Assembly: GCA_037439965.1 (NCBI GenBank)
Contig: JBBIVB010000002.1
Location: 1-61,411, forward strand
From: Candidatus Veblenbacteria bacterium
GTDB lineage: Bacteria; Patescibacteriota; Patescibacteriia; Veblenbacterales; UBA10138
Direction: 5' to 3'
Length of the DNA stretch: 61,411 nucleotides
The stretch's first letter is position 1; each line of letters starts with the position of its first letter. Made by a program: the position numbers and the translations under genes. Below the pieces are notes generated by a model. That model ran no database searches. It worked only from the letters and a program-made list of their open reading frames with translations, and was not told where the DNA came from. Shown one piece after another: positions 1-61,411 of this stretch.

Positions 1-45
1 GGCAGCGCTTCGCGCCGCCCACAAATTGGCTCTCAAAAAGCCGTC

Positions 46-426
46 TTGTTTTGTAGCAGAGTATCTATACAACTAAAACTTATAAGTGGCGGTTTTGCTA
101 TACTTAAAGTTGTGCTATCTGACTTTTATCAAGCCGTATATAAGTTAGTTAAAAAAATACCTAAAGGCAAAGTAGCTACTTATGGACAAATAGCTAGTTT
201 ACTAGGTAAACCCAAAGCTGCACGATTAGTAGGTTGGGCGTTGGCAGTTTGTCCTCATAATATACCTTGGCAAAGAGTGGTGAATCGTGAAGGTATGATT
301 TCTATTGAAAATTTAAATTATCCAAAAGAATTGCAAGTAAAAATATTACAAAGTGAAGGGGTTAAAATTATAAAACAGAATAATAATTGGTGGATTGATC
401 TTAAAAAATATCTTTGGTCTAAATAA
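46..426 (+). CDS. MGMT-family DNA-binding protein without the acceptor cysteine (alkyltransferase-like, ATL)
   Basis: The translation contains YGQIASLLGKPKAARLVGWALAVCPHNIPWQRVVN. This is the MGMT helix-turn-helix, with PWQRV where the PCHRV active site normally sits (Cys replaced by Trp, as in ATL proteins). The real start may be the GTG at 112. Confidence 0.7.
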   Translation: MFCSRVSIQLKLISGGFAILKVVLSDFYQAVYKLVKKIPKGKVATYGQIASLLGKPKAARLVGWALAVCPHNIPWQRVVNREGMISIENLNYPKELQVKILQSEGVKIIKQNNNWWIDLKKYLWSK

Positions 427-430
427 AATT

Positions 431-1837
431 ATGTCTTTAGGTGTTAAACTTACTTTAAATACTTTAGTACAATTAGCGGGTAAATTTTTATCTGTGCTGT
501 TAGGTTTGGCTATAGTTGCTATTATGACTCGCTCTTTAGGTACAGAAGGTTTTGGCCAATACACTACTATCGTGGCTTTTTTGCAACTGGCTGGCATCCT
601 GGTTGATTTAGGGTTGACTGTTACTGCCGGTAAGTTGATCGGGCAAGTGAGTAATGATGAAAATAAATTTTTAAGTAATTTATTTAGTTTTCGTGTTTTA
701 ACTTCGCTAATAGTTTTTAGTTTAGCGCCTTTAGTTGCTTGGTTTTTTCCATATCCTCTGGTGGTCAAAATTGGTATTATTTTAGCAAGTTTATCTTTTT
801 GGGCAGCTTCAGTAGCTCAAACTTTTAGCGCAGTGTTTCAAAAATATTTATGCACACACTGGTTTGTTTTGGCAGAAATTATTGGACGGTTAGTTTTATT
901 AATATTGGCTGTTTGGGCAGCTTTTATTTGGGGCGGGTTAATAATGTTTATTTTGGCAGTAGTGGTTGGCAGTTTAGTTAATCTATTATTAGTTTTGTAC
1001 TTCAGTCGACGTTTGGTAGTGTTTGGTTGGGAAATAGATGTAAAGTATTGGCAAAAAATTTGGCATGAGACCTGGCCGGTAGCTATAACTATTGCTTTGA
1101 ATTTGGTTTATTTTAAAGCTGATACAGTAATTTTATCAATCTATCGTCCCCTGGCAGAAGTAGGAATTTATGGAGCTAGCTATAAAGTATTGGAAGTTTT
1201 ATTAGCCATACCTACTATTGTAGGTGGTTTATTGTTGCCTTTTGTAGCTTCGTTATTATTACAACAAGCTTTAATACAAGTTAAAAAATATTATCAGATA
1301 GGAATTGATAGTATGTTAATTTGTGGCTTAGGATTAATAGCCGGTAGTTTAGCAGTTGGGCCACAAGTGATGGCTTGGTTGGCTGGTGGTAATTTTTATT
1401 TAGCCGGAGAAGTATTAAAAGTAGTTTCATTGGCCACAGCTTTGATTTTCTTGGGTAATTTAACAGGCTATTTTATTTTATCTTTAGGTAAACAAAAAAT
1501 GATAATTAAGTATTATGCTATAGCTGCCACACTTTCTTTAGTTGGTTATTTTGTATTTATTCCTCAATACAGTTATTGGGCAGCTGCCTGGGTAACGGTG
1601 GTTATAGAGGGTTTTATGGCTTTAACTAGTTTTTGGATAATACGCCAAGAATTGCCTCTTAATATCACCCGCTGGCCTAAAATTTTTGTAGCTGCTGCAG
1701 GGTTTTATTTAATTTTATATTTATTAGCCAGCTGGCCTTTATTATTTAAACTAATTTTTGCGGTAGTATTATATTATTTGTTGTTATCATTGCTTAAGAT
1801 AGTTCCTAGAATAAAATTCATTAAGCGGGAGGTATAA
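431..1837 (+). CDS. MOP-superfamily polysaccharide / lipid-linked oligosaccharide flippase (Wzx/MurJ-like)
   Basis: About 14 hydrophobic segments. The N-terminus MSLGVKLTLNTLVQLAGKFLSVLLGLAIVAIMTRSLGTEGFGQY is typical of polysaccharide biosynthesis proteins. I chose the ATG at 431 over 395 because 395 overlaps the upstream gene. Confidence 0.65.
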   Translation: MSLGVKLTLNTLVQLAGKFLSVLLGLAIVAIMTRSLGTEGFGQYTTIVAFLQLAGILVDLGLTVTAGKLIGQVSNDENKFLSNLFSFRVLTSLIVFSLAPLVAWFFPYPLVVKIGIILASLSFWAASVAQTFSAVFQKYLCTHWFVLAEIIGRLVLLILAVWAAFIWGGLIMFILAVVVGSLVNLLLVLYFSRRLVVFGWEIDVKYWQKIWHETWPVAITIALNLVYFKADTVILSIYRPLAEVGIYGASYKVLEVLLAIPTIVGGLLLPFVASLLLQQALIQVKKYYQIGIDSMLICGLGLIAGSLAVGPQVMAWLAGGNFYLAGEVLKVVSLATALIFLGNLTGYFILSLGKQKMIIKYYAIAATLSLVGYFVFIPQYSYWAAAWVTVVIEGFMALTSFWIIRQELPLNITRWPKIFVAAAGFYLILYLLASWPLLFKLIFAVVLYYLLLSLLKIVPRIKFIKREV

Positions 1838-1845
1838 TTAAAATT

Positions 1846-3156
1846 ATGATTATCTCTTGGTTTTATTTATTAATACCCCTTTTATTTTTAGCTTGGTTTT
1901 ATTGGAGCAAGCCTAATTTAGCCGTTGCTTTAGTAGCGGCTTTAGCGCCTACTTATTTAATTAAAAGTTCAATCAGCTTTATACCCACAACTTTTTTAGA
2001 GTTAGCCATTTATGTTTTGATTTTAGTGGAAATAATAAAATATTTATTTAATAAAAAATTTCCCGATCAAGAATTGGTGATTAAATTTAAACCTCTATTT
2101 TGGCCAATTATTATTTGGCTTGCAGTAGCGTTACTGGCGGTTTTATTTTCTTCTGACTTGCGTTTAAGTTTAGGAGTATGGAAAGGCTGGTTTGTTGACC
2201 CAATTTTATTTTTATTTATTTTACTAATTAATATTAAAAATTCCACTGATTGGTTAAGAACAGCAATTGGTTTATTTGTTAGCGCCAGTTTTATTTCAAG
2301 TTTTGGTTTATTAGAATATTCGCTTGGTCAGGGTTTAAGGAGCGATGGTTTATTAAATTCAGTTTATGAGCCAGCTAATTATGTTGCTATGTTTACTATT
2401 CCTATAATATTTTTAGGTATAACTTTAGCTTTACTCACCCAAGATAAAAAAATCAAATATCTTTATTGGTTGCTGCTGCTGGTAAATATTTTAGCTTTAT
2501 ACTATACCAAATCTTATGGTGGTTATTTAGCTTTGGTGGTGGGTTTGCTATTTTATTTGATAATGTATAGCCGACAGAGTATTAAAGCCAGAAAATATTT
2601 ATTAGTATCAGGCATGATTTTAATCTTTTTAGTAAGCGCAGTAGTTAGTTCTCAAGCTAAATTTCAAAACTATTTTAAAAGCAGCGGCCGAACTTCTATT
2701 TCTACTCGCCAGCAAATTTGGTGGACTTCTATTTTACTTATTAAAGAAAAAACATTATGGGGTTGGGGATTGGGAAATTTTCAGGAGAGTTATCGCTCTC
2801 GCGTAAAACAAATTTATCCTAAACCTTTGGAATGGAATGTAGTTAAAGCTCACAACCTTTATTTAAATTTATGGATTGAAATGGGAATTTTAGGTTTATT
2901 AGCGTTTTTGTATTTGATAATAAAAATATTTTCTATATTACGAAGTGAATTAGAAACTGAAATAAAAGAAAGAAAATTATTTATAGCTTCTTTAATAAGT
3001 GCCTTAGTAGCCATTTTAGTGCATGGGTTAGTAGATACTCCATATTTTAAGAATGATTTATCTTTAGTGTTTTTTATTTTTGCTGGATTGATATTATTAT
3101 TAAAGCATTATCAGAATTGGCAGTTGTTAGTGGATTATAAAAAAGAGTTGACTTAA
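1846..3156 (+). CDS. O-antigen ligase / Wzy_C-domain polytopic membrane protein
   Basis: More than 10 TM segments, plus the loop motif KAHNLYLNLWIEMGILGLLAF characteristic of WaaL / O-antigen polymerase / PglL-type proteins. Confidence 0.6.
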   Translation: MIISWFYLLIPLLFLAWFYWSKPNLAVALVAALAPTYLIKSSISFIPTTFLELAIYVLILVEIIKYLFNKKFPDQELVIKFKPLFWPIIIWLAVALLAVLFSSDLRLSLGVWKGWFVDPILFLFILLINIKNSTDWLRTAIGLFVSASFISSFGLLEYSLGQGLRSDGLLNSVYEPANYVAMFTIPIIFLGITLALLTQDKKIKYLYWLLLLVNILALYYTKSYGGYLALVVGLLFYLIMYSRQSIKARKYLLVSGMILIFLVSAVVSSQAKFQNYFKSSGRTSISTRQQIWWTSILLIKEKTLWGWGLGNFQESYRSRVKQIYPKPLEWNVVKAHNLYLNLWIEMGILGLLAFLYLIIKIFSILRSELETEIKERKLFIASLISALVAILVHGLVDTPYFKNDLSLVFFIFAGLILLLKHYQNWQLLVDYKKELT

Positions 3157-3176
3157 GATAATTCTTTTCTTATAAT
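3148..3176 (+). promoter_or_regulatory. sigma70-type promoter TTGACT-17 nt-TATAAT
   Basis: TTGACT lies at 3148-3153 and TATAAT at 3171-3176 with an exact 17-nt spacer. It overlaps the stop codon of the upstream ORF and sits about 97 nt upstream of tRNA-Ser. Confidence 0.55.
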
Positions 3177-3272
3177 AATCTGACTTTTTGGGGGAACTTA
3201 AGAGTTTTCGCACTAGAGCAAAGCATAGTGTGGGGTAAAGGTTTAAGATAAAAAACTTGCCCCGTATAGAGT

Positions 3273-3362
3273 GGAGGAGTGGCCGAGTGGTTGAAGGCGC
3301 AGGTCTCGAAAACCTGTTGGGGAGAAATCCTCTCGTGAGTTCGAATCTCACCTCCTCCGCCA
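3273..3362 (+). tRNA. tRNA-Ser (anticodon CGA), CCA encoded
   Basis: The 7-bp acceptor stem is GGAGGAG/CTCCTCC. The anticodon arm is CAGGT-CTCGAAA-ACCTG. There is a long variable arm, a T arm GTGAGTTCGAATCTCAC, and discriminator G followed by CCA. Confidence 0.9.
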
Positions 3363-3438
3363 GTTTACAATTTTAGATTTATGAAATAACTTTACCATTT
3401 TATTTTTAGTGGTTTTGTGATATTCTAAAATTAGTTTT

Positions 3439-4305
3439 ATGAGCAAAATTCGTAAACTAGTTATTCCGGTAGCGGGTTTTGGAACCCGCTTTTTACCAGT
3501 TACTAAAGCTATACCTAAAGAAATATTGCCAGTAGTAGATAAACCAATAATTCAATACGTAGTAGAGGATGCAGTAGCATCAGGTATTACCGATATTATC
3601 TTAGTCACTAGCCCTGCCAAACAGGTGATAGAGGAATATTTTAGTCTTAATTCGGAATTAGAAAATTGGCTAATCAAGAATAGTAAAGAAGAATTAGCCA
3701 AAGAAATAAATAAAATTTCCAAGTTAGCTAATTTTATTTTTATTAAACAGCAAGGCCCTTATGGTAATGGTACGCCTGTATTATGTGGTAAAGATTTAGT
3801 AGGTAATGAACCTTTTGCTGTGATGTGGGGAGATGAATTTTTTTATACCCCACAAAAACCCCATTTAGCTCAGTTGATCGAGGTTTTTGAAGAATTTAAT
3901 AGCACCATTTTAACTGCCCATTTGGTAGATGATGAAGGGACTACAAAATATGGTATACTAGAAGCAAGAGAAGTTAAAAATAAAGTTTATCAAATTAACA
4001 ATATTATAGAAAAACCAGAGCCCTGGAATACCCCATCACATTTAGCTAGTTTAGGAGGATTTATTTTTACACCAGATATTTTTTTTGCACTCGCTCATAC
4101 CAAAATTGGTAAAGGTGGAGAATTATGGCTGGTGGATGCTGTAGTCCAATTATTAAAAACACATTCAGTTTACGCCAAGTTAGTAGAAGGAGAATACTAT
4201 GACACTGGTTCTAAATTTGGCTGGCTTAAAGCTAATGTGGAATTAGCCTTAAAACATCCTGACTTGGCAAAAGATTTTAAAAATTATTTACAAAATTTTA
4301 AATAG
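3439..4305 (+). CDS. galU: UTP--glucose-1-phosphate uridylyltransferase
   Basis: The N-terminus KLVIPVAGFGTRFLPVTKAIPKEILPVVDKPIIQYVVEDA is the canonical GalU signature. Confidence 0.9.
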   Translation: MSKIRKLVIPVAGFGTRFLPVTKAIPKEILPVVDKPIIQYVVEDAVASGITDIILVTSPAKQVIEEYFSLNSELENWLIKNSKEELAKEINKISKLANFIFIKQQGPYGNGTPVLCGKDLVGNEPFAVMWGDEFFYTPQKPHLAQLIEVFEEFNSTILTAHLVDDEGTTKYGILEAREVKNKVYQINNIIEKPEPWNTPSHLASLGGFIFTPDIFFALAHTKIGKGGELWLVDAVVQLLKTHSVYAKLVEGEYYDTGSKFGWLKANVELALKHPDLAKDFKNYLQNFK

Positions 4306-4316
4306 TCTAATAATTT

Positions 4317-5762
4317 ATGTTTAGATGGAAAATCTATCCGTTCCGGGCGGATTCCGCTTCAAAGATAAAAGATGCCACGAATGTAAATCGATGGTCGCTT
4401 TATTTATTAATCTTAATCATTCCGGTTTTATTACTCGCTGGTTGTAAATTTTTTCCAAGTAAAACGACAAAACAAGCAAATAAACCGGTAAATTTAGTTT
4501 ATTGGCGTGTGACTGGTCAAGATGAACAAAAAGATTTAGCCGCTATTATATCTGATTATATCAGTAACCATCCCCAAGTATCAATTAATGTGAAATATGT
4601 CCGGGCTGAAGAATTTGATCAGAAACTTTTATATGCCTGTGCTACTCATAATTGTCCTGATATTATATCGTTGCCTATAGCTAAATTGCATAGTTGGGTA
4701 GATCTACTTTCGCCTTTACCAGATAAAGTTGAGGTTCCTTATGTTACTATAGAAGGTTGGAAAAAAGACCAAGTGGTTCATCTAGGTGTTACTAAATCGC
4801 CAATGCCTAGCCAATTAGATAAATTATTTACTGATACGGTGGCTAGAGATGTAGTAATTGATGGTAAAATTTATGGTTTACCACTCGCTCTAGATACTAT
4901 TGTGATGTACTATAATAAAGATTTATTAAATAAAGCTAATATTTCTGAAGTAGCTCAAGATTGGATAACTTTTAAAGAACAAGCGGCTAAAATATCTTTG
5001 GTTGATAGGAAAGGAAATTTTATCCAGCATGCCGCGGCTTTAGGAGAAGCGGATAATATTCCTTTGGCTTTTGAATTATTATCTGCTTTAATGATGCAAA
5101 ATGGTACACCTATGACTAATGAGCAGGGTACGCGTGCCACCTTTGACCAGGAAATATCAGTCGGTGGCGAGAGATTTGTGCCGGGAGAAGACGCTTTGCG
5201 TTTTTATCTTGATTTTTCCAATCCCATTAAAGAAGTATATTCTTGGTCAGCTGAAGAGACGAGTGCACAAGACGCTTTTATTGCTGGGCGGTTGGCTTAT
5301 TATTTTGATTACTTTTCTGAATATAAGAAAATTAAAGAGTTAGCGCCGAGACTTAATATTGGTATAACTAGTTTTCCCCAAATCAGTTTGCAAAGTCAGC
5401 CAGTGTATTATGCAGATTATTATGTAGAAGCAGTTCAGATAGATAGTCAAGCTAAACAGGAAGCTTGGGATTTTATTCTGTTTGCTACTACTAAAAAAGA
5501 AGAGAATACTAAATATTTAGAGAGTTCTGGTAAATTAACAGCTTTGCGTTCACAAATTGATAAGCAGAAAGAAGATTTTGAATTAGAACCAGGAGCAAAA
5601 CAACTGCTTAATGCTAAAACTTGGTATCGTGGTTATGATATAGCAGCTACCAAGCAAGCTTTCTTATCAATGATTAGACAAGCTAAATCCGGTACCCACC
5701 TAATAGATGCTTTAAGTTTAGCTACCCGCCAGGTTAATATTACTTTTTCTAAATTAAGATAA
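4317..5762 (+). CDS. extracellular solute-binding lipoprotein (sugar-type ABC substrate-binding protein family), orphan
   Basis: Lipobox LLLAGC. An SBP_bac_1-like N-lobe is present (LVYWRV...ISNHPQVSINVKYV...KLLYACATHNCPDII). No permease or ATPase gene is adjacent. Confidence 0.55.
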   Translation: MFRWKIYPFRADSASKIKDATNVNRWSLYLLILIIPVLLLAGCKFFPSKTTKQANKPVNLVYWRVTGQDEQKDLAAIISDYISNHPQVSINVKYVRAEEFDQKLLYACATHNCPDIISLPIAKLHSWVDLLSPLPDKVEVPYVTIEGWKKDQVVHLGVTKSPMPSQLDKLFTDTVARDVVIDGKIYGLPLALDTIVMYYNKDLLNKANISEVAQDWITFKEQAAKISLVDRKGNFIQHAAALGEADNIPLAFELLSALMMQNGTPMTNEQGTRATFDQEISVGGERFVPGEDALRFYLDFSNPIKEVYSWSAEETSAQDAFIAGRLAYYFDYFSEYKKIKELAPRLNIGITSFPQISLQSQPVYYADYYVEAVQIDSQAKQEAWDFILFATTKKEENTKYLESSGKLTALRSQIDKQKEDFELEPGAKQLLNAKTWYRGYDIAATKQAFLSMIRQAKSGTHLIDALSLATRQVNITFSKLR

Positions 5763-5807
5763 ACAGAAAAGTTTTTAGTTTCCAACTCCTAGTTTTTAAA
5801 TTCTAAT

Positions 5808-6284
5808 ATGTTTTTTACTCGTCGCTCGAAAATAATTTTAATAGTCTTAATAATTATTTCAGTAGGTTTTTTAGCTCAAATAGCTTGGGCAGCAGAGTTT
5901 AATATTGTCAATGGAATAGTTGGTAGTTTAAGTAATGAAGAATGTATAGAAAAAGGCAATTGTGATTTTTGCGATTGGATAAATTTATTTGTAGTTTTAG
6001 AAAAAGTTATTTTATCGTTATTTGGCGGTTTGGCTTTGGTATTAATGGTTTGGGCTGGCCAAAGTTTTATTACTGCTGCTGGTAATCAAGAAAAAATAGC
6101 TCAAGCCAAAAGATTAATGACCTCTACTATTTTTGGTGTAGTAATTATTTTGGCTGGTTATTTTTTGGTTAATATTTTAATTGGCATATTAGTTACACCA
6201 TCAAAACAGCCTCTTAGTAAAAATATTTTTGGTCAACCTTGGGTTGAAGCACTGTGTCCGCCAAAAAAACCAACTAAAACCTGA
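5808..6284 (+). CDS. TrbC/VirB2-like T4SS pilin-module protein
   Basis: Signal/TM segment, then two hydrophobic helices separated by the shared loop motif: LVLMVWAGQSFITAAGNQEKIAQAKRLMTSTIFGVVIILAGYF. The ORF ends at a TGA that is in frame with the next gene. Confidence 0.65.
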   Translation: MFFTRRSKIILIVLIIISVGFLAQIAWAAEFNIVNGIVGSLSNEECIEKGNCDFCDWINLFVVLEKVILSLFGGLALVLMVWAGQSFITAAGNQEKIAQAKRLMTSTIFGVVIILAGYFLVNILIGILVTPSKQPLSKNIFGQPWVEALCPPKKPTKT

Positions 6285-6392
6285 AAAGGTAAATGCGTTT
6301 ATCGTCTTTGCATCCTGGCTGACGAGAAATATGGTGAAAGAGGAGTATGCAAGGAACAAGGTTATTCATGTTGCATAAAAAATAAAGAGAAT

Positions 6393-7391
6393 ATGAGAAA
6401 TATAAGATGGCTATTAATTTTATTTATTATTCTATCGCCACTGCCGGCGCTGGCATTAAAATTACAAAATCCTTTAGGTATTGCTGGCGACCCGAGAGAA
6501 ATTTTTGCTCGTTTAACAGGGGGGTTAGCATCGTTTACCGGAATTTTGGCTTTGGTATTTTTTATTTTAGGAGGCTACCGAATTTTAACCGCTGCTGGTA
6601 ATAGCGAACATTTTGCCAAAGGTAAAACAATGATTTTATATTCAGTGGTAGGTTTTGTTATTACTTTGAGTAGTTACTATATTTTGTTTCAAGTAATTAG
6701 TATTTTAACAGATAAAGATACTTTAACTGGTTTTACTACTAAGCCAGGACTATTTGATCCTTTAAATTTAGATATTAGTTGTTCTAATATGAGAGTTGCC
6801 TTTTATAGCGGGCGGATTTTAAGATCTTTATTATCTGGTTTGGGGGGATTAACTTTATTAATGTTTGTTTATGGTGGATTACAGTGGATGTTAGCCGCAG
6901 GCAATGAGGAAAAAATTATCAAAGCTAAGAAAACTATAATGTATGCTATTTTAGGTTTAGCAGCAGTTTTAGGCAGTTATGTAATTTTGAAATTTGCCTA
7001 TTTACCGTTTTATCAGTTATTAGGCGGGGGTTCTGCCAGCAGTACCTGCAGTACTAGTACAGCAGATAGTCAAGGTAATCATGCCTGTTTTGATTTAGAT
7101 GGTTATTGTATAGATACATCTCAACTTGCTTGTACTAAAATAGGCGGCAGTTTTTATGCTGGCAATACCTGCAATGAAGTTGGTTGTTGTGTACAAAATA
7201 AAGCTTGTATTACAGGCCAAACACCAGCTAGTCAGTTTGTTACTTCTGCTGATGATTGTGTGCCTTATATATTTACATCTTGTTATGCCGGTTTACCGCC
7301 ATCAGGACTTTGTATGGGTTCAGAAGATTATAGTTATGATGGCCAATGTTATAGTCAAGTAACTTTTCAGGCTGGTCAAAAATGCCATTAA
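6393..7391 (+). CDS. double pilin-module protein with a cysteine-rich C-terminal domain
   Basis: Two copies of the module are present (GGYRILTAAGNSEHFAKGK and YGGLQWMLAAGNEEKIIKAKK). They are followed by about 115 aa containing more than 15 Cys. Confidence 0.65.
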   Translation: MRNIRWLLILFIILSPLPALALKLQNPLGIAGDPREIFARLTGGLASFTGILALVFFILGGYRILTAAGNSEHFAKGKTMILYSVVGFVITLSSYYILFQVISILTDKDTLTGFTTKPGLFDPLNLDISCSNMRVAFYSGRILRSLLSGLGGLTLLMFVYGGLQWMLAAGNEEKIIKAKKTIMYAILGLAAVLGSYVILKFAYLPFYQLLGGGSASSTCSTSTADSQGNHACFDLDGYCIDTSQLACTKIGGSFYAGNTCNEVGCCVQNKACITGQTPASQFVTSADDCVPYIFTSCYAGLPPSGLCMGSEDYSYDGQCYSQVTFQAGQKCH

Positions 7392-7393
7392 AC

Positions 7394-7422
7394 TTGTCTT
7401 AATAGTTAATATGTGTTATAAT
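7394..7422 (+). promoter_or_regulatory. extended -10 promoter (TTGTCT-17-TATAAT with TG at -15/-14)
   Basis: TTGTCT at 7394-7399, TGTTATAAT at 7414-7422. It lies upstream of the pilin gene, which has the strong SD AAAGGGGGTGA. Confidence 0.6.
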
Positions 7423-7460
7423 TATATAATTGAACTTAGTAAATCTTAAAGATAAAGAAA

Positions 7461-7855
7461 GGGGGTGAATATATGAAAAAATTAATTAATTCAGCTGTAA
7501 TTGCCGGTTTGTCTTTGGCTCCTACTTTAGCCCTTGCTCAAACTAATGGTGGTCTTAGTAATCTAGAGGGGGGCAATCTTAACCTCGGTACTAATTTGGA
7601 TTTAATTCAGACCATTGGTCAAATTATTAACTTCCTATTGGGCTTTTTGGGAGTCATAGCATTAGTGTTAATTCTGTACGCTGGTTTCTTATGGATGACC
7701 GCTGCGGGTAATGAAGAGAATATAGCTAAAGCTAAGAAAATTATAGGCGCTGCAGTAATTGGCTTGGTGATTATTTTAGCTGCTTTCGCTATCGCCAACT
7801 TCATTATTAGTAACTTGTCTCAGAGTTTGAACGCTAATATTTAGTTTTATATTTT
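7461..7855 (+). repeat. 395-bp direct repeat, copy A (SD + pilin CDS + 11 nt)
   Basis: Manual alignment shows it is identical to 7950..8344. The period is 489 bp. Confidence 0.85.
7473..7844 (+). CDS. TrbC/VirB2-like pilin (probable major pilin), copy 1
   Basis: Signal peptide MKKLINSAVIAGLSLAPTLALA, then LILYAGFLWMTAAGNEENIAKAKKIIGAAVIGLVIILAAFAIANF. The SD GGGGGTGA lies 6 nt upstream of the ATG. Confidence 0.75.
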   Translation: MKKLINSAVIAGLSLAPTLALAQTNGGLSNLEGGNLNLGTNLDLIQTIGQIINFLLGFLGVIALVLILYAGFLWMTAAGNEENIAKAKKIIGAAVIGLVIILAAFAIANFIISNLSQSLNANI

Positions 7856-7861
7856 TTAATC

Positions 7862-7896
7862 AAAACCCCGCTCTTTATAAAGGACGGGGTTTTGTT
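7862..7896 (+). terminator. rho-independent terminator after pilin copy 1
   Basis: AACCCCG (7864-7870) pairs with CGGGGTT (7885-7891), followed by TTTGTT. Confidence 0.6.
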
Positions 7897-7949
7897 ATAT
7901 AGTTTATTAAGTTATAATTAAAAGGCAGATATTTAAAGTATAAGTAAAG

Positions 7950-8344
7950 GGGGGTGAATATATGAAAAAATTAATTAATTCAGCTGTAATTGCCGGTTTG
8001 TCTTTGGCTCCTACTTTAGCCCTTGCTCAAACTAATGGTGGTCTTAGTAATCTAGAGGGGGGCAATCTTAACCTCGGTACTAATTTGGATTTAATTCAGA
8101 CCATTGGTCAAATTATTAACTTCCTATTGGGCTTTTTGGGAGTCATAGCATTAGTGTTAATTCTGTACGCTGGTTTCTTATGGATGACCGCTGCGGGTAA
8201 TGAAGAGAATATAGCTAAAGCTAAGAAAATTATAGGCGCTGCAGTAATTGGCTTGGTGATTATTTTAGCTGCTTTCGCTATCGCCAACTTCATTATTAGT
8301 AACTTGTCTCAGAGTTTGAACGCTAATATTTAGTTTTATATTTT
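7950..8344 (+). repeat. 395-bp direct repeat, copy B
   Basis: Identical to 7461..7855. The sequences upstream and downstream of the block diverge. Confidence 0.85.
7962..8333 (+). CDS. TrbC/VirB2-like pilin, copy 2 (identical to copy 1)
   Basis: The protein is identical to 7473..7844 in the ORF track. On manual comparison the DNA is also identical across the CDS. Confidence 0.75.
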   Translation: MKKLINSAVIAGLSLAPTLALAQTNGGLSNLEGGNLNLGTNLDLIQTIGQIINFLLGFLGVIALVLILYAGFLWMTAAGNEENIAKAKKIIGAAVIGLVIILAAFAIANFIISNLSQSLNANI

Positions 8345-8360
8345 GTATTCTACTTATTTT

Positions 8361-8392
8361 TAATCCCGCTCCTTATATAAGGAGAGGGATTA
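8361..8392 (+). terminator. stem-loop after pilin copy 2
   Basis: TAATCCCGCTCCTTA pairs with TAAGGAGAGGGATTA (15-bp arms, one mismatch). No clear downstream T-run. Confidence 0.4.
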
Positions 8393-8452
8393 AAACTTTA
8401 AATTTATATTCTAGTATGGTATATCTAGTTTAGATTGAAATATTGATTTTAT

Positions 8453-8878
8453 ATGGATTTTGATATGCACCTTATTTTCTTTAGAAAATATTATTTAGCT
8501 GTTCCAATTAGTTTATTAGTTTTTGGTTTATTTTTGTTAAGCCAACCTAGCTTGGTATTAGCGCAATCACCAGGTGATTTTGGATTGAAAACTACAGCTC
8601 AAACTGCTGGATTATCTATTAGCTCTACAAATCCAATTAAAATAGTAGGAAATATTATTAATTATTTGCTTGGTTTCTTAGGAGTAATTTTTTTAGGCTT
8701 AATAATTTATGCCGGATTCTTATGGATGACTGCTTCAGGCAACAGCGAACAAGTGCAGAAAGCTAAAGAATTAATAGGTAACGCAGTTGTTGGTTTAATA
8801 ATTATTTTGGCCGCCTTTGCTATTTCAACCTTTGTTTTTAGTAATCTAAAGATAGCTACTGGCGGAGCTGGTATTTAG
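8453..8878 (+). CDS. TrbC/VirB2-like pilin paralog
   Basis: LIIYAGFLWMTASGNSEQVQKAKELIGNAVVGLIIILAAFAIS. An N-terminal hydrophobic signal is present. Confidence 0.7.
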   Translation: MDFDMHLIFFRKYYLAVPISLLVFGLFLLSQPSLVLAQSPGDFGLKTTAQTAGLSISSTNPIKIVGNIINYLLGFLGVIFLGLIIYAGFLWMTASGNSEQVQKAKELIGNAVVGLIIILAAFAISTFVFSNLKIATGGAGI

Positions 8879-9271
8879 ATGATAAATAAAAATACAACAT
8901 ATTTATTACTCACTTGGCTATTTAGCATCGCTATTGTTTTTTGTTTATTATCCACCCCAGTTATAGCCGCTGTCTGCTCGGATGATATTGGTTTGTGTCA
9001 AGCTGCTGGTTGGGTAATACCAACAGGCGTGCCTACCCCCGTAGCTATTCTGGGTGCAATTATTAGATTAATTTTAGGTATAGTAGGAGTAATATTTTTT
9101 ATAATGATTTTATATGCTGGATATAATTGGATGACTGCAGCCGGCAATGAGGAAAAAATTAGGAGTGCTAAAATAATCATAGCTCACGCTACTATAGCTT
9201 TAGCGATTATTTTAGGTTCTTATGTTGCTGTGAATTTTGTTTTAACCAATTTACAGCAATCGATGCGATAA
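8879..9271 (+). CDS. TrbC/VirB2-like pilin paralog
   Basis: MILYAGYNWMTAAGNEEKIRSAKIIIAHATIALAIILGSYVAV. The ATG directly follows the TAG of the upstream gene. Confidence 0.7.
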   Translation: MINKNTTYLLLTWLFSIAIVFCLLSTPVIAAVCSDDIGLCQAAGWVIPTGVPTPVAILGAIIRLILGIVGVIFFIMILYAGYNWMTAAGNEEKIRSAKIIIAHATIALAIILGSYVAVNFVLTNLQQSMR

Positions 9272-9358
9272 TTTTTTAGCCACAATAACTTAGAAAAGCT
9301 GAAAGTTGAATTTGTTATAAATCACCATTATTATAATTATTAATACATTATAAACTTT

Positions 9359-10321
9359 ATGAGAATTCTTATCACCGGAATATTAGGTTTTGTTGGTAGC
9401 CATTTAGCTGAGTATTGTTTAGCTAAAGGGGATGTTGTTATAGGAACCATGAAAACACCAAATGATAAATTTGATAATCTTTTGCCACAAATTAGAAACC
9501 AGGTTGCCATACTGGAGTGTGAATTAACCGATTATAAAAACGTTCTAGATGTAATTAAAGAAACAAATCCTGACATTATTTTTCATTTAGCAGCACAAAG
9601 TTTTGTTCCTACCAGCTGGAAAAGCCCCTCGGAAACTATTGTTAACAATGCTGTTTCACAAATAAATATTCTGGAAGCTGTTAGAAAACTTAATCTAAAT
9701 CCAGTGATTCATGTAGCTTGTAGCAGCGAAGAATATGGTTTGGTTAAAGAAAATGAGTTACCTATTAAGGAAACAAACCCCTTACGTCCCCTTTCACCTT
9801 ATGCTGTAAGTAAAGTAACCCAAGAAATGTTGGCTTATCAATATCATCAAAATTATGGTTTACGCATTGTGATTACTCGTGCCTTTAATCACGAAGGTCC
9901 GCGGAGGGGAACGCAGTTTGTAACCGCAGATTTTGCTAAACAACTGGCTGATTTACCAGCTGCTGGCGGTGATATTATTGTTGGAAATCTAGATTCTTTT
10001 AGAGATTATACTGATGTAAGAGATGTGGTGCGCGCTTATTATGAAGCAACAACGAATAAAAACATTAAATATGGTGAACCTTACAATATTTGTTCTGGTC
10101 AAACTTGGCAAATTCGCAGAGTATTAGAAGTGCTTATTAAGATAAGCGGCAAAAAGGTAAATATTATACAGGATCCTAAACGCTTACGCCCATCGGATGT
10201 TCAACGCCTACAGGGTGATTTTTCTAAATTTCACTTAGCTACCGGCTGGCAGCCCAGTATTGATTTTAATAAAACACTTCAAGATATCTATCAATACTTT
10301 GTGGATAAGAAATTAGCCTAG
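9359..10321 (+). CDS. NAD-dependent sugar-nucleotide epimerase/dehydratase (GDP-mannose dehydratase / Rmd-like SDR)
   Basis: Rossmann motif ITGILGFVGSHL and catalytic YAVSK (YxxxK). The C-terminal LRPSDV...ATGWQP is typical of extended SDRs. Confidence 0.7.
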   Translation: MRILITGILGFVGSHLAEYCLAKGDVVIGTMKTPNDKFDNLLPQIRNQVAILECELTDYKNVLDVIKETNPDIIFHLAAQSFVPTSWKSPSETIVNNAVSQINILEAVRKLNLNPVIHVACSSEEYGLVKENELPIKETNPLRPLSPYAVSKVTQEMLAYQYHQNYGLRIVITRAFNHEGPRRGTQFVTADFAKQLADLPAAGGDIIVGNLDSFRDYTDVRDVVRAYYEATTNKNIKYGEPYNICSGQTWQIRRVLEVLIKISGKKVNIIQDPKRLRPSDVQRLQGDFSKFHLATGWQPSIDFNKTLQDIYQYFVDKKLA

Positions 10322-10403
10322 TAAATGTAAATAATACTTATAATTCCACTTATAATCCTAAGTTATAGTTTGGTTATTTTATAATATTTATCTAGAATTT
10401 TAA

Positions 10404-11114
10404 TTAATTCCTGAAATTACGCCGTAATCTTATTAGGGTATAAAAAAATTCAATAATATCTCTCAAGGATAGTTTTGACCGTCCTTGTTTTCTATCTACA
10501 AAAGTAGTTGGCACTTCTACAATTTTTAAATTAGCCTTTTCACTTAGATAAGCTAATTCTTCTAGCCAGGCATAGCCAGAACTTTTAACTTGCTGCCAGG
10601 GAATGGTAGCTAAGGCTTTTTTAGAGTAGAGGCGAAAACCAGCTGTTATATCTTTAGTTTTTAATCCCAAAATTAATCGTGCCGCAATCATAGCCAACCA
10701 GCTGGTTAAATGGCGATACCATGGCCAGCCATTAATTTTTCCACCTTTTATTCTTCTTGAGCCAATAACAACATCAGCTCCTTGTTCCAGCGCTTTAAAC
10801 AACTTTGGTAAATCTTCTGGCTGATGAGACAAATCAGCATCCATTTCACCTACTGCTTCAGCGCCTTGACTTTGCGCCCAAGCAAAACCAGCGCGATATG
10901 CCTCCCCTAAACCTTGTTTATCTTTTCTTTGTAAAAGATTTAGCCAAGGATATTTTTTTTGAAGTTCTATAACTAAAGCAGCTGTTCCATCGAGCGAGGA
11001 ATCGTCAACTATTAGTACTTGGCAATCAGATGTCATTACTTTATCTAATCGTGCCATTAGTTCTAATAAATTATCAGCCTCGTTGTAAGTTGGAATCACT
11101 ATTATGATTTTCAT
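10404..11114 (-). CDS. polyprenol-phosphate mannose synthase (GT2, Dpm1/Ppm1-like)
   Basis: IVIPTYNEADNL, LIVDDSSLDGT, GLGEAYRAGF and MDADLSHQPEDLPKL all match the Dpm1-type GT2 pattern. Confidence 0.8.
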   Translation of the reverse strand: MKIIIVIPTYNEADNLLELMARLDKVMTSDCQVLIVDDSSLDGTAALVIELQKKYPWLNLLQRKDKQGLGEAYRAGFAWAQSQGAEAVGEMDADLSHQPEDLPKLFKALEQGADVVIGSRRIKGGKINGWPWYRHLTSWLAMIAARLILGLKTKDITAGFRLYSKKALATIPWQQVKSSGYAWLEELAYLSEKANLKIVEVPTTFVDRKQGRSKLSLRDIIEFFYTLIRLRRNFRN

Positions 11115-12414
11115 AAATAGATGGATTGAATTTTAGTAAATTAAATTTACAGGTAAGATAAATTAAATAACCAACCATTATTACCAACAAACTAGTTCTT
11201 ATTAGCGTTAAACTATTATAAGGCAGCGTTTTATAAATGTATATTTTAAAACTACCAAGCAATGGCCATAATAAATAATTTAGTAAATCGTAGGGTATAA
11301 TAATATTACCTAAATAGTAATTAGGAACAACAGTAATGATTGTTGGTAAGAACCATAAAATCCATTGCGGTGAATAAAATTTATTAAAGAGGATAAACAA
11401 TAAAATAATTAAATTGAACAAGATGATTATACCGTTGGTATTTACCACCCATCTTTTTTTGGATATTAGTCCATAGATTATTACTAGAGGTATGGCCAAT
11501 TGTATTAGTAGAAAAATTAAGTTTGTCACCCAAGGGTAGTAAAAACCTAAATGATAAAGAGCCCTTAAAGGACTGCCAACAGTAGGTTCTCTGAAAATAT
11601 GTGCTAGATAAGGTCCTAGAGTGGGGATAATTCCCGTCCAAGTAGCACATGATATTAAAGGTATAAATAAAGTTAAGGCGGTGATGGTAATCAGAGGAGA
11701 TAATTTTTGTTGATTATTTTTGGCAACCAATAAATATAAAGGCAAAAGTAATATTGGATAAACCTTTGTTAGAATAGCTAACGTTAAAGTAAAAAAACTT
11801 AGCTTATAATATTTATTTAATAAAAATATTAAAGACCAAATAGTTATAGTTGTTGGTAAAATATCATAGCGATTAAAGGTGAAGAAGATGAATGAAGGTA
11901 GGATGATTAGCCATAAAATACGCCGTTGATTTTGTTGATTTATTTTTAATAATAATCTGGTACCTAATAATAAAGACAGTAAACACAGAGCATTACTAGT
12001 AAACATTAACCAACGATAAGTTTCAAAATTATTAGCAAAGAATGATGGTATAGTAAAGTAAGTCAGGGCTAATTGCGGATATTCTACTGGTGGTATAAAA
12101 ACTTGCCAGGAATTATCTTTGAAAGTAAAAAATGATCCATAATAAGGCTTAATTCCTTGACGCCACCAGTTAGCTTCGCGCCAATATACCGCCATATCCC
12201 AATCCTCAATGATTAAGGGGATGCCTTTGTCGCCAGCTTGACCATTTAAAAAAGGAAAATGTTTTGGCAATAAGGAAGCCAATAAGAAAAATAAGCTAGT
12301 GACAATTAACCACCAGATTACAGTTTGTTTAATTTCGTGGTGATTTAATTTAGTTGGAGTGGAATTATGGTTTTGTTCGAGCGGAGCAGTTAATTTTAAA
12401 GGAAGATCGGACAT
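11074..12414 (-). CDS. polytopic GT-C-type membrane glycosyltransferase candidate
   Basis: More than 10 TM segments. It sits immediately upstream of, and overlaps, the polyprenol-P-mannose synthase gene. No soluble domain is present. Confidence 0.4.
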   Translation of the reverse strand: MSDLPLKLTAPLEQNHNSTPTKLNHHEIKQTVIWWLIVTSLFFLLASLLPKHFPFLNGQAGDKGIPLIIEDWDMAVYWREANWWRQGIKPYYGSFFTFKDNSWQVFIPPVEYPQLALTYFTIPSFFANNFETYRWLMFTSNALCLLSLLLGTRLLLKINQQNQRRILWLIILPSFIFFTFNRYDILPTTITIWSLIFLLNKYYKLSFFTLTLAILTKVYPILLLPLYLLVAKNNQQKLSPLITITALTLFIPLISCATWTGIIPTLGPYLAHIFREPTVGSPLRALYHLGFYYPWVTNLIFLLIQLAIPLVIIYGLISKKRWVVNTNGIIILFNLIILLFILFNKFYSPQWILWFLPTIITVVPNYYLGNIIIPYDLLNYLLWPLLGSFKIYIYKTLPYNSLTLIRTSLLVIMVGYLIYLTCKFNLLKFNPSIYENHNSDSNLQRG

Positions 12415-12439
12415 AATATTTATTAAATTATGTTTTTTG

Positions 12440-14023
12440 TTATTTAATAGAAAATATTATTGCTGAATCATCTTGATATACTTCACTAAATCTAGTATCA
12501 CGATTAAGGTAGCGTAGCATATCAGGTCGTCTGGTTTCTAATAACAGCCAATCTGCTCGAAAAATATCTTTAGCCACGTAGTAAATATCCGGCCGTTTTC
12601 CTTTAGTGGCATTTACCCAAGCCCAGTATTTATCCTGATCATATTCATACATAAATGTTTGGTCTAAACCCGTGAGATAATAATTATGCAAATTATTATA
12701 AAATAACAAAGGGAAAGTTCCCCAATCAGATTGGAAAACAATACTATGTAAATTAGTGTTTTGGGCAAGCCAATTACTAGCAGCAGATAAATGTGAGATA
12801 GGAAAAGCTTGGCGTAAACCCGTATAAGCTGTCATCGGTCCGCGGCTTAAACCCAAAGGTATGGTGGCTACCAAGAAGAAAAACATAAAACCAGCAAAAG
12901 TTTTTCCTTTCAAAACTTGGGGTAGCCAAGATTTAAACTCCTGCCAGAAAATTTTTATATTTTCTTTAAGGGAAGCATCTCTTAATATTAAAGCCGTTGA
13001 TATTACTAGCCAGGGAACCAGGTATTCAATTTGTCTTCTGGCCCTGGTTGCATAAATAAAGAAAATAAAGGTAATAAGTAAAGCAGTAATAGTTTCCTTG
13101 CTTTGTTTTTTGATAGTCTTAAAGAATAGAACAAACGCCGCGACCAATATTAATAACAAAACAGCAATTTTTTCAATTAAATCAGGAAAGGCGTAAGGAT
13201 ACCATTCGGCGCCAATGCCTATAATTTTAGAGTAATTAATTAAAGCCATACTAAAGAGCTGTTTTAAATAAAGCAGATTAGTAGGAAAATAAGGATTGAT
13301 TATTAGGCCGCTAGTTATGCCAGCGATTGCCGATAGCCATAAGTTGGTATAAGGGGGCGCTATTAGTATTTTTAAATAATTTTTAACAAAATTTTTAAAT
13401 TTCAAACCTGCCAAATTCGTTATTTTTATAAAATCGTACCAGCTGGATACTAAAGTATAAGCAAATAACATTAAAAGTATGGTAGGCCAGGCAGCGTAAA
13501 ACCAAACAAATAACCAACTGTAGATAAATAGCCATCCCTTGCGTTTGGTAATAATTAAATAAAAACCCAAGATAGATAGGCCGATTGATAAAGAAGGCGC
13601 TTTAACTAGACTTAAACGGAAAAGTAGGGTAGCGTTGGTTAATAGTAATAGTAACCAAAAGTAAAGCCAGGAGGTTTTTAATTTGTGCAATAACCAAATT
13701 ATTATTAGAATAGAAAAACTAGCAAAGAAAATAGTCGCTAATTTGGCCCCCACTAGGGGATTGCCTAAACTTACGAACGGGATTAAGATGAGATGATATA
13801 AAAAATGGTAGTCAATAAAAAATACTTTATATAACGCATCTTGGGTCCAAGGAAATTCCCGCAAAATACCATAATCACGCATCATTAAACTAAGTTTGGT
13901 ATGGTAAAAAGAGTCCGGATCAGCTAAAGTCGGGCTGCTTTGCAGCCAGGTAAAAATAGTTAAGGTGATGATTATAGCCAGAAAGATATTCCATCGCTTG
14001 CTTAAAGGGAGTGCTAGTTTCAT
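12440..14023 (-). CDS. polytopic GT-C-type glycosyltransferase candidate (STT3/PMT/ArnT-like)
   Basis: The first loop carries ADPDSFYHTKL, which resembles the DxD/DPxFxY loop of STT3-type transferases. There are more than 10 TM segments and a C-terminal soluble domain. Confidence 0.4.
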   Translation of the reverse strand: MKLALPLSKRWNIFLAIIITLTIFTWLQSSPTLADPDSFYHTKLSLMMRDYGILREFPWTQDALYKVFFIDYHFLYHLILIPFVSLGNPLVGAKLATIFFASFSILIIIWLLHKLKTSWLYFWLLLLLTNATLLFRLSLVKAPSLSIGLSILGFYLIITKRKGWLFIYSWLFVWFYAAWPTILLMLFAYTLVSSWYDFIKITNLAGLKFKNFVKNYLKILIAPPYTNLWLSAIAGITSGLIINPYFPTNLLYLKQLFSMALINYSKIIGIGAEWYPYAFPDLIEKIAVLLLILVAAFVLFFKTIKKQSKETITALLITFIFFIYATRARRQIEYLVPWLVISTALILRDASLKENIKIFWQEFKSWLPQVLKGKTFAGFMFFFLVATIPLGLSRGPMTAYTGLRQAFPISHLSAASNWLAQNTNLHSIVFQSDWGTFPLLFYNNLHNYYLTGLDQTFMYEYDQDKYWAWVNATKGKRPDIYYVAKDIFRADWLLLETRRPDMLRYLNRDTRFSEVYQDDSAIIFSIK

Positions 14024-14082
14024 AGAGGTTTTCTTTTAAGTATAACAGTATTCTTACTTTTTATTTAATTTAACTAAAAATC

Positions 14083-14091
14083 TGTTATAAT
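14083..14091 (+). promoter_or_regulatory. extended -10 element TGTTATAAT
   Basis: Located 43 nt upstream of the yebC start. I saw no good -35. Confidence 0.45.
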
Positions 14092-14133
14092 TTATTTAGA
14101 TATTAAGATTAAAGATTTGGGATTTTTCTATTT

Positions 14134-14856
14134 ATGTCCGGTCATTCTAAATGGTCAACTATTAAAAGTCAAAAAGGTGTAGCCGATGCTAAAAAAGGTA
14201 AACTTTTTACTAAATTAGGTCAAGCTATAACTTTGGCTGCGCGTCAGGGTGGCGGGGATCCTGCTAGCAATTCCAGTTTACGTTTAGCTATTGATAAAGC
14301 TAAACAATTTAATATGCCTAAAGATAATATTGAACGGGCTATTGCTCGTGGAATAGGCGTAGGAGGGGCTGTTAATTTAGAAGAAATTGTATATGAAGCT
14401 TATGGTCCCGGTGGAGTAGCTTTTATTATTAGTTGTATAACAGATAATCGTAATCGCACTGCTTCAGAAGTAAAGCATATTCTAACTAAATATGGTGGTC
14501 GGTTAGCAGAAAGTAATAGCGTGCGTTGGCAATTTAAAGCTAAAGCGGTAATTCAATTAGCTGCGCCACAAGGACAGGAACGCGAGAGTTTGGAATTAGG
14601 ATTAATTGAATTAGGTATTGATGATTTAAGAGAAGAGGGTGGGCAGTTGATTATTTATACACCACCATCAGATTTAGAAAGAATAAAACAATTCATTGAA
14701 AGCCGAGGATTTCCTATTGTTTATACGGCAATAGAGTTAGTATCAGATAATCCAATAGATATTTCTGATGGAACGATCCAAAGACAATTAGATCAGCTTA
14801 AAGAAGAGTTAGATAATTTAGATGAAGTAGATAATATTTTTACTAATGAAAAGTAA
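14134..14856 (+). CDS. yebC: YebC/PmpR-family transcriptional regulator
   Basis: MSGHSKWSTIKSQKGVADAKKGKLFTKL is the family signature N-terminus. Confidence 0.9.
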   Translation: MSGHSKWSTIKSQKGVADAKKGKLFTKLGQAITLAARQGGGDPASNSSLRLAIDKAKQFNMPKDNIERAIARGIGVGGAVNLEEIVYEAYGPGGVAFIISCITDNRNRTASEVKHILTKYGGRLAESNSVRWQFKAKAVIQLAAPQGQERESLELGLIELGIDDLREEGGQLIIYTPPSDLERIKQFIESRGFPIVYTAIELVSDNPIDISDGTIQRQLDQLKEELDNLDEVDNIFTNEK

Positions 14857-15349
14857 TAATTTTAAAATTTTAGGTTTAGATCCGGGTTTTGGTAGAATTG
14901 GTTACGCGGTGATTTTAAGTCAAGCAAATAAATTGGAATTAATTAATTTTGGTTGTTGGGAAACAGATAAAAAATTGTCTTTGCCGGATAGATTAAAACA
15001 ATTAGCTGATTTTTTAGATAATTTGTTATTAAAAAAGAAGCCCGATTTAGTGGCTATGGAAAAATTATTTTTTGCCGCCAATACTAAAACCGCCTTGGAA
15101 GTAGGTGAAGCCAGAGGAGTAATGCTGGCCGCCGTGGCTAGATTAAATCTACCAATAGCTGAGTATACCCCAGCTCAAGTAAAGTTAGCGGTTACCGGTG
15201 ATGGCCGGGCTGATAAAAAGCAGATTCAAAAAATGCTCAAGTTAATTTTTAAATCAATTGATAATATTAAATCAGATGATGCGGCTGATGCGGTGGCGGT
15301 AGCTGTTTGTGCGGCTTTAACTAAACAATTATTCTCTACCGCCAAGTAG
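14846..15349 (+). CDS. ruvC: crossover junction endodeoxyribonuclease RuvC
   Basis: ILGLDPGFGRIGYAVI at the N-terminus, with size and position next to yebC as is common. Confidence 0.85.
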   Translation: MKSNNFKILGLDPGFGRIGYAVILSQANKLELINFGCWETDKKLSLPDRLKQLADFLDNLLLKKKPDLVAMEKLFFAANTKTALEVGEARGVMLAAVARLNLPIAEYTPAQVKLAVTGDGRADKKQIQKMLKLIFKSIDNIKSDDAADAVAVAVCAALTKQLFSTAK

Positions 15350-15378
15350 GCTGTTTTATGTTAAACTAAAGTTAGCTT

Positions 15379-16323
15379 ATGCCAAAGGTAGCTAAATCAG
15401 AAATTCGTAAAGATTATATACAAAATAAGTATGTAATCATTACTCCTCATCGTGATTTTCGCCCTCATTATTTAGACCAGATAAATTATGAGCCAGAGTT
15501 AACTAAAATCCCTGCTTACGATAAAGACTGTCCTTTTTGCTCAATTAATTTAAGGCGAGCTAAAAAAATTATTGGCAGTAAAAAGTCTTGGCAACTAGCG
15601 GTTTTGCCAAATAAATATCCTGCCGTTAGTCTTACTAATCCCAAAGCCTATGGGCAGCAGGAAGTAGTGATAGAAACCCCTTTACACAATGTTCATCTAG
15701 AAGATTTAGCAACCGATAGAATTGTTAAGATTTTAGAAGTTTATGCAGAACGGACTAAAGTATTAATGAAAAATCCCAAATTAGAATATATTTTAATTTT
15801 TAAAAACAATGGCGGCCGAGCTGGCGCTTCTTTACTGCATGCCCATTCCCAGATTTTTGCCACTAGTTTTCTCCCGCCGCATTTAGCTGATAAATCGCAA
15901 AGAGTGCAAGAATATAAATTACGTACCGGTCGCTGTGTTTATTGTGATGTCATAAAAAAAGAAGAAGCAGGCCCTCGTTTGGTATTTGCTGATAAATGGA
16001 TAGTAGCCTTTACTCCTTATGCTTCTATGTATAATTACGAACTTTGGTTAATACCACGCAGGCATTTAGATAACATAACTAATTTAAAACCAGCCGAAAG
16101 AGTGTCGTTGGCTAAGATTTTACAGAGGGCTTTAACTAAAATTTCCCATCAACTTAAATTGCCGTATAATTATTATTTTCATCAAGTGGTTCATGATGAG
16201 GATCAACATTTGTATTTAAAAATTACGCCGCGTGGTACAACTTGGGCTGGTGTAGAAATAGGTTCTGGTTTAATAATTAATCCTATTTCTCCAGAAAGTG
16301 CAGCAAAATTTTATCGCCAATAA
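15379..16323 (+). CDS. galT: galactose-1-phosphate uridylyltransferase family (HIT-like GalT)
   Basis: Zinc site CPFC and the active-site motif HAHSQIF (HxHxQ). Confidence 0.75.
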   Translation: MPKVAKSEIRKDYIQNKYVIITPHRDFRPHYLDQINYEPELTKIPAYDKDCPFCSINLRRAKKIIGSKKSWQLAVLPNKYPAVSLTNPKAYGQQEVVIETPLHNVHLEDLATDRIVKILEVYAERTKVLMKNPKLEYILIFKNNGGRAGASLLHAHSQIFATSFLPPHLADKSQRVQEYKLRTGRCVYCDVIKKEEAGPRLVFADKWIVAFTPYASMYNYELWLIPRRHLDNITNLKPAERVSLAKILQRALTKISHQLKLPYNYYFHQVVHDEDQHLYLKITPRGTTWAGVEIGSGLIINPISPESAAKFYRQ

Positions 16324-16325
16324 TT

Positions 16326-18770
16326 ATGACAGATAGTAAATATGAGCCCGCAAAAATAGAAGCTAAGTGGCAGGCGCTCTGGGACAAGGAGCGCACTTTT
16401 AAAGTAGAGGAGACTAAGAAGGATAAAATTTATGTTTTAGATATGTTTCCCTATCCTTCAGCTCAAGGTTTACATGTGGGGCATGTGGAGGGATATACCG
16501 CCACTGATATTTATTGCCGATATTTAAGAATGAAAGGTATAGCAGTTTTGCACCCCATGGGTTGGGATGCTTTTGGTTTGCCAGCGGAAAATTATGCCAT
16601 TAAAACCGGCACCCATCCGCAAAAGCTTACTTGGCAAAATATTGATAATTACCGCCGTCAATTAAAATCTTTAGGCTTTTCTTATGATTGGTCACGAGAA
16701 ATTAATACTGCTGATCCAGCGTATTATAAATGGACACAGTGGTTATTTTTACAATTATATGAAAAAGGTTTAGCTTACCAAAAAACAGCTCCAGTTAATT
16801 GGTGTTCGTCTTGTCAAACCGTTTTAGCTAATGAGCAAGTAATAAATGGCGAATGTGAGCGTTGTCATAACCAAGTGGAACAGCGGCAGATGAAACAATG
16901 GTTTTTTAAGATTACTGAATATGCAGATGAATTATTAAAAGATTTAGATAAATTAGATTGGCCGGCTAATATCGTGGAGATGCAAAAGAATTGGATTGGA
17001 AAATCAACAGGGGCGGAGGTTGAATTTAAAATTAAAAAACAAAAACTGAAAATTAAAATTTTTACTACTCGTTTAGATACTATTTTTGGTGCGACTTATT
17101 TAGTGCTAGCACCAGAACATAAATTAATTCAACAATTAAGAAATAAGATAAACAATTGGCCAGAAGTAGAAAAATATATAAAGGAATCCCAGAAGAGAAC
17201 AGAGCTGGAAAGAAAAGCAGAAATTAAAGAGAAGACCGGTGTAAGGTTAAAAGGCTTGGTGGCAATAAATCCAGCTAACCAAGAGGAGATGCCGATTTTT
17301 ATTGCTGATTATGTGCTAACTTCCTATGGCACTGGTGCTATTATGGCTGTGCCAGCGCATGATGAGAGAGATTTTGAGTTTGCGAAGAAATTTGGTTTAC
17401 CAATCAAGTACGTTGTCACACCCGCGAAAGTTTCAGTATCTCAAAGTAAAACAGGTGTACATTGGTTATCTAATCAAGGTGTATTTGAAGAAGATGGGGT
17501 GCTATATGGTTGTGAAGAATTCAATGGATTGTCTTCATCCGATGCACGCCACAAAATCGCTAAAAAACTTGGCGCTAAATTAACTACCAAATATCGTTTG
17601 CGTGATTGGCTCATTTCTAGGCAACGTTATTGGGGAGCACCCATTCCTATTATTTATTGTGAAACTTGCGGAATAATACCAGTACCAGTTAAAGATTTGC
17701 CAGTATTGTTGCCAGAAGATGTTGATTTTAAACCAACTGGTGAGTCACCTTTGGTTAAATCCCAATCATTTCATCAGGTCAAATGTCCTAAATGTGGATT
17801 ACCAGCTCACCGCGAAAATGATACTATGGATACTTTTGTTGATTCTTCATGGTATTTCTTGCGTTATTGTGATCCGCAAAATAATCAAGAAGCCTTTAAT
17901 CCTAAAAAAGTAGCTAGCTGGTGTCCAGTAAATTTTTATGTGGGTGGAGCGGAGCATGCGGTAATGCATCTTTTGTATGCTAGATTTTTTACTAAAGTGC
18001 TGGCGGATTTAGGTTATATTAAATTTCGCGAGCCATTTTTAAAACTTCGCAATCAAGGATTAATTTTAGGTGAAGATGGGCAAAAAATGTCCAAATCCCG
18101 CGGTAATGTTATTAATCCAGATGAAATAGTTGAACAATATGGAGCAGATACACTGCGGCTTTATGAAATGTTTATGGGGCCATTGGAAGATAGTAAACCT
18201 TGGAATACCTCCAGTATTATTGGTGTGCGGCGTTTTTTGGAAAAAGTTTGGCGATTAGCGACTGATTTAATAACTGAGCAGCAGACTAACAATAAAGCAG
18301 AAGAAGCAAATTTGGCTTATTGGTCTGCTTATACTACTAAGAAAGTTACTACTGATATTGAATCATTTAATTTTAATACAGCAATTAGTATCTTGATGGA
18401 GTTTAGTAATGTAATATTAACCACTGCTGGCGCGGAAAAAGTTAAAGCAATTAAAAATTTATTAATCTTACTTTATCCTTTTGCTCCGCATTTAACTTCG
18501 GAACTTTGGGAAAAGTTAGGAGAAAGAGGATATATTTGGCAGCAGGTTTGGCCCGCTTGGCAGGAAGAGTCTTTGATAAAAGAAAACGTCAAAATAATTG
18601 TGCAGGTTAACGGTAAGGTGCGTGATACTATTGATTGTTCTTTAGGCATGGACCAAGCTGCGGTGGAGAGAATAGCCAAACAATCAATTAAGGTAGCCAA
18701 GTTCTTAACTGGCAAGATACTGAAGGTTATTTATGTTAAAGATAGATTAATAAATTTTGTGGTGGAGTAA
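16326..18770 (+). CDS. leuS: leucine--tRNA ligase
   Basis: HIGH-type motif HVGHVEGY, the KMSKS motif, and a length of 814 aa. Confidence 0.95.
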   Translation: MTDSKYEPAKIEAKWQALWDKERTFKVEETKKDKIYVLDMFPYPSAQGLHVGHVEGYTATDIYCRYLRMKGIAVLHPMGWDAFGLPAENYAIKTGTHPQKLTWQNIDNYRRQLKSLGFSYDWSREINTADPAYYKWTQWLFLQLYEKGLAYQKTAPVNWCSSCQTVLANEQVINGECERCHNQVEQRQMKQWFFKITEYADELLKDLDKLDWPANIVEMQKNWIGKSTGAEVEFKIKKQKLKIKIFTTRLDTIFGATYLVLAPEHKLIQQLRNKINNWPEVEKYIKESQKRTELERKAEIKEKTGVRLKGLVAINPANQEEMPIFIADYVLTSYGTGAIMAVPAHDERDFEFAKKFGLPIKYVVTPAKVSVSQSKTGVHWLSNQGVFEEDGVLYGCEEFNGLSSSDARHKIAKKLGAKLTTKYRLRDWLISRQRYWGAPIPIIYCETCGIIPVPVKDLPVLLPEDVDFKPTGESPLVKSQSFHQVKCPKCGLPAHRENDTMDTFVDSSWYFLRYCDPQNNQEAFNPKKVASWCPVNFYVGGAEHAVMHLLYARFFTKVLADLGYIKFREPFLKLRNQGLILGEDGQKMSKSRGNVINPDEIVEQYGADTLRLYEMFMGPLEDSKPWNTSSIIGVRRFLEKVWRLATDLITEQQTNNKAEEANLAYWSAYTTKKVTTDIESFNFNTAISILMEFSNVILTTAGAEKVKAIKNLLILLYPFAPHLTSELWEKLGERGYIWQQVWPAWQEESLIKENVKIIVQVNGKVRDTIDCSLGMDQAAVERIAKQSIKVAKFLTGKILKVIYVKDRLINFVVE

Positions 18771-18812
18771 CAAAATTTTAAAAGGAGTAAAAAGGTAATA
18801 AGTTAATAATTA

Positions 18813-18842
18813 GGCATTTTTAGACGATTAGTCAAAAATGCC
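18813..18842 (+). terminator. stem-loop after leuS
   Basis: GGCATTTTTAGAC pairs with GTCAAAAATGCC. It shares the core TTTTTAGACGAT with the palindrome at 41531. No T-run follows. Confidence 0.35.
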
Positions 18843-18886
18843 AACAATTCAAATCAACGTTTTTATCTTTTGGTTATCATATTTTT

Positions 18887-19504
18887 ATGCCAATGCAACT
18901 TTTCTCCAAAACTATTAGTAGTATTCCGTTGCTATGTAGATTATTAGCCGCCGGTCAGGTCATAGCGGCTCCCACCGAAACAGCTTATGCCTTACTCGTT
19001 GATGCTACCAATACTAAAGCTGTTAAAAAAGTTTTTGCTATTAAAGGTAGAAATAAAGATAAAGTTTCAGCATTATTAGTAGTTAATTTAGCTATGGCTA
19101 AAGAATATGCCAGGTTTTCATCTCTAGCTTTAAAGTTAGCTCGATGTTATTGGCCCGGTCCTTTAACCTTAGTTCTGCCAGCTAAAAAGAGATTATCATC
19201 ATTAATTATAAAGAATAAATATGTTGGCATGCGAGTACCAAAACATAAGTGGTTACTAAAATTATTAACTAAATTTAATAAACCACTCACCGCTACATCA
19301 GCTAATTTAACTGGCGGACCTAATTTATATTCCTGCAAGGAAGTCAAAAAACAATTGACCAAAAAAGGATTAAAGTTTTTGGTAGACAGCGGGCGTTTAC
19401 CCAAAAAGAAAGTTTCTACTATAGTGAAAGTAATTAATAATAAATTGATTTTATTACGTCCTGGAGCAATATCATTAAGCAAAAAATTAATAGAGAAAAA
19501 TTAA
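18887..19504 (+). CDS. tsaC: L-threonylcarbamoyladenylate synthase (YrdC/TsaC domain)
   Basis: APTETAYALLVDA, WPGPLTLVL and TSANLTG motifs. Confidence 0.8.
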   Translation: MPMQLFSKTISSIPLLCRLLAAGQVIAAPTETAYALLVDATNTKAVKKVFAIKGRNKDKVSALLVVNLAMAKEYARFSSLALKLARCYWPGPLTLVLPAKKRLSSLIIKNKYVGMRVPKHKWLLKLLTKFNKPLTATSANLTGGPNLYSCKEVKKQLTKKGLKFLVDSGRLPKKKVSTIVKVINNKLILLRPGAISLSKKLIEKN

Positions 19505-19547
19505 GATTTTATTCTAACTTTCAACTTCTAGTTTCTAAATTCTAATT

Positions 19548-20420
19548 ATGTTGCCTGATAATTTATTAGCTTGGTCTAAGCAAATTATAAATCGCTACCA
19601 ATTATCTGCCGGACAACGCCTTGGACAACATTTTTTAATTGACAAAAAATTATTAAGGCAAATTGTTAAATTAAGCCAACTTCAATTTCAAGAAAAAGTT
19701 TTGGAGGTTGGAGGTGGTTTAGGTACTTTAACTATGGCACTATTAGAGTTAGGTGCTCAAGTGACAACAGTAGAACTAGATAAAAAGTTAGCCGCCGGAC
19801 TTAAAAAATTATCCTTGGGTAATAACTTACAAGTAGTTACTGATGATATTTTAAAGTTAGATAATCAGAGAATTATAGAAATTCTAAAATTACAACCAGA
19901 GGAACAATTTAGTATTATTAGTAATTTACCTTATGAGATAAGTGGTGCTTTTTTGCGTAAATTTTTAAACAGCCCTCTGCCTATTAGGCAACTAATATTA
20001 CTCTTACAAAAAGAAGTAGCTGAAAGGCTACAAGCTAAACCAGGAGATATGAGTTTATTAGGATTATTGTGTCAATTAACCAGTAAAATAGAATTAGTGC
20101 AGCAAGTTAAGCCGGAGAGTTTTTATCCCCAACCACAAGTTAATTCAGCCTTAGTAAAAATAGTTCCTTATTCAGTTAAACAAAAATCTATTTTATTAGC
20201 GGGAGTAGATTGGTTATGGCTTTGGCAGATAGCTAGGGCGGGTTTTGCTGCTAAACGTAAACAGTTACATAATAATTTAAGTTCGGCTTTACCTTTAACC
20301 TCCAAAGAAATACAAGAAATATTAACGGGTTTAAATTTAAGTCCTCAAATCAGAGCTCAAAATTTGTCTCGCGAACAGTGGATTTTATTAGCTAAAACAT
20401 TATTAAAATATCAGGTATAA
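19548..20420 (+). CDS. rsmA: 16S rRNA (adenine1518/1519-N6)-dimethyltransferase
   Basis: LGQHFL, the SAM motif EVGGGLGTLT, and NLPYEIS. Confidence 0.9.
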   Translation: MLPDNLLAWSKQIINRYQLSAGQRLGQHFLIDKKLLRQIVKLSQLQFQEKVLEVGGGLGTLTMALLELGAQVTTVELDKKLAAGLKKLSLGNNLQVVTDDILKLDNQRIIEILKLQPEEQFSIISNLPYEISGAFLRKFLNSPLPIRQLILLLQKEVAERLQAKPGDMSLLGLLCQLTSKIELVQQVKPESFYPQPQVNSALVKIVPYSVKQKSILLAGVDWLWLWQIARAGFAAKRKQLHNNLSSALPLTSKEIQEILTGLNLSPQIRAQNLSREQWILLAKTLLKYQV

Positions 20421-20436
20421 TTATTATTTATTTTCT

Positions 20437-20465
20437 TTGACTTTTTTGTTTTATTGTGATATAAT
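20437..20465 (+). promoter_or_regulatory. near-consensus promoter TTGACT-17-TATAAT with TG extension
   Basis: TTGACT at 20437-20442, TG at 20457-20458, TATAAT at 20460-20465. It lies 22 nt upstream of the GTG start at 20488. Confidence 0.65.
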
Positions 20466-20487
20466 TTAATATGTTGATACTAAAATT

Positions 20488-21246
20488 GTGCCTATTAATC
20501 AAGAGCCAAATTATGAACCAAATTATAAATCAGAACAGCGTATTTATGCTGTCTTATTTATAGTAATGTTAGGGGCTTTGGTTTTAGGTTGGTGGCAGAT
20601 AAATAATGACATTTACCTGCCATTTAGTTGGTTAAAAAATAAACCAGTAGTCAATTCAGATAATCTTATTACCGATGAGCAGGGAATTTTGCTTACTAAA
20701 GATACTGATAATGATGGCTTGTCTGATTATGATGAATTATATCTTTATGGCACCAGTCCTTATTTACAAGATACAGATTCTGATGGCTATCCTGATAAAA
20801 CAGAAATAGAAACCTCTCACGACCCCAACTGTACCGCTAATCAAACCTGTCTTAAAGCTAAAATAAGTTTTACTGAAGGAACAAAACGCCCGCAGACCAT
20901 AGCTGAACTTAGACAGACATTAAAAGAAGCTGGAATACCAGATGAACAGTTAAATTCTATTGATGATGCTACTTTGCTTGAAGTTTTTAATGAAGTAGTG
21001 CAGGAAGTTGGAGTGACCGTACCCGTAAATGGTGAACAGCCTGTTAATACTAATACTAATTCTACTACCGAAGGTTTTGCCTCGGAGCAGGTGAATCTAA
21101 CCGAAGAACAGAAACAGTTATTAAAAAACATGTCAGGCGCGGAATTGAGAACCTTTTTAAAACAGAGTGGCGTTACTTCATCGGAATTAGATCAAATTGA
21201 CAATGATACGCTTAAAACAATCATTAATCAAACTCTAGGATTGTGA
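20488..21246 (+). CDS. membrane-anchored protein with thrombospondin type-3-like Ca-binding repeats
   Basis: One N-terminal TM segment. DTDNDGLSDYDE and DTDSDGYPDKTE are Dx[DN]xDG-type repeats. GTG start. Confidence 0.6.
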   Translation: MPINQEPNYEPNYKSEQRIYAVLFIVMLGALVLGWWQINNDIYLPFSWLKNKPVVNSDNLITDEQGILLTKDTDNDGLSDYDELYLYGTSPYLQDTDSDGYPDKTEIETSHDPNCTANQTCLKAKISFTEGTKRPQTIAELRQTLKEAGIPDEQLNSIDDATLLEVFNEVVQEVGVTVPVNGEQPVNTNTNSTTEGFASEQVNLTEEQKQLLKNMSGAELRTFLKQSGVTSSELDQIDNDTLKTIINQTLGL

Positions 21247-21326
21247 AAGTAGAATCTGTAAGCTAGAATTTAGAATACTGTTATGCTTAATTTATTTTAG
21301 CATTTAGATTTCGAAACAAGTTCGGA

Positions 21327-21355
21327 GTGACAAAATTCAAAATTATTTTTATTTT
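21327..21355 (+). promoter_or_regulatory. candidate promoter GTGACA-17-TATTTT
   Basis: GTGACA at 21327-21332 and TATTTT at 21350-21355. The same hairpin, (G/A)TGACA box and U-rich leader arrangement recurs at 38518. Confidence 0.35.
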
Positions 21356-21387
21356 TCATTTTGATTTTTACATTTTGATTTTGTAAC

Positions 21388-24300
21388 ATGTCTTGGTTTC
21401 ACCAATTACCCACCAAAACCCGCCATTGGCTAATAGCTAGTTTGCTAGTAGTATCGTTTTTAGTTTATGGGTTTGTTTTTTTTGCTCAACCTAGACCAGC
21501 TAGCGCTTTTTTGGGTTTTGGAGATATTACCTTTGATATCAATTCATTATCCCACTTCATTTGGAACAAAATTCAAAAAGCGTGGGAAGATGTCTGGAAA
21601 CATGCAGTATCAGTAGCTTATAAAAATGCCGTTCGTACTTTTACTCAGCGCATTGCTTATGATATGGCGGTTTATATATCATCAGGGGGCGCCGGGCAAA
21701 AACCGATGTTTGTTACCCAGCCTGTTGGTAAGTATTTGGAAAACGTAGCTGATGATGCAGCTGGTGATTTTTTAGACACCTTATCTAAAGAATCTGGCTA
21801 TTTAAAACAAGGTTTATGTGAGCCGGTTGATCTGCGAGCTAAACTAACTATTCAAATGCCAATGTTTAATGAGATTAAACCAAGAAAGCCTAAGTGTAGT
21901 TTATCAGATATTAAAAAGAATTTAGAAAAATCATGGGAAGAAGCTAAAGATTATTATAGTAATATCTCTTTAAGTGATTATCAGCAGTTTTTTGATTTAA
22001 CTCAAAATGATTTAGGCATTGCCTTTGAAGTATTAGGCAAAAGTGAGGAGAAAATATTAAAAGAAATTGGTGGCAAATCTTTAGAGCAACAGATGACTCA
22101 AGGTTTCAAAAATGTAGGCTCATTTATTAGTAATTATATTAAAACTCCCGGTAAAGTAATAAGCGAAACGCCAGGATCTGCTTTAGAAAGCGCTTCGAGA
22201 CAGGAAAATTTTACTGGTGATGTGATAGCTGATGCCTTGGGCGTATTTACCAATACTTTAATTTCCCGTTTACAAAAAAGAATATTTCAAAAAGGTTTAG
22301 CTCCAGTAGGTGGCGGTTCAGGTGGCGGGCCCAGTTCAATTTTTGGACCAAGTGCCACCATCGGCATAGAATATGCTATACAAGTAAACTCTAGTTTATC
22401 TACACCTAATCTAGTGATTGATACTAGCCAAATGGATATTATTAGTGAATTATTAAATTGTCCGGATATTCGTTATGCTTCGGTAAATAATTGTACTCTT
22501 GACCAAAGTTTTGCTACGGCTTTGCGTCAAGCTGAAGAAGGTCAGGCTTTAACTTTACGAGAAGCTATAGCTAAAGGCTATGTTAATGGCAATTGGAAAT
22601 TTGCCAATATTAGGCCTATGGATATTAGACGGCCAGATGCTTGGTATTTGACTGATTTAAGAAAATTGCGTAAAGCCAGAATTATTCCTGTTGGTTGGGA
22701 ATTAGCAGCAGAAAAGTTTCCTGGCAAAACTTTAAATGAGGTAATGAATGGTTTTAATGATCAAAATAGTCCTTATTGGCATTTAATTGATCCTGATTGG
22801 GTGTTACGCGCTCCACCTGCGCAATGCCGTCTTAAAGGTGCGGGACAGATTTTACAATCGCAAGGTCCCAATCGTGAAGAAACTTGTGTAGATACAGAAC
22901 AATGCGTAGCAGAAAAAGATGACGGTTCTTGCGTTGCTTGGGGTTATTGTCTAGCAGAAAAGAATACTTGGAGATTTTGGGGTGATTCTTGCGAATTACC
23001 AGTTGGTTCAGGTCGGGCACCTTATGCTACTTGTCAAACATTTAAGGATAAAAATAATAATGAGTTGAGTCTGCTTACTAATTCTTTAGCTAATTATAAT
23101 GATGATATTTGTAATGATTCCTCGGTTAGTTGCCGTTGGTATTCTTGGGCGCCACTTAATACTGATACGGTAGTAGGTCCTGATCGTTATAGTAGTGAAG
23201 AGGTTGATAAAATTTATTTAAAGAATTTGGATAAATTAAGTTGTACTACCAGTGAGCAAGGCTGCACTGCTTTTTGGCGCGCTACTAATATTAATGATGC
23301 AGAGCTAGTCGCTCGCGGCGCTACTGGTGCAGAGCCTATAGAACGATTGGTTAATTATGTTAGTACTACCGCAGGCGAACAATATATAAGTTATGCTAGC
23401 TTAAATAAAGTTTATTTACGCGAAGCGCCTCAGTATTTAAATTGTTATGATGTTGATGGTGCTGGTGATCCGATTTCAGCTAATGATTCCCCACAATGTA
23501 AAAATTACGCTTCTTTATGCTCTAGTCAGGAAGTTGGCTGTGAATTATATACGCCAGCTGATGGAAGTCCCAAAGTTCCGGCAGTAGTTCAAGCTCAAGA
23601 TTATTGTCCAGATGTTTGTGTTGGTTTTAATCGTTATACGCAAGCATCAGTTTTCTTTGAAAAAAAACCTGCTACTAATTTTGATTTTATTCCTTCCTCA
23701 GCTCAAACTTGTCCTGCTCAAAGCGCTGGCTGTGAAGAATTTACTAATTTAGATCAATCAACCGAGCAAGGTGAAAAACGGGAGTATTATGTAGAATTAA
23801 GGCAATGTATTGATATAAGCGATTCCAGAGCAGGCACCTTTTATACTTGGGTTGGTTCCGAGTTACCTGGTTTTCAATTAAAATCATGGCAACTACAAAC
23901 CGCCGATGATGGTTCACCTTATACAGTTGATGGTTTGGGTGAGTGTCGTGAGGCGCCCACTTTTCCCTTTCCTGCCAGTAATCCTGACTGTAAACAATTT
24001 TATGATATAAATGGTAATATTTATTATCGTTTTGCTTCTAAAACAGTTTCCGCTTCAGATTCATGTTATCGTTATCGTGCTACCAATATTACCCAAGATG
24101 ATTGTACTGCTACAAATGGCAGTTGGGATACTGGATTAAATGCTTGTATTTATAATGCTATTCCAGGGGAGGGTAAAGCTTGTAAGGCCAAATATAATGG
24201 TTGTCGTGAGTATCGTGGACCAACCTCGGCTGCCAGTCAATTATTATTCCCGGTTTCTACTTTTGGCGACCCTGAACCTATAACCAATTATCCTTTAGAC

Positions 24301-27300
24301 GCTTCTTTTACTTCTGGCTGGGGTTCAGGGCAGAACACCAAAGATGCTTTATCTATTACCGGTCATGCTTATGCTTCTGGCACTGGTAACCCACCCTATG
24401 TGTCTCCTACTATTACGCGAGTTATTCCAGCAGGAGTAGCTAAAGCGGGACATAAATATTTATTTACTTTTTGGGCTAAACGTTATACTACTACTAATAA
24501 TTTAACTATAGAATCACAACCAAACGATACTTATCTTTGGGATATTGATATTTCCACTATAGGTTTAAGCGATGATTGGCGAGAGTACCAAGTGGAAGAG
24601 AAATTAGATGAGAATCTGGCTGATACTCTAAATAATTTCGGAGCTTTCTTGCGTTTTAAATCTACTTATCCTTTTGTCATAGATAATATAGTAGCTCGTG
24701 ATGTTAGCGACACTTTTTATTTAGTAAAGAATTCGTGGCAGACACCTGCAGTTTGCGAAGCGCAATTCTTAGGCTGCCAGCGTTATACTAATTCTAAACA
24801 ACAAACTTTGTTTGCTACTGGTTTTAGTTCGTTATGCAGACAAGAGGCGGTTGGTTGTGAAGCTTTAATTAATACTCAAAATTCTGATTCGCCCCAAAGT
24901 GAAACTATAACCTCCGGCACTCAAACAATTACTATTCCCGCTGATAGTTTAGTTTATCGTGTATACGATAAAACGAAATCATGTCCTGCTAATGCTGAAG
25001 CTTGCCGTCCAATTGGCCAGCCAGTTTTAGATGCCAGTGGCGCGATTACAAGTTGGGGCGATAAATTAGTAAAACTTGATCCGGATAATTTTAATCCTCA
25101 AAAAAATATCAATTCTCCTTTATGTGAACGTTCTCAAGACGGTTGCGAGCAATTTACTTCTGAAAGTGGTGTTAGTTATTTTAAAGATCCGGGTTTGGCT
25201 TTGTGCGAGTATCGCCAATCAGATGGCCGATGGTATAAAAAAGGCAGTAGTGAACTGTGTAACTTATTAGTCAATCCTAGTTTTGAAGAGCAAAAAGACC
25301 ATGGTAATAATTTAATTGTCAATGGTGGTTTTGAAGATTCCATTTTAAGTAATTGGATGCCGTCTAGCGCTAATACTTGGATGCTTACTAAACAGGAGTT
25401 TTACCTAGGGTCGCAGAGCGTTAAGATGGCAACCAATAAAGGCGGTTATTTGCGGCAGACAATAAGACTAATTCCTAATCAGGCCTATACTGCTCGCGTT
25501 TTTACCAAAGCAGATAATGATACACGGCGCACTTTGCATGTTTTTGGTTGTGGTGTTGATTTATTTGATTTTTCACAAAATGCAGGTTCTTGGGAAAAGT
25601 TACAAATTACCTATATACCAACCACTTCAGCTTGTACAATAGAGTTAGCAGTTAACTCTGGTTCTAGCGAAATTTATTTTGATAACACTTCAGTGTTTTT
25701 GGCTGAAGATTTTAGAGGTTGGGTAAGAAACGGTAAAATCTATTATTCTTCTTTAGGCAGCGCTTTAACCACTTTATCAGCTATTAATTCTATTCCTGGC
25801 CGTTATTGGGAAAGTAAAGTTTTAGAAATTGAAAGTAGTGATGAACAGTATTCTGGAGTATGGAGCGATTGGGTAGATGTAGGTGTCAAAAACGAAGAGA
25901 GATATTTTACCATTTCAGCCAACCTTTATGTGCCAGATATTCCGCAAAATGCTAATTTATCGTATTGGCGTATTTCTCCGCATGTTACTCCTGAGGTGAA
26001 TAATATGAATTGTGCTATACGTCCTAGTACCGGGGTATCTACTTGTCATCATTATGATTTTGTTTCTCCTGCTCCACAAGCTGAAGATAGGACTGTTACT
26101 ATAGCTGATAAAGGCAAATGGGTACATAAAAAGTTTACTATTAAGGCAGATCCCGACATTCGTTATGTATCAGTTGGTGTTATTACCAATGAAAATTGTT
26201 CAGTAGCAGGCGGTTGTCGAGCTAATCAAGTAGTTTATGTAGACCAGGTTAATATTACCGAGGGTATTTTAGATCCAGCTTACACCTGCCCCAGCGAGGC
26301 GCAAGGTTGTACTGCTTTTAGTGATCCTCAGTTAACGCAAAGCATTTTTTACTATTTAGATAATAATAAATTAGATAAAAATTCTTGCAATGGCAAAGTG
26401 AGTGAAAAAGGAGGTTGTTTATTATTTGCTAATTATAATGATGCTAACTTAAGATGGAATTCTAATGCTACTTATGCTAAGAGCGCTGAAGGTGTAGCCA
26501 CAGCTCCTGAAAATACTGGAAATCTAGATACTAATATTATATTAAAAGTTGGACGCAGCAGAGTTTGTGCCGAATGGGCGACTTGTCAAAATTCGGCTAT
26601 TACTTATGACGCCCAAAGCGGTCAGTCGCGCAGTATTTGTTATTTACTAGGCCGTTGTGATAAAGCGGGTGATATCGCCTCTAATAAATGTAGTAATTGG
26701 AAAGTAATAAATAATCCTCAACCTTTAGAACTAGCTTCTTATCAAACCAGAAGCATTGATTTTAATTCCCCCGACTTATCCGGTTACACCATACCGCATC
26801 AATATCCAATAGATACTTTAACACAAAAGAATTATTCTACTAGTCATAATGATATTAGGTTGACTTATATTAATAAAATCATCAAAGCTTGTTCTGGACC
26901 GGCGATAGACGAAGGCAAGCCTTGTACTACAGATGCTGATTGTGTTAATGATTGTAAATCCACTCTACGTTGTGGAGGCACAGGGGATGTTTGTGATTTG
27001 ATTGGTCAAACCGCGCCTAATTGTAGTGATGATAATCCTTGTTCTTACGCAGATGTTGGTATTGACGGTTCAGGTCCGGGCGATCAGAATAAAAATACTT
27101 TAGCTAAATTGTGTCGTATTTATCCTCAACCAGATGCTCCTTTCCCATCGTCGTTAGCCAAATTTGATGCCGATGGCAATATTCAGTCTCGCGACACTGG
27201 TTTTAAAGATGCTAATATTTGTCAAACCGGGGAAGATTGTGAATGTAATTATAAACAAGTTAAATTTAGTGGTGGGGAACAAAGGTATTATTCTTTTAAT

Positions 27301-29553
27301 AATGACGATATTCCAGAGAGAATTAGGGTAGAGCAAGATAATACCAATCAAGATAATACCAATACTGAAGAAAGCAAAGAGGTATGGTCTACAAAAAAAC
27401 AAGAGGATTTATTCTTGGGTCTTAAAGGCTATTGTTTAGAGAAAGATGATTCCCGTTCTATTAATAATCGTCGTGATAGCCCTTGCCTTACTTGGCTTCC
27501 TTTGGATATTTTAGGGGGAGAATTATCTATCTATGATTATGCTCCAGCAGCTGGTTATCAAGCTGATAATTCTTACTATTGCAGTCAGGCTAAAGGCAAT
27601 TGGAAAGACTTCCTAAAAAAGAATAATTACTCTCAAAATAACTATCAATATGCTACTCATTATAAATATAAAGGATCAGCTACAGCCGGCCCTTCTGATT
27701 ATCCTTATTATTACGCTGGAGACGACGGAATAAAAGATTGTGGCTCTGTGAAGGATTTAAACAACAAAAAAAATTGGTATTGTGGTAATGAGAACTATTG
27801 TGCCTCTGCTTTAGTTGATAAAGTCGTGATATTTCCCGTGCAGGCAACGGATGTTGAGAAACAGCTTAAGAAAGATGATATTCATAGTATTATAATTAAT
27901 GTTGATGAAAACACTGGCGGTGGTTATGGAGGTCATTATCTTCAGCAAGATTTTACACTAAATCGAAGTAATAATTGGTGTACATATGTTCTTCATAGGA
28001 AGCTTGATAGTAATTTTGAGCGAGCAGAAGATAAAAGTATTTGTACCAACATACCAGGCAACTATCTTGTTTCACCATCCTTAGGTTATGGTATGGTGGG
28101 CTGTAATTCAAATGAAGATTGGGTAGCTATTAAGGCGGTATTTGATTCTAACTCAACAAAACTGTTGGGTTATAATATGGCTAAGTGTGATGGTTCACCA
28201 GATACCGGTGGAGCTGTAATGTGTAATTTTAGAATTAATTTATTTGAGTATTGTACTAATGTTGTTCAAACAACGCATGGCACCGAAAATAAAGCTTGGA
28301 CAGACAGAATTTTACGTAATAATAATTTTGAAGCCGTTCCCGGTGCCATTACTGAACTTGGATTTAATGTTAATAGATCACCTTGGCCATATGGTAGAAT
28401 AACAAAGCATCCTGATAAGCAGTTGTTTGTTTTAAGTGATAAATTTGGAAGAGAGATCTATGATAATAAATTTTTTACAGTTTCTACCCCTTTTGGTTGT
28501 CAAGGTGTTTGTGGTAGTCCACCTAATAATAATAATAATATAAAGCAGGGAATGTGCATTTCTGATGATATTAATACTTTAGGCAATCCTTGTAATAATT
28601 CTGGTGAATGCGGTGATCCTGGTATTTGTACTGGTTATATTTATAGTGTATGTGAAAGCGGCATTAACAAAGGAAAATTATGTACCAAAAATTCTGATTG
28701 TGGCAGTGATTCGTCGTGTGTTTCTTTTAGTAAACAAATATCTAACACCAACCAAACAGAAGGTGTGCGTCGGGTTCAGGAATTGTTTGCTAAAGTATAT
28801 GATTTCTTCTCTTATGATTATTCTAATAGCCGTTACATTTCTGAAATTTCTACTGTTATCGATAATGATATAAGTTTGAAAGATGAGGGTGCTTTAGATA
28901 CCCTTAACAAAGTGCCTCATCGTCCAGATGTTAGAGAAGTAATGTTTGATTCAGATAAAAAAATGAATTACGAAGGCAATACTGGTTTTACTTTAAGTTC
29001 TGATTTTGGCTCTATAAATTCTACTGACGGAAAAGCCTTAATTTTAAATTCGCCAGCGGCGGTGACGGCTAAATTTTATGCTTACAATGCTAACGGCGAA
29101 CAAATGCCATTAACCGAAGTGAGAGTTGATTGGTTTGGCGATTATTTAAATTCAGCCGGCGCCAAAGGTAAATATAAAAACCATAAGCATATGTGCCAGC
29201 CGATGACTATCAAAAATTCGGATAATATTGATATTGCCAATCCTAATTATAACTTTGGCGATTCAACACAGGCTTGTATTGATGATTCCGTAGAATCTTT
29301 AGGTTATTTCAGCTTTACCAGTATATTGACTTGTTCTGTTGATGGGGCAGGGCTTCCATCTTGCTCCTCGGTTTCTGGCAACAAGGCTTGTTGGGATCAA
29401 ACTTTACAAGCCTGTGTTTACAAACCTCGTGTTTATGTAGAAGATAACTGGGAGTGGTGTGCTACTGGAGAGAAAGGTAACAAATGCGATCCTTCTAATA
29501 ATAAAGCTTGGCTTAATATGTCTGGCGCTGGTAAGATAATTGTTTATCCGTAA
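21388..29553 (+). CDS. giant (2721 aa) cysteine-rich secreted or surface protein
   Basis: An uninterrupted 8.2-kb ORF with an N-terminal TM/signal (WLIASLLVVSFLVYGFVFFA). Nine copies of C-x(4-7)-GC-x-x-[FYL] are present, e.g. EQGCTAFW, SAGCEEFT, QDGCEQFT and AQGCTAFS. A CBM4/9-like segment (VNPSFEE...NGGFED) is also present. Confidence 0.8.
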   Translation: MSWFHQLPTKTRHWLIASLLVVSFLVYGFVFFAQPRPASAFLGFGDITFDINSLSHFIWNKIQKAWEDVWKHAVSVAYKNAVRTFTQRIAYDMAVYISSGGAGQKPMFVTQPVGKYLENVADDAAGDFLDTLSKESGYLKQGLCEPVDLRAKLTIQMPMFNEIKPRKPKCSLSDIKKNLEKSWEEAKDYYSNISLSDYQQFFDLTQNDLGIAFEVLGKSEEKILKEIGGKSLEQQMTQGFKNVGSFISNYIKTPGKVISETPGSALESASRQENFTGDVIADALGVFTNTLISRLQKRIFQKGLAPVGGGSGGGPSSIFGPSATIGIEYAIQVNSSLSTPNLVIDTSQMDIISELLNCPDIRYASVNNCTLDQSFATALRQAEEGQALTLREAIAKGYVNGNWKFANIRPMDIRRPDAWYLTDLRKLRKARIIPVGWELAAEKFPGKTLNEVMNGFNDQNSPYWHLIDPDWVLRAPPAQCRLKGAGQILQSQGPNREETCVDTEQCVAEKDDGSCVAWGYCLAEKNTWRFWGDSCELPVGSGRAPYATCQTFKDKNNNELSLLTNSLANYNDDICNDSSVSCRWYSWAPLNTDTVVGPDRYSSEEVDKIYLKNLDKLSCTTSEQGCTAFWRATNINDAELVARGATGAEPIERLVNYVSTTAGEQYISYASLNKVYLREAPQYLNCYDVDGAGDPISANDSPQCKNYASLCSSQEVGCELYTPADGSPKVPAVVQAQDYCPDVCVGFNRYTQASVFFEKKPATNFDFIPSSAQTCPAQSAGCEEFTNLDQSTEQGEKREYYVELRQCIDISDSRAGTFYTWVGSELPGFQLKSWQLQTADDGSPYTVDGLGECREAPTFPFPASNPDCKQFYDINGNIYYRFASKTVSASDSCYRYRATNITQDDCTATNGSWDTGLNACIYNAIPGEGKACKAKYNGCREYRGPTSAASQLLFPVSTFGDPEPITNYPLDASFTSGWGSGQNTKDALSITGHAYASGTGNPPYVSPTITRVIPAGVAKAGHKYLFTFWAKRYTTTNNLTIESQPNDTYLWDIDISTIGLSDDWREYQVEEKLDENLADTLNNFGAFLRFKSTYPFVIDNIVARDVSDTFYLVKNSWQTPAVCEAQFLGCQRYTNSKQQTLFATGFSSLCRQEAVGCEALINTQNSDSPQSETITSGTQTITIPADSLVYRVYDKTKSCPANAEACRPIGQPVLDASGAITSWGDKLVKLDPDNFNPQKNINSPLCERSQDGCEQFTSESGVSYFKDPGLALCEYRQSDGRWYKKGSSELCNLLVNPSFEEQKDHGNNLIVNGGFEDSILSNWMPSSANTWMLTKQEFYLGSQSVKMATNKGGYLRQTIRLIPNQAYTARVFTKADNDTRRTLHVFGCGVDLFDFSQNAGSWEKLQITYIPTTSACTIELAVNSGSSEIYFDNTSVFLAEDFRGWVRNGKIYYSSLGSALTTLSAINSIPGRYWESKVLEIESSDEQYSGVWSDWVDVGVKNEERYFTISANLYVPDIPQNANLSYWRISPHVTPEVNNMNCAIRPSTGVSTCHHYDFVSPAPQAEDRTVTIADKGKWVHKKFTIKADPDIRYVSVGVITNENCSVAGGCRANQVVYVDQVNITEGILDPAYTCPSEAQGCTAFSDPQLTQSIFYYLDNNKLDKNSCNGKVSEKGGCLLFANYNDANLRWNSNATYAKSAEGVATAPENTGNLDTNIILKVGRSRVCAEWATCQNSAITYDAQSGQSRSICYLLGRCDKAGDIASNKCSNWKVINNPQPLELASYQTRSIDFNSPDLSGYTIPHQYPIDTLTQKNYSTSHNDIRLTYINKIIKACSGPAIDEGKPCTTDADCVNDCKSTLRCGGTGDVCDLIGQTAPNCSDDNPCSYADVGIDGSGPGDQNKNTLAKLCRIYPQPDAPFPSSLAKFDADGNIQSRDTGFKDANICQTGEDCECNYKQVKFSGGEQRYYSFNNDDIPERIRVEQDNTNQDNTNTEESKEVWSTKKQEDLFLGLKGYCLEKDDSRSINNRRDSPCLTWLPLDILGGELSIYDYAPAAGYQADNSYYCSQAKGNWKDFLKKNNYSQNNYQYATHYKYKGSATAGPSDYPYYYAGDDGIKDCGSVKDLNNKKNWYCGNENYCASALVDKVVIFPVQATDVEKQLKKDDIHSIIINVDENTGGGYGGHYLQQDFTLNRSNNWCTYVLHRKLDSNFERAEDKSICTNIPGNYLVSPSLGYGMVGCNSNEDWVAIKAVFDSNSTKLLGYNMAKCDGSPDTGGAVMCNFRINLFEYCTNVVQTTHGTENKAWTDRILRNNNFEAVPGAITELGFNVNRSPWPYGRITKHPDKQLFVLSDKFGREIYDNKFFTVSTPFGCQGVCGSPPNNNNNIKQGMCISDDINTLGNPCNNSGECGDPGICTGYIYSVCESGINKGKLCTKNSDCGSDSSCVSFSKQISNTNQTEGVRRVQELFAKVYDFFSYDYSNSRYISEISTVIDNDISLKDEGALDTLNKVPHRPDVREVMFDSDKKMNYEGNTGFTLSSDFGSINSTDGKALILNSPAAVTAKFYAYNANGEQMPLTEVRVDWFGDYLNSAGAKGKYKNHKHMCQPMTIKNSDNIDIANPNYNFGDSTQACIDDSVESLGYFSFTSILTCSVDGAGLPSCSSVSGNKACWDQTLQACVYKPRVYVEDNWEWCATGEKGNKCDPSNNKAWLNMSGAGKIIVYP

Positions 29554-29573
29554 AATTTAGCGAGTTAGTTTTT

Positions 29574-29605
29574 AAAAAACAGGCTTCAAGAGAGGCCTGT
29601 TTTTG
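29574..29605 (+). terminator. rho-independent terminator after the giant gene
   Basis: AAAAAACAGGC - loop - GCCTGTTTTTG. Confidence 0.7.
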
Positions 29606-29661
29606 TTACTATTAATTAACGATGATTATTAGTTTTTATCTGTTATATTTATATTAATATT

Positions 29662-29690
29662 TGCAAAAAATATAATTTTGTGTTATAATT
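29662..29690 (+). promoter_or_regulatory. promoter TTGCAA-17-TATAAT with TG extension
   Basis: TTGCAA at 29662-29667 and TGTTATAAT at 29682-29690, about 100 nt upstream of 29794. Confidence 0.6.
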
Positions 29691-29793
29691 TAACTACTAT
29701 TAAACCATATTTAGTGGTAAAATTAGTTATAGATTTACATATAGATTTAAAAAGATAAAAATTTTTCAACCTAAACCTAAAAATAACCCACGC

Positions 29794-32775
29794 ATGCGCG
29801 TATCATTTAGTTTATTAGCTAAATTAAAACGGTTAATAATACCTACCAAGGCAGCTTGGCTAGGGATGATTATCTTAACCGTTGTTTTGTTGTTAATAGC
29901 TTTTCCTGTTTATGCTGGTTTAGGTCAAGCTTTAGGTAATTTTTTGTTATGGATTGCTAGATTATTTGCCAATCTAACCGTTACTCTGATTGACATTTTA
30001 TTAGCCGTAGCTAAATACAATAATTTTATTAATGCGCCAGCTATAGAAGTCGGTTGGGTGATAATGCGTGATCTGATGAATATGTTTTTTATCGTGATGT
30101 TGTTGCTTATAGCTTTCGGTACGGTTTTTAGAATAGATAATTACCACTACCGCCATCACTTAGGCAAGCTTTTAATTATGGCGGTGCTGATTAATTTTTC
30201 CAAAGCCATCACTGGTTTTATGATAGATGTTTCACAGGTAGCAATGCTAACTTTTGTTAATGGTTTTGCTCAAGCAGCTGCAGGTAATTTTGTACAAGGT
30301 TTACATTTGAATAAAATGTTTCAGTTTTCTCAAAATCCTGATAATCCAGGACAAGCTAGTGAGTGGACATTATTTACCGCTGCTTTGTTAGGTTTGATTG
30401 TTGTGATTATGACAACAGTGGTGGTGGGTATATTTGTGATAGTATTTATTGTACGTATTGTAGCTTTATGGTTTTTAATTATTATTTCTCCCCTAGCTTA
30501 TATCTTGAATATTTTCCCAGGCAGAAGCCAGGAATACGCTTCAATGTGGTGGAATTATTTTATAAAGTATGCTTCAGCTGGTCCGATTTTAGCTTTCTTT
30601 TTATGGTTGTCGCTTTCAGTGATGCAGATGACGCAGGGTAATACTTCTACCAATTTATTAAATAATGGAAATATAACCAATAGTGAAGGTGGGTTTGGTT
30701 TATCTAAGATTGTTTCGTCTTCAATAACAGAAATTGGTTCTTCACCAGTACTACTCTCTTTTATTATCAATATAATTTTATTAATCGGCGCACTATGGAT
30801 GACCCAGAAACTCGGTGTCGCCGGCGGCCAACTCGCTGGCGCGGCTATAGCGAAGATGCAAAGATTAGGGATGGGTGTTATTAAAACACCATTTAAGGGG
30901 GTGTGGAAGGCTACTAAAGCAGCGGCTAGTAGAGCTAATGAGAAAATAGTGAATGCTACTGGCGGCAGATTGAGTCTTGATTATAGAGATTATGTAAAAT
31001 CATATAAAAAAGTTAGAGCAGAACGTCGGCGCGAAAGATATAGAGGATTTGAGGGTCAGACGAAAAAATATTTTAGAGAATTTGGAGTCAGTCCAACTGG
31101 CATTGCTAAATTTGTATTAGGAGCGATCCCTCGTCATCGGATTCAAAAGCAACAAGAGCAAGATAGTAAAAGAATGGTTGAATTAACTGAAAAATTAGAA
31201 AGACCAAACAAAGCTGCTGAAAAACGTAAACAGTTACAGGAAGAAGAGAATCAACTCACGGGGCAAATGAGTAGTTTAGAAAAAGAACGTGAGGCGCTAC
31301 AATTAGATTCGCAACTTAATCCAAAAAATGTGGCTGCTAATACTAATCGTATAAATGAAATTAATAGTAAAATAAACGATACGCAAAATAAATTAGCAAG
31401 GAATAATGTTCTTCAGGGGATGACAGACCAAGAGCTGGAACAGCAGGTTAATATTGAATTGAAGGCAGATATTCGTAAATTAATGAAAGAAATACAAGAT
31501 TTAAATCCAGTAGTAAATTTGATACCATTATTAGACTACGATAAGATAATAGATTTTCACAAAAAACAACTTAGTAAAACCGATGCCGATTTAGTTAAAC
31601 AAGATACAGATCTTAATAAAGAAAAGGCCACTTTACAAAATAAATTACTGCTTACTAAAGATAAATATGAGGCTAATAAAATAAAGGAGCAAATAGATAA
31701 AATAAATCAACAATTAACAGAAGTTAAAACTAAACATATAAGTATTCTACAAGAGAAAGATGCGCTTAATGGAATAACGGAGCCAGTTGCTCGTGAACAG
31801 AAAGCACGTGAATTACAGAGTATATATGAAAGCAAACAAAAGAATTTAGTTGAACAACAAGCAGTTTTAAGTGAACGTTTTAATACTGCCGATCTTACTC
31901 AATCAGAACGTGAAATGATACTTAATGAAGTCAACAAACTTAAGAAAATTATAAAAGAAAGAAAAGAAGCTTGGTATCAACCGAAAGAATCAGGGGAATA
32001 TTATATAGAAAGAGAAAGAAGAAGATCGGTGGCTGAAGAAAAACAAAAGATAACCTCAAAGAATGCGGAAGAATTAATTGCCGACCACGAGGCGGCGATT
32101 AAGGCAAAGAATGAATATCAAGCTATGGCTTATGCAGAAAAATTAGCAGAAGATGGTAATTTAAATACATTAATAAATCATTATGGTAGAACAGGAGTAT
32201 TATCTAAAACTAAAGGTAAGAGCAATTTTGAGGGACTTAATGAATACAGAGAAAAAGTTTTACAAGGTCAATTGGGTTTAGATGAACAAACAGCTTATAG
32301 ATACCAAAATGATTTATCTTATATTGCTGAAGCGCTTGGGCAGTGGGCTTTGGCTCGCAGTGTTGGATTTAATGTTGATAATCGTAAATTCTATAAGTTA
32401 TCTGAAAAAGAACATACTGCGTCGGCTTTGACTGAAATATTAAAAATGGACCCGCAACGTATAAGTTCTTCCCTTACTCGTTTGGCTTATGGTGGAGAAG
32501 TGGTACAGCCAGACGGTACACTAAAATTTGACATAGATGCTTTAGGTAAGGCCATTGCTATAGCTACCGCTAATGCTGTACAAAACCACATGAATCGTTT
32601 TCAGATTAGTACCGCCACCAACTTAATACAACCGCATGTATTGGATCAATTAAAACTGTTGGTAGCTCAAGGTAAAATATCACAAGAATATATTAACGGT
32701 TTATTAAGACGTGTTTGGTCAGCTCAAGAGAAAACAGTTGCACAAATTATTAATTATTTACGCGGTAGTATATAA
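29794..32775 (+). CDS. TrbL/VirB6-like polytopic membrane protein with a long coiled-coil C-terminal domain
   Basis: The N-terminal ~350 aa has about 7 TM segments in a VirB6-like arrangement. The C-terminal ~600 aa is K/E/Q-rich with heptad character. Confidence 0.6.
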   Translation: MRVSFSLLAKLKRLIIPTKAAWLGMIILTVVLLLIAFPVYAGLGQALGNFLLWIARLFANLTVTLIDILLAVAKYNNFINAPAIEVGWVIMRDLMNMFFIVMLLLIAFGTVFRIDNYHYRHHLGKLLIMAVLINFSKAITGFMIDVSQVAMLTFVNGFAQAAAGNFVQGLHLNKMFQFSQNPDNPGQASEWTLFTAALLGLIVVIMTTVVVGIFVIVFIVRIVALWFLIIISPLAYILNIFPGRSQEYASMWWNYFIKYASAGPILAFFLWLSLSVMQMTQGNTSTNLLNNGNITNSEGGFGLSKIVSSSITEIGSSPVLLSFIINIILLIGALWMTQKLGVAGGQLAGAAIAKMQRLGMGVIKTPFKGVWKATKAAASRANEKIVNATGGRLSLDYRDYVKSYKKVRAERRRERYRGFEGQTKKYFREFGVSPTGIAKFVLGAIPRHRIQKQQEQDSKRMVELTEKLERPNKAAEKRKQLQEEENQLTGQMSSLEKEREALQLDSQLNPKNVAANTNRINEINSKINDTQNKLARNNVLQGMTDQELEQQVNIELKADIRKLMKEIQDLNPVVNLIPLLDYDKIIDFHKKQLSKTDADLVKQDTDLNKEKATLQNKLLLTKDKYEANKIKEQIDKINQQLTEVKTKHISILQEKDALNGITEPVAREQKARELQSIYESKQKNLVEQQAVLSERFNTADLTQSEREMILNEVNKLKKIIKERKEAWYQPKESGEYYIERERRRSVAEEKQKITSKNAEELIADHEAAIKAKNEYQAMAYAEKLAEDGNLNTLINHYGRTGVLSKTKGKSNFEGLNEYREKVLQGQLGLDEQTAYRYQNDLSYIAEALGQWALARSVGFNVDNRKFYKLSEKEHTASALTEILKMDPQRISSSLTRLAYGGEVVQPDGTLKFDIDALGKAIAIATANAVQNHMNRFQISTATNLIQPHVLDQLKLLVAQGKISQEYINGLLRRVWSAQEKTVAQIINYLRGSI

Positions 32776-32793
32776 ACTAGAGAAGATGTTTAT

Positions 32794-34596
32794 ATGGAAG
32801 AAAAAATATTCCATAAATCAACAAACAATGCTATGTCGGATATAAAAGTAAATCCAGATTATAATTTATTAGATTTTCGTATTTATGAAGAAATAGAAAA
32901 GTTTATCAAAGAGGAATTATTATTTGATGAGCCAGTTAAGATATCACATTTTGCACATAATTTAAATAATTTATTATTACAACAAAATATTAGTAGCGGC
33001 CAGCACCAAGAGTTAATAAATAAATATCAAACTTTGTTGACGCAACTTTATTTGGCCAGTCTACCACATTTATCAGAGGATGAATTGTTGAATTTGCTGC
33101 AAAATCACTTGATTCAGATTTTAGATGACAAGGTGAATATAAACGACATGTTGCGTATTTATATAATGATGCATTTTTTAGTTTTAGAAGAGAGGGACAT
33201 TTTTAAACATAAAATTATTGACATTTTGGAGAATAATAATGAATTAATTGGCGGTACTTGTGATATAGGAGATGGCAAACAATTAGACGGTGTTGGTCGC
33301 TGGTTAGCTTATCGTAGGTTTCGATTGGGTGTTGAGGATAAAATTAATATAGTTAAACAAAGCGAATTTTTAGTACAGGATAAAGCAATTATAAATTTAT
33401 CAATTAAGTCTCGTGAGCGGTTGAATAAATTATATCGTTTATATTGGCAACTTCACAAATCGTCTTTAACTCAAGAAGGTTGGGAAGACCCGGTAGTAGT
33501 GTTAGATAATGGTAGACTCAAATTTTTGTCAGATGGTATTTTGACAGATATTAATACGAAGGTTTGGAATATTGTTAATAATGTTATATCAGAGGAGATA
33601 ACCGCAAAAGACAAAGAACAAGAAAGTATAAAACCTATTAATCTCCAATCAACCCCTCAAGTAATGAAAAAACCAGAGCCAGCGTTTTTCTTTGATATCA
33701 ACGACGAGAAAGAAGCGGATCGCTATCGAGAGCCAATAACTAAGAGCCAATGGCCAAGGGCAGATAATTTGGAGAAAAATTTACGGCAGTTGGCCGAGGA
33801 GGTGATTAAAAATAACAATTTTAGATTTAAAGACGAAACATCTCATAAACGTTTTGTCAATCTATTTGTCTCTTATATGAAAGACGTGCGAGATGTAATG
33901 GAAGTAAAAGAAATGCTAACTAAAGAAATTGCTACGGGTGGTTTAGGTTTACAGCCAGATAAAGCAAATATAGTTTTGGATATTTTAAAGAAAGTGCATA
34001 ATGAGCTGCCAAAAAAGATGGAAGAGTGGAGTAAATTAGCCACCAGTTCCTTGCCGCCAGTTTCTAGTCAATCGCCAAACGAGGAACTAGTAACCAGGAA
34101 TGAATTACCAGAACAATTACCGCCGGGAGTAATAGCACCACCTGCTCCATTAAAAGAAGGAAATGAAGAAATAAAACCGGAACCTTGGCAGCAGATTCCT
34201 AATCTGCCACCAATACCAGAAACTCCCATTCAAACCACTAAAAAATTAGAAGATGTTAAAGCGCCGCCTAAAATTTTAGGACCAATTGAAGAATTAAGAC
34301 TTTTGAATCTAGTTGATTTTAGACGCTTGGGTACTGGCGCTTCGGATATAGCTAATAAAATTGTGGCTAAAATTCAACTGATTGGAGAAACCGGCATTGG
34401 ACGTAAGTATCAGGCAATTAGAGCTTGGCAAGCTTCTCCTGTTTATAGGATGTATGTTGATATTGGCATTCAAAGCATTGAACAGCAAAAGAAAGTTAGC
34501 GATATAATTTTAGCCAAACAGCAAGTTGGAGAAGAAACTTTAACCGTAGCAGAGTTTGAGGCAATTGTGGATTTAAACAAGAAGCTTCGTTTCTAA
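32794..34596 (+). CDS. hypothetical soluble protein with a Pro-rich linker
   Basis: 600-aa ORF with no TM segment. A PPVSSQSP...PPGVIAPPAPL...PNLPPIPETP segment is present. No recognisable motif. Confidence 0.5.
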   Translation: MEEKIFHKSTNNAMSDIKVNPDYNLLDFRIYEEIEKFIKEELLFDEPVKISHFAHNLNNLLLQQNISSGQHQELINKYQTLLTQLYLASLPHLSEDELLNLLQNHLIQILDDKVNINDMLRIYIMMHFLVLEERDIFKHKIIDILENNNELIGGTCDIGDGKQLDGVGRWLAYRRFRLGVEDKINIVKQSEFLVQDKAIINLSIKSRERLNKLYRLYWQLHKSSLTQEGWEDPVVVLDNGRLKFLSDGILTDINTKVWNIVNNVISEEITAKDKEQESIKPINLQSTPQVMKKPEPAFFFDINDEKEADRYREPITKSQWPRADNLEKNLRQLAEEVIKNNNFRFKDETSHKRFVNLFVSYMKDVRDVMEVKEMLTKEIATGGLGLQPDKANIVLDILKKVHNELPKKMEEWSKLATSSLPPVSSQSPNEELVTRNELPEQLPPGVIAPPAPLKEGNEEIKPEPWQQIPNLPPIPETPIQTTKKLEDVKAPPKILGPIEELRLLNLVDFRRLGTGASDIANKIVAKIQLIGETGIGRKYQAIRAWQASPVYRMYVDIGIQSIEQQKKVSDIILAKQQVGEETLTVAEFEAIVDLNKKLRF

Positions 34597-34605
34597 ATTT
34601 CTATT

Positions 34606-35082
34606 ATGCGGCAATTTGTAGTTCCACAATTTATAGATGTTGAGGATAAGATAATCGGCCCCATTACCACTAGACAATTTTTAATTATCTTAGCCGGTGG
34701 TTTGTCGCTATTTATCGAGTTTAAGCTATGCGATTTAATGTTATTTATTATTTTAGGAATTTTAACTATTGTTTTTACCTTAGCTTTTAGTTTCTTGAAA
34801 GTTAATAGTATGCCTTTGCATTTTTTTATAATAAATATTATCCAGACTTTTAAACGGCCAAAATTACGCGTTTGGGATAAAACACTTAACCCTAAGGAAA
34901 TTAAAGAGCTGCTTAATAAACAACAAGAGGAAGTAGTTGCTGTTACACCTCAAATTAAACCGCACGTAACCTTAACCCATTCACGCTTGCAGGAGTTATC
35001 TTTAATTGTAGATACCGGAGGAGCATATAAATCAGACAACGGGGAGTTAGAGGTAAAAGATACCAATGATAGAAAAATTTAG
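34606..35082 (+). CDS. PrgI-family (VirB3-like) small membrane protein
   Basis: The N-terminus MRQFVVPQFIDVEDKIIGPITTRQFLIILAGG is followed by two TM helices. This pattern is characteristic of PrgI family proteins encoded next to VirB4. Confidence 0.65.
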   Translation: MRQFVVPQFIDVEDKIIGPITTRQFLIILAGGLSLFIEFKLCDLMLFIILGILTIVFTLAFSFLKVNSMPLHFFIINIIQTFKRPKLRVWDKTLNPKEIKELLNKQQEEVVAVTPQIKPHVTLTHSRLQELSLIVDTGGAYKSDNGELEVKDTNDRKI

Positions 35083-35275
35083 TGTTATACTTAATTTGTA
35101 CTGATAATTCAAAATTAAAAAATCAAAATGCAAAATGACAAATTAGAATGGAAAAATCTTTATGTCACGATGAGGCAAGGCCGGAGCAGTCTAGATTACT
35201 TTGTTGGCACTTGCAATGAAAAGAAAAATATAAAAGACAATTTTGATTTTTGATATTTAATTTTAAATTTTTAAG

Positions 35276-35959
35276 ATGCCTTCTAAAAATAAATTAGCTA
35301 AAGCAAAAAAAGGACCACCCACTCAAACTTATTTAGATATAGTTGCTATTAAAGAGGATTGTGTGATGATGCGTGACAGTACACTGCGAGCAGTGGTTTT
35401 GTGTTCCTCGATTAATTTTGCTTTAAAAAGTGAGGAAGAGCAAAATGCCTTAATTCAAGCTTATGCCCAGTTTCTTAATTCCTTAGATTGGCCTTTACAG
35501 ATAGTTATTCAGTCACGTAAACTTAATATTGATAAATATGTGGAAGAGTTGCAGAATTTATCTAAACAGCAACCTAATGAATTATTGCGAGTATTAACTG
35601 ATGAATATTTATCTTATATCAAAGAGCTGGTTAGTTTAGGAGAAATTATGACTAAGCGTTTTTATATAGTGATTCCTTATAGTCATCTTTCTGATAAACG
35701 GCGTGGATTTTGGTTTAGATTAAAAAGCATTTTTAGCCTTGGCGAATATATACAATTATCTCGGGAAAACTTTGCTAAAAACAAAGAAGCTTTAGATAGG
35801 AGAGTAGATTTTGTGATATCAGGATTGGCTTCTATGAGTATTAAGGGCATACGTTTAGACACACAAGGATTGATTGAGCTTTATTATAATTCTTATAATC
35901 CAGAACTAGTAGAAACTCAGCCATTAAAAGAATTTGATAAATTACAGCTGGAAAGTTAA
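35276..35959 (+). CDS. hypothetical protein resembling the N-terminal domain of VirB4-type ATPases
   Basis: YLDIVAIKEDCVMMRDSTLRAVVLCSSINFALKSEEEQNALIQAYAQFLNSL parallels the N-terminus of the downstream VirB4 (IKVRDLISPSSFRVEPNRVELNGIMVRTIFVLSYP). No P-loop is present. Confidence 0.4.
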   Translation: MPSKNKLAKAKKGPPTQTYLDIVAIKEDCVMMRDSTLRAVVLCSSINFALKSEEEQNALIQAYAQFLNSLDWPLQIVIQSRKLNIDKYVEELQNLSKQQPNELLRVLTDEYLSYIKELVSLGEIMTKRFYIVIPYSHLSDKRRGFWFRLKSIFSLGEYIQLSRENFAKNKEALDRRVDFVISGLASMSIKGIRLDTQGLIELYYNSYNPELVETQPLKEFDKLQLES

Positions 35960-36002
35960 AATTATGTTTAATGTTTTATTTTAAATTTTAAATTCTTAAT
36001 CC

Positions 36003-37880
36003 GTGGCTTTATTTGCTAAAAAAGTTAAAAGAGAATTAAAAGCGTCTGCAGCCCCTGTTAAGGCAGAGTCTGAATTGGTGGGTAGAGAGTTGGTGGAAGC
36101 AGAACGAGTTTTGCGCGAAGGAGTAATTAAGGTTCGCGATTTAATCAGCCCTTCTTCTTTTAGGGTAGAACCTAACCGAGTAGAGCTTAATGGTATAATG
36201 GTGCGCACTATTTTTGTATTAAGCTATCCACGCTATATTTCAGTTGGTTGGTTTTCACCAATTATTAATATGAATGTAACGCTGGATGTAGGGATGTATT
36301 TTTATCAAGTGCGGCCAGAAATAATTTTAAAACAGTTACGCAATAAAGTGGGAGCGCTAGAAGCACAAATTATTGCCGATCACGAAAAAGGAGCGCCCCG
36401 TGACCCTATTACCGAAACGGCTTTAAAGGATATTGAACAGTTAAGAGATGATTTGACCCAAGGTATTGAAAAGTTTTTTCAATTTGGTTTGTATGTGACA
36501 GTTTATGCCAAAGATTTAAAAGAGTTAGATAAAGTTTCTGAACAAGTGGAAGCTGCCTTTGGCTCCAAGTTGGTGTATTCGCGTCGGGCCTTGTGGCAAG
36601 TAGAGCAGGGCTTTAATTCCACCCTACCATTAGCCAATGATGAATTGCAGATTTACTTTAATATGAATACTTCACCGATTGCTTCTTCATTTCCTTTTAT
36701 GTCTTCCGAATTAACTTCTGATAATGGGATTTTGTATGGTATCAATCGTCACAATAACAGTTTGATTTTATTTGATAGATTTTCTTTACAGAATGCTAAT
36801 GCTGTTGTTTTTGCAACATCAGGTGCTGGTAAATCTTATGCAGTTAAATTAGAAGTTCTGCGTTCTATGATGATGGGTACCGATGTTATAATTATTGATC
36901 CGGAAATGGAATACAAACATTTAACTGAGGCTGCTGGTGGTGCTTATATAAATATTTCTTTAAATTCCCAATCACATATCAATCCTTTTGATTTACCAAG
37001 ACCAGTGGGTGAAGTATTGGCTGGTGATATTATTCGTTCAGCGGTGATTACTTTAAAAGGTTTAATTCGTTTAATGTTGGGAACTTTAACTCATGAGGAA
37101 GATTCCATCATTGATCGTGCCTTACTTGAAACTTATGCCAAAAAAGATATCACTAGTCAAAGCGATTTGTCGCGCGTAGAGCCGCCGCAAATGTCCGATT
37201 TAGAAGAAGTGTTGTCTGGTATGGTAGGCGTTGAAAATTTACTTATTCGTTTACAGAAATTTACTAAAGGAACCTTTGCTGGTTTATTAAACAATCCTAC
37301 TAATATTGATGTTAAAAATCAGTTAGTAGTTTTTTCAGTACGTGATTTGGAAGATGAGTTGCGGCCTATGGCTATTTATACCATTGTTAATTACATTTGG
37401 AATGTAGTGCGGTCAGAAATGAGAAAGAGAATTATGGTAATTGACGAAGCTTGGTGGTTAATGCAAAATGAAGATAGTGCTAAATTTATTTTTGCTTTAG
37501 TTAAACGTTGCCGTAAATACTATTTAGGTGTAACTACCATCACTCAAGATGTAAATGATTTTTTAACTTCACCTTATGGTCAAGCTATAGTTACTAATTC
37601 TTCTTTACAATTATTACTTAAGCAATCTCCAGCTGGTATTGATAAAATAGCAAAAACTTTCTTATTAACTGAGGGTGAAAAGTATTTGCTTTTAGAGTGT
37701 GGCATAGGCGAAGGAATTTTCTTTGCTGGCTCTAAACACGCGGCTATTAAGATAGTGGCTTCTTATACCGAGGATCAGTTAATTACTTCTGACCCGAGGC
37801 AATTATTAGAGATTGAGCATGCCAAAAAAGAGTTTGAAGAAAGTTTAGCTCAAGAACAAAAGTTGGAAGCCAAAACTTAG
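36003..37880 (+). CDS. virB4: VirB4/TrbE/CagE-family T4SS ATPase
   Basis: Walker A FATSGAGKSYAVK, Walker B RIMVIDEAWWLM, and TTITQD downstream. GTG start. Confidence 0.8.
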   Translation: MALFAKKVKRELKASAAPVKAESELVGRELVEAERVLREGVIKVRDLISPSSFRVEPNRVELNGIMVRTIFVLSYPRYISVGWFSPIINMNVTLDVGMYFYQVRPEIILKQLRNKVGALEAQIIADHEKGAPRDPITETALKDIEQLRDDLTQGIEKFFQFGLYVTVYAKDLKELDKVSEQVEAAFGSKLVYSRRALWQVEQGFNSTLPLANDELQIYFNMNTSPIASSFPFMSSELTSDNGILYGINRHNNSLILFDRFSLQNANAVVFATSGAGKSYAVKLEVLRSMMMGTDVIIIDPEMEYKHLTEAAGGAYINISLNSQSHINPFDLPRPVGEVLAGDIIRSAVITLKGLIRLMLGTLTHEEDSIIDRALLETYAKKDITSQSDLSRVEPPQMSDLEEVLSGMVGVENLLIRLQKFTKGTFAGLLNNPTNIDVKNQLVVFSVRDLEDELRPMAIYTIVNYIWNVVRSEMRKRIMVIDEAWWLMQNEDSAKFIFALVKRCRKYYLGVTTITQDVNDFLTSPYGQAIVTNSSLQLLLKQSPAGIDKIAKTFLLTEGEKYLLLECGIGEGIFFAGSKHAAIKIVASYTEDQLITSDPRQLLEIEHAKKEFEESLAQEQKLEAKT

Positions 37881-37902
37881 AATCTAGAATATTTATTTTC
37901 TT

Positions 37903-38451
37903 ATGCCCAAATGGCAAAAATTATTAGGAGGAGCGTTATTGATAGCTGTTTTATTAACCGTTGCTTGGTTTTTAATTAATAAATATATATTAGTGGAAGA
38001 AAATACTAATATCAATATTAATCAGATAACTCAACCTGTAGATAATACCAATAATCAAACAGAGATCCCCATTACTATTAATAAAGAGGAGGCGGCTTTA
38101 CGCGCTTTAAGTTTGTTTTTTGCCAGCCGTTTTGGCAGTTATTCTACCACTTCTCAATTTTCTAATTTGCGGGAAATTGATTATTTATTAACCCAAAGGA
38201 TGCGCACTTGGGCACAAAATTATATTAATACTAGTCTAACTCCCCCTGGTTATTATTCAGTTATAACCAAGGGAATCAGTGCTAATATAAAATCTTTTAC
38301 TGGTAGCCAAGCCCAGATTTTAGTTGGTACCCAACGGCAAGAGATGTTTTCTGTAGGTGGTGAAATGCAATTTCGCTATCAAAACTTACTTTTAAAATTT
38401 ATTAAAGAAGGAGAGGAATGGAAAGTAGATGGCGCGGAGTGGCAGAAATAA
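37903..38451 (+). CDS. bitopic membrane protein, VirB8-like (NTF2-fold-sized) candidate
   Basis: One N-terminal TM segment followed by a ~120-aa domain ending KFIKEGEEWKVDGAEWQK. The assignment rests on topology and position only. Confidence 0.3.
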   Translation: MPKWQKLLGGALLIAVLLTVAWFLINKYILVEENTNININQITQPVDNTNNQTEIPITINKEEAALRALSLFFASRFGSYSTTSQFSNLREIDYLLTQRMRTWAQNYINTSLTPPGYYSVITKGISANIKSFTGSQAQILVGTQRQEMFSVGGEMQFRYQNLLLKFIKEGEEWKVDGAEWQK

Positions 38452-38517
38452 ATTTAAAATAACCTGTAATGCTGAATTTATTTCAGTATCTAAAATAGAT
38501 CCCGAAATGAGTTTGGG

Positions 38518-38546
38518 ATGACAAATACACAAAATAATTTTAATTT
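38518..38546 (+). promoter_or_regulatory. candidate promoter ATGACA-17-TAATTT
   Basis: ATGACA at 38518-38523 and TAATTT at 38541-38546, preceded by the hairpin ATCCC-GAAATGAGTTT-GGGAT. The module is paralogous to 21300-21387. Confidence 0.35.
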
Positions 38547-38571
38547 TTGATATTTAATTTAAATTTTTAAG

Positions 38572-38958
38572 ATGTCTGATTTAGATGAACAATTATACGA
38601 TGAGGAGTCGCAGAGACAAGCAGAGATTGAATTAGAAGCTGAGCGTCGCCAGGAAATGCAAGAACAACAAGCACAAGAGCAGCAGGCGCAAGCTAATCAA
38701 TCTGGGGTAGCTGGTTTGATAGGGCGAGCGGCAACCCAAGGCAAGGAGATGGTCAAACAAGAGGTGAAAAGAAGAATTAAGCGCCAAATTTTATTATGGA
38801 TCCTCTCTTTGTTGTCAAATCCCTACACCTGGTTGGCCATTGGTTTGATTTTTGTAGCGTTTTTATTAGAGTGGTGTAAAGATAATAAATTAGAATGCTT
38901 AAACCTTTTAGGTTCAGCCTTTTGGGATATAGTAAAATTCATATTTGGTTTAGATTAA
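38572..38958 (+). CDS. hypothetical protein (acidic/Q-rich N-terminus, C-terminal TM segments)
   Basis: 128-aa ORF within the operon. No motif recognised. Confidence 0.5.
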   Translation: MSDLDEQLYDEESQRQAEIELEAERRQEMQEQQAQEQQAQANQSGVAGLIGRAATQGKEMVKQEVKRRIKRQILLWILSLLSNPYTWLAIGLIFVAFLLEWCKDNKLECLNLLGSAFWDIVKFIFGLD

Positions 38959-38962
38959 TCTA

Positions 38963-40141
38963 ATGAGGAAGATAATTTATATAAAATTACTATTAGTTTG
39001 CTCTTTGGCTGTTTTTTATATTAGTTTGCCATTTATAGCTCAAGCCCAGCCAGCAGTCTTAAATCCTTGTTGGACTGAGAGTGAATGCGAATCGGCTGGA
39101 GGTTTATGGGGTAAAAGTACTGAAAAATATCCTGACGAAACGAGTGGTATCAGTGGTTTTGAATTAGATGATGGTAAAAGCAACTCTTGCCAAGATATTG
39201 ATAACCAAGACACAGCCAAATGTTATGCTAAGCCGCCTACTATTAAATTACAGGTGCCAATTCCGGGATTATCTCAAGAGTTTACCGGTGGCCTAGCGGT
39301 TTATATTTCCTATTTTTATAAATTTTTTATTTCAGCTATTGCCGTGATGGCTGTAGTAATGGTGATGTGGGGCGGTTTTAAACGGCTTTATGCCGCCGGT
39401 AGCCCAGATAAGATTAAAGATGCCAACGATACCATTGTTAGTGCCATCAGCAGTTTAGTTATTGCTTTATTATCTTATACCTTACTTAACTTAGTTAATC
39501 CAAAATTAGTTGATATTCCCGGACTTGCTATTGAAATGCCTAAAAGGCAAGGTTTTGGTGAATGGTGTGGGGATGATATTGAAAAGGCAAATCCTGCTAT
39601 GAGATGTGGGGATATTTATAAAGATCCAAACACTGGATATAAATGTAGAATTAGTACCTGTATGGATACGGGTACTGGTTGTTTTCCTGATCCAGACAAA
39701 CCAAAGACTAATAATTTTCTTTCTTACTCTTGTCAAGAAAATCATGTTGCTTGTAAAAAGGTTACTGATGAGAATGTTAAGCAATATCATGGTAACGCTA
39801 GCGAAGAGCATGATGTTTATGAATCAGCTTGTAATTCTTTCAGTAAAGATGAGGATATGTGTACTTGGGTTGAATATTATGGCCCAATGAGCAATGATGA
39901 TAAGTGTGAATGGTATTCAAAGGATTTCCGGGATCAATTTTGTAAAGGTAAGACAAAATGTGATGATTTTAATATATTTTTATGGGGTAATGGAATTCTC
40001 CCGACATTTGGGCCTAGTGGAACAGAATTTGCGGCGTGTCATAAAGATTGGTGTAATTTTGGTTGTAAGGTTTTTTGGATGGATCGTCAGGTTCCTTCGG
40101 TTCCAATTACTGTTATGGAATATTGGTATTGTTATGAGTAA
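38963..40141 (+). CDS. pilin-module protein fused to a cysteine-rich C-terminal domain
   Basis: Signal peptide, Cys-rich N-terminal segment, the module FYKFFISAIAVMAVVMVMWGGFKRLYAAGSPDKIKDANDTIVSAISSLVIALLSYTLLNLVNPKL, then about 200 aa with more than 20 Cys. Confidence 0.65.
   Translation: MRKIIYIKLLLVCSLAVFYISLPFIAQAQPAVLNPCWTESECESAGGLWGKSTEKYPDETSGISGFELDDGKSNSCQDIDNQDTAKCYAKPPTIKLQVPIPGLSQEFTGGLAVYISYFYKFFISAIAVMAVVMVMWGGFKRLYAAGSPDKIKDANDTIVSAISSLVIALLSYTLLNLVNPKLVDIPGLAIEMPKRQGFGEWCGDDIEKANPAMRCGDIYKDPNTGYKCRISTCMDTGTGCFPDPDKPKTNNFLSYSCQENHVACKKVTDENVKQYHGNASEEHDVYESACNSFSKDEDMCTWVEYYGPMSNDDKCEWYSKDFRDQFCKGKTKCDDFNIFLWGNGILPTFGPSGTEFAACHKDWCNFGCKVFWMDRQVPSVPITVMEYWYCYE
39312..39501 (+). 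repeat. 190-bp near-identical segment shared with 42041..42230
   Basis: Manual alignment finds 2 mismatches in 190 bp. It encodes the pilin-like two-helix module. The flanking coding sequence is unrelated. Confidence 0.85.
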
Positions 40142-40169
40142 TTGGTATTGTTATAATTATTAATGTGAT

Positions 40170-41435
40170 ATGTTAGAAAATCTAGATAAAAGAAAAATAT
40201 TTATTATACTCGCTATGGTGTTGATGGCGGTACTGATTATTGTCTTTTTGTATTTTATTTGGCGAGAGCCAAAAGTGCCAGTTACGCCTCAAGGTAATCA
40301 AAATGTGCCACCAGGACAACTGCCATCGGTAGGGCCGGGTAATGTAAATGTTGGTGGTCCGCCTTTGAACGCTAATTTACCGCCGGTTACCACTATTCCT
40401 AGTCAACCAACCGGTCCTGTTGCTAACCAGGTGTCGCCCGTAGCCACCGGTGGTTTAACCGCCAGTCCTCAAGTAGTTCCAGGTTCTGCTCAATTTCCGC
40501 TGGTTACTTCCAGCGGTACCCGATATTATAATCCTAGTGACGGTAAATTTTATCAATTATCTCCTTCAGGACCAGTGGCTTTAAATGAGATTCCTTATCC
40601 TGATGTACAAAATATAACCTGGTCGCAGAGAGGCCAAAGGGCGGTTTTAGAATTTCCTGATGGTGCTAATATTGTTTATGATTTTGATAGTAAAAAACAA
40701 TTTACTTTGCCAAAAGAGATGACCGAATTTTCTTTTTCGCCTAATGCTAATGAAATAGCTGGTAAGTTTTTAGGTGAACAGGAATCGGATAAATGGTTAG
40801 TGACTGTTAATAGCACTGGCTCTAATTTAAAGGGTATTGAACCTTTGGGTGACAATGCGGATAAAGTGGAAGTTAATTGGTCACCTCAAGGGCAGGTGGT
40901 AGCGTTGTCGCGTACTGGTGAACCTTTAAGTGGTTTGAATGAAGAAGTATTGTTAATTGGTTTACAAGGTGAAAATTTTAAGTCATTAGAAGTAGAAGGC
41001 AGGGGTTTTGCGTCACAATGGACACCTTCAGGCAATCAGTTACTGTATAGTATTTATAGTGAAAGAAATAATTTTAAACCAGAATTATGGGTAGTTGATG
41101 GTTCGGTAGATCAAATTGGTTACAATAAAAAATATCTTAGTTTACCTACTTGGGTTGATAAATGTACTATTACTGCCGATTCTAATACTGCTTATTGTGC
41201 AGTGCCACAAAATTTACCAGATGGTTCTGGTTATTTACGAGAATTAGCCAAAGGTTTGCCAGATTATTTTTATCGGGTTGATTTACAAAGCGGTACTAGT
41301 ACGCTAATTGCTGCTCCAGTGGCTGATAATAATTATGTTAGCGCAAGTAACCTAACTTTATCTAACGATGGTAGGATATTATATTTTATAGATGAGTTGT
41401 CCGGCACTTTACGCAGCTTGCAGTTGATGCCGTAA
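40170..41435 (+). CDS. membrane-anchored protein with Pro-rich linker and TolB-like beta-propeller repeats
   Basis: N-terminal TM segment, a P/Q/V-rich spacer, then repeated SP.G....F..-type blades (WSPQGQVVALS, WTPSGNQLLYS, LSNDGRILYF). Confidence 0.5.
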   Translation: MLENLDKRKIFIILAMVLMAVLIIVFLYFIWREPKVPVTPQGNQNVPPGQLPSVGPGNVNVGGPPLNANLPPVTTIPSQPTGPVANQVSPVATGGLTASPQVVPGSAQFPLVTSSGTRYYNPSDGKFYQLSPSGPVALNEIPYPDVQNITWSQRGQRAVLEFPDGANIVYDFDSKKQFTLPKEMTEFSFSPNANEIAGKFLGEQESDKWLVTVNSTGSNLKGIEPLGDNADKVEVNWSPQGQVVALSRTGEPLSGLNEEVLLIGLQGENFKSLEVEGRGFASQWTPSGNQLLYSIYSERNNFKPELWVVDGSVDQIGYNKKYLSLPTWVDKCTITADSNTAYCAVPQNLPDGSGYLRELAKGLPDYFYRVDLQSGTSTLIAAPVADNNYVSASNLTLSNDGRILYFIDELSGTLRSLQLMP

Positions 41436-41470
41436 GTTAAAATTTATAAGTTAGAATTTGTAATATTGTT

Positions 41471-41506
41471 ATATTTTGTGTTAGCTATATATTTTGTGTT
41501 AGCTAT
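41471..41506 (+). repeat. perfect 18-bp tandem direct repeat x2 (ATATTTTGTGTTAGCTAT)
   Basis: Read directly: unit 1 is 41471-41488 and unit 2 is 41489-41506. Confidence 0.85.
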
Positions 41507-41530
41507 AGTATTAAGATTAACAGGGAATTT

Positions 41531-41575
41531 AAGTAGATATTTTTAGACGATCGTCTAAAAATATCTACTTTTTGA
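41531..41575 (+). terminator. 40-bp perfect palindrome followed by a T-run (intrinsic terminator)
   Basis: AAGTAGATATTTTTAGACGA pairs with TCGTCTAAAAATATCTACTT, followed by TTTTG. Confidence 0.7.
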
Positions 41576-41631
41576 TTGGCACTTTTAATATCCTTTTTAA
41601 AATCAGTAGTTTTTGTTAAACTAAAGTTGTT

Positions 41632-42873
41632 ATGCGGTTAAGATATAATTTAAAATATAACTATTTTATCTGGCTAGTAATTATTTGGTTGGTGGCCGGT
41701 TTGTTTTTCCCCTTAACAGTTTTTGCCGATTGTATACCTGAAAATCAAGTAACCTCTCTCCCAGGAAGTACTACTTGTGCCGATATTCTTTGTTGCCCTG
41801 GATTAGATTGTGAACCATTTGTGAAAGAATCAAATTATAAAAGTGCCGAGGTACAAACCTCAATTACCACCCATTATGCTCGTTGTATTAAATCAGATAA
41901 TTCGCAAGGTAGTTATGAAGAAGAAGCCAAGCAGTCGTATGAAGTGAAATTTGTTCCGCAAATAACCATTCCTGGCAGTACTTTTACTAAAGGTCAGCCC
42001 ATTACCATTACAGGTGATACTTTAGCCCAGTATTTAGCTGATTTTTATAAATTTTTTATTTCAGCTATTGCCGTGATGGCTGTAGTAATGGTGATGTGGG
42101 GCGGTTTTAAACGGCTTTATGCCGCCGGTAGCCCAGATAAGATTAAAGATGCCAACGATACCATTGTTAATGCCATCAGCGGTTTAGTTATTGCTTTATT
42201 ATCTTATACCTTACTTAACTTAGTTAATCCTAAGTTGACCGAGTTTAAAACTTTAGAAATTTATACTGTGGGTAGAGAAGAATTCAGTTTGAATCCAGAG
42301 TGGAATCCAGAGTTACAATTAGCAGCCCAATCCGATCCCACTTCTTCTCTTTTTAATATAAAAACAATTGAACCCAATTTAGCTGTTGGTAATAATGTTA
42401 TTCCTAAGTTAAGAACCGAAGCAGCGTTAAATTTACATAAAGCCATGGAAATTTTAAGAAGCAAAGGTTATGGCGCAGTTTTGACTGAAGCCTATCGTAG
42501 TCCAGAAGAACAAAAAAGATTAATTAAAGAAAATTGCCAAAATCCACCAGGCAGCAAAACCTGCAATCCCAAGCCAGGTAAATCACCAACTTGTGTAATG
42601 AAAAACGGCCTCTATAGTTGCCCGCATTCTACTGGTTATGCTGTAGATATATGGGCGACCAAGAATTATGAATTGTGCATTGTACCACCAAAAAATAATA
42701 GCCTGACCTATTTTTGTTATAGCAAAGGTAAACCCGAGTGTTTACAAAATGAATGTCAGGCAGCTTTGATTGCTGCCATGAAAAAAGCTGGTTTTTGTAA
42801 TTTATGTTCTGAACCTTGGCATTTTGAGTACATTGGTGGTGATTATAAAGGTTCGCCGGGATGCACGTGTTAA
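41632..42873 (+). CDS. pilin-module protein fused to an M15 (VanY/LAS-type) peptidoglycan peptidase domain
   Basis: It carries the same two-helix module as 38963. The C-terminal domain has SCPHSTGYAVDIW (H-x6-D zinc site) and CSEPWHFEY, as in D-Ala-D-Ala carboxypeptidase / VanY-like M15 enzymes. Confidence 0.7.
   Translation: MRLRYNLKYNYFIWLVIIWLVAGLFFPLTVFADCIPENQVTSLPGSTTCADILCCPGLDCEPFVKESNYKSAEVQTSITTHYARCIKSDNSQGSYEEEAKQSYEVKFVPQITIPGSTFTKGQPITITGDTLAQYLADFYKFFISAIAVMAVVMVMWGGFKRLYAAGSPDKIKDANDTIVNAISGLVIALLSYTLLNLVNPKLTEFKTLEIYTVGREEFSLNPEWNPELQLAAQSDPTSSLFNIKTIEPNLAVGNNVIPKLRTEAALNLHKAMEILRSKGYGAVLTEAYRSPEEQKRLIKENCQNPPGSKTCNPKPGKSPTCVMKNGLYSCPHSTGYAVDIWATKNYELCIVPPKNNSLTYFCYSKGKPECLQNECQAALIAAMKKAGFCNLCSEPWHFEYIGGDYKGSPGCTC
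42041..42230 (+). repeat. 190-bp near-identical segment shared with 39312..39501
   Basis: See the partner repeat at 39312..39501. Confidence 0.85.
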
Positions 42874-42919
42874 TAAATGCAAAATGTAAAAATCAAAAAT
42901 CAAAATTATTTTATTATTA

Positions 42920-42948
42920 TTCAATATTATTCAATTTTAATCTATCAT
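42920..42948 (+). promoter_or_regulatory. candidate promoter TTCAAT-17-TATCAT upstream of radA
   Basis: TTCAAT at 42920-42925 and TATCAT at 42943-42948. It would give a ~29-nt U-rich leader without an SD. Confidence 0.35.
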
Positions 42949-42983
42949 TTTGCATTTTGATATTTACATTTTGATTTTTTGTT

Positions 42984-44321
42984 ATGGCTAAAGATAAAAC
43001 AATTTACACTTGTTCTACTTGTGATGCACAGTATCCTAAATGGCAGGGTAAGTGTTCTACTTGTGGCAAGTGGGGGACAATAAGTGAAACCCCAATTTTT
43101 TTATTTTCTGCCAAAGATTTACTCCAAGTATCATCAGTTAAGTTAGATTCAAAGCAAAATTATTTTAAACGCGAATCAACTACTATTAAAGAGTTGGATA
43201 GGGTTTTGGGTGGCGGTTTGGTAAATGGTTCTGTGGTATTGTTAGCGGGTGATCCAGGGGTAGGCAAATCCACTTTAGTATTACAACTGGCCGCCAATTT
43301 TCCCGATAAGATTTTGTATGTTTCTGGTGAAGAATCAGCAGAACAAGTAAGCGGTCGTTTGCGTCGCCTGAATTTACATCCAGAGAATTTGTCGTTTCTT
43401 AATGACCAAAGACTAGAGGCGATAATAAGCGCGGTTGAAAAAGATAAGCCCGGTTTGCTGATAGTTGATTCCTTGCAGACTATCTTAGCTTCTGATATTA
43501 ATGGCGCACCGGGGAATACCAATCAAATCAAAACGGTTACTGCTAAATTAGTAGAGTTGGCTAAGACCCGTAATCTAACAACCCTACTTATTGGACACGT
43601 TACCAAGGGGGGTTTGTTGGCTGGCCCAAAAACACTTGAGCATCTAGTAGATGTGGTATTGAGTTTTGAGAGCGAATCTTCATCAAACTTGCGTTTTTTA
43701 CGTACCAGTAAAAATCGTTTTGGACCCACTGATGAGGTTGGTATTTTTCAAATGGTAGAAAGCGGTTTGATTGAAGTTATTAATCTAGCTGCTGTTTTTT
43801 TAGCCAATCGTCATCAAGGACCAGGAGCTTGTTTAAGCAGCTTAACCCAGGGTTCGCGCAGTTTTTTTATAGAAGTCCAGGCCTTGGTGGCTTATAGTCG
43901 TTATGGTCAAGCTAGACGCACCGCCTCTGGCTTTGATTATAACCGTTTGCAATTATTGTTGGCGGTATTATCTGAAAAAGTCGGTATTAAATTATCATAT
44001 AGTGATGTTTATATTAATTTAGTGGGTGGTTTTAAATGTCGGGAACCTGGTTTGGATTTAGCTGTGTGTTTAGCATTAGCCTCGGCTTATAAAAAAAGAG
44101 CAGTGCCGCAAGATGTAGTGGTAGTAGGCGAGGTTGGTTTGGGTGGAGAAGTTAGGGGAGTGGGCAATTTAAATAAAGTTTTAGCTGAAGCGTCAGCTTG
44201 GGGTTTAAAACAGGTTATAACTTCTGGTTTGGATAATAAATTAAAATTACCCGCAGGGCTGAAGGTGATCAGCATAAAAAATGTAGCCGAAGTTATTAGG
44301 TGGTTAGACAATCAACTATGA
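42984..44321 (+). CDS. radA: DNA repair protein RadA/Sms
   Basis: Zinc ribbon CSTCDAQYPKWQGKCSTCGKWG, Walker A GDPGVGKST, KNRFG, and a Lon-like C-terminus. Confidence 0.9.
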   Translation: MAKDKTIYTCSTCDAQYPKWQGKCSTCGKWGTISETPIFLFSAKDLLQVSSVKLDSKQNYFKRESTTIKELDRVLGGGLVNGSVVLLAGDPGVGKSTLVLQLAANFPDKILYVSGEESAEQVSGRLRRLNLHPENLSFLNDQRLEAIISAVEKDKPGLLIVDSLQTILASDINGAPGNTNQIKTVTAKLVELAKTRNLTTLLIGHVTKGGLLAGPKTLEHLVDVVLSFESESSSNLRFLRTSKNRFGPTDEVGIFQMVESGLIEVINLAAVFLANRHQGPGACLSSLTQGSRSFFIEVQALVAYSRYGQARRTASGFDYNRLQLLLAVLSEKVGIKLSYSDVYINLVGGFKCREPGLDLAVCLALASAYKKRAVPQDVVVVGEVGLGGEVRGVGNLNKVLAEASAWGLKQVITSGLDNKLKLPAGLKVISIKNVAEVIRWLDNQL

Positions 44322-44848
44322 AAAGAAAAAGGATCGGCAAATCATTTTTCTACCAGCATACTTTGCCGATAGCTCGTAGGTTATTAGGATGTTATTTGGT
44401 TAGAAAAAAGGGAAAGTTTATTAAACGCGCCTTGATTTGTGAAACCGAGGCTTATGTGGGCAGAGAAGATAAAGCTTCGCACGCTTCGCATGGCCTAACA
44501 GCACGTACAGAAACAATGTTTGGTCTTCCTGGGCGGGCTTATATTTATTTAATTTATGGTATGTATTATTGTTTTAATATCGTAACTGGAGAGTGGGGAT
44601 ATCCGGCGGCTGTTTTAATACGTGGAGTTGTTTTGGATGGCAAATTATTAAATGGACCAGGTAAGGTTTGTCGGGAACTTGAGATTGATAAAAGTTTAAA
44701 TAAGGAGAACCTTTTAACTAGTAAAAGTATTTGGTTAGAGTTTGGTAGTAAAATAACACCAAAAGAAATAAAATCCGGTCCTCGTATTGGTGTGGATTAT
44801 GCTGGCAAGTGGAAAAACAAACCCTGGAGATTTTTTATAAAAAAATAA
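44318..44848 (+). CDS. mpg: DNA-3-methyladenine glycosylase (AAG/Mpg family)
   Basis: ARRLLGCYLV, ETEAY and GPGKVCRELEID. The ATG at 44318 overlaps the radA stop (ATGA). Confidence 0.8.
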   Translation: MKRKRIGKSFFYQHTLPIARRLLGCYLVRKKGKFIKRALICETEAYVGREDKASHASHGLTARTETMFGLPGRAYIYLIYGMYYCFNIVTGEWGYPAAVLIRGVVLDGKLLNGPGKVCRELEIDKSLNKENLLTSKSIWLEFGSKITPKEIKSGPRIGVDYAGKWKNKPWRFFIKK

Positions 44849-44872
44849 GGGTCAGCGTTTGCACACTGACCC
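44849..44872 (-). terminator. stem-loop GGGTCAG/CTGACCC, terminator for the minus-strand orphan gene
   Basis: On the minus strand the hairpin is followed by TTATTTTTT. It lies between convergent genes. Confidence 0.6.
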
Positions 44873-44880
44873 TCAAGCTT

Positions 44881-45210
44881 TTAGAACGGACGTTTGGACA
44901 GCTTCACCTTTTGGGTGAACTGTAGTTCATCCAAACGTTTATTGAAGCTTCGGATGAGCTTCTTAGTCATGATGATTCTGGTATTCTGGAGATCGGTCGC
45001 CTTAGTGCGGACGACCATGTAGGCCAGCACCTCTGGCTTGATTATTTTGACTGGCGGGGCCGAATGGAAAAAGTCCCACCCTCTTCCTAGGATTGTTTTT
45101 CTGTCCGAGGCTATAACCTCGAACTCATAACAATCGAAACGAATGAAGATTTCGGCGGGTTTGTTAGTTTTGAGCTGGCCTAATAAACGAATATCGGGAG
45201 ATAATGACAT
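44881..45210 (-). CDS. orphan hypothetical protein (109 aa), visibly GC-richer than its neighbours
   Basis: Intact ORF with its own terminator and a long structured leader. I recognise no motif. Confidence 0.5.
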   Translation of the reverse strand: MSLSPDIRLLGQLKTNKPAEIFIRFDCYEFEVIASDRKTILGRGWDFFHSAPPVKIIKPEVLAYMVVRTKATDLQNTRIIMTKKLIRSFNKRLDELQFTQKVKLSKRPF

Positions 45211-45311
45211 ACTTTCTTTACCCTTTCATATTAGATTTAATAAACAGTGATTTAGTGTGTAAAGAAAGTTACTAGCTTGAATCAAAGAAAATAAACATCT
45301 CCTTTCTCCTT
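45211..45311 (-). promoter_or_regulatory. leader with an 8-codon uORF (MFIFFDSS) and a hairpin sequestering the RBS
   Basis: On the minus strand, AAGGAGAAAGGAG-ATG TTT ATT TTC TTT GAT TCA AGC TAG occupies 45298-45272. ACTTTCTTTAC (45269-45259) pairs with GTAAAGAAAGT (45221-45211), which abuts the main ATG at 45210. Confidence 0.5.
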
Positions 45312-45516
45312 ATTGTTATTGAGTTTGTGAAAGAACAGTGGATTTAGGGTTTTTTATTCAAAATTAAGAAGATTATCACAGCATTAAAACATCAAAAAAG
45401 GAACCTCGCGACAAACCCTCTTTCTTCAAGGAGAGAATAGTTGAGATGATTGACGTTACTAAACCTTTTTGAAGCTTAGGATGATCTTCTGTGAAAGTGC
45501 TTTATTATAATACTTC

Positions 45517-45545
45517 TTTATAGTATAGTTTATAAATTTTGTCAA
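45517..45545 (-). promoter_or_regulatory. promoter TTGACA-17-TATAAA (minus strand)
   Basis: TTGACA at 45545-45540 and TATAAA at 45522-45517, immediately after the recG stop. Confidence 0.5.
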
Positions 45546-45549
45546 GGGA

Positions 45550-47610
45550 TTATTCAGGATGTAGATTATAGTTTTGGATTTTTTCCTTTAATAAAATATT
45601 ATTTTTTAGAGCAGGATCTTGTTCTAGAATTAATTTAGAGGCTTGGCAAACCTGTTCTATTAATAAACTGTCTGCCAGAGAAGCAATTTTTAAAGCTGGC
45701 CAACCAGATTGTATTGTACCCAATAAATTACCAGGGCCTCGTAAATGCAAGTCCTGTTCTGCTAAATCAAAACCGTTTTGATATTTTATTAGAGCAGTTA
45801 GGCGTTTATTAGTAGTTGGCTCGTTAGTGTCTGTCATTAATAGGCAATAGCTTTGATGGGTACTGCGTCCAACGCGACCGCGTAGTTGATGAAGTTGAGC
45901 TAAACCAAACCTTTCCGCTCCCTCGATAGCCATAATCGTAGCCTCGGGTACATCTACCCCCACTTCTACTACTGAAGTAGTAACTAAAATAGGAGTTTTA
46001 CCTTGACGAAAATCGTTCATTGCTTGATTTTTAGCTTTAGCTGGTAATTGTCCATGGAGCAAACCTATAGGTATATCGGGAAAAATTTCATTGGCTAATC
46101 TTTCTTTTTCCTGAATTACTGATTTTACTTCTAAAATATCAGATTCATCTATTAAAGGGCAGACTATATAAGCGCGATGATTATTTTTTATTTCTTGTCT
46201 AATTAAGTTATAAGCTTGTGTCTTCTCGGCCGGCGTAATTAATTTGGTTATGATAGGTAATCTGCCTTGAGGTAATTGTTTAAGTAGAGAAATATCTAAA
46301 TCGCCATAGATAGTTAAAGCTAAAGAGCGAGGAATAGGAGTAGCGCTTAATGATAATAAATGAGGAATCAAATTATTATTAAGAGTTAATTTTTGTCGTT
46401 GTTCAACGCCAAAACGATGTTGTTCGTCGATAATTAATAAACCTAGATTGGGAATTTTAATCTCATCTGACAATAAAGCATGGGTGCCTACTAAAAAATC
46501 AATTTCACCTTTATTTATTTTTTTTATTAATTGATGGCGATTAGTAACATGGATTTTATTTTGTTCCCCAATAATTTTTTGCGAATTAGTAAATAGTGCA
46601 ATTTTTTGCTGCCAATTTTGGAAAAGTTGAATTAAAGTGGTAAAATGTTGTGCTGCCAAAATTTCCGTAGGCGTTAACATCACCACTTGGTAATTAGCTA
46701 ATAAGACATTTAAAGCGGCTATGCCCGCTACTACCGTTTTACCAGAACCTACATCACCCTGGAGAAGACGATTCATAGGCTGCCCTTTGCTTAAATCTTT
46801 AATAATTTGCCAAGCTACTAAACGTTGGCTCTGGGTTAGTTGCCAAGGTAAATTTTGAACAAAATTTTTAGTTTGGTTACTAAAATTAATAATGGGCGCC
46901 AATTTAGATTTTTTGTTTAATTTATAACTTAAGGCTTTTAATCTTAAAAATAATAACTCATCAAAAGCCAAGCGCCTTCTAGCAGCTAATAGAAGTTTAT
47001 TAGTGGAAGGAAAGTGTATCTGTATTAAAGCTTGATTAATATCTAATAAAGAGAATTTGATTTTGATGTTTTTAGGCAACCAATCAGATATTAATTTAGT
47101 GAGTGGTAGTATTTTAGCAATCAATTGACGTAAAAGACGAGGTGTTAAACCAGAGGTTAAGGTATAGTGAGGAACTAATCTATTAGTATGCAATTGTAGA
47201 TCGCTTATTAATTCATAAGTCGGATGTTCTAATTGGATACCATAATTAGTAGATTGTAGCTTGCCAGCTAAAAAAATTTCCGTTCCAGATTTTAGAGTTT
47301 GAGTAAGGTATGGTTGATTAAACCAGACCGCACGCACACTTCCAGATTGATCACTAATGATAGCTTCGGTAATAGCTAATCTTCTTTTCCAAGAGCGGCG
47401 ATTAGTAATTTGTTGAATTTTGCCTTTAATAGTTATCCGCTCCCCTATTTTTGCTTGGGCAATAGGCACCAGCTTAGAAAAGTCATCATAACGGAAAGGT
47501 AGATGCCAAAGTAAATCTTGGCAAGTTTTAAGTTTAAGACGCGCCAATTTTTTTAAAGTGGCTATACCAACACCAGGAATTTTATTTAGAGGAGAATCAA
47601 GATTTAGCAT
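45550..47610 (-). CDS. recG: ATP-dependent DNA helicase RecG
   Basis: Walker A GDVGSGKT, DEQHRFG, QLRGRVGR, and an N-terminal wedge-like OB region. Confidence 0.9.
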   Translation of the reverse strand: MLNLDSPLNKIPGVGIATLKKLARLKLKTCQDLLWHLPFRYDDFSKLVPIAQAKIGERITIKGKIQQITNRRSWKRRLAITEAIISDQSGSVRAVWFNQPYLTQTLKSGTEIFLAGKLQSTNYGIQLEHPTYELISDLQLHTNRLVPHYTLTSGLTPRLLRQLIAKILPLTKLISDWLPKNIKIKFSLLDINQALIQIHFPSTNKLLLAARRRLAFDELLFLRLKALSYKLNKKSKLAPIINFSNQTKNFVQNLPWQLTQSQRLVAWQIIKDLSKGQPMNRLLQGDVGSGKTVVAGIAALNVLLANYQVVMLTPTEILAAQHFTTLIQLFQNWQQKIALFTNSQKIIGEQNKIHVTNRHQLIKKINKGEIDFLVGTHALLSDEIKIPNLGLLIIDEQHRFGVEQRQKLTLNNNLIPHLLSLSATPIPRSLALTIYGDLDISLLKQLPQGRLPIITKLITPAEKTQAYNLIRQEIKNNHRAYIVCPLIDESDILEVKSVIQEKERLANEIFPDIPIGLLHGQLPAKAKNQAMNDFRQGKTPILVTTSVVEVGVDVPEATIMAIEGAERFGLAQLHQLRGRVGRSTHQSYCLLMTDTNEPTTNKRLTALIKYQNGFDLAEQDLHLRGPGNLLGTIQSGWPALKIASLADSLLIEQVCQASKLILEQDPALKNNILLKEKIQNYNLHPE

Positions 47611-47640
47611 ATTATTATTATCTCAAGAAATGGGAAATTA

Positions 47641-47790
47641 AAAAACAGACCTCTTTGAACTAGGTTCTAGTGCGCCCGGTAGGAATCCGCCTTCATTGAA
47701 ACTTCGGCAAACAAGTCAAACCTGCATCGCAAGCCCTGCTTATGCCAAGACCTTGGCGTGTAGGTATAAGCTCTGTTTAGAAAAATATAC
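47641..47790 (-). ncRNA. candidate structured small RNA (class unassigned)
   Basis: A GC-rich, ORF-free segment directly downstream of tRNA-Arg on the same strand. The 5' AAACAGAGCTT pairs with the 3' GAGGTCTGTTT, followed by a U-run. Internal helices GGCA/TGCC and CGCC/GGCG are possible. Confidence 0.35.
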
Positions 47791-47794
47791 ATTT

Positions 47795-47866
47795 TGCCCC
47801 CGCGAGGAATCGAACCTCGATTACGGGATCCGCAATCCCGTGTCCTATCCATTAAACGACAGGGGC
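47795..47866 (-). tRNA. tRNA-Arg (anticodon read as GCG), CCA not encoded
   Basis: Acceptor GCCCCTG/CGGGGGC, anticodon arm CGGGA-TTGCGGA-TCCCG, T arm CGAGG-TTCGATT-CCTCG, discriminator A. Confidence 0.8.
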
Positions 47867-47913
47867 TTAAAATATCTTTGAGTTAATTAAAAATGTAGCA
47901 GTAAAGCTACACT

Positions 47914-47942
47914 AATATAATTTAATTTTTAATTTTTAGCAA
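47914..47942 (-). promoter_or_regulatory. promoter TTGCTA-17-TATATT upstream of tRNA-Arg
   Basis: TTGCTA at 47942-47937 and TATATT at 47919-47914 on the minus strand. Confidence 0.5.
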
Positions 47943-47945
47943 GCA

Positions 47946-48455
47946 TTATTGCAGTTTCAGCATTCTAGATAAACTTTCTGAAACGGGAATGTCTTCACGC
48001 TCTAAATCCTCGCGTAAATATTTTTTTAAAACTTCCCTTACTTTTAAAGGATTAGTATTATTCAATGGTATACCTAAGCGAGGCTGCCAAATACTTTTGG
48101 GTTGTATATACATAGCAGCTATTTCAGATGGTTTATAAACCAGCCAAAAGTAATTTAATTCTCGCCACGACCAAAATCGTTGCCCTAAGACTAATCCTTG
48201 TTGATGAATAGCTAAATCTAACATCCTGGGAACTCTACGGCTATCAGTCCAAATAATAATCAAACCGGCCAAGATAATAATAGCAAACAGAAAATTACCA
48301 TTGATAATAGAATATACTAATAAAATGGCTGTTATGATAATAACTATTATCCACCAGGTAGTGCCTCGTGTTACTTGTCGCCATTCTGGGAATTGCCAAG
48401 CTAATAATTTATTGCCCAAATTAGTATTAGGTTCGTTTGCTAAATTAATAGACAT
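47946..48455 (-). CDS. hypothetical membrane protein (two TM helices plus a small soluble domain)
   Basis: 169-aa ORF with WWIIVIIITAILLVYSIINGNFLFAIIILAGLIIIW. No motif recognised. Confidence 0.5.
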   Translation of the reverse strand: MSINLANEPNTNLGNKLLAWQFPEWRQVTRGTTWWIIVIIITAILLVYSIINGNFLFAIIILAGLIIIWTDSRRVPRMLDLAIHQQGLVLGQRFWSWRELNYFWLVYKPSEIAAMYIQPKSIWQPRLGIPLNNTNPLKVREVLKKYLREDLEREDIPVSESLSRMLKLQ

Positions 48456-48468
48456 ATGCTACTTATCA

Positions 48469-48498
48469 ATTATATCGCTATACTAAATAGTAGGTCAA
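48469..48498 (-). promoter_or_regulatory. promoter TTGACC-18-TATAAT (minus strand)
   Basis: TTGACC at 48498-48493 and TATAAT at 48474-48469. The predicted start site lies only about 6-7 nt before the ATG at 48455. Confidence 0.5.
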
Positions 48499-48735
48499 TT
48501 AGCCATCTAAATTTATGACTGATAAAAATATTTGGCTTATCTAGTCAAAACCTATCAGGATAAAAGTAAATATCTGCAGCAATTAATAGGGTTAATCTAA
48601 CCAAGCTTTGCATTTAGCTAAGTAGGCCATTTTTAGTTTGTAACGTAGTGATATAAAAAGCGCTAGCAAGTTATTGCAAGAGTCTAGAAGTTTGATAAAA
48701 TAAGGTGCTGCTTTAGCCAGAAGTATTAAAAGTGA

Positions 48736-50020
48736 TTAATTAAGCTCAGGATAAAGCGGATATTTTTTTGTTAGAGCGGTTACTTCTTGTTTAACACTGG
48801 CAATTACCTTTTGCTCAGCTGGATTTTTTAATATTTGAGCAATTATTTGACCAATTATTTTCATATCTTCCTCAATAAAGCCGCGGCTAGTTAAAGCCGG
48901 TGTGCCTAATCTAATACCTGAAGGGTTAAGTGGTATCATATGGTACCATATTTTTATTTACTGTAATACCAACTTGATCCAGAATAGTTTCAGCTTGTTG
49001 GCCAGTCAGCCCTAAATTAGTTACATCTATTAGGATCAAATGATTGTCAGTGCCGCCGGTTATTAAGGTTAATCCTTCAGATATCAAAATCTTGGCTAAT
49101 GTTTTAGCATTAGCCACTATTTGTGCTGCATATTTTTTAAACATTGGCTCGCTAGCTTCTTTTAAAGCTACAGCAATAGCTGCTGTTTGATGATTATGTG
49201 GTCCACCTTGGAGACCTGGAATAATTGCGCTATCTATCATTTCGGCTAAGTTACGTTTGGAATCAGGATGATAAAGATTATGTAATCTGTCTTCAATTTT
49301 GGGTAATAAAATCATAGCTCCTCTGGGACCGCGTAAGGTTTTGTGGGTAGTAGTCATTATTACATCGGCATAAGGTATAGGTGAGGGATGCTGCCCGCCA
49401 ATAACTAAAGCAGCAATGTGGGAAATATCGGCTAATAAATATGCCCCTACTTCTTCAGCTATTTTTCTAAACTGAGCAAAATCTATTATTCGAGGATAAG
49501 CTGTAGTGCCACAAACTATCAATTTTGGTTTTTCTTTTTTGGCAATTTCTCTAATAGTATCATAGTTGAGTAAATGAGTTTTTCGGTCTACTCCATAATT
49601 TACCGCACGATAATACTTACCAGAGAAATTTAATTTATAGCCATGAGTTAAATGTCCGCCTTGAGCTAATTCCATACCCAAAACCGTGTCGCCGGGTTGA
49701 AGTAAAGCAAAATAAACTGCTTGATTGGCTGTTGAACCAGAATAAGGCTGAACATTAGCATGCGCCACACCAAATAATTTACAAGCTCGTTCGCGTGCCA
49801 GATTTTCAATTTCATCAATAAATTGGTTACCGCCATAGTAACGTTTTCCTGGGTAACCTTCGGAGTACTTATTAGTTAAAATTGAGCTCAGAGCCTCCAT
49901 TACAGCCAGGGAGGTGAAATTTTCCGAAGGAATCATTTCTAAGCCATGTTGTTGGCGCTTTAATTCTTTATCTAGCCAGCTTTTTATCTCCGGGTCAGTG
50001 GTTTCTAATTGTTTTGACAT
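48736..50020 (-). pseudogene. glyA: serine hydroxymethyltransferase interrupted by a frameshift
   Basis: The N-terminal 364 aa contain the PLP-lysine motif [12 protein letters not shown]. The C-terminal 67 aa (PSGIRLGTPALTSRGF) are in another frame. The junction coincides with a 10-nt tandem duplication. Confidence 0.75.
48931..48950. repeat. 10-nt tandem direct repeat TGGTATCATA / TGGTACCATA at the glyA frameshift
   Basis: Read directly. Deleting either unit restores one reading frame (…VNKNM[IV][10 protein letters not shown]…). Confidence 0.85.
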
Positions 50021-50136
50021 ATTATATATGTTAGCCGTATTATTTTGCTTTGTCTATCTGGAACAATTTTTTATTTTAGCCAAAAAAGGTTATAATTAAA
50101 TAAGTTAGAAATTAATTTTATCAACTTAATCAACTT

Positions 50137-51270
50137 ATGAAAATCCACAAAATAGTCGTCATTTTATTTTCAATCACTTTATTAGTACCTAGCCTAGCTT
50201 TAGCTAAAGGTAATGAGCCTAATGTTTATTTTAGCAAAGACGAAGTAGCTAGCGGCAATTATTATACTGCGGGCGCTAGTGTGGAGATAGTAGATAAAGT
50301 AGAAGGTGATTTATTTGTGGTGGGCGGTAATATAGTAGTTACCGGTGAAGTGGGTGGAGACATTTTAGCACTCGGAGGCAATATTAGGATTTCAGGTCCT
50401 GTTGCTGGTAATGTACGTATAGCCGGTGGTAATGTAGAAATAACTGGACCAGTTGGTAAAAATGTGTCAGTAGTTGCTGGTACTTTAAACATTGCTTCTA
50501 CTTCTAATATTTCAGGTAGTATTTCAGTTGCTTGTGGTATGTTAGATATCAGAGGTGCTGTGGGTGGAAATTTAGATGGATATGTAGGTGAAGTGATTAT
50601 TGCGGGTACACTAAAAGGCGATGCTAATCTAATGTTAGGTCCAAATAATTCAGTAAAATTTAGAGATACTGCCCAGGTGCAGGGTAAGTTTACTTACAAA
50701 GCTATTAAACCAGCCGAGGTAGCACCTGGCGCCAAAATCAGTGAGCCATTAAACTATTTACCTTATACCAAGTTAGAACAGGGTCGTTATGGAGCTGATT
50801 GGTGGCTTAAACAATTAATCTCTATTTTTTCCTTATTAGTGACAACCTTGATTATTACTTCACTTTTCCCTAAATTTTTAGAACAAGTTGCTACTATAGC
50901 TCAAGTAAAGCCTTGGCGACAAGTTGCTTGGGGTTTTGTTTGGTTACTAGTGCCGCCAATAGTTTTTATTTTATTAATGATAACACTAATCGGATTACCT
51001 TTAGCCTTAATTTTATTAGCCTTGTATATCATTGGTCTTTATCTTGTGCCAATTTTTGCTGGCTATACACTTTATCTTTATTTAAAAACTATATCTAATT
51101 TATTATTTCTTAATCGTTGGCCATTGTTATTATCAGTTTGTGTTGGCATTATAGTTTTTAAGTTGTTAACTTTTATACCTTATCTTGGCTGGCTAGTTTC
51201 TCTGGTAGCCTTGCTTTGGCTGTGGGGCGCGATGATTAGTGCTTTAAAGCAAGCTTTAAGTAATAGATAA
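50137..51270 (+). CDS. bactofilin-like (polymer-forming repeat) protein with a C-terminal polytopic membrane domain
   Basis: Signal peptide, then repeated G-x-[IV]-x-[IV]-x-G turns (GGNIVVTGEVGGDILALGGNIRISGPVAGNVRIAGGNVEITGPVG), then about 4 TM segments. Confidence 0.5.
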   Translation: MKIHKIVVILFSITLLVPSLALAKGNEPNVYFSKDEVASGNYYTAGASVEIVDKVEGDLFVVGGNIVVTGEVGGDILALGGNIRISGPVAGNVRIAGGNVEITGPVGKNVSVVAGTLNIASTSNISGSISVACGMLDIRGAVGGNLDGYVGEVIIAGTLKGDANLMLGPNNSVKFRDTAQVQGKFTYKAIKPAEVAPGAKISEPLNYLPYTKLEQGRYGADWWLKQLISIFSLLVTTLIITSLFPKFLEQVATIAQVKPWRQVAWGFVWLLVPPIVFILLMITLIGLPLALILLALYIIGLYLVPIFAGYTLYLYLKTISNLLFLNRWPLLLSVCVGIIVFKLLTFIPYLGWLVSLVALLWLWGAMISALKQALSNR

Positions 51271-51274
51271 ATTT

Positions 51275-52603
51275 GTGAAAATTAACGAAGCTATATTTAA
51301 ATCTTACGATGTCAGAGGTATTTATCTCCAAGAATTAAATGAGGAGATAAGTGAAATTATTGGTGTGGCTATAGCTAAATTATCAAATGGTGGTAAAGTG
51401 GTGGTTGGTAGAGATATGCGTTTATCTTCCCCGCAATTAAGCAAAGCTTTAATTAAAGGATTAATAGAGAGCGGAACACAAGTTGATGATATAGGTCAAG
51501 TTTCTATAGATGCAGTTTATTTTGCTGTAGGAAAATTTGGTTATGACGCTGGTATTATGGTTACAGCTTCACATAACCCACCAGAATATAATGGTTTTAA
51601 AATAATAAAGAAAGGGGTCGAGTGGATTAGAGGAAGAGATTTAAAAGAACTGCTTTTGGGTCTACCGCAGGCTACTAAAATAGCAGATGGTTTAAAGCGA
51701 GAATTTGATATTTGGCCTTCTTATTTAGAGCATTTACAATCGTTTATTAAGATAGAAGAATTAAAGCCATTAAAGATAGTAATTGATGCTGGTAATGGTA
51801 TGGCGGGAAAAGTTATTCCTAAATTGTTTGTTAATTTGCCTTTTAAATTAATCCCTTTGTTTTTTGAATTAGATGGTTCTTTTCCCAATAGACAAAGTAA
51901 TCCTTTATTGCCAGGAGCTTCAGATAAATGTGCCGCCAAAATGAAAGAGGTTGAGGCTGATGTTGGAGTAATGTTTGATGGTGATGCAGATAGAATTTTC
52001 TTTTTAGACGAAACTGGTAAATTTATACCAGCTGATGTTACTTTATTACTGCTAGCTAGGGAGGTTTTAGTTAGAGAACCAGGTGCGGCTATTGCTTATA
52101 ATTTAATTTGTTCGCGCGCTGTGCCGGAATTTATAACTAAATGGGGAGGTAAACCTTTGCGTACCGCCGTTGGTTATGTTAATGTGAGTAAAGTTTTAAA
52201 AGAATACCAAGGCTTGATGGGTGGAGAATTATCAGCCCATTATTCTTTTCGTGATAATTATTATGCTGATTCAGGTTTTATTGCCCTGTTGTTAGTATTA
52301 GAGTTATTATCTAAAACCAGTAAACCATTATCAGAGTTGGTAAAAGAATATTCTCCATATTATAAATTACCAGAAATAAATTTGCAGGTTAATAATCAGC
52401 AGGAATTAATTAATAGAGTAAAAAATTATTATACCGATGCTAAACAGGATGATTTGGATGGTATTACTATTCAATATGATGATTGGTGGGTTAATGTTAG
52501 GCCGTCAAACACAGAACCATTATTACGAGTAACTTTAGAAGCTAAATCCAATAAAATACTAGAACAGAGAAAAGAGGAAATATTAACTTTACTTAAAGAA
52601 TAA
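51275..52603 (+). CDS. phosphomannomutase / phosphoglucomutase
   Basis: Active-site TASHNPPEYNGFK and metal loop FDGDADR. GTG start. Confidence 0.85.
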   Translation: MKINEAIFKSYDVRGIYLQELNEEISEIIGVAIAKLSNGGKVVVGRDMRLSSPQLSKALIKGLIESGTQVDDIGQVSIDAVYFAVGKFGYDAGIMVTASHNPPEYNGFKIIKKGVEWIRGRDLKELLLGLPQATKIADGLKREFDIWPSYLEHLQSFIKIEELKPLKIVIDAGNGMAGKVIPKLFVNLPFKLIPLFFELDGSFPNRQSNPLLPGASDKCAAKMKEVEADVGVMFDGDADRIFFLDETGKFIPADVTLLLLAREVLVREPGAAIAYNLICSRAVPEFITKWGGKPLRTAVGYVNVSKVLKEYQGLMGGELSAHYSFRDNYYADSGFIALLLVLELLSKTSKPLSELVKEYSPYYKLPEINLQVNNQQELINRVKNYYTDAKQDDLDGITIQYDDWWVNVRPSNTEPLLRVTLEAKSNKILEQRKEEILTLLKE

Positions 52604-52605
52604 TT

Positions 52606-53382
52606 ATGATTGGAGCATTTGATTCAGGCATAGGAGGGCTAACAGTAGTGAAATCTATCTGGAAATTATTGCCTAAGGCATCGTTAATTTATTTTGGTGA
52701 TACAGCTCGCACTCCTTATGGCGATAAAAGTGCTGAGGTGGTAGCCAGTTTCGGTTTAGAAGCGGCTAAATTTTTAGTTAATAAAGGCGCTACGGTATTA
52801 ATGGTGGCTTGTAATACTGTTTCGGCAGTAGGTATGGAAGCTTTACGAAAAGAATTTACTAATTTACCGATTTTTGAAGTAATTACCCCGGCGGTGGAGA
52901 AAGTAAAGGTTTTGAGTAAAAATAGGAGAGTAGGAATTATTGGTACCCGCGCTTTAGTTAATAGCAATATTTATAAAAACTTGTTAGCTAGTGAAGGTTT
53001 TCAAGTTTTTCAGCAAGCCGCTCCTTTGTTGGTACCTTTAGTAGAAGAAAATTGGTTGGATAAACCGGAAACTAAGAGAATAGTTAAAGGATATTTACGT
53101 TCTCTAAAACAGCAGCAAATTGATACGCTGGTATTAGCTTGTACGCATTATCCACTTTTAAAGAAGATTATTCTCCCGCGAGTGGGTAGGCGAGTAAAAG
53201 TAGTTGATCCAGCTGACGAGGTAGCTTTAAAACTTAGAGATTATTTAGCAACTTCCGGTAGTCAAGAGCAGTTAGGTTCGGGCATTAGCCATTTTTATGT
53301 ATCTGATTTAACGCCCCATTTTCAGGATATTGCCCAAAAATGGCTGGGTAAAGAAATTACTTTAGAGAAAATAAAATTATAA
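52606..53382 (+). CDS. murI: glutamate racemase
   Basis: FDSGIGGLTV, ACNT and CTHYP motifs. Confidence 0.9.
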   Translation: MIGAFDSGIGGLTVVKSIWKLLPKASLIYFGDTARTPYGDKSAEVVASFGLEAAKFLVNKGATVLMVACNTVSAVGMEALRKEFTNLPIFEVITPAVEKVKVLSKNRRVGIIGTRALVNSNIYKNLLASEGFQVFQQAAPLLVPLVEENWLDKPETKRIVKGYLRSLKQQQIDTLVLACTHYPLLKKIILPRVGRRVKVVDPADEVALKLRDYLATSGSQEQLGSGISHFYVSDLTPHFQDIAQKWLGKEITLEKIKL

Positions 53383-53386
53383 ACCT

Positions 53387-54394
53387 ATGGCCAATATAGT
53401 TTTTACTGAGTTAGAAGGTTGGGAAGAAAGGTATTTAGAAGATAAGTTATCTGTTCATAAGTTAACTTTTATTCGTCGTCCTTTGCAAAATCAGGATTTT
53501 GATAGTATTAAGCGGTGTGAAATTCTGTCGACATTTATTTATACTTCAGTCAATGCGCAAGTGATAACTAAATTACCAGAATTAAAACTGATAGCTACCC
53601 GTTCTACTGGTTTTGACCATATTGATTTAAAAATCTGTCAAGAAAAGAAAATTGTAGTTTGTAATGTGCCATACTATGGAGAAAATACTGTGGCCGAGCA
53701 TACCTGGGCTTTGATTCTGGCTTTATCTAGGAAAATAATTCCTTCCTACGAACGTACTAAAAAAGGAGATTTTTCTTTAGATAATTTACGGGGCTTTGAT
53801 TTAAAGAATAAAATTTTAGGCGTGATTGGTTGTGGTCATATTGGTCAGCATGTAGTTAAAATCGCTCGGGCTTTTGATATGAAAGTGCTGGTTTTTGATC
53901 CTAAACCTAACGAAGAGTTGACCGGTATTTTAGGTTTTGATTATGTTTCGCTAGATGCCTTGCTTAAAGAAGCCGATATTATAACTTTACATGCGCCTTA
54001 TAATCAAAAAACTCATCATCTATTAAATGATGATAATATGAAATTAATTAAACACGGAGCGATTTTGGTAAATACTGCCCGCGGCGGTTTAATAGATACT
54101 ATGGCTTTAGTTAAAGCATTAGAATCAAGGATTTTAGCCGGTGCGGGTTTAGATGTATTAGAAGAAGAATATGCTATTAAAGAAGAAAGTGAATTATTAT
54201 CACCTGAATTTAAAAAGAAATGTGATTTAAGAACCGTGATTGCCGACCATGTGTTATTAAAACGCGATAATGTTATTATCACCCCCCATAACGCCTTTAA
54301 CAGCCAAGAAGCAATTTTGCGGATCTTAGATACCACCATAGAAAATATTAAAGGATTTTTAGAAGGGAAAGTAGTTAATCAGGTAAAAATTTGA
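53387..54394 (+). CDS. D-isomer-specific 2-hydroxyacid dehydrogenase
   Basis: NAD-binding motif GVIGCGHIGQHV, plus the catalytic region …NTARGGLID… and …ITPHNAF…. Confidence 0.8.
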   Translation: MANIVFTELEGWEERYLEDKLSVHKLTFIRRPLQNQDFDSIKRCEILSTFIYTSVNAQVITKLPELKLIATRSTGFDHIDLKICQEKKIVVCNVPYYGENTVAEHTWALILALSRKIIPSYERTKKGDFSLDNLRGFDLKNKILGVIGCGHIGQHVVKIARAFDMKVLVFDPKPNEELTGILGFDYVSLDALLKEADIITLHAPYNQKTHHLLNDDNMKLIKHGAILVNTARGGLIDTMALVKALESRILAGAGLDVLEEEYAIKEESELLSPEFKKKCDLRTVIADHVLLKRDNVIITPHNAFNSQEAILRILDTTIENIKGFLEGKVVNQVKI

Positions 54395-54396
54395 AT

Positions 54397-54427
54397 AAAA
54401 AGGATTGCTTGCTTGGCAATCCTTTTA
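54397..54427. terminator. bidirectional stem-loop between convergent genes
   Basis: AAAAGGATTGC - TTGCTTG - GCAATCCTTTT. Confidence 0.65.
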
Positions 54428-54434
54428 GAAATTT

Positions 54435-54989
54435 TCATATTAATGGTACATGCTGCCATTTTTTGTCATCTCTAGTTGTGGTAGCAATAAGCTCCAGTTT
54501 GAATTGAGAACCGTTTAAAGTAACTCCAGCGAAACTAATCGTATACGGACCAATTAATAATCTAACTGGCCCATTTAGCACAATAGTACATATTTGTTCC
54601 ACAGTTTCTTTTTCTTCTATCGCCTGAAATATCAATTGCCACGGAATATTTAAATATTGAGGCTTCACTACTACACATTTTTTCCATCTTAGATGAGCGA
54701 TAATCTGGGAGAAGATATTTTTTGATCGCCGTGGTTGAGCCAATAGGTCAGCTGGTATGGTAATTATTAAAGCATCATGCCAATTAACTTTAACTAATGT
54801 TTTATTGCTAAGCCAATGATGCTTATGTGTTAGTAATCCATTAGCAAATAGTTTCATAAATGGCCAAAAGGTCCAATCAAGAGTGTTATACCACCAGTGT
54901 TGTTTTGGTTTGGTTTCGACTTTCGCTACCGAACCAGTAAGCAGGAGGAACCAGCCGATTATCCAAAATATAGCAATCAGTGTAACCAT
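54435..54989 (-). CDS. hypothetical protein with an N-terminal TM segment
   Basis: 184-aa ORF. No motif recognised. Confidence 0.45.
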   Translation of the reverse strand: MVTLIAIFWIIGWFLLLTGSVAKVETKPKQHWWYNTLDWTFWPFMKLFANGLLTHKHHWLSNKTLVKVNWHDALIITIPADLLAQPRRSKNIFSQIIAHLRWKKCVVVKPQYLNIPWQLIFQAIEEKETVEQICTIVLNGPVRLLIGPYTISFAGVTLNGSQFKLELIATTTRDDKKWQHVPLI

Positions 54990-55130
54990 TTTTATTTCCT
55001 TATTTTAATGAATAAAATTTTTATTTTTTTTAAATTTAATTAGTATAGATATTAGTATAGATTAAAAATGATATTTTGTCAATATTAAAAAAACATTGAG
55101 ATAAAATCAACGGTTTCTTGATATTTTAAT

Positions 55131-56126
55131 TTATACTAATCCCATTCTTTCTTTTACTTCTCTTAAAGTTTTGCTAGCTATGTCATGCGCTTGTTCTCTG
55201 CCTTCAGCTAAAATCTTTTTAATCTTTTCTGGTTTTTTAGCCAATTCAGCGCGCCTGTCTTGAATTGGTTTTAAAACTTCAATAATCGTTTCTGCTAGCA
55301 AAGGTTTGAATTCGGAATATTTTAATTTTCCAGCTTGGTATTGCTCCTCCAGTTCTTTTTTCTTAGGACGATCAGAAGATAATACTTTAAAAAGTTGAAG
55401 TAAATTTTTGCCGCCAGAAAATCTTTCATTACTTGGGCCACCCTCATCGGTGACTGCTTTGGCAATTTTTTTCCGAATAATATCCGGAGAATCATTTAAG
55501 GCAATATAATGTGCCGAGCCAGAAGATTTAGACATTTTTTTAGCTGGATCTTGAAGTGACATTACCCGAGTAATAGGGGCTTCATAAGTCTTTGGTTCTT
55601 TAAAATATTGTCCAAATGTTGAATTAAATTTTCTAGCTAACACCCGTGTTAATTCTACATGCTGGTATTGGTCCTCACCTACTGGCACTAAATCTGGATG
55701 ATATAAAAGTATATCAGCTGCCATAAGTACAGGATAATTTAAAAGCCCCGCATTAATTGAACTATGATGTTGCTGTGTTTTATCTTTAAATTGAGTCATT
55801 CGTTCAAGTTCTCCTAGAGGTACGATAGTATTTAAAAGCCATGCTAGTTCAGTATGTTCTGGTATTTGTGATTGAACAAAGATGATGCTTTTGGTTGGGT
55901 CTAGACCGCAAGCTAAATAATCTAGAGCGGTATTAAAAACCATTTCAGGAAATTTTTTAGTGTTATAAGGTACGGTAATAGCATGCAAATCAGCAACAAA
56001 AAATATACAATGATTATTTTCTTGTAGTAACACCCAGTTTTGTAGTGCACCTAAATAATTGGCTAAATGTAGTTCACCAGAAGGTTGAATACCAGATAAA
56101 ATAGTTTTATTAGTTGGCAGACTCAT
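55131..56126 (-). CDS. trpS: tryptophan--tRNA ligase
   Basis: GIQPSGELHLANYLG (HIGH region) and KMSKS. Confidence 0.9.
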   Translation of the reverse strand: MSLPTNKTILSGIQPSGELHLANYLGALQNWVLLQENNHCIFFVADLHAITVPYNTKKFPEMVFNTALDYLACGLDPTKSIIFVQSQIPEHTELAWLLNTIVPLGELERMTQFKDKTQQHHSSINAGLLNYPVLMAADILLYHPDLVPVGEDQYQHVELTRVLARKFNSTFGQYFKEPKTYEAPITRVMSLQDPAKKMSKSSGSAHYIALNDSPDIIRKKIAKAVTDEGGPSNERFSGGKNLLQLFKVLSSDRPKKKELEEQYQAGKLKYSEFKPLLAETIIEVLKPIQDRRAELAKKPEKIKKILAEGREQAHDIASKTLREVKERMGLV

Positions 56127-56134
56127 AAGGTTTA

Positions 56135-57928
56135 TTATACCTCTATTATAACAGGTAATATCATCGGTCGTCTCTCTGTTTTTTTATAGAGGAATTGACC
56201 AATATCATTTCTTAACTTATCACGTAAATAAGTATCATTAGTAGCTGGTTTGCAGCTTTCTGCTTTTAGTATTTGTTTAACCTTACTCTTAGTTTCATCT
56301 ACTAGGCGTTTATTGTCTTTCATATAAACAAAGCCGCGAGAAATAATATCAGCACTACCCACTGGTTCGCCAGTTTTACCATCTATAGTAGCCACAATTA
56401 CTAGCATGCCATCACTAGCTAAGATTTGGCGGTCGCGAATAACAACTTTAGAAATATCACCAACACCTAAACCATCCACAAAAACATATTCAATAGGAAT
56501 TTTACGTGGCAGAATATTAATACCTTTTTTAGATACCTCAGCTATCTGGCCATTATCTAAAATAAAAATATGATCTTTAGGAAAACCGATAGACTCGGCT
56601 ACTTTAGCGCCTTCTTTTAACAGGTAGTGATTAGCATAAACCGGGAAAAAGTATTTAGGCCGTACCTGTCTAAGTAATAATTTAATATCATCAATCAGAG
56701 CATGTCCACCGCCGTGCACTCCCATAATTTCTTTATGAATAACATTATCGCATTGGCGATACAAATTATCTTTTAATCTTTGTATCGTTCTTTCATTGCC
56801 GGGAATTACAGAGGAGGAGAAAATAATAGTGTCAGTTTTGCTCAATTTAATGTGTTTATGTTCACCATTAGCCATACGCATTAATACCGCCCGATCTTCT
56901 CCTTGAGCGCCGGTGCAGATAATAATCAATTTGTTATCAGAATAGTTAGCGGCTTGTTTGATATTAATTAAAGTACTTGGTTTAAATTTTAAATAACCAA
57001 TTTGTTTAGCTATCTCGATATTACTTTTCATAGAATAGCCATCTAATACCACCTTTTTTCCTAATTTATCAGCAATTTGAATAATCCAACCGACCCTTTC
57101 TATCATCGAGGCAAAAGTAGCTATAATTATTCTACCTTTGGCTTGTTCTATAATCTGTTTGATATTTTGATAGACCTCACGTTCGGACATTTGTCTACCT
57201 TCTTTAGTAGAACCCAAAGTTTCCGCCATTAAAATAGAAGGGCAGTCTTTAGTATTCCAGCGTGCTAAATGAGAAAAGTTGGTTTCTTGACCGCTAATAG
57301 GATCTAAATCATATCGCCAGTCGCCAGAGTGAATAACATTAGCTAAAGGTGTTTGTAAAATAACCCCCAGAGCATCCATAATACTGTGAGTGACTGCAAA
57401 AAAGTTTATAGTAAAGCCGCCTAAATGTAGTTTTTCTTTGTTGGATTTTATTTCGTGAGCACGTAAATTAGATTGTAAATTTGATTCTGCTAATCGTCGG
57501 CGTACTAAAGCTAGAGTCAAGCGGCTGGCATATACTACCGGCCAGCCTAAGCGAGGTAATAAATGAGGTAGAGCGCCAATATGATCTAAATGACCATGGC
57601 TTAAAATTATACCTCTGATGTTTTTTTCTTTGCCTCGCAAATAGCGCGTGTCAGGAATAATATAATCCACACCCGGCATATCTTCTTCAGGGAACTGTAA
57701 ACCCATATCTAAAATCATAATATCCTGACCATATTCAAATACTGTCATATTACGCCCCACTTCTTCCTGTCCACCCAAAGGTATAATTCGTAGTTTTTTC
57801 TCTAGCTGCTGAAAAGTTTTAGGTAGCTGTTTAGTATAAGATTTTGTTCTGATAGCAAAACTAGCTCGACGGTTTTGTCTATCAGCTGGTAAATTAGTTT
57901 TTGAATTTTCGAAAAATTTAAATTCCAT
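56135..57928 (-). CDS. rnj: ribonuclease J
   Basis: Metallo-beta-lactamase motif SHGHLDHIG, a beta-CASP region and a C-terminal domain. I prefer the ATG at 57928 (MEFKFF…) over the TTG at 57976. Confidence 0.85.
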   Translation of the reverse strand: MEFKFFENSKTNLPADRQNRRASFAIRTKSYTKQLPKTFQQLEKKLRIIPLGGQEEVGRNMTVFEYGQDIMILDMGLQFPEEDMPGVDYIIPDTRYLRGKEKNIRGIILSHGHLDHIGALPHLLPRLGWPVVYASRLTLALVRRRLAESNLQSNLRAHEIKSNKEKLHLGGFTINFFAVTHSIMDALGVILQTPLANVIHSGDWRYDLDPISGQETNFSHLARWNTKDCPSILMAETLGSTKEGRQMSEREVYQNIKQIIEQAKGRIIIATFASMIERVGWIIQIADKLGKKVVLDGYSMKSNIEIAKQIGYLKFKPSTLINIKQAANYSDNKLIIICTGAQGEDRAVLMRMANGEHKHIKLSKTDTIIFSSSVIPGNERTIQRLKDNLYRQCDNVIHKEIMGVHGGGHALIDDIKLLLRQVRPKYFFPVYANHYLLKEGAKVAESIGFPKDHIFILDNGQIAEVSKKGINILPRKIPIEYVFVDGLGVGDISKVVIRDRQILASDGMLVIVATIDGKTGEPVGSADIISRGFVYMKDNKRLVDETKSKVKQILKAESCKPATNDTYLRDKLRNDIGQFLYKKTERRPMILPVIIEV

Positions 57929-58279
57929 ATTTGTAAAATGTTTAATTGATATCACACTTAGTATGGCTATTACCAAGCTTAGCTTGGTGGGTGAGGTGGT
58001 GCCTTAGGAAAGGACCTTGTATAATTCGCTGTTGCTCATCATTACTAGGTGACTAGGTGAGATTCTTTTTAAATAGCCTTCTCGCGCCTCGTGGCGGTTT
58101 CCGAGCTTTGCGAGATGGTGCATTTATTAAACCAAATCCGAACCTATTTTGAAAGCAACTGAGCGCTCTACCCCGCCGCTCTGTTCGCCCAGAGCAGAGA
58201 TTAGCGAAAAAATTTTCTTTTCCTTTTTAGAAGAAAAAATCGAACGTGTGCAAATTAAAAAATATGAAAGTTTAATTCT

Positions 58280-58550
58280 GGTGTCTTTATTTTACCAAGC
58301 TCGCACCTATTTTCAAAACAAATGAACCCGCCGCCAGCCGCCGTAAAGCGGCGGCCTGCCTCGCAGAAAAATTGCCTTACCTTCTAAAAGAAAAAAGGCG
58401 CGCGCAAAATCAAAAAATGAAAGGCAATTTTTCTGCTCGGCTCCGCGCTAACGCGCGGGCGGCGGGACTATTCATTTTGTTCGGACGGCTCGGCAGGAGG
58501 GGTTCAAGGGGGGAATGCCGAGCCGTCCTCGCTTGACGGCGCGGTTGCTA
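58280..58550 (+). repeat. 271-bp inverted repeat, left copy (IR-L)
   Basis: Its reverse complement matches 60354..60624 with 2 mismatches (58294 and 58321) on manual alignment. Positions 58325-58550 are identical between copies. Confidence 0.9.
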
Positions 58551-59069
58551 CTTAAATCTAACTTCTTGACCGTCAATGAGAAGCGATTTAATTACAGCAT
58601 TGCCAGAGCTGTCAACCGCAACCTTTACATCAACATTTCTCCCAAGCCGTCTCTCAATTTCTCTACCTTTTCCTTCTGGCACGAAATAGCTTTCAATACC
58701 ATACTCAACACCGACCCTAGTACTGCTTACGTCCTTCAATGTCCCTTTAATAAATAACCCATCGCTTGGGGGCTGCGAGTAAACTCCTGTTGCAACCGCG
58801 TATTTTCCCTTGGTATTGAGGCCAATGTAGACTTTCTCACCCGATTTGAAGTCGTTTCGCTCAAAAATCACACTTGGAGAATTTAGATTACTGATGTCGT
58901 ATCGAAGCACAACATAATCACCGCGAAATAAATCTCGCGGGTCCACTGGCGTAGTCTTTAAGAGCACTTCTTGACCTGTGCGTAGCGTATATTCTTTGTA
59001 GCCAATAAAACCGCCAATTACAACAAGCCAGAAAACTCCGAGTAATATAAAAATTTTTTTCTTATCCAT
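58548..59069 (-). CDS. GDYXXLXY-domain membrane-anchored protein
   Basis: DPRDLFRGDYVVLRYDIS matches the GDYxxLxY family motif. I prefer the start at 59069 (MDKKKIFILLGVFWLVV). The stop codon lies within the last 3 nt of IR-L. Confidence 0.7.
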   Translation of the reverse strand: MDKKKIFILLGVFWLVVIGGFIGYKEYTLRTGQEVLLKTTPVDPRDLFRGDYVVLRYDISNLNSPSVIFERNDFKSGEKVYIGLNTKGKYAVATGVYSQPPSDGLFIKGTLKDVSSTRVGVEYGIESYFVPEGKGREIERRLGRNVDVKVAVDSSGNAVIKSLLIDGQEVRFK

Positions 59070-59073
59070 AAAT

Positions 59074-60285
59074 TTATTGGCTAACGGCAGACACTGAAGT
59101 AAATTTTGCTTTAAGCTGTCTGCGCTTTCTTTCAAGTGCTATGCCGCCTAATACAAGGATTAAACCGCCAACCATAAAGAATAGCGAGCGAGGTAATAAA
59201 TCCCAGAAGAAGTCGAAATAGCGTACCAAAATCAATGCGGACAACCAAAACATTCCAGTATTCACTATTTGCATATCCTCTCTTTGATAGCCCACAAACA
59301 GAAGCACAAAAACTATACCAGCCAAAATGAGATTAAAGAGCAAAACATAAATATTTGTTGTTGCGTGGAAGAAGAAAAACAACAACGCAGCCCCCGTTAA
59401 TCCCAGAGCAACAGAACTTTCTAGAATATTTGTACTCGATTTTGACGGATTAAACATTAACGCAATGACGGCTAACAAAATTGCGAGAATTGAAAACAAC
59501 ACAAAGCCAAAAGTAAATTGGCTTGATGTTTCTAATGATCTAGAAAAGAAACTGTAATGCTCGTAAAATCCTGAGAAAAATCTAAAGGTCAAAAAGAAAA
59601 GCGAAACCATCGCAATTTTAATTCCGGCCAATCTATAAACTCGTGCGACTCCCTTTAGTTTTTCGGATAAGTAATGCAATGCGCCGATACCAAACATTAG
59701 TACGCCTGAGACAAGATAGAGAACCGGCAACTTAAAGAAATCTCCCTGTGCGCGATAAAAATCCAAACCCTTGAACACGAATAATCCAATCCAAATGTAA
59801 AATAGCAAAGCTGCCAATCCAGCAATTGGCGACGACGAAAAACCGTAAACAAAAGGTAGAATGCCAATTAACCAAATCAAAACGAGAACATGGCTATTGG
59901 CGTTGATGTTGTACATTTGTGCAATTAGAAAAACAGTTGCCCCAAATAAAAGCGCACCGAGAAAAATCAAGGATGCACCAACTTTTGGAAGATTTTGCCT
60001 CTGATATTTGAAATAATAACCAGCCCAATAAGCCCCGAAGGTGCTACCGACCAATATCAAGATTTTCATTAAATTGGGCATAACTGCCCAGTTGGACGCA
60101 ACAAAAAGTATCGCGCCAATACCGAGAAGAATTGAACCAATTGTTGAAATAGCAACAACAAGTTTATTAGAACTCTGCTCTTTTCGGTATTCTGTGCTAT
60201 CAGCCAACATTTTGTTGGCTTGCTCTTGGGTAATTGTACCCTCGCGGAGCCACTGGTCTATTTGTTCTTTATTGATTGCGCTCAT
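59074..60285 (-). CDS. DUF2157-like polytopic membrane protein
   Basis: The N-terminal soluble helix (EQIDQWLREGTITQEQANKML) is followed by more than 10 TM segments. This family is commonly encoded next to GDYXXLXY proteins. Confidence 0.6.
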   Translation of the reverse strand: MSAINKEQIDQWLREGTITQEQANKMLADSTEYRKEQSSNKLVVAISTIGSILLGIGAILFVASNWAVMPNLMKILILVGSTFGAYWAGYYFKYQRQNLPKVGASLIFLGALLFGATVFLIAQMYNINANSHVLVLIWLIGILPFVYGFSSSPIAGLAALLFYIWIGLFVFKGLDFYRAQGDFFKLPVLYLVSGVLMFGIGALHYLSEKLKGVARVYRLAGIKIAMVSLFFLTFRFFSGFYEHYSFFSRSLETSSQFTFGFVLFSILAILLAVIALMFNPSKSSTNILESSVALGLTGAALLFFFFHATTNIYVLLFNLILAGIVFVLLFVGYQREDMQIVNTGMFWLSALILVRYFDFFWDLLPRSLFFMVGGLILVLGGIALERKRRQLKAKFTSVSAVSQ

Positions 60286-60353
60286 ATTTTTGAAAAGTTA
60301 ATTAACCTGACCTTTATTAACTCAAGTATAGCACAAATTAGACAAGCAATACA

Positions 60354-60624
60354 TAGCAACCGCGCCGTCAAGCGAGGACGGCTCGGCATTCCCCCCTTGA
60401 ACCCCTCCTGCCGAGCCGTCCGAACAAAATGAATAGTCCCGCCGCCCGCGCGTTAGCGCGGAGCCGAGCAGAAAAATTGCCTTTCATTTTTTGATTTTGC
60501 GCGCGCCTTTTTTCTTTTAGAAGGTAAGGCAATTTTTCTGCGAGGCAGGCCGCCGCTTTACGGCGGCTGGCGGCGGGTTCATCTGTTTTGAAAATAGGTG
60601 CGAGCTTGGAAAAATAAAGACACC
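60354..60624 (-). repeat. 271-bp inverted repeat, right copy (IR-R)
   Basis: See IR-L at 58280..58550. Confidence 0.9.
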
Positions 60625-60779
60625 AATACAGAACTCAAGGGTTTTTCAGAGACCGAATCGCGGGCGACACGAAGTGCCGCCCAAGCGTTTTGCCCCGATA
60701 AATCGTCTCCGCTCAGCGCGCGCAGGCGCGCCTCGCGGTTGGCCAAGACGAGGTGCGAAATCAGAAGCGATTTTGACAT
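60579..60779 (-). CDS. small ORF (66 aa) whose last 15 codons lie inside IR-R
   Basis: Its tail LVSLFFQARTYFQNR recurs as LVSLFYQARTYFQNK at 58281-58325 and in diverged form (MVHLLNQIRTYFESN) at 58115-58162. Coding status is uncertain. Confidence 0.3.
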   Translation of the reverse strand: MSKSLLISHLVLANREARLRALSGDDLSGQNAWAALRVARDSVSEKPLSSVLVSLFFQARTYFQNR

Positions 60780-60840
60780 AGTATTTGCTTTGGATACAAA
60801 AAGAATTTTTGCTTGCTTTGAAAATATGCTATATTGAAAT

Positions 60841-60910
60841 TGCCCCCACCGAAGATTGCTTATTTTAATGGCCGTCTATGGTTCCACTTTGAGCAATCTT
60901 AGTGGGGGCA
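60841..60910 (+). promoter_or_regulatory. imperfect inverted repeat directly upstream of the recombinase start
   Basis: TGCCCCCACCGAAGATTGCT (60841-60860) pairs with AGCAATCTTAGTGGGGGCA (60892-60910): 9+9 bp with a bulge. The right arm overlaps the GGGGG RBS. Confidence 0.45.
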
Positions 60911-60912
60911 CC

Positions 60913-61411
60913 ATGGGCGGTCATTTAAGTTTTAACTTAACTACTATGCAAAAATTCTTTTTGTATGCTCGCAAGTCCACTGATGTCGAGGACAAGCAGG
61001 TGCTTTCGATTGAAGCCCAACTCACCGAATTGCGGGCGTATGCTCGTGAAAATAATCTCGTCATTTCCGCCGAAATTGTAGAGAAGCAATCTGCAAGATA
61101 TCCAGGTCGCCCGCTGTTTAACAAGATGATGGACGAGATAGAAAAGAACGGCGGAAATATCCTCGCATGGAATCCGGATCGTCTCGCCCGCAATTCGGTG
61201 GACGGAGGCAGGGTTATTTATCTCCTCGACACAGGAAAACTTGCGAGCCTCAAATTCCCGACGTTCTGGTGTGATAACACAAGTCAGGGGAAATTTATGT
61301 TGAACATGGCATTTGGCCAAAGCAAATACTATGTAGATTCTCTTTCCGAAAATACAAAACGCGGACTTCGCCAAAAAGTGAGAATGGGGATATTTCCAAG
61401 CCAAGCGCCAG
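60913..61411 (+). CDS. serine recombinase (resolvase/invertase or large serine recombinase N-terminal domain), 3' end truncated by the window
   Basis: My own translation of the + strand gives MGGHLSFNLTTMQKFFLYARKSTDVEDKQVLSIEAQLTELRAYARENNL…ILAWNPDRLARNSVDGGRVIYLL…GKFMLNMAFGQSKYYVDSLSENTKRGLRQK. YARKS carries the catalytic Ser and DRLAR(N) is the conserved motif. The ORF is missing from the ORF track because no stop is reached. Confidence 0.8.
   Translation, partial: MGGHLSFNLTTMQKFFLYARKSTDVEDKQVLSIEAQLTELRAYARENNLVISAEIVEKQSARYPGRPLFNKMMDEIEKNGGNILAWNPDRLARNSVDGGRVIYLLDTGKLASLKFPTFWCDNTSQGKFMLNMAFGQSKYYVDSLSENTKRGLRQKVRMGIFPSQAP

Follow-up and report, generated by a model that had tools for sequence, protein, structure and literature searches.

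Positions 5808-9271 of a 61,411-nucleotide stretch of DNA from Candidatus Veblenbacteria bacterium (GCA_037439965.1 JBBIVB010000002.1:1-61411; hereafter, the window) are best explained, with a probability of about 0.78, as an array of paralogous genes on the chromosome that encode VirB2-like pilins (PF18895) of the monoderm-type T4SS of an uncultivated, ultra-small Patescibacterium (CPR). The region is a genuine tandem VirB2-like array of a kind that is common in these bacteria and was described in 2023 and 2025, i.e., it represents a known kind of locus and not a discovery.

The array is composed of six consecutive genes on the + strand, which together carry seven pilin modules (Table 1). No other gene intervenes; in the survey of Quinonero-Coronel et al. 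2025 (PMC12102498) an array is defined as at least two tandem pilin genes, or pilin genes with at most one non-pilin gene between them. A six-frame scan of the window with the motif [AS][AS]G[NSDT]x[EDQ] returned exactly nine matches in the context of a hydrophobic ORF, seven in the array and two further downstream (at 39392 and 42121), and three extra matches, all in stop-riddled frames. A previous sequence-only reading had counted seven modules in the six genes and nine modules in eight genes of the window; these counts are borne out, and all motifs that it quoted are present. The core modules of the array paralogs are on average 42 % identical, the near-identical pair included. In the first protein the signal-like segment carries AWA|AE, the modules of the 332-aa protein span 6483-6716 and 6783-7019 and its C-terminal domain is Cys-rich (14 Cys), and the ATG of the last gene abuts the stop codon of the preceding one. 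The stop-free stretch behind the first gene ends GVCKEQGYSCC and resembles the C-terminal end GLCPGDNYQVCC of a longer ortholog in L002, which, with L001, is one of two related loci used for comparison below.

Table 1. Features of the pilin array, its upstream flank and the downstream secretion locus (window coordinates).
Feature	Position	Strand	Evidence
NTP_transferase (GalU-like sugar-nucleotide pyrophosphorylase)	3439-4305	+	PF00483 E 1.4e-26
Solute-binding lipoprotein (SBP_bac_1/8, lipobox LLAGC)	4317-5762	+	PF13416, PF01547
Pilin paralog 1, 158 aa, module FITAAGNQEKIAQAKR	5808-6284	+	PF18895 27.0 bits, cut-off 26.6
In-frame TGA (6282-6284), then 36 Cys-rich codons, stop-free up to the next ATG	6282-6392	+	
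Two-module pilin-like protein, 332 aa, four hydrophobic helices	6393-7391	+	PF18895 E 5e-14, two stretches
Sigma-70-like promoter match TTGTCT-17-TATAAT, extended TG	7394-7422	+	10/12 positions, consensus match only
Sister pilin copy 1, 123 aa, candidate major subunit, RBS AAGGGGGTGA	7473-7844	+	PF18895 E 5.2e-9
Stretch with two forms in the source run (A, window sequence; B, variant)	7578-7812	+	
Terminator-like hairpin 3' of copy 1, then UUUUGUU	7857-7897	+	dG -18.7 kcal/mol, z -4.95
Sister pilin copy 2, identical to copy 1 in the window assembly	7962-8333	+	
Hairpin 3' of copy 2, palindrome I1	8358-8395	+	dG -20.8 kcal/mol, z -5.89
Pilin paralog, 141 aa, WMTASGNSEQVQKAKE	8453-8878	+	PF18895 E 3.5e-8
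Pilin paralog, 130 aa, WMTAAGNEEKIRSAKI	8879-9271	+	PF18895 E 8.9e-8
993-aa polytopic membrane and coiled-coil protein	29794-32775	+	No Pfam or useful NCBIfam match
PrgI (VirB3-like)	34606-35082	+	PF12666 E 4.2e-7, 30.8 bits, cut-off 27
TrsD-like protein, like the N-terminal region of VirB4 profiles	35276-35959	+	NF045975 positions 99-233 E 5.7e-11, NF041427 TrsD E 5.9e-7; both under curated cut-offs
VirB4-like conjugal-transfer ATPase	36003-37880	+	NF045971 CD1110 family 343.6 bits, cut-off 325; PF19044 E 6e-29
392-aa Cys-rich protein with internal pilin module	38963-40141	+	PF18895 E 1.3e-6
Pilin module fused to VanY/M15 D-Ala-D-Ala peptidase domain	41632-42873	+	PF18895 E 1e-8, PF02557 E 3e-7, PF01427 E 4e-6

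All eight module-bearing proteins of the window score above the gathering cut-off of PF18895 (T4SS_pilin; 26.6 bits), with E values from 5e-6 to 5e-14. The five distinct array proteins reach 27.0, 52.6 (in two stretches), 36.5, 33.8 and 32.5 bits, and the two proteins of the T4SS locus 28.8 and 35.5 bits. Among NCBIfam models, NF045849 is the best for every module, at 41.6 bits for the sister pair and 40.2 bits for the protein at 8453 (cut-off 40) and at 17-35 bits for the others. This model describes the pilin-like conjugal transfer proteins Mbov_0395/MMCAP2_0565 of Mycoplasma ICEs, and the window VirB4 also matches a Mycoplasma ICE VirB4 model; unlike these ICE genes, the window array is a chromosomal, multi-copy and conserved locus, the other six window proteins fall under the cut-off, and the window has no ICE context, relaxase or integrase. 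The TrbC/VirB2 profile PF04956 is matched at E <= 0.01 by 43 of 82 close orthologs (best 1.8e-7), while none of the five distinct array proteins matched it at E <= 1. The earlier assignment to a VirB2/TrbC-like family is upheld by these profile matches and by the VirB4/VirB3-type machine in the window.

Every array protein has an N-terminal signal-like segment, a small-x-small (A-x-A) site and two hydrophobic helices per module, as called heuristically from hydropathy and small-x-small sites. Two long hydrophobic helices follow a variable, exposed N-terminal stretch in each, and the loop between them, AAGN-x-E-x3-KAK, is short and conserved. The predicted two-helix hairpin is confident; in the AF2 model of the sister pilin, its helices (44-76 and 81-118) have pLDDT above 90. 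In their predicted cleavable leader, two helices and short loop, the window proteins agree with TrbC/VirB2 pilins. The pilins of diderm T4SSs (PF04956; T-pilus, RP4-type) are likewise small proteins with a long cleaved leader (predicted here), two hydrophobic helices and a short polar or basic loop, their partners are VirB4, VirB3 and VirB6, and about half of the window orthologs match their profile. Unlike them, the window proteins match neither PF04956 nor, by sequence or fold, any solved pilin; they come from a monoderm, are encoded by many paralogs where the diderm systems have a single gene, and in some copies bear large extra domains. Profile searches against PDB sequences found no pilin, and Foldseek returned generic helical hairpins, ATP synthase subunit c among them (best E 0.65-0.78), with no pilin in the top 50, two-helix hairpins being a weak target for this program. 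The modeled fold is therefore compatible with a pilin, which is not proof of one.

That the Pfam name is misleading and that the genes encode an unrelated two-TM family (holin-like proteins, bacteriocin or immunity proteins, or small transporter subunits) is suggested by weak, sub-threshold matches to DUF898, FixQ and Cyt_bd_oxida_II and by ATP synthase subunit c being among the top fold matches. We consider this explanation extremely improbable: a PHROGs search gave no holin, its sole match being to one family of unknown function (E 0.004), the remaining Pfam matches are all under their own cut-offs and each is found in at most 16 of the 82 orthologs, compared with 43 for TrbC, and the window contains no phage or bacteriocin context. 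The holin-like case, which the sequence-only reading had named among the outcomes that would overturn it, thus finds no competing family in Pfam or PHROGs.

The genome is that of a Patescibacterium: the best match of the window LeuRS is from Uhrbacteria (64 %), and the more than 1300 homologs of the pilins, labeled pilin or TrbC/VirB2, are almost all from sources named as Patescibacteria. A monoderm-type VirB4 and a PrgI are present in the window by their profile scores, as in the genomes surveyed in PMC12102498, where VirB2-like genes were found near virB4 in 1135 of 1948 assemblies and where 383 assemblies yielded 441 arrays with 2-11 pilin genes each. The arrays of that survey and the cluster SEML1_0006-0019 of Ca. 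Southlakia epibionticum ML1, in which an essential series of pilin genes forms part of the T4SS cluster (PMC10633639, PMC12857230), have the family (PF18895) and the phylum in common with the window array; in all of them, paralogs of low mutual identity stand in tandem on one strand, and the VirB4/PrgI/TrsD machine is of the monoderm type, with no relaxase or coupling protein nearby. Among 80 related loci, 38 carry 4-13 tandem same-strand modules. The claim that such an expansion is unusual is accordingly valid relative to classical T4SSs, but not within Patescibacteria, where it is the published norm. The window array differs from those described in that one of its genes has two modules and in its higher identity (core-module mean of 42 %, against 25 % on average and at most 54 % in the published set), a loose comparison because the published values refer to whole proteins of a different set. 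It also lies outside the T4SS cluster, 25 kb upstream and behind a gene for a solute-binding lipoprotein.

The T4SS core (PrgI/VirB3, TrsD-like, VirB4) is found 25-27 kb downstream of the array, the start of PrgI at 25.3 kb and that of VirB4 at 26.7 kb; with the two further pilin-module proteins, the locus spans 25-33 kb from the array. About 23 ORFs separate the array end (9271) from the start of virB4 (36003). The distance of 12 kb to an ATPase locus given earlier applies to a giant gene at 21388 and not to VirB4. Proximity to virB4 is typical of such arrays, but not required, and in the window only the two fused modules at 38963 and 41632 lie near virB4. The first of these proteins has 21 Cys and a signal-like AQA|QP; the second, with its VanY/M15 domain, is a candidate cell-wall remodeling subunit. 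From its position and hydrophobicity, the 993-aa protein is a possible extended VirB6-like channel subunit. The genes radA and recG adjoin the T4SS genes in the window, an arrangement reported for class ABY1.

Instead of virB4, the neighbor of the array is a solute-binding lipoprotein gene, the product of which has its nearest solved relatives among ABC binding proteins for sugars or oligosaccharides. Of the 32 arrays with a readable upstream flank, 29 have such a gene immediately in front of them and in the same orientation, and an NTP_transferase homolog in turn immediately precedes the lipoprotein gene in 22 of 38 array loci (in 11 of 12 among the close ones). Conversely, each of the 16 lipoprotein relatives of the Patescibacteria type has 1-8 pilin modules behind it, compared with 0 of 64 relatives from other phyla. 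As a conserved feature, the lipoprotein gene thus opens nearly every such locus.

This tie, together with the 25 kb between array and T4SS, counts against the pilin assignment, as does the observation that the module also heads giant, Cys-rich surface proteins (median length 905 aa, the longest >3400 aa) in 42 of the 80 related loci, where a T4SS gene is absent from the surrounding 10 kb. The PF18895 module may be a general, non-polymerizing and T4SS-independent device for membrane anchoring or display of cell-surface proteins in Patescibacteria, in which case the short "pilins" would be two-TM envelope proteins that partner the lipoprotein in, e.g., sugar capture or envelope organization. The window fusions to VanY peptidase and Cys-rich domains, as well as the generic hairpin fold, are in line with this possibility. 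However, the orthologs resemble TrbC/VirB2 in sequence, the Ca. S. epibionticum series is essential within its T4SS cluster, VirB2-like genes lie near virB4 in those 1135 assemblies, and a filament is compatible with pilins that bear extra outer domains, so that we regard a pure anchor as unlikely, albeit deserving of attention, and favor the assignment as pilins of the T4SS.

When the window array is compared with L002 by position, the identities along the diagonal are 78, 68, 63, 63, 63 and 51 %, while off-diagonal values are 22-57 %. The 78 % is that of the core of paralog 1 with the first L002 module, and the 68 and 63 % that follow belong to the 332-aa gene, the L002 ortholog of which also has two modules. 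The protein at 8453-8878 is 63 % identical to L002 module 6 (62 % to the sister pair), and for that at 8879-9271 the identity is 51 % with L002 module 7 and 71 % with L001 module 4. The paralogs are orthologous, position for position, to those of the relative's array; they are old and their order is kept between genomes. This orthology disfavors fast antigenic variation and favors old, specialized subunits.

The sister genes at 7473 and 7962 stand out by their expression signals. The ribosome-binding site AAGGGGGTGA is found before only these two genes of the array, as had been stated earlier, and a strong site is kept before the sister pair alone in the window, L001 and L002, the other paralogs having none. 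This conservation in two other genomes strengthens the previous suggestion that the duplicated gene encodes the major subunit, with which it is consistent. A strong hairpin follows each copy, where a terminator had been proposed (for that at 7857-7897, 0 of 200 shuffles were equally stable). The proposed promoter is present as a consensus match, of which the whole region holds 28 against 16.8 expected.

In the window assembly, 7461-7855 and 7950-8344 are identical over 395 nt, and the gene had been read as duplicated. Contigs from the single public run that contains this sequence, a DNA run, revise this picture: over the middle 235 nt they contain two forms, A (depth 7.7) and B (depth 6.1), both at single-copy depth. 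Form B differs from A by 42 substitutions and a compensating insertion and deletion; its reconstructed sequence translates as an open frame in which 13 of the 123 residues are altered, and four B-specific residues are common to L002 copy a. Because each form is at single-copy depth, the true copies probably differ at these 13 residues, i.e., the perfect identity is probably an assembly collapse of copies that are ~89 % identical. The tandem arrangement itself is real, since a spacer contig (7826-7979), again at single-copy depth, joins the end of copy 1 to the start of copy 2.

These data also bear on antigenic or host-range variation, in which one expressed pilin gene would be rewritten repeatedly by segmental gene conversion from neighboring paralogs, as in the variable pilins of some pathogens; variation as such is raised as an idea in PMC12102498. 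The mosaic structure of the sister pair, in which the 5' and 3' parts agree fully and the center has diverged, would fit such a process, as would the adjacent pairs of at least 90 % identity in 9 of the 38 related arrays and a 196-nt stretch of the module at 41632-42873 that is 98 % identical to 39312-39507 in an otherwise unlike gene. Yet the paralogs are not silent cassettes but complete genes, each with a predicted signal peptide, order and identity are kept across genomes, and the run contains a single alternative form at single-copy depth, as two fixed copies predict; we therefore find this explanation very unlikely. The virB2 clusters of Bartonella and Anaplasma offer a parallel (drawn in PMC12102498) for tandem pilin-gene amplification in a host-interaction T4SS, but these are diderms with a proposed immune evasion in animals, whereas the window paralogs are anciently diverged and positionally conserved and the presumed host of the window organism is another bacterium. 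Of the reasons for the expansion that had been put forward, functional specialization or a mixed filament appears to fit better than antigenic diversification.

To our knowledge, a filament built from these proteins has never been observed in a Patescibacterium. A pilus in this group is treated as a possibility in PMC12102498, PMC10633639 and PMC12857230, and we infer that the array proteins form one. Prepilins would be exported through Sec, processed by signal peptidase and kept in the membrane, the loop facing the cytoplasm, until the VirB4/VirB3/VirB6-like machine extracts them and polymerizes them into a short filament or conduit where the cell meets its host bacterium. The sister pair, presumably strongly translated, would supply the bulk subunit, while the divergent paralogs, including the two-module gene and those with Cys-rich outer domains, would be minor or specialized subunits with possible roles in initiation, at the tip or in adhesion; the lipoprotein encoded in front of the array probably works with it. 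To the known kind of array, the present analysis adds the linkage to the lipoprotein gene, the orthology of the paralogs, the probable assembly collapse and the conservation of the ribosome-binding site at the sister pair only.

All six ORFs of the pilin array were found where the sequence-only reading had placed them, together with every peptide motif that it had quoted, and its count of nine modules in the window also held. A six-frame scan of the window located the loop motif in a hydrophobic coding context at nine sites, i.e., the seven modules of the array and those at 39392 and 42121, and the three other matches each fall in stop-filled frames. A profile derived from the modules retrieved the identical nine sites in the window and none besides, a pattern far beyond chance. 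Every module protein scores above the gathering threshold of an independent curated model, Pfam PF18895 ("Type IV secretion system pilin"), which matches two stretches of the two-module protein. The first gene of the array ends at an in-frame TGA (6282−6284), beyond which 36 Cys-rich codons remain open; this stretch (6282−6392) resembles the C-terminal end of a longer ortholog at L002, a related locus in another genome, and its frame reaches the ATG of the second gene without a stop. Either read-through or premature termination at the TGA might explain this layout, as might an error in sequencing at a depth of about 7x.

Features of the window; the positions of the six array ORFs were checked
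Feature	Position (nt)	Strand	Remarks
Polysaccharide flippase-like (Polysacc_synt), O-antigen-ligase-like (Wzy_C), NTP_transferase (GalU-like) and solute-binding lipoprotein genes	within 395−5762		upstream of array
Solute-binding lipoprotein gene	4317−5762		lipobox LLAGC, sugar-type
Array ORF 1	5808−6284	+	
Array ORF 2	6393−7391	+	332 aa, two modules
Array ORF 3 (sister copy)	7473−7844	+	123 aa
Array ORF 4 (sister copy)	7962−8333	+	123 aa
Array ORF 5	8453−8878	+	
Array ORF 6	8879−9271	+	
GDP-mannose-dehydratase-type enzyme and family-2 glycosyltransferase genes	within 9359−14023		downstream of array
Genes for TSP3-repeat protein, then Cys-rich protein	20488−29553		252 aa, then 2721 aa
PrgI/VirB3	34606−35082		
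TrsD-like	35276−35959		227 aa; N-terminal part of VirB4 models matched
VirB4	36003−37880		625 aa with ATPase part; CD1110 family, 343.6 bits vs cut-off 325
Pilin-module gene	38963−40141		after VirB4
Pilin-module gene	41632−42873		after VirB4; VanY/M15 peptidase fusion
196-nt direct repeat	39312−39507 / 42041−42236		98 % identical
RadA-like, methylpurine-DNA-glycosylase and RecG genes	42984−47610		adjoin T4SS genes

By heuristic criteria, in place of a dedicated predictor, the N-terminus of each protein is a hydrophobic signal-like segment finishing at a small-x-small site (AWA|AE, ALA|LK, ALA|QT, VLA|QS, VIA|AV, AQA|QP, VFA|DC), and in each module the loop is flanked by two strongly hydrophobic stretches. 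An AlphaFold2 model based on 82 homologs shows a leader helix, followed by a linker of low confidence (residues 22−43) and then two long helices (44−76 and 81−118) that pack as a hairpin with pLDDT > 90; modeling the mature form left this outcome unchanged. The window proteins lie below the reach of the classical family PF04956, and 43 of 82 close orthologs match it, far above any other family, which constitutes moderate sequence-based evidence for a VirB2-type pilin. Searches of PDB sequences with two profiles and one ortholog returned no pilin and nothing relevant, nor did Foldseek return a pilin for the modeled hairpin; the predicted structure is therefore neutral, i.e., compatible with a pilin. 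A holin-like or phage origin was rejected after a PHROGs search, since neither holins nor any other two-TM family offer a competing match, and assignment to some unrelated two-TM family is extremely unlikely. Together, the sequence, structure and competitor-family results identify these proteins as members of PF18895 and their array as one of the kind already published for Patescibacteria. Homology to the VirB2 of diderms is likely, and we infer that the proteins form a pilus.

Much of bacterial diversity, a large share, belongs to the Patescibacteria, which live attached to other bacteria. To our knowledge, their T4SS with its series of pilins is the first T4SS shown essential to the bacterium that carries it. 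The account of Wang et al. (PMC10633639) describes the pilin series of Southlakia epibionticum as essential, a notable contrast with the T4SSs of Gram-positive bacteria. In a search of 3035 genomes with PF18895 and PF04956, Quinonero-Coronel et al. (2025; PMC12102498) found 441 arrays of 2−11 pilin genes each in 383 assemblies; they also proposed the variation or host-range idea that was raised again in the sequence-only reading. A 2025 review (PMC12857230) restated the arrays and speculated that the pilus serves as a conduit. Given these accounts, the pilin array is a known kind of feature, and the interpretation offered from the sequence was essentially right. The additions made here are modest: the linkage to a lipoprotein gene, positional orthology and a probably collapsed sister pair.

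More than 1300 relatives of the 123-aa protein were found, nearly always in Patescibacteria where the organism is stated, under names such as "pilin", "TrbC/VirB2 family protein" and "Mbov_0395 family pilin-like conjugal transfer protein". Typical Patescibacteria pilin arrays, with the same synteny, are also carried by many contigs (including those of L001, L004, L005 and L010) under the title "uncultured Gammaproteobacteria bacterium", a label that looks wrong or like a placeholder. Tandem same-strand modules, 4−13 per locus, occur in 38 of 80 related loci, among which the seven modules of the window are ordinary. At the remaining 42 loci the module is found instead at the N-terminus of giant Cys-rich proteins with a median length of 905 aa (some >3400 aa); their genes mostly lie in adjacent pairs, and T4SS genes are absent from the surrounding 10 kb. 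The view that loci with one or two modules are T4SS loci like 38963−42873 was rejected, as they encode giant module-headed proteins without relatives of VirB4, PrgI or VanY. L048 (7166−15574), for example, encodes module-headed Cys-rich secreted proteins of 887 and 1903 aa, and further examples are found at L032, L065 and L009. The main rival to a pilin function, in which the module anchors surface proteins without polymerising and cooperates with the lipoprotein, would suit these giant proteins; set beside the PF04956 matches of the close orthologs, it is given a low probability.

The GC content along the window is 32−42 %, and its LeuRS has its closest counterpart (64 %) in a Candidatus Uhrbacteria genome. 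The sole public run containing the window sequence is a DNA run from a subsurface metagenome, and no RNA run contains it. Envelope-glycan genes surround the array (395−4305 and 9359−14023), and among them two large polytopic proteins have no Pfam match. The distance of 12 kb from the array to an ATPase locus, proposed from the sequence, is true of the 2721-aa gene at 21388, but VirB4 lies 26.7 kb off. In the window VirB4 appears to be split over two genes, i.e., the TrsD-like gene and that for the ATPase part. Just upstream of the T4SS genes lie genes for a protein with a bacterial TSP3 repeat and for a secreted, Cys-rich one that contains a CBM_4_9 carbohydrate-binding domain and no pilin module. 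In the last of the pilin-module genes a VanY/M15 D-Ala-D-Ala peptidase domain is joined to the module, and it is plausible that this fusion stands in for a missing VirB1-type cell-wall hydrolase, anchored via the module. The placement of radA and recG beside T4SS genes matches an arrangement reported for the class ABY1 (PMC12102498).

In the window the two sister copies share 395 identical nt between different flanks. Among contigs from the source run, depth is 5.5−7.6 for the unique flanks and the spacer, 13.9 for the shared 5' part of the gene and 11.1 for the shared 3' part, and the middle 235 nt (7578−7812, equivalent to 8067−8301) occur in two forms of equal length with depths of 7.7 (form A, as in the window) and 6.1 (form B). 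The outermost differences between the forms are each exactly 31 nt away from a contig end, as is characteristic of a bubble enclosed by shared flanks. Form B differs by 42 substitutions as well as an insertion and a deletion that compensate each other, changes that leave the frame intact and alter 13 of 123 residues; four distinctive ones (Q73, G78, K83, G86) are shared with one copy at L002. The simplest reading is that each copy holds one form and that the assembly probably placed a single form twice. Copies with forms A and B would be 89 % identical, in agreement with 90−91 % for the corresponding pairs at L001 and L002. The alternative is that the two forms are strain polymorphism. A recent perfect duplication was rejected as the best reading in favor of collapse on the basis of the contig depths, the two forms and the residues shared with L002. 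The tandem arrangement itself is real, as indicated by the spacer contig.

The identical ends and diverged center of the sister pair point to partial gene conversion. The 196-nt direct repeat spans the module of two otherwise different genes and suggests conversion limited to the module. Adjacent genes with 90−100 % identity in the core, sometimes triplets, occur in 9 of 38 related arrays (among them L040 8310−9903, L012 8600−9839, L036 3577−4800, and L057, L027, L020 and L072); they could stem from a presumed major pilin gene having been duplicated or converted repeatedly, or from assembly collapse as is probable in the window. Such conversion could be the basis of a variation system. The array matches that at L002 position for position, however, with core identities of 78, 68, 63, 63, 63 and 51 % on the diagonal and 22−57 % off it, and L002 likewise carries a two-module gene and a near-identical pair. 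The paralogs thus arose before these genomes diverged and have been retained since, as would be expected of distinct roles more than of rapid variation, and a variation system is very unlikely. Old paralogs in fixed positions point toward a division of labor.

Within such a division, the sister pair is a candidate for the bulk subunit. A strong ribosome-binding site is found in the window only ahead of this pair (AAGGGGGTGA), and such sites precede both copies at L002 (GAAAGGAGGTGA) and one copy at L001 (GAAAGGCGGTGA); the other paralogs lack one in all three genomes. Owing to the shortness of the T-runs, a scan for consensus terminators gave no match, yet direct folding gives each sister copy its own strong hairpin. 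The conserved ribosome-binding site and the hairpin per copy support the earlier guess that the duplicated gene encodes the major subunit.

The best-supported reading, with a probability of about 0.78, is that the prepilins would be exported by Sec, after which the leader would be cleaved and the protein parked in the membrane with its short basic loop inside. VirB4 would then drive assembly into a filament or conduit at host contact, with the sister pair as the bulk subunit and the remaining paralogs and domain-bearing versions as specialized subunits. The published picture is unchanged, the hypotheses worth testing are narrowed, and the window provides a clean, well-flanked example of an array from a little-studied lineage.

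The array and the solute-binding lipoprotein gene are linked. Of the 32 arrays with an upstream flank present, 29 have a homolog of this gene immediately upstream of them on the same strand, and all 16 lipoprotein relatives of the Patescibacteria type are followed by 1−8 pilin modules (including one labeled Paceibacter and one Saccharibacteria), compared with 0 of 64 from other phyla. The GalU-like gene precedes the lipoprotein gene in 11 of 12 close loci, in none of which VirB4 is found within 8 kb. The nearest solved relatives of the lipoprotein bind sugars or oligosaccharides, and in the window no ABC permease or ATPase gene adjoins its gene, which is unmentioned in the main texts of PMC10633639 and PMC12102498. 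A tentative and rather doubtful extension is that the GalU-like gene, the lipoprotein gene and the array form one conserved unit, apart from the T4SS genes in several Patescibacteria lineages, and that this unit might produce a filament or conduit joined to a receptor that binds glycans, for recognition of host-surface sugars or uptake of host metabolites. If true, such a glycan-receptor-coupled filament would represent a function undescribed for any T4SS pilin.

Follow-up and report, generated by a model that had tools for sequence, protein, structure and literature searches.

The region from position 20488 to 42873 of a 61,411-nucleotide contig (the window, i.e. the whole stretch of DNA that was analysed) from a Candidatus Veblenbacteria bacterium (GCA_037439965.1, JBBIVB010000002.1) encodes type IV secretion system (T4SS)-like proteins, and raises the question of whether they belong to a conjugative element or to a machine with some other role. 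Our analysis identifies the region as a chromosomal T4SS cluster of an ultra-small bacterium of the Patescibacteria (CPR, ABY1-type). It is very probably a vertically inherited Patescibacteria (CPR, ABY1) T4SS, a derivative of the monoderm MPF-FATA conjugation systems whose link to DNA mobilisation has been lost. Relaxase-less, pilus-encoding T4SSs of the Patescibacteria entered the literature between 2023 and 2025, and the locus is a further example of this known system; the novelty implied by an earlier note on this DNA is not borne out in light of the prior descriptions (PMC10633639, PMC12102498, PMC12857230). In Southlakia epibionticum, the only species tested, Tn-seq found the T4SS genes to be essential for epibiotic growth, and the system contains pilins without recognisable coupling or relaxase proteins (PMC10633639). 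The VirB4 proteins of Patescibacteria form a clade that is sister to MPF-FATA and is accompanied by TrsD, PrgI and VirB2 arrays, and the T4SS neighbourhood in ABY1 comprises rsmA/ksgA, radA, recG and comF (PMC12102498). The role of the T4SS in Patescibacteria has been termed 'completely unknown' (PMC11665869). Small additions made here are the assignment of a VirB8-like protein, the large orphan family D, the modular pilin-hydrolase fusions and the upstream six-gene pilin array.

ORF calling recovered twelve ORFs of at least 100 aa between 20488 and 42873, all on the + strand, and the coding fraction of this region is 95.5%. The earlier note had given their coordinates and strands exactly; its count of thirteen was in error, since twelve were found and its own list contains twelve. 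Its reading of the flanks as housekeeping genes holds, these being rsmA and radA. The features are as follows:

5808..9271, + strand: array of six VirB2-like pilin genes outside the locus, all PF18895 (T4SS_pilin)
20488..21246, + strand: A, protein with an N-terminal anchor (TM segment 19-37) and a thrombospondin-type-3 (Ca-binding) repeat of the bacterial type (PF18884)
21388..29553, + strand: B, secreted or anchored Cys-rich giant of 2721 aa with one CBM_4_9 (composition, Pfam)
29575..29604, + strand: terminator-like hairpin between B and C, with a 13-bp stem and a T run
29794..32775, + strand: C, polytopic 'extended VirB6'-like candidate (TM domain 1-340, coiled-coil tail)
32794..34596, + strand: D, orphan soluble (cytoplasmic) all-α protein of 600 aa (no TM segment; AF2)
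34606..35082, + strand: E, PrgI/VirB3-like small membrane protein (PF12666; 2 TM segments)
35276..35959, + strand: F, TrsD/TraC-like protein homologous to the VirB4 N-terminal domain, i.e. a split VirB4 (NCBIfam, tblastn)
36003..37880, + strand: G, VirB4 ATPase of the MPF-FATA (CD1110) type (NF045971, P-loop_TraG, Walker motifs)
37903..38451, + strand: H, bitopic VirB8-like protein of 182 aa, with a TM helix, linker and NTF2-like domain (AF2, Foldseek, Pfam)
38572..38958, + strand: I, poorly conserved small protein whose N-terminus is rich in Glu/Gln, with one TM segment
38963..40141, + strand: J, signal peptide followed by a VirB2-like pilin module (PF18895) set between Cys-rich N- and C-terminal domains
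40170..41435, + strand: K, N-terminally anchored β-propeller with a Pro-rich linker (TM segment 10-28)
41632..42873, + strand: L, fusion of a VirB2-like pilin module with a peptidoglycan peptidase of the M15/VanY type (Pfam, motifs)
42984..44321, + strand: radA, recombination helicase directly downstream of the T4SS genes (Pfam AAA_25, Zn-ribbon, Lon_C)

Most of these products had been described in the earlier note much as they appear here, namely as a Ca-binding-repeat anchor protein (A), a 2721-aa Cys-rich protein (B), a PrgI/VirB3-like protein (E), a VirB4-N-domain-like protein (F), a VirB4 ATPase (G), a bitopic VirB8-sized protein (H), a small TM protein (I), a pilin-module/Cys-rich fusion (J), a propeller protein (K) and a pilin-module/M15 peptidase fusion (L), and the evidence given below for each agrees with these descriptions. 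Profile-HMM searches with the ORFs, which it had recommended, matched VirB4, TrsD, PrgI and T4SS_pilin, with TrbL/VirB6 remaining sub-threshold. The core set in the locus comprises the VirB4 ATPase, a separate TrsD, PrgI/VirB3, a bitopic VirB8-like protein and, weakly, a polytopic VirB6-like protein.

The ATPase G recovers the NCBIfam model NF045971 (conju_CD1110) with 343.6 bits, above the cut-off of 325, as well as P-loop_TraG (E 6e-29), and contains both a Walker A (SGAGKSY, residue 274) and a Walker B motif (MVIDEAW, residue 477). By profile score it is a VirB4 rather than a HerA/FtsK protein, as had been proposed, the DUF87 and CedB models reaching 32.7 and 51.7 bits, respectively. For comparison we used the best 80 species-level genomes of 592 confirmed VirB4 matches, to which the counts out of 80 given below refer. 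Within this set the nearest relatives of G (72-85% identity) all come from MAGs of Patescibacteria (Falkowbacteria, Kerfeldbacteria, Komeilibacteria, Magasanikbacteria; ABY1), and the nearest non-CPR VirB4s, among the matches listed, are encoded by plasmids of Bacillota and Actinomycetota (28-35% identity). The adjoining gene, found in 80/80 related loci, encodes the 227-aa protein F, which matches TrsD (NF041427, E 5.9e-7) and VirB4_plasma residues 99-233 (E 5.7e-11), the VirB4 models being matched over their N-terminal 100-130 residues. Consistent with this, the N-terminus of a Brevibacillus VirB4 (residues 34-148) matches positions 35300-35644, inside F, in tblastn, and homologues of F bear the TraC-like domain PF26593. 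The third core component, E, matches PF12666 with 30.8 bits (cut-off 27, E 4.2e-7) and occurs in 78 of the 80 loci.

VirB8-like bitopic proteins with the NTF2 fold are typical of monoderm T4SSs, and are rarely detected in Patescibacteria. The top Foldseek matches of the AF2 model of H (pLDDT 86) are CagV/VirB8, TcpC, TrwG/VirB8, TraH, PrgL and A. tumefaciens VirB8 (E 1.7e-5 to 1e-3), and Pfam VirB8 is the top family in 12 of 43 H homologues, at sub-threshold scores (best E 2.6e-5). On the basis of the predicted fold and of these sub-threshold matches in relatives we assign H, which is found in 71/80 related loci, as a VirB8-like protein. A component mostly missed by sequence surveys is thereby resolved at an ABY1 locus. 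When the full-length D alignment was used for a word-indexed search for homologues, only 4 proteins came back, probably because low-complexity words dominated; joining the conserved domains of D and H into one concatenated alignment recovered both families.

The 993-aa protein C contains about six TM segments within residues 1-340, followed by a tail of ~600 aa that matches only coiled-coil proteins (SMC, dynactin) and is probably cytoplasmic. The N-terminal domain is conserved, with R92, D93, N96, N134, D145 and Q148 invariant across 38 homologues. TrbL/VirB6 (PF04610) is the top Pfam family for C at sub-threshold scores (4 of 38 family members, best E 4.3e-4), and hhalign of the C family with a TrbL-like protein of Pontibacillus (see below) gave a match confined to a 38-column motif (E 0.015). 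There was no match of the TM domain to plasmids in tblastn, nor of the family profile to the ORFs of two Firmicute T4SS loci in hmmsearch. Both the topology and the gene position are compatible with VirB6, and C may be regarded as VirB6-like, with weak homology. Hence, of the earlier description of a VirB6/TrbL-like protein with a ~600-aa coiled-coil tail, the topology and the tail stand, whereas the VirB6 assignment is weak, PF04610 being sub-threshold.

Between the VirB6-like and PrgI genes, in 76 of the 80 related loci, lies the gene for D. It had been described as a 600-aa Pro-rich soluble protein; D is indeed soluble, with no TM segment, but its Pro content is 5.3% and it is Pro-rich only in a linker at about residues 425-495. 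No profile from Pfam, NCBIfam or PDB matched D, and D together with 33 relatives gave no consistent family in Pfam, NCBIfam or PHROGs. The AF2 model has confident helical domains at residues 323-418 and 497-597, for which Foldseek returned no match at E <= 0.001 (best E 1.1). With 2,719 clusters at 50% identity, D defines a very large uncharacterised cytoplasmic family.

Elsewhere, this VirB4 family is typically found on conjugative plasmids and ICEs of Firmicutes, and the data comprise one 61-kb contig of the genome; both points would accommodate a reading of the locus as the remnant of an ICE or conjugative element that carries its relaxase, coupling protein and integrase beyond the window or has lost them by decay. 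Several observations make this highly improbable and largely refute it. Domain searches found no coupling protein (T4CP), relaxase, VirB11 or integrase among the ORFs of the 61-kb contig, in keeping with the earlier statement that nothing in the window resembles VirD4/TraG, VirB11, a relaxase or an integrase. Queries with Firmicute relaxase, MobC and CD1115-family T4CP in tblastn matched neither the window, over its 61 kb, nor the 80 related loci, within 10 kb of virB4, whereas the VirB4 of the same reference set, serving as the positive control, matched all 81 loci. The GC content is 0.33-0.39 throughout the contig, with no compositional break; there are no direct repeats at the locus borders, and the tRNAs, at 3273 and 47795, lie away from them. 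Furthermore, the locus keeps its chromosomal neighbours in many species, VirB4 identity is very high, and a survey of Patescibacteria found only 109 relaxases, only 15 of them near virB4 (PMC12102498). The earlier argument against a conjugative element is thus upheld on the 61-kb contig by the missing integrase and border repeats and by the uniform GC, and the att/direct-repeat boundaries with relaxase and coupling protein that would have spoken for an ICE were looked for there and none was found. A distant coupling protein could still be encoded outside the 61-kb contig, since Patescibacteria often encode VirD4-like proteins at other sites in the genome (PMC12102498).

With the S. epibionticum cluster SEML1_0006-0019 (Wang et al. 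2023) and the systems surveyed by Quinonero-Coronel et al. 2025, the locus shares a chromosomal, monoderm setting, VirB4 with TrsD, PrgI/VirB3, tentatively a VirB6-like protein, VirB2-like pilins including arrays, a cell-wall hydrolase beside virB4, the lack of a relaxase or coupling protein nearby, and the ABY1-specific rsmA/ksgA, radA and recG neighbourhood. Unlike the S. epibionticum system, it is of the ABY1 type, belongs to an uncultured organism and clearly has a VirB8-like component, none having been found structurally in S. epibionticum. It departs from the known systems of the Patescibacteria clade in the fusion of the hydrolase to a pilin module, in its extra lineage-specific genes (the orphan D, the propeller and the giant Cys-rich B) and in the pilin array, which lies 11 kb upstream of the locus rather than inside the cluster. 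The MPF-FATA references were the C. difficile CTn2 CD1110 type, pCF10 Prg and pGO1 Trs, with a Brevibacillus plasmid (NZ_CP144923.1) as the examined example. These share with the locus the CD1110-type VirB4, a TrsD-like protein, a bitopic VirB8-like protein and a downstream cell-wall hydrolase, and the position of PrgI upstream of VirB4 is a further likeness. However, they possess a relaxase, MobC and a VirD4-like T4CP and lack VirB2-type pilins, whereas the present locus shows the reverse. A relaxase-less T4SS-like cluster is also found on the Pontibacillus sp. ALD_SL1 megaplasmid (NZ_CP062975.1), which supplied the top tblastn VirB4 (368 bits) among the plasmid matches listed. Its order of two T4SS_pilin genes, a TrbL-like 779-aa protein, a PrgI/TraL-like protein, a 274-aa protein, VirB4 and a large peptidoglycan hydrolase resembles that of the present locus, but it resides on a Bacillota megaplasmid beside flagellar genes, the VirB4 identity is only 34%, and the hydrolase is of the M23/NlpC-P60 type, without a pilin fusion.

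The upstream array encodes pilins of 158, 332, 123, 123, 141 and 130 aa, of which the two 123-aa versions are an exact tandem duplicate (7458-7757 and 7947-8246, 100%); VirB2-like pilin arrays have been reported for Patescibacteria T4SSs (PMC12102498). Further VirB2-like modules occur in J and L. In J, which has 21 Cys, PF18895 spans residues 110-178, and this module is conserved in 34 loci, the C-terminal domain in 7. L combines PF18895 (E 1e-8) with VanY (E 3e-7) and Peptidase_M15 (E 4e-6), and its metal/catalytic motifs, H-x6-D and E-x-x-H, are intact, which suggests a function analogous to that of VirB1. In one relative a pilin-SLT fusion occupies the place of L, before radA. Pilin modules are thus fused to interchangeable cell-wall or Cys-rich domains. 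K matches designed β-propellers ('Cake', E 4.5e-7), with a weak match to PD40, is found in 28/80 related loci and is followed by an 18-bp hairpin on its 3' side (41531-41570); I, with its single TM segment, was detected in only 4/80. The pilin-fusion/propeller module is a lineage-variable accessory.

At the other end of the locus, the anchored protein A (252 aa, one N-terminal TM segment) matches PF18884 with 29.2 bits (cut-off 25, E 8e-7), and the region's best match to a sigma-70-like promoter falls near it, at 20437-20465. The giant protein B contains 98 Cys (3.6%), one N-terminal hydrophobic segment, a recurrent motif of the form C-x6-(G)C-x2-[FY] and a CBM_4_9 domain at residues 1307-1425; BLAST found no internal repeats, and there was no PDB or PHROG match. 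It is probably a surface or host-contact protein. Of 37 informative loci, ~11 have a giant ORF homologous to B upstream of C, but the closest relative has no such gene before its VirB6-like gene. It is therefore a lineage-variable accessory: the earlier characterisation of the locus as headed by a giant Cys-rich protein is true of the window, but does not describe a conserved property. The strong terminator-like hairpin at 29575-29604 separates B from the T4SS core, and a promoter-like site (29660-29689) follows it. AT-rich, 7-nt-periodic leaders before T4SS genes were considered as a locus-specific regulatory element and rejected. Such heptad arrays are strongly non-random (88 observed against ~2 expected in 80 loci), but AGCT-type heptad arrays also occur commonly on high-GC metagenome contigs that are unrelated and lack T4SS genes, and the leaders are accordingly generic heptanucleotide intergenic repeats outside the system.

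Large secreted Cys-rich proteins are encoded beside the core in a subset of genomes, and B or other secreted proteins might be the cargo or tip adhesin of an effector or protein exporter that co-opts the host bacterium. Exporters that lack a coupling protein do exist, as in Bordetella Ptl and Brucella VirB (PMC12102498; PMC12857230), and protein export was held possible by Wang et al. (PMC10633639). Yet no toxin or enzyme domain could be recognised that would mark an effector candidate, B has its own signal/anchor sequence and would use the Sec pathway, and it is not conserved with the core, so that we consider this explanation unlikely.

Synteny comparison, which the earlier note had also advised, showed that the core order VirB6-like, D, PrgI, TrsD, VirB4, VirB8-like, radA recurs across the 80 related genomes, with B and the pilin-fusion/propeller module being variable. 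Over these loci the median identity to the window is 75% for VirB4 and 44% for radA, and this excess of VirB4 over radA points to strong constraint and vertical inheritance. The radA gene adjoins the T4SS genes in 53/80 loci, most of the remaining ones being truncated, and stays with the pilin-fusion gene even where that block is inverted. Genes for RecG and a methylpurine glycosylase also neighbour the locus.

H. pylori ComB is a chromosomal importer with homologues of VirB2, 3, 4, 6 and 8, and without a coupling protein, VirB11 or relaxase. The present locus matches this inner-membrane subset and these absences; ComB belongs to a diderm, has the outer-membrane components VirB7, 9 and 10, which are irrelevant to a monoderm, and is of the MPF-T lineage, and the sequence kinship is limited to the generic VirB4 family. 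The archaeal Ced system (CedA/CedB) offers a likeness in its VirB4/HerA-like ATPase, its DNA import and its setting in a single-membrane cell with pili. Membership of the locus in Ced was rejected, CedB scoring 51.7 bits, far under the cut-off of 700, and CedD 19.9 against 600.

The ComB precedent, together with the adjacent radA, recG and glycosylase genes, the retention of radA with the pilin-fusion gene on inversion, the published ABY1 linkage to comF, recG and radA (PMC12102498) and the failure to find a T4CP or relaxase nearby, lend some support to the proposal that the ABY1 T4SS imports host or environmental DNA (or RNA) via a pilus and channel, in the manner of ComB or Ced, and passes it to RadA, RecG and repair enzymes of the same gene block, with D and the coiled-coil tail of C standing in for a coupling protein on the cytoplasmic side. 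For Saccharibacteria, an uptake role has been proposed on the precedent of ComB (PMC11665869), and host RNA acquisition and tubular structures are reported for a Microgenomatia isolate (bioRxiv 10.64898/2026.06.21.733656). On the other hand, the radA/rsmA synteny may be mere inherited order in a compact genome, no DNA-binding or nuclease domain was detected in any locus protein, the CedB score is far under its cut-off, and in S. epibionticum the T4SS is essential and competence (comEC) dispensable, although all that follows from this is that the two can be separated (PMC12857230, PMC11665869). Taken together we view the proposal as doubtful. Nucleic-acid import is a functional hypothesis inside the best explanation, and not a competing identity for the locus. 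A more elaborate form is more doubtful still: here the coupling protein would have been swapped for the lineage-specific D and the 600-aa coiled-coil tail of the VirB6-like protein, giving a reversed, pilus-based importer of host nucleic acids, transcriptionally coupled to RadA, with the pilin-hydrolase fusions (M15, SLT or Cys-rich) as a host-wall-piercing tip.

We return to the preferred reading, that of a vertically inherited Patescibacteria T4SS. As no coupling protein or relaxase is encoded nearby, the machine is presumably not a conjugative exporter. VirB4 and TrsD would dock on PrgI and the VirB6-like and VirB8-like proteins in the single membrane, and VirB4 would power the extraction of pilins and their polymerisation into a tube reaching the host cell. 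Opening of the cell wall might fall to the pilin-M15 fusion, perhaps assisted by the anchored propeller, while the TSP3 anchor A and the CBM-containing B could act as lineage-specific surface or host-contact factors. Most likely, the system serves host-dependent growth, through import of host macromolecules or export of effectors. The overall picture drawn by the earlier note, of a T4SS-like machine of a reduced-genome bacterium that is chromosomal and non-conjugative and probably mediates host contact or uptake, finds support both in these results and in the published T4SSs of Patescibacteria. The ABY1 locus leaves the functional picture of the Patescibacteria T4SS as before, but gives it a well-resolved parts list, with an unusually tight T4SS-radA link among the notable ABY1 features. 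The VirB8-like protein, D, the pilin fusions and the radA link offer concrete starting points for structural modelling and for genetic work on relatives that can be cultivated.

The T4SS locus at 20488-42873 contains twelve ORFs coding for 100 aa or more (A to L), followed by radA. These lie at the coordinates claimed by the earlier note, every one on the + strand; that note spoke of thirteen, but its own list also held twelve. The coding share of this stretch is 95.5%. The VirB4 ATPase (G) matches NCBIfam conju_CD1110 with 343.6 bits against a cut-off of 325, and both of its Walker motifs, A (SGAGKSY) and B (MVIDEAW), occur at the positions previously assigned to them. The PrgI/VirB3-like protein (E) scores above the Pfam cut-off for PrgI, and F, a 227-aa protein described as resembling the VirB4 N-domain, matches TrsD and also VirB4 models over their N-terminal 100-130 residues. 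The polytopic component, the 993-aa protein C, had been called VirB6/TrbL-like with a coiled-coil tail. Its residues 1-340 are indeed polytopic and conserved, several polar positions being invariant, and its tail matches coiled-coil proteins only, whereas the VirB6 label is tentative: TrbL/VirB6 is the top Pfam family for C, at sub-threshold scores in 4 of 38 members, and other comparisons yielded no further links to known VirB6 proteins. The tail is probably cytoplasmic, judging from a Lys/Arg-rich stretch past the final TM segment.

The earlier note left H, a "bitopic VirB8-sized protein" of 182 aa, without an assignment. Modelled with AlphaFold2 using 43 homologues (pLDDT 86), it agrees with that description: a TM helix at the N-terminus is followed by a disordered linker and an α+β domain. 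Foldseek searches of the PDB with this model place VirB8 proteins at the top, with other NTF2-like folds interspersed; the matches include CagV, TcpC, TrwG/VirB8 of R388, the Rickettsia, Bartonella and A. tumefaciens VirB8 proteins, TraH of pIP501 and PrgL of pCF10. Independently, Pfam VirB8 is the commonest family among the homologues of H (12 of 43, sub-threshold, best E 2.6e-5). Taken together, the structural and profile matches identify H as a VirB8-like subunit.

The 600-aa protein D (32794-34596) is not Pro-rich as had been proposed: proline makes up 5.3% of its residues overall and is enriched only in a linker. D has no TM segment and no Pfam model; two helical domains are predicted with confidence, and profile, PDB and fold searches returned no family, PDB or fold match. 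An exhaustive profile search recovered 2,719 clusters at 50% identity, 2,044 of them at E <= 1e-30. On this sequence evidence D represents a sizeable orphan family associated with this type of T4SS.

A VirB4 scan using one genome per species confirmed 592 relatives, of which the best 80 were used as loci for comparison. These 80 are all from Patescibacteria MAGs (72-85% identity), belonging to Falkowbacteria, Kerfeldbacteria, Komeilibacteria, Magasanikbacteria and the 'Patescibacteria group'. Many of the closest records (L001, L002, L008, L009 and others) carry the title 'uncultured Gammaproteobacteria bacterium', but the T4SS loci in them are clearly patescibacterial, and the titles probably reflect mislabelled MAG taxonomy. 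In tblastn searches of the 80 loci the core shows a fixed order, namely C, D, E (PrgI), F (TrsD), G (VirB4), H and radA. The radA gene lies directly 3' of H in 29 of the 80, follows an inserted J-K-L module (pilin fusion, propeller, pilin fusion) in 16, and is inverted together with a pilin fusion in 5, and most other loci are truncated. Median identity to the window across the 80 loci is 75% for VirB4, 53% for TrsD, 46% for PrgI and 44% for radA, implying that the ATPase is more constrained than the housekeeping recombination protein.

The earlier note's reading of the locus as something other than a conjugative element rested partly on absences, and these hold: the ORFs scanned in the 61-kb contig gave no match to a coupling protein, to VirB11, or to a relaxase or integrase. 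As a positive control we used a canonical Firmicute MPF-FATA plasmid, that of Brevibacillus (NZ_CP144923.1). Its VirB4 matches the window and 80/80 loci, with its N-terminus matching the TrsD-like ORF, and its VirD4-like T4CP, relaxase and MobC have zero matches in the 61-kb window or within ~10 kb on each side of virB4 in the 80 loci. As the coupling protein and relaxase are missing nearby, classical conjugation by this locus is unlikely. The flanks are housekeeping genes, as had been noted, with sua5/rsmA at one end and, at the other, radA, a methylpurine glycosylase gene and recG. GC content is 0.33-0.39 across the window with no break at the locus, no direct repeats were found flanking it, and the tRNAs of the window are distant from its borders.

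Several products are predicted surface proteins. The 252-aa protein A, described as a Ca-binding-repeat anchor, combines a bacterial TSP3 repeat with an N-terminal TM segment in profile searches. The 2721-aa protein B is Cys-rich as claimed, with 98 cysteines and one CBM_4_9 domain, and its recurrent motif C-x6-(G)C-x2-[FY] is also present in J. The giant had been said to head the system. It does precede the core here, but the two are separated by a terminator-like hairpin with a 13-bp stem (29575-29604) and, after it, a promoter-like site, and the closest relative (D 77% identical) lacks the giant gene upstream of C. Together with another hairpin at 41531-41570, this one leads to C-K and L-radA as predicted operons. 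Homologous giant ORFs are found at this position in ~11 of 37 informative loci, each in a genome with the J-K-L module. Within this module K is a membrane-anchored protein matching designed β-propellers, in keeping with its earlier description, and J and L each contain a T4SS_pilin module, which in L is fused to a VanY/M15 domain whose metal-binding motifs are present.

The pilin module is retained in 34 loci with variation in the fused domain: M15 is detectable in 4, and a Cys-rich domain of the J type in 7. A related genome (L203 17940-19778; ENA ERZ1286166 contig_2308, 1.09 Mb) encodes a fusion of the pilin module to an SLT lytic transglycosylase directly before radA, indicating that the hydrolase domain joined to the module is interchangeable. 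There a DsbA/thioredoxin gene precedes the fusion, so that a gene for a disulfide-forming enzyme adjoins those for Cys-rich secreted proteins. The modules of J and L (39312-39507 and 42041-42236) share 98% DNA identity over 196 nt and the remainder of the two genes is unrelated, pointing to recent gene conversion or to shuffling of the module. A further set of pilin genes lies outside the locus:

5808-9271: array of six VirB2-like pilin genes, recognized by PF18895

The array is 11 kb upstream of the locus, amid polysaccharide-synthesis genes. Its two 123-aa pilin genes form an exact tandem duplicate (7458-7757 = 7947-8246) and, unlike most genes of the window, have strong Shine-Dalgarno sequences. 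Beyond it, at 11074-14023 on the - strand, neighbouring ORFs of 446 and 527 aa with zero Pfam matches are flanked by a glycosyltransferase gene and yebC/ruvC.

AT-rich leaders with a 7-nt period and the core ATTTTGATTTTTGATATTTAATTT are concentrated in the T4SS block, just upstream of B, the TrsD-like gene, I (a small TM protein) and radA:

21328-21376: heptad leader
35223-35271: heptad leader
38520-38568: heptad leader
42930-42978: heptad leader
42883-42906: inverted copy

Across the 80 related loci heptad arrays occur upstream of the genes for PrgI, TrsD, VirB4, H and K, and their units are species-specific (e.g. TTAGGAT, TTAGAAA, AGCTAAA); 88 were observed against ~2 expected, with a roughly five-fold lag-7 enrichment. 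As AGCT-type arrays are also frequent in unrelated high-GC metagenome contigs, those found here seem to be generic intergenic repeats of a heptanucleotide.

The nearest VirB4s outside Patescibacteria are from plasmids of Bacillota and Actinomycetota (28-35% identity). On the Pontibacillus sp. ALD_SL1 megaplasmid (NZ_CP062975.1, 351-361 kb) the gene order is shared with our locus: two T4SS_pilin genes, a TrbL-like gene, a PrgI/TraL-like gene, and genes for a 274-aa protein, a CD1110-family VirB4 and an M23/NlpC-P60 hydrolase. The record is typed non-mobilizable, a relaxase annotation is absent within 12 kb, and flagellar genes adjoin the cluster. Its pilin genes indicate that VirB2-type pilins in monoderm T4SSs are not limited to Patescibacteria and mycoplasma ICEs.

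The system itself is already published. In Southlakia epibionticum, Wang et al. 2023 (PMC10633639) showed that an 'apparent T4SS', including its pilins, is essential for epibiotic growth; the closest resemblance of this T4SS is to Gram-positive conjugative systems, and it is without recognisable coupling or relaxase proteins. In the Patescibacteria genome survey of Quinonero-Coronel et al. 2025 (PMC12102498) the VirB4 clade is monophyletic and sister to MPF-FATA, with TrsD, PrgI, VirB6 and VirB2 arrays close to virB4, very few relaxases, and most T4CP homologues distant from virB4. KsgA (= RsmA) is frequent near virB4, ABY1 loci are linked to comF, recG and radA, and VirB8 homologues are rare and nearly restricted to ABY1. 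Reviews (PMC12857230, PMC11665869) regard the system as an established newcomer in the T4SS superfamily with an unknown role, and for a Microgenomatia isolate a 2026 preprint (bioRxiv 10.64898/2026.06.21.733656) describes tubular structures and the acquisition of host RNA. The earlier interpretation is thus supported, and the window locus is an ABY1-type member of this system. The present analysis adds that H is VirB8-like, that D belongs to a large orphan family and that the pilin fusions are modular.

The analysis establishes which parts the locus has and how far they are conserved. In T4SSs VirB4 docks on VirB3, VirB6 and VirB8, and powers pilin extraction and pilus growth. By analogy, the machine would assemble a VirB2-type tube from an envelope with one membrane, the pilin-borne peptidase and the anchored propeller would target the cell wall, and variable Cys-rich surface proteins would mediate host contact. 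The locus may serve in the import of host nucleic acid or in the export of effectors; its linkage to radA and recG, which inherited synteny explains equally well, tilts slightly towards a nucleic-acid role in ABY1.

Follow-up and report, generated by a model that had tools for sequence, protein, structure and literature searches.

The 61,411-nt stretch analysed here (hereafter, the window), from the genome of the uncultured, ultra-small patescibacterium Candidatus Veblenbacteria, carries two genes, designated A (38963–40141) and B (41632–42873, both on the forward strand), whose sequences are unrelated except for one almost identical internal segment. This raises the questions of what this segment is, what the proteins that contain it do, and how two copies embedded in different genes came to be so similar.

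A near-identical cassette in two otherwise unrelated genes

A repeat search of the window revealed a direct repeat of 196 nt with 98% identity, comprising positions 39312–39507 in gene A and 42041–42236 in gene B (both +), while the longest exact repeat occurring by chance in 20 shuffles of the window was 15–18 nt. Each copy encodes two transmembrane segments separated by a loop rich in Lys and Arg, and the resulting hairpins agree to 97% at the protein level and to 98% at the DNA level. Pairwise alignment and an offset scan defined abrupt edges and four mismatches, of which 39441 (G/A, Ser/Asn) and 39452 (A/G, Ser/Gly) alter the protein, and 39502 (A/T) and 39505 (A/G), located at the 3′ edge, are synonymous. 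The two differences that the initial annotation counted over 39312–39501 were confirmed by the alignment, and the peptide it gave for the cassette agrees with the translation. Its statement that the rest of the two genes is unrelated holds for the DNA both upstream and downstream; nevertheless, the proteins have in common the motifs Q-[VI]-x-I-P-G before the hairpin and N-P-x-L after it.

Such a repeat could be an artefact in which the assembler threaded one gene through the cassette of the other, making the near-identity or the chimeric structures unreal. The contig originates from a low-coverage subsurface metagenome, and the Logan contigs, available from the only run that holds it at a low depth of 3–10×, break at the repeat and lack positions 39181–39311, the 5′ junction of copy A, and its two private variants. 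On the other hand, independent Logan contigs of this run (X1) span copy B at either junction and copy A at its 3′ junction; the copies differ at four positions and so were assembled as separate sequences; and a de Bruijn graph would not collapse a diverged cassette. Full-length orthologues of A (P0039, 66% identity, 98% coverage) and of B (P0002, 62% identity, 99% coverage), in which the order of the N-domain, hairpin, and C-domain is kept, are present in an independent MAG, which argues against the mis-assembly considered in the initial annotation. Moreover, the order of A, the PD40-like gene, and B is retained in many MAGs, and the same mosaic was found at 78–100% identity in at least ten assemblies produced by other groups. 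An assembly artefact is therefore extremely unlikely.

Domain architecture and predicted topology

Both proteins have an N-terminal hydrophobic segment with an AxA-type site, followed by two more hydrophobic segments. The product of gene A (392 aa) consists of a Sec-type signal peptide (aa 1–28, AQA↓Q), a Cys-rich N-domain, a VirB2-like hairpin (aa 118–182), and a Cys-rich C-domain of about 210 aa, while that of gene B (413 aa) consists of a signal peptide (aa 1–32, VFA↓D), a Cys-rich N-domain, the hairpin (aa 138–202), a linker, and an M15 peptidase domain. Both hairpins score above the gathering threshold of the Pfam family T4SS_pilin (PF18895; 26.6 bits), with 28.8 bits for A and 35.5 bits for B, and were modelled by AlphaFold2 as a long helix–loop–helix (helices 110–143 and 148–178 in A; mean pLDDT of 79 for the model of B), in line with the earlier suggestion of a pilin-like module. 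The hairpin gave no sequence match to Pfam TrbC/VirB2 or to VirB2/TraA pilins of solved structure, and the term pilin is applied here on the basis of PF18895 and genomic context. Six small PF18895 pilin genes form a separate array (5808–9271, +); in the aligned hairpin region, their products share 29–33% identity with A/B, or 20% in the case of 8453–8878.

Within family A, no other part is as conserved as the hairpin (70% mean identity, compared to 28–35% in the outer domains), and in family B the hairpin is conserved as much as the catalytic domain. An invariant framework of Cys residues was observed across 18 sequences of family A; no PDB fold match was found for A, whose C-domain corresponds to no known fold.

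The Sec signal peptide would export each protein, and the two-helix hairpin would hold it in the membrane with the short loop, rich in Lys and Arg, pointing into the cytoplasm. The domains flanking the hairpin would consequently both face outwards, where their many Cys residues could form disulfides. All 21 Cys of A and 18 of B are located outside the hairpin, while cytoplasmic neighbours such as VirB4 have 0–2 Cys, and a DsbA-like gene adjoins A/B-type genes in more than 50 related loci.

Among 105 hairpin-bearing proteins from related loci, 100 match PF18895, and the domains found on these proteins include VanY/M15, SLT, 3D, Amidase_2, NlpC/P60, M15_4, and C39-like. The position of gene B itself is occupied in other genomes by proteins with M15, SLT (L017, L029), 3D (L014), or Peptidase_C39_2 (L025, L033) domains. 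The occurrence of different domains at the same gene position supports the view, proposed initially, that the hairpin is a portable anchor.

The M15 peptidase domain of gene B

Profile, alignment, and fold searches identified a VanY/VanX/LdcB-like zinc peptidase domain with Cys-rich inserts at 42406–42837 (+), matching the VanY (30.7 bits) and Peptidase_M15 (27.2 bits) profiles. VanX was retrieved both by a PDB profile search (1r44, E = 4.9e-8), with the H-x6-D and E-x-x-H motifs aligned, and by Foldseek (E = 5e-7), which also found LdcB (BaLdcB), VanY, and Ply500. The motifs appear in gene B as HSTGYAVD and EPWHFEY. In an alignment of 29 homologues, the zinc ligands H332 (42625–42627), D339 (42646–42648), and H397 (42820–42822), as well as E394 (42811–42813) and R289 (42496–42498), are invariant, as are Q294, G335, A337, W396, F398, and E399. 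The VanY-like M15 assignment of the initial annotation is thus upheld, zinc ligands included.

The motifs, the conserved Arg, and the fold are common to gene B and VanX (1R44), VanY (5HNM), LdcB (4MPH, 4OX3), and Ply500 (2VO9), although sequence identity is only 15–24%, and gene B alone has Cys-rich insertions (NCQNPPGS.TCNPKPGK..TC and ...C.NECQ...FCNLC), a clade-specific C-terminal Cys, and the fusion to a pilin hairpin. The domain is probably a zinc peptidase of the LAS type acting at the cell wall, with peptidoglycan as the presumed substrate. As a counterpoint to a function in wall opening, its nearest solved relatives differ in specificity, comprising a dipeptidase (VanX), an LD-carboxypeptidase (LdcB), a DD-carboxypeptidase (VanY), and an L-Ala-D-Glu endopeptidase (Ply500), and some of them only trim stem peptides, which would leave the wall closed.

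Upstream of gene B, a terminator-like perfect palindrome of 20 + 20 nt followed by a T-run (41531–41570, +) and a promoter-like site (41576–41603) were recognised by consensus match only.

A type IV secretion locus

Genes A and B belong to a conserved locus on the chromosome that encodes a type IV secretion system (T4SS) of the Gram-positive kind, as found in ABY1-class Patescibacteria. The following genes, all on the forward strand, were identified in addition to A and B: PrgI (VirB3-like; 34606–35082; PF12666, 30.8 bits), a separately encoded VirB4 N-terminal domain (TraC-like/TrsD-like; 35276–35959), a VirB4-type ATPase of the MPF-FATA-like CD1110 family (36003–37880; NCBIfam, 343.6 bits; Pfam P-loop_TraG), and a 421-aa protein with an N-terminal transmembrane segment and weak PD40/beta-propeller signals in a profile search (40170–41435). 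The gene for the latter separates A from B in almost every related locus, and radA lies directly downstream of gene B (42984–44321). Many MAGs retain the gene order PrgI, VirB4, A, PD40-like, B, radA, followed by recG further on; linkage of the T4SS to radA and recG is typical of the class ABY1 (PMC12102498). A 993-aa polytopic membrane protein with six predicted transmembrane segments and no Cys (29794–32775, +) is a candidate VirB6 analogue, since its size and position resemble those of the VirB6-like SEML1_0011 of S. epibionticum.

Like the VirB2-like pilins described in Patescibacteria (PMC10633639, PMC12102498), A and B belong to the PF18895 family with several paralogues per genome, have two hydrophobic helices downstream of a signal peptide and a charged loop containing A-A-G, and are encoded in a VirB4/PrgI locus of MPF-FATA ancestry with no relaxase in view. 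However, the described pilins are about 120–190 aa long and form arrays in which identity between members does not exceed 54%, while A and B reach 392 and 413 aa, their hairpin being flanked on both sides by large domains that are Cys-rich or enzymatic. Neither a pilin–hydrolase fusion nor gene conversion is mentioned in Wang et al. 2023 (PMC10633639) or Quinonero-Coronel et al. 2025 (PMC12102498).

One could suppose that gene B encodes a housekeeping membrane-bound carboxypeptidase, trimming stem peptides in the manner of VanY or LdcB, and is merely situated beside the T4SS genes. The closest solved relatives do include trimming enzymes, and the neighbourhood contains radA, recG and, in relatives, glutamate racemase. 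Nevertheless, the anchor of gene B is a T4SS pilin module common to gene A, and many genomes retain gene B at its place inside the T4SS block. In addition, the presence of non-homologous wall-cleaving domains (SLT, 3D) at this position elsewhere points to a generic role in wall opening rather than specific trimming, and we consider a housekeeping function improbable.

Concerted evolution of the hairpins

Full-length orthologues of both genes are present in the closest MAG, CAZMMW01, where the identities are 45% for the N-domain and 73% for the C-domain of A, and 54% and 61% for those of B. The A and B proteins are old conserved components, not recent duplicates. In contrast, the hairpin DNA of A and B is 97–98% identical within the window and 82% within CAZMMW01, but only 76–80% between the two genomes, and the four-taxon site patterns comprise 21 concerted, 5 orthologous, and 1 other. 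On a neighbour-joining tree, 10 of the 12 multi-copy genomes have their hairpin paralogues grouped together, with bootstrap values (of 200) of 200 for the window, 188 for CAZMHN01, 185 for JAGVEX01, 183 for CAZMMW01, and 175 for CALFUV01; clustering at third codon positions can be inflated by genome-specific composition, for which the sole control is a null based on codon usage. The two exceptions are LCEZ01 and CAZRDN01. Highly identical hairpins with unrelated flanks recur in at least ten other MAGs, reaching 99–100% in PKTH01, while many more distant genomes have diverged paralogues (53–65% identity). These exceptions and diverged paralogues indicate that homogenisation is episodic, not universal.

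Purifying selection combined with genome-specific codon usage and base composition might alone make the hairpins alike, with no recombination involved. The hairpin is indeed highly constrained, and the genomes range from 28% to 58% GC, which inflates within-genome matches at third positions. However, 56 of 59 codons are identical between the hairpins of the window, compared to 27.7 expected from its own codon usage (counting shared amino acids only and excluding Met and Trp), and an excess over this null (p < 0.001) is seen for about 20 pairs from about 15 genomes. The window and CAZMMW01 are close in composition (36% and 39% GC), yet their hairpins group by genome in 183–200 of 200 replicates, and beyond the hairpin edges identity falls to the background level after a few bases. 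It is thus very unlikely that recombination played no part.

The near-identity of the A and B hairpins is best explained by gene conversion. Homogenisation by recombination was proposed in the initial annotation, and phylogeny, site patterns, and synonymous sites from many genomes now support it. Recent non-reciprocal homologous recombination would have copied one hairpin onto the other, confined to the only stretch common to both genes, and this would account for the 98% DNA identity. Since conversion appears to recur throughout the clade, the hairpin would evolve in concert within each genome.

Bacterial paralogues under concerted evolution by gene conversion include the tuf genes, rRNA operons, and Neisseria pilE/pilS. 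Conversion in these is non-reciprocal, takes place between nearby segments, and leaves within-genome identity exceeding that between species, with sharp tract edges. In contrast to these cases, the tract in A and B is a single internal 196-nt domain of two otherwise unrelated multidomain genes, and its outcome is homogenisation, unlike the antigenic diversification of pilE/pilS.

Possible role in the cell envelope

A counterargument to a VirB1-like role of gene B is that VirB1 proteins of the canonical kind are lytic transglycosylases rather than M15 peptidases. Wall hydrolases are encoded in T4SS loci, as is gene B, in the case of VirB1 of Agrobacterium, PrgK of pCF10, TcpG, and TraG of pIP501. 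In Gram-positive systems these enzymes are membrane-anchored with catalytic domains outside (PMC12102498, and established knowledge). Gene B differs from them in having an M15 zinc peptidase instead of an SLT, CHAP, or LytM domain, and a VirB2-like hairpin instead of a single N-terminal transmembrane helix, although SLT does occur in its positional orthologues in other Patescibacteria. A likeness, by description only, exists to SEML1_0007 of Ca. Southlakia epibionticum, a T4SS-linked protein which adjoins virB4, is essential for epibiotic growth, and has a C-terminal Hedgehog/DD-peptidase (M15-like) fold (PMC10633639 supplement). However, SEML1_0007 is 1113 aa long, has no PF18895 match recorded in the supplement table of PMC10633639, and belongs to the class Saccharimonadia.

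Alternatively, the hydrolase could be aimed at the host: the hairpin would be a genuinely polymerising pilin subunit, and A and B would be inserted into a T4SS pilus composed mostly of small pilins, or sit at its tip, presenting the M15 and Cys-rich adhesin-like domains to the wall of the host bacterium, with matching hairpins selected for co-assembly. As with VirB2/TraA, both termini would lie outside; the hairpin shows concerted evolution and is conserved far beyond the needs of an anchor; six further PF18895 pilins are encoded in the genome; and the T4SS with its pilin array is essential for epibiotic growth of S. epibionticum (PMC10633639; PMC12857230). Nevertheless, a pilus has not been observed in any of the Patescibacteria; subunits with extensions of about 100 aa and 210 aa at their two ends would be hard to fit into a VirB2-type helical filament; and, where the hairpins align, identity between A/B and the small pilins is only 20–33%. 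Concerted evolution also need not be selected, because strong conservation alone makes conversion likelier; homogenisation may thus be either selected, for example for co-assembly, or a neutral by-product of this conservation. We regard a host-directed hydrolase as rather unlikely, and display of the A and B domains on a filament is pure speculation.

In the reading that we prefer, the product of gene B would cut peptidoglycan stem peptides or cross-links locally, allowing the T4SS to span the wall, as VirB1, PrgK, or TcpG do in other systems, and that of gene A would set its Cys-rich domains on the same kind of anchor. Locus context and comparison with known systems suggest a VirB1-like role for gene B, whose peptidase probably opens the wall for the T4SS. 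On the whole, it is likely that A and B are T4SS components, with a wall peptidase of the M15 family anchored by a hairpin that has undergone gene conversion. The swapping of hydrolases at the B position is in keeping with a pilin-like hairpin serving as the anchor of a hydrolase that may be analogous to VirB1.

Near-Identical Segment Shared by Two Genes

A repeat search of the window revealed a 196-nt direct repeat at positions 39312-39507 (copy A) and 42041-42236 (copy B), with 98% identity and a spacing of 2729 nt. The copies lie in two genes of the forward strand, gene A (38963-40141, 392 aa) and gene B (41632-42873, 413 aa), whose reading frames are as described in the initial annotation. 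MAFFT alignment including 110-nt flanks showed that the identity is uninterrupted from the Phe codon of FYKFF to just past NPKL, and that the DNA flanking the two copies on either side is unrelated. An offset scan found four mismatches: G/A at 39441 (42170 in copy B; Ser/Asn), A/G at 39452 (42181 in copy B; Ser/Gly), and two synonymous ones at the 3′ edge, A/T at 39502 and A/G at 39505. The near-identical 190-bp cassette that had been claimed for the two genes, with unrelated surroundings, was thus recovered; its 190-nt core contains just two differences (39441 and 39452), both nonsynonymous. When compared with the closest relative, copies A and B each have a single private change at these two sites, numbers too few for a test. 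In 20 shuffles of the window the longest exact repeats reached only 15-18 nt, and the repeat is therefore not due to chance.

The same pattern could be produced by a mis-assembly, which had been named as one possible refutation of the claim. The sole public run containing the region is a subsurface metagenome, represented by Logan contigs with a depth of 3-10. These contigs reproduce copy B and both its junctions with zero differences, as well as the 3′ junction of copy A, but they leave positions 39181-39311 uncovered, and inside the copy A cassette only the B-type contig aligns. The check thus upheld copy B and the 3′ edge of copy A, while the 5′ junction of copy A and the two variants private to that copy lie outside the coverage. 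Considering the full-length orthologues, the conserved gene order, the four mismatches, and the occurrence of the same mosaic in other assemblies, a mis-join or collapse of the two cassettes is very unlikely.

Pilin-Like Hairpin Between Cysteine-Rich Outer Domains

The repeat encodes a VirB2-like two-helix module, hereafter the hairpin, which corresponds to the Pfam family T4SS_pilin (PF18895; 28.8 bits for gene A and 35.5 bits for gene B, with a gathering score of 26.6). The NCBIfam Mbov_0395 pilin-like model gave 26.4 and 28.7 bits, respectively, both under its cut-off of 40. In AlphaFold2 models the helices span residues 110-143 and 148-178 of gene A (mean pLDDT 73.5) and residues 128-163 and 168-198 of gene B (mean pLDDT 79). 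As read from the sequence, both N-termini carry a positive charge and a hydrophobic stretch followed by an AxA-type site, with predicted signal-peptide sites AQA/Q after residue 28 in gene A and VFA/D after residue 32 in gene B; hydropathy profiles revealed two further hydrophobic segments in each protein. The simplest reading of these features is an outside-N/outside-C topology: the signal peptide would be cleaved, leaving the N-domain outside, helix 1 would run inward to a cytoplasmic loop, KRLYAAGSPDKIKDAND, and helix 2 would run outward to place the C-domain outside. VirB2/TraA propilins have the same topology in the membrane.

The outer parts preceding and following the hairpin comprise about 90-105 and about 210 aa, respectively. 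All cysteines (18 of 18 in gene B and 21 of 21 in gene A) are located outside the hairpin, and the cytoplasmic and membrane proteins of the same T4SS locus contain 0-2 cysteines each. In more than 50 related loci a DsbA/thioredoxin-like gene is usually found directly upstream of the pilin–hydrolase gene (e.g., 9274-9924 in locus L002 and 9269-9922 in L003), which is consistent with disulfides in the Cys-rich outer domains; it is absent at this position in the window and in L005, its closest relative. About 25 homologues of gene A were found, with a conserved Cys framework. Foldseek revealed no match for the gene A model, including its Cys-rich outer domains, in the PDB (best E-value 1).

Like PF18895 pilins, both proteins have a signal peptide, two hydrophobic helices, and a short charged loop, and, like T4SS pilins, they are encoded together with VirB4 and other T4SS genes. 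However, canonical VirB2-like pilins are small, their mature form being essentially the hairpin, whereas these proteins are 392 and 413 aa long. Neither matched PF04956 (TrbC/VirB2) at E ≤ 0.1, unlike some PF18895 pilins of S. epibionticum, and a PDB search with a profile of the window hairpins returned no pilin at E ≤ 10.

M15 Peptidase and the Swapping of Wall-Cleaving Domains

The C-terminal part of gene B matched VanY (30.7 bits, cut-off 25) and Peptidase_M15 (27.2 bits, cut-off 27). Its motifs align with SxHxxGxAxD and ExxH of VanX, and the zinc-ligand set H332, D339, and H397, the catalytic E394, and the conserved R289 are all present. Residues R289, Q294, H332, G335, A337, D339, E394, W396, H397, F398, and E399 are invariant in 29 homologues with the full architecture. 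In a PDB profile search VanX (1R44) was found with an E-value of 4.9e-8 (CPHTTGRAVDV against SSHSRGSAIDL, EAWHF against EWWHY), along with YodJ/LdcB, Ply500, LysB4, and VanY. The domain was modelled with pLDDT 83-97 over most of residues 241-400 (one block at 80), and Foldseek matched the gene B model to VanX (1r44, E 5.3e-7), BaLdcB (4mph, 8.9e-5), Ply500 (2vo9), LysB4, and VanY (5hnm), all five with a probability of 1.00. The initial annotation had proposed an M15 domain, to be withdrawn if its zinc ligands were lacking in a proper alignment; both the ligands and the catalytic Glu are intact. By profile, motif, and fold, gene B belongs to the M15 family and both genes to PF18895. The M15 domain also carries clade-specific Cys-rich insertions. 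Among its nearest relatives are a dipeptidase, carboxypeptidases of both the DD and the LD type, and an L-Ala-D-Glu endopeptidase, so that the bond specificity is unreadable from the sequence.

Proteins of this kind are widespread. About 35 homologues spanning both the hairpin and M15 were found in a 90%-clustered database, and an exhaustive search against 50%-identity representatives yielded 2030 proteins at E ≤ 1e-10; the hairpin and M15 occurred in one colinear stretch in 87 of the best 150 representatives (50% identity). Database labels of family members include "pilin" and "hypothetical protein". Contigs of related genomes were scanned with a 12-sequence alignment, and 69 loci from species-representative genomes gave 105 complete hairpin-bearing ORFs, 100 of which matched PF18895. 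Fused domains assigned from Pfam matches were VanY (12 ORFs), Peptidase_M15 (6), SLT (4), and Peptidase_C39_2 (3), with one each of Peptidase_M15_4, Amidase_2, NlpC/P60, 3D, and SLT_3. The position of gene B is occupied by an M15 protein in many genomes, by SLT in loci L017 (75 bits) and L029 (61 bits), by 3D in L014, and by Peptidase_C39_2 in L025 and L033. The idea of a portable pilin-type anchor therefore gains force, the same hairpin being combined with non-homologous wall-cleaving domains at a fixed position.

This replacement speaks for a generic, T4SS-linked role in opening the wall, in which gene B would act by analogy with VirB1/PrgK. As in the VirB1 class, a peptidoglycan-hydrolase domain sits inside the T4SS locus; Pfam searches revealed no SLT, CHAP, or M23 match in gene B, and having no domain of the VirB1, PrgK, or TcpG type, it would be an analogue, not a homologue. 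By size and TrbC similarity the two proteins fall outside canonical VirB2, and by the SLT domain gene B falls outside VirB1, so that both comparisons are best taken as functional analogies. Most Patescibacteria with VirB2-like pilins have no detectable VirB1, and other enzymes might substitute for it (PMC12102498). In S. epibionticum, the essential 1113-aa protein SEML1_0007, encoded beside virB4, has a Hedgehog/DD-peptidase fold at its C-terminus (PMC10633639) and is an experimental, if indirect, precedent for a T4SS-linked M15-like enzyme.

T4SS Locus and Small Pilin Array

The T4SS block comprises a polytopic membrane protein of 993 aa, a 600-aa protein, VirB3-like PrgI, a separate gene for the VirB4 N-domain (35276-35959; TraC-like/TrsD-like), and the VirB4 ATPase (36003-37880; CD1110/MPF-FATA kind, 343.6 bits). 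Between the ATPase and gene A lie genes for two small membrane proteins, and between genes A and B lies one for a 421-aa protein that has a TM segment and gives weak PD40 signals; gene B is followed by radA and, a few genes further on the other strand, recG. Genes A and B start 1.1 and 3.8 kb, respectively, downstream of the end of virB4. The order PrgI, VirB4, pilin-A, PD40-like, pilin-B, radA is kept across many MAGs. Relatives, as well as S. epibionticum (SEML1_0009/0008), share the split VirB4. In the ABY1 class, T4SS loci are typically neighbours of comF, recG, and radA (PMC12102498), and the presence of radA and recG beside the T4SS of the window fits this pattern. Patescibacteria possess MPF-FATA-derived T4SSs with unusual arrays of VirB2-like pilins, which are essential in S. 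epibionticum (PMC10633639, PMC12102498, PMC12857230).

All relatives found were MAGs of Patescibacteria (Veblen-, Kerfeld-, Falkow-, and Uhrbacteria, and Parcubacteria). Many TPA MAGs with such loci (L005, L006, L009, L019, and others) are titled "uncultured Gammaproteobacteria bacterium", which looks like a labelling error.

A perfect palindrome of 20+20 nt followed by a T-run is located between the PD40-like gene and gene B (41531-41570), and a promoter-like sequence TTGGCA-16-TAAAAT lies just past it (41576-41603); gene B may form its own transcription unit. Promoter scans of the window, with a GC content of about 35%, performed no better than those of shuffled sequences, and an Rfam search of the window found two tRNAs and nothing else. 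Directly upstream of the T4SS genes, a giant secreted protein of 2721 aa (21388-29553) is encoded; it contains 98 cysteines, a single hydrophobic segment at the N-terminus, and a carbohydrate-binding domain of the CBM_4_9 family.

About 30 kb from virB4, the window contains an array of six small PF18895 pilin genes (5808-9271). One of them (6393-7391) encodes two tandem hairpins and a Cys-rich tail, and another (5808-6284) a short Cys-containing N-domain, so that in the array, too, the pilin module is fused to other domains. A 398-nt repeat with 100% identity (7458-7855 and 7947-8344) covers exactly one 123-aa PF18895 ORF with its ribosome-binding site, extending about 15 nt beyond the 5′ end of the ORF and 11 nt beyond its 3′ end, and is flanked by unrelated intergenic sequences; published pilin arrays were reported to show at most 54% identity (PMC12102498). 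The repeat marks a second event of gene size, conversion or duplication, between pilin genes of the same genome and points to active recombination among them.

Probable Gene Conversion Restricted to the Hairpin

Orthologues of both genes are present in the closest MAG, CAZMMW01, with identities of 45% and 73% for the N- and C-domains of gene A and 54% and 61% for those of gene B, as well as in more distant genomes; A and B are old paralogues. A recent tandem duplication of the pair is rejected by these separate orthologues, although tandem duplication may explain a few pairs elsewhere with similar flanks (CAZXEE01, JBMOHE01). A mobile cassette freshly inserted into both genes was likewise rejected, the hairpin occupying the same position in the orthologues of all related genomes. 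Conservation of the segment between genomes in amino acids and not in nucleotides argues against a DNA or RNA element within the cassette.

The identity of hairpin DNA is 97% within the window and 82% within CAZMMW01, versus 76-80% between the two genomes. Among the informative sites of these four sequences, 21 group the copies by genome, five by orthology, and one supports the third grouping; the five orthology-type sites are all at the tract edges. Neighbour-joining of 28 hairpins from 15 genomes, 12 of them multi-copy, grouped the paralogous hairpins by genome in 10 of the 12. Bootstrap values of 200 replicates were 200 for the window, 188 for CAZMHN01, 185 for JAGVEX01, 183 for CAZMMW01, and 175 for CALFUV01; with third codon positions only they were 200, 182, 137, 154, and 182, respectively. 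At shared amino acids the window hairpins use identical codons in 56 of 59 cases, compared with 27.7 expected from genome codon usage, and an excess of identical codons (p < 0.001) was found in about 20 pairs from about 15 genomes. High-identity hairpins with unrelated flanks occur in at least 10 other MAGs, with up to 99-100% identity in PKTH01, while the median hairpin identity between genomes is 52% (all loci).

PKTH01 (Ca. Parcubacteria BM507; loci L022 and L073) independently shows a pattern just as extreme: its three hairpin copies share 99-100% DNA identity, and the C-terminal flanks have diverged where comparable (two copies of L022; L073 stops at a contig end).

Within-genome clustering, the synonymous excess, and the sharp tract edges agree with the homogenisation by recombination proposed in the initial annotation, and the pattern is the signature of repeated gene conversion limited to the sole homologous segment. 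With only two substitutions in 190 nt, both nonsynonymous, the conversion in the window must be very recent. Other genomes show older events, and in more distant lineages the paralogous hairpins have diverged to 53-65% identity; conversion is therefore episodic.

In family A the hairpin is the most conserved part (mean pairwise identity 70%, versus 28-35% for the outer domains), while in family B its conservation matches that of the catalytic domain (45% vs. 43%). Conservation beyond the needs of a plain anchor suggests specific contacts, in which the partner may be the hairpin itself, another of the hairpin proteins, or the channel of the T4SS. On the other hand, strong conservation keeps the copies competent for recombination, and homogenisation could therefore be a neutral by-product of it. 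In both families a Q-[VI]-x-I-P-G motif precedes the hairpin (residues 94-103 of gene A and 109-115 of gene B) and N-P-x-L follows it (179-182 and 199-202), both being invariant or nearly so. The first motif lies outside the conversion tract. These motifs could be structural joints or processing sites.

Implications for the T4SS of Patescibacteria

The initial interpretation was largely right, and it holds more generally: the protein family is widespread, and the evolutionary process recurs. The survey of PMC12102498 does not mention pilin fusions, and the literature searched contained no description of large T4SS components with a hairpin between outer domains, of a wall hydrolase with a pilin anchor and a swappable domain that occupies a fixed position in the locus, or of concerted evolution of the hairpin.

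The hairpins of A and B offer a clean example, in bacteria, of gene conversion at the level of one domain between otherwise unrelated genes, and the concerted evolution of this one internal domain hints at a partner-specific role of the hairpin beyond anchoring. One could speculate, although we consider it improbable, that the hairpins of A and B polymerise together, perhaps along with those of the small pilins, into a filament or stalk, conversion being selected to keep the polymerisation interface identical among subunits that bear different cargoes. If so, the filament of the ABY1 T4SS would bring both a peptidoglycan peptidase and Cys-rich domains for binding up to the host bacterium's wall, and a monoderm bacterium would possess a conjugative-type pilus that is modular and decorated with cargo.

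In the single species of Patescibacteria that has been tested, epibiotic life requires the T4SS. In the widespread family described here, the wall hydrolase is held by the pilin module itself, and its catalytic domain can be swapped at a fixed position in the locus. The hairpin–M15 family is therefore a direct candidate for the wall opener that the survey of PMC12102498 left open.
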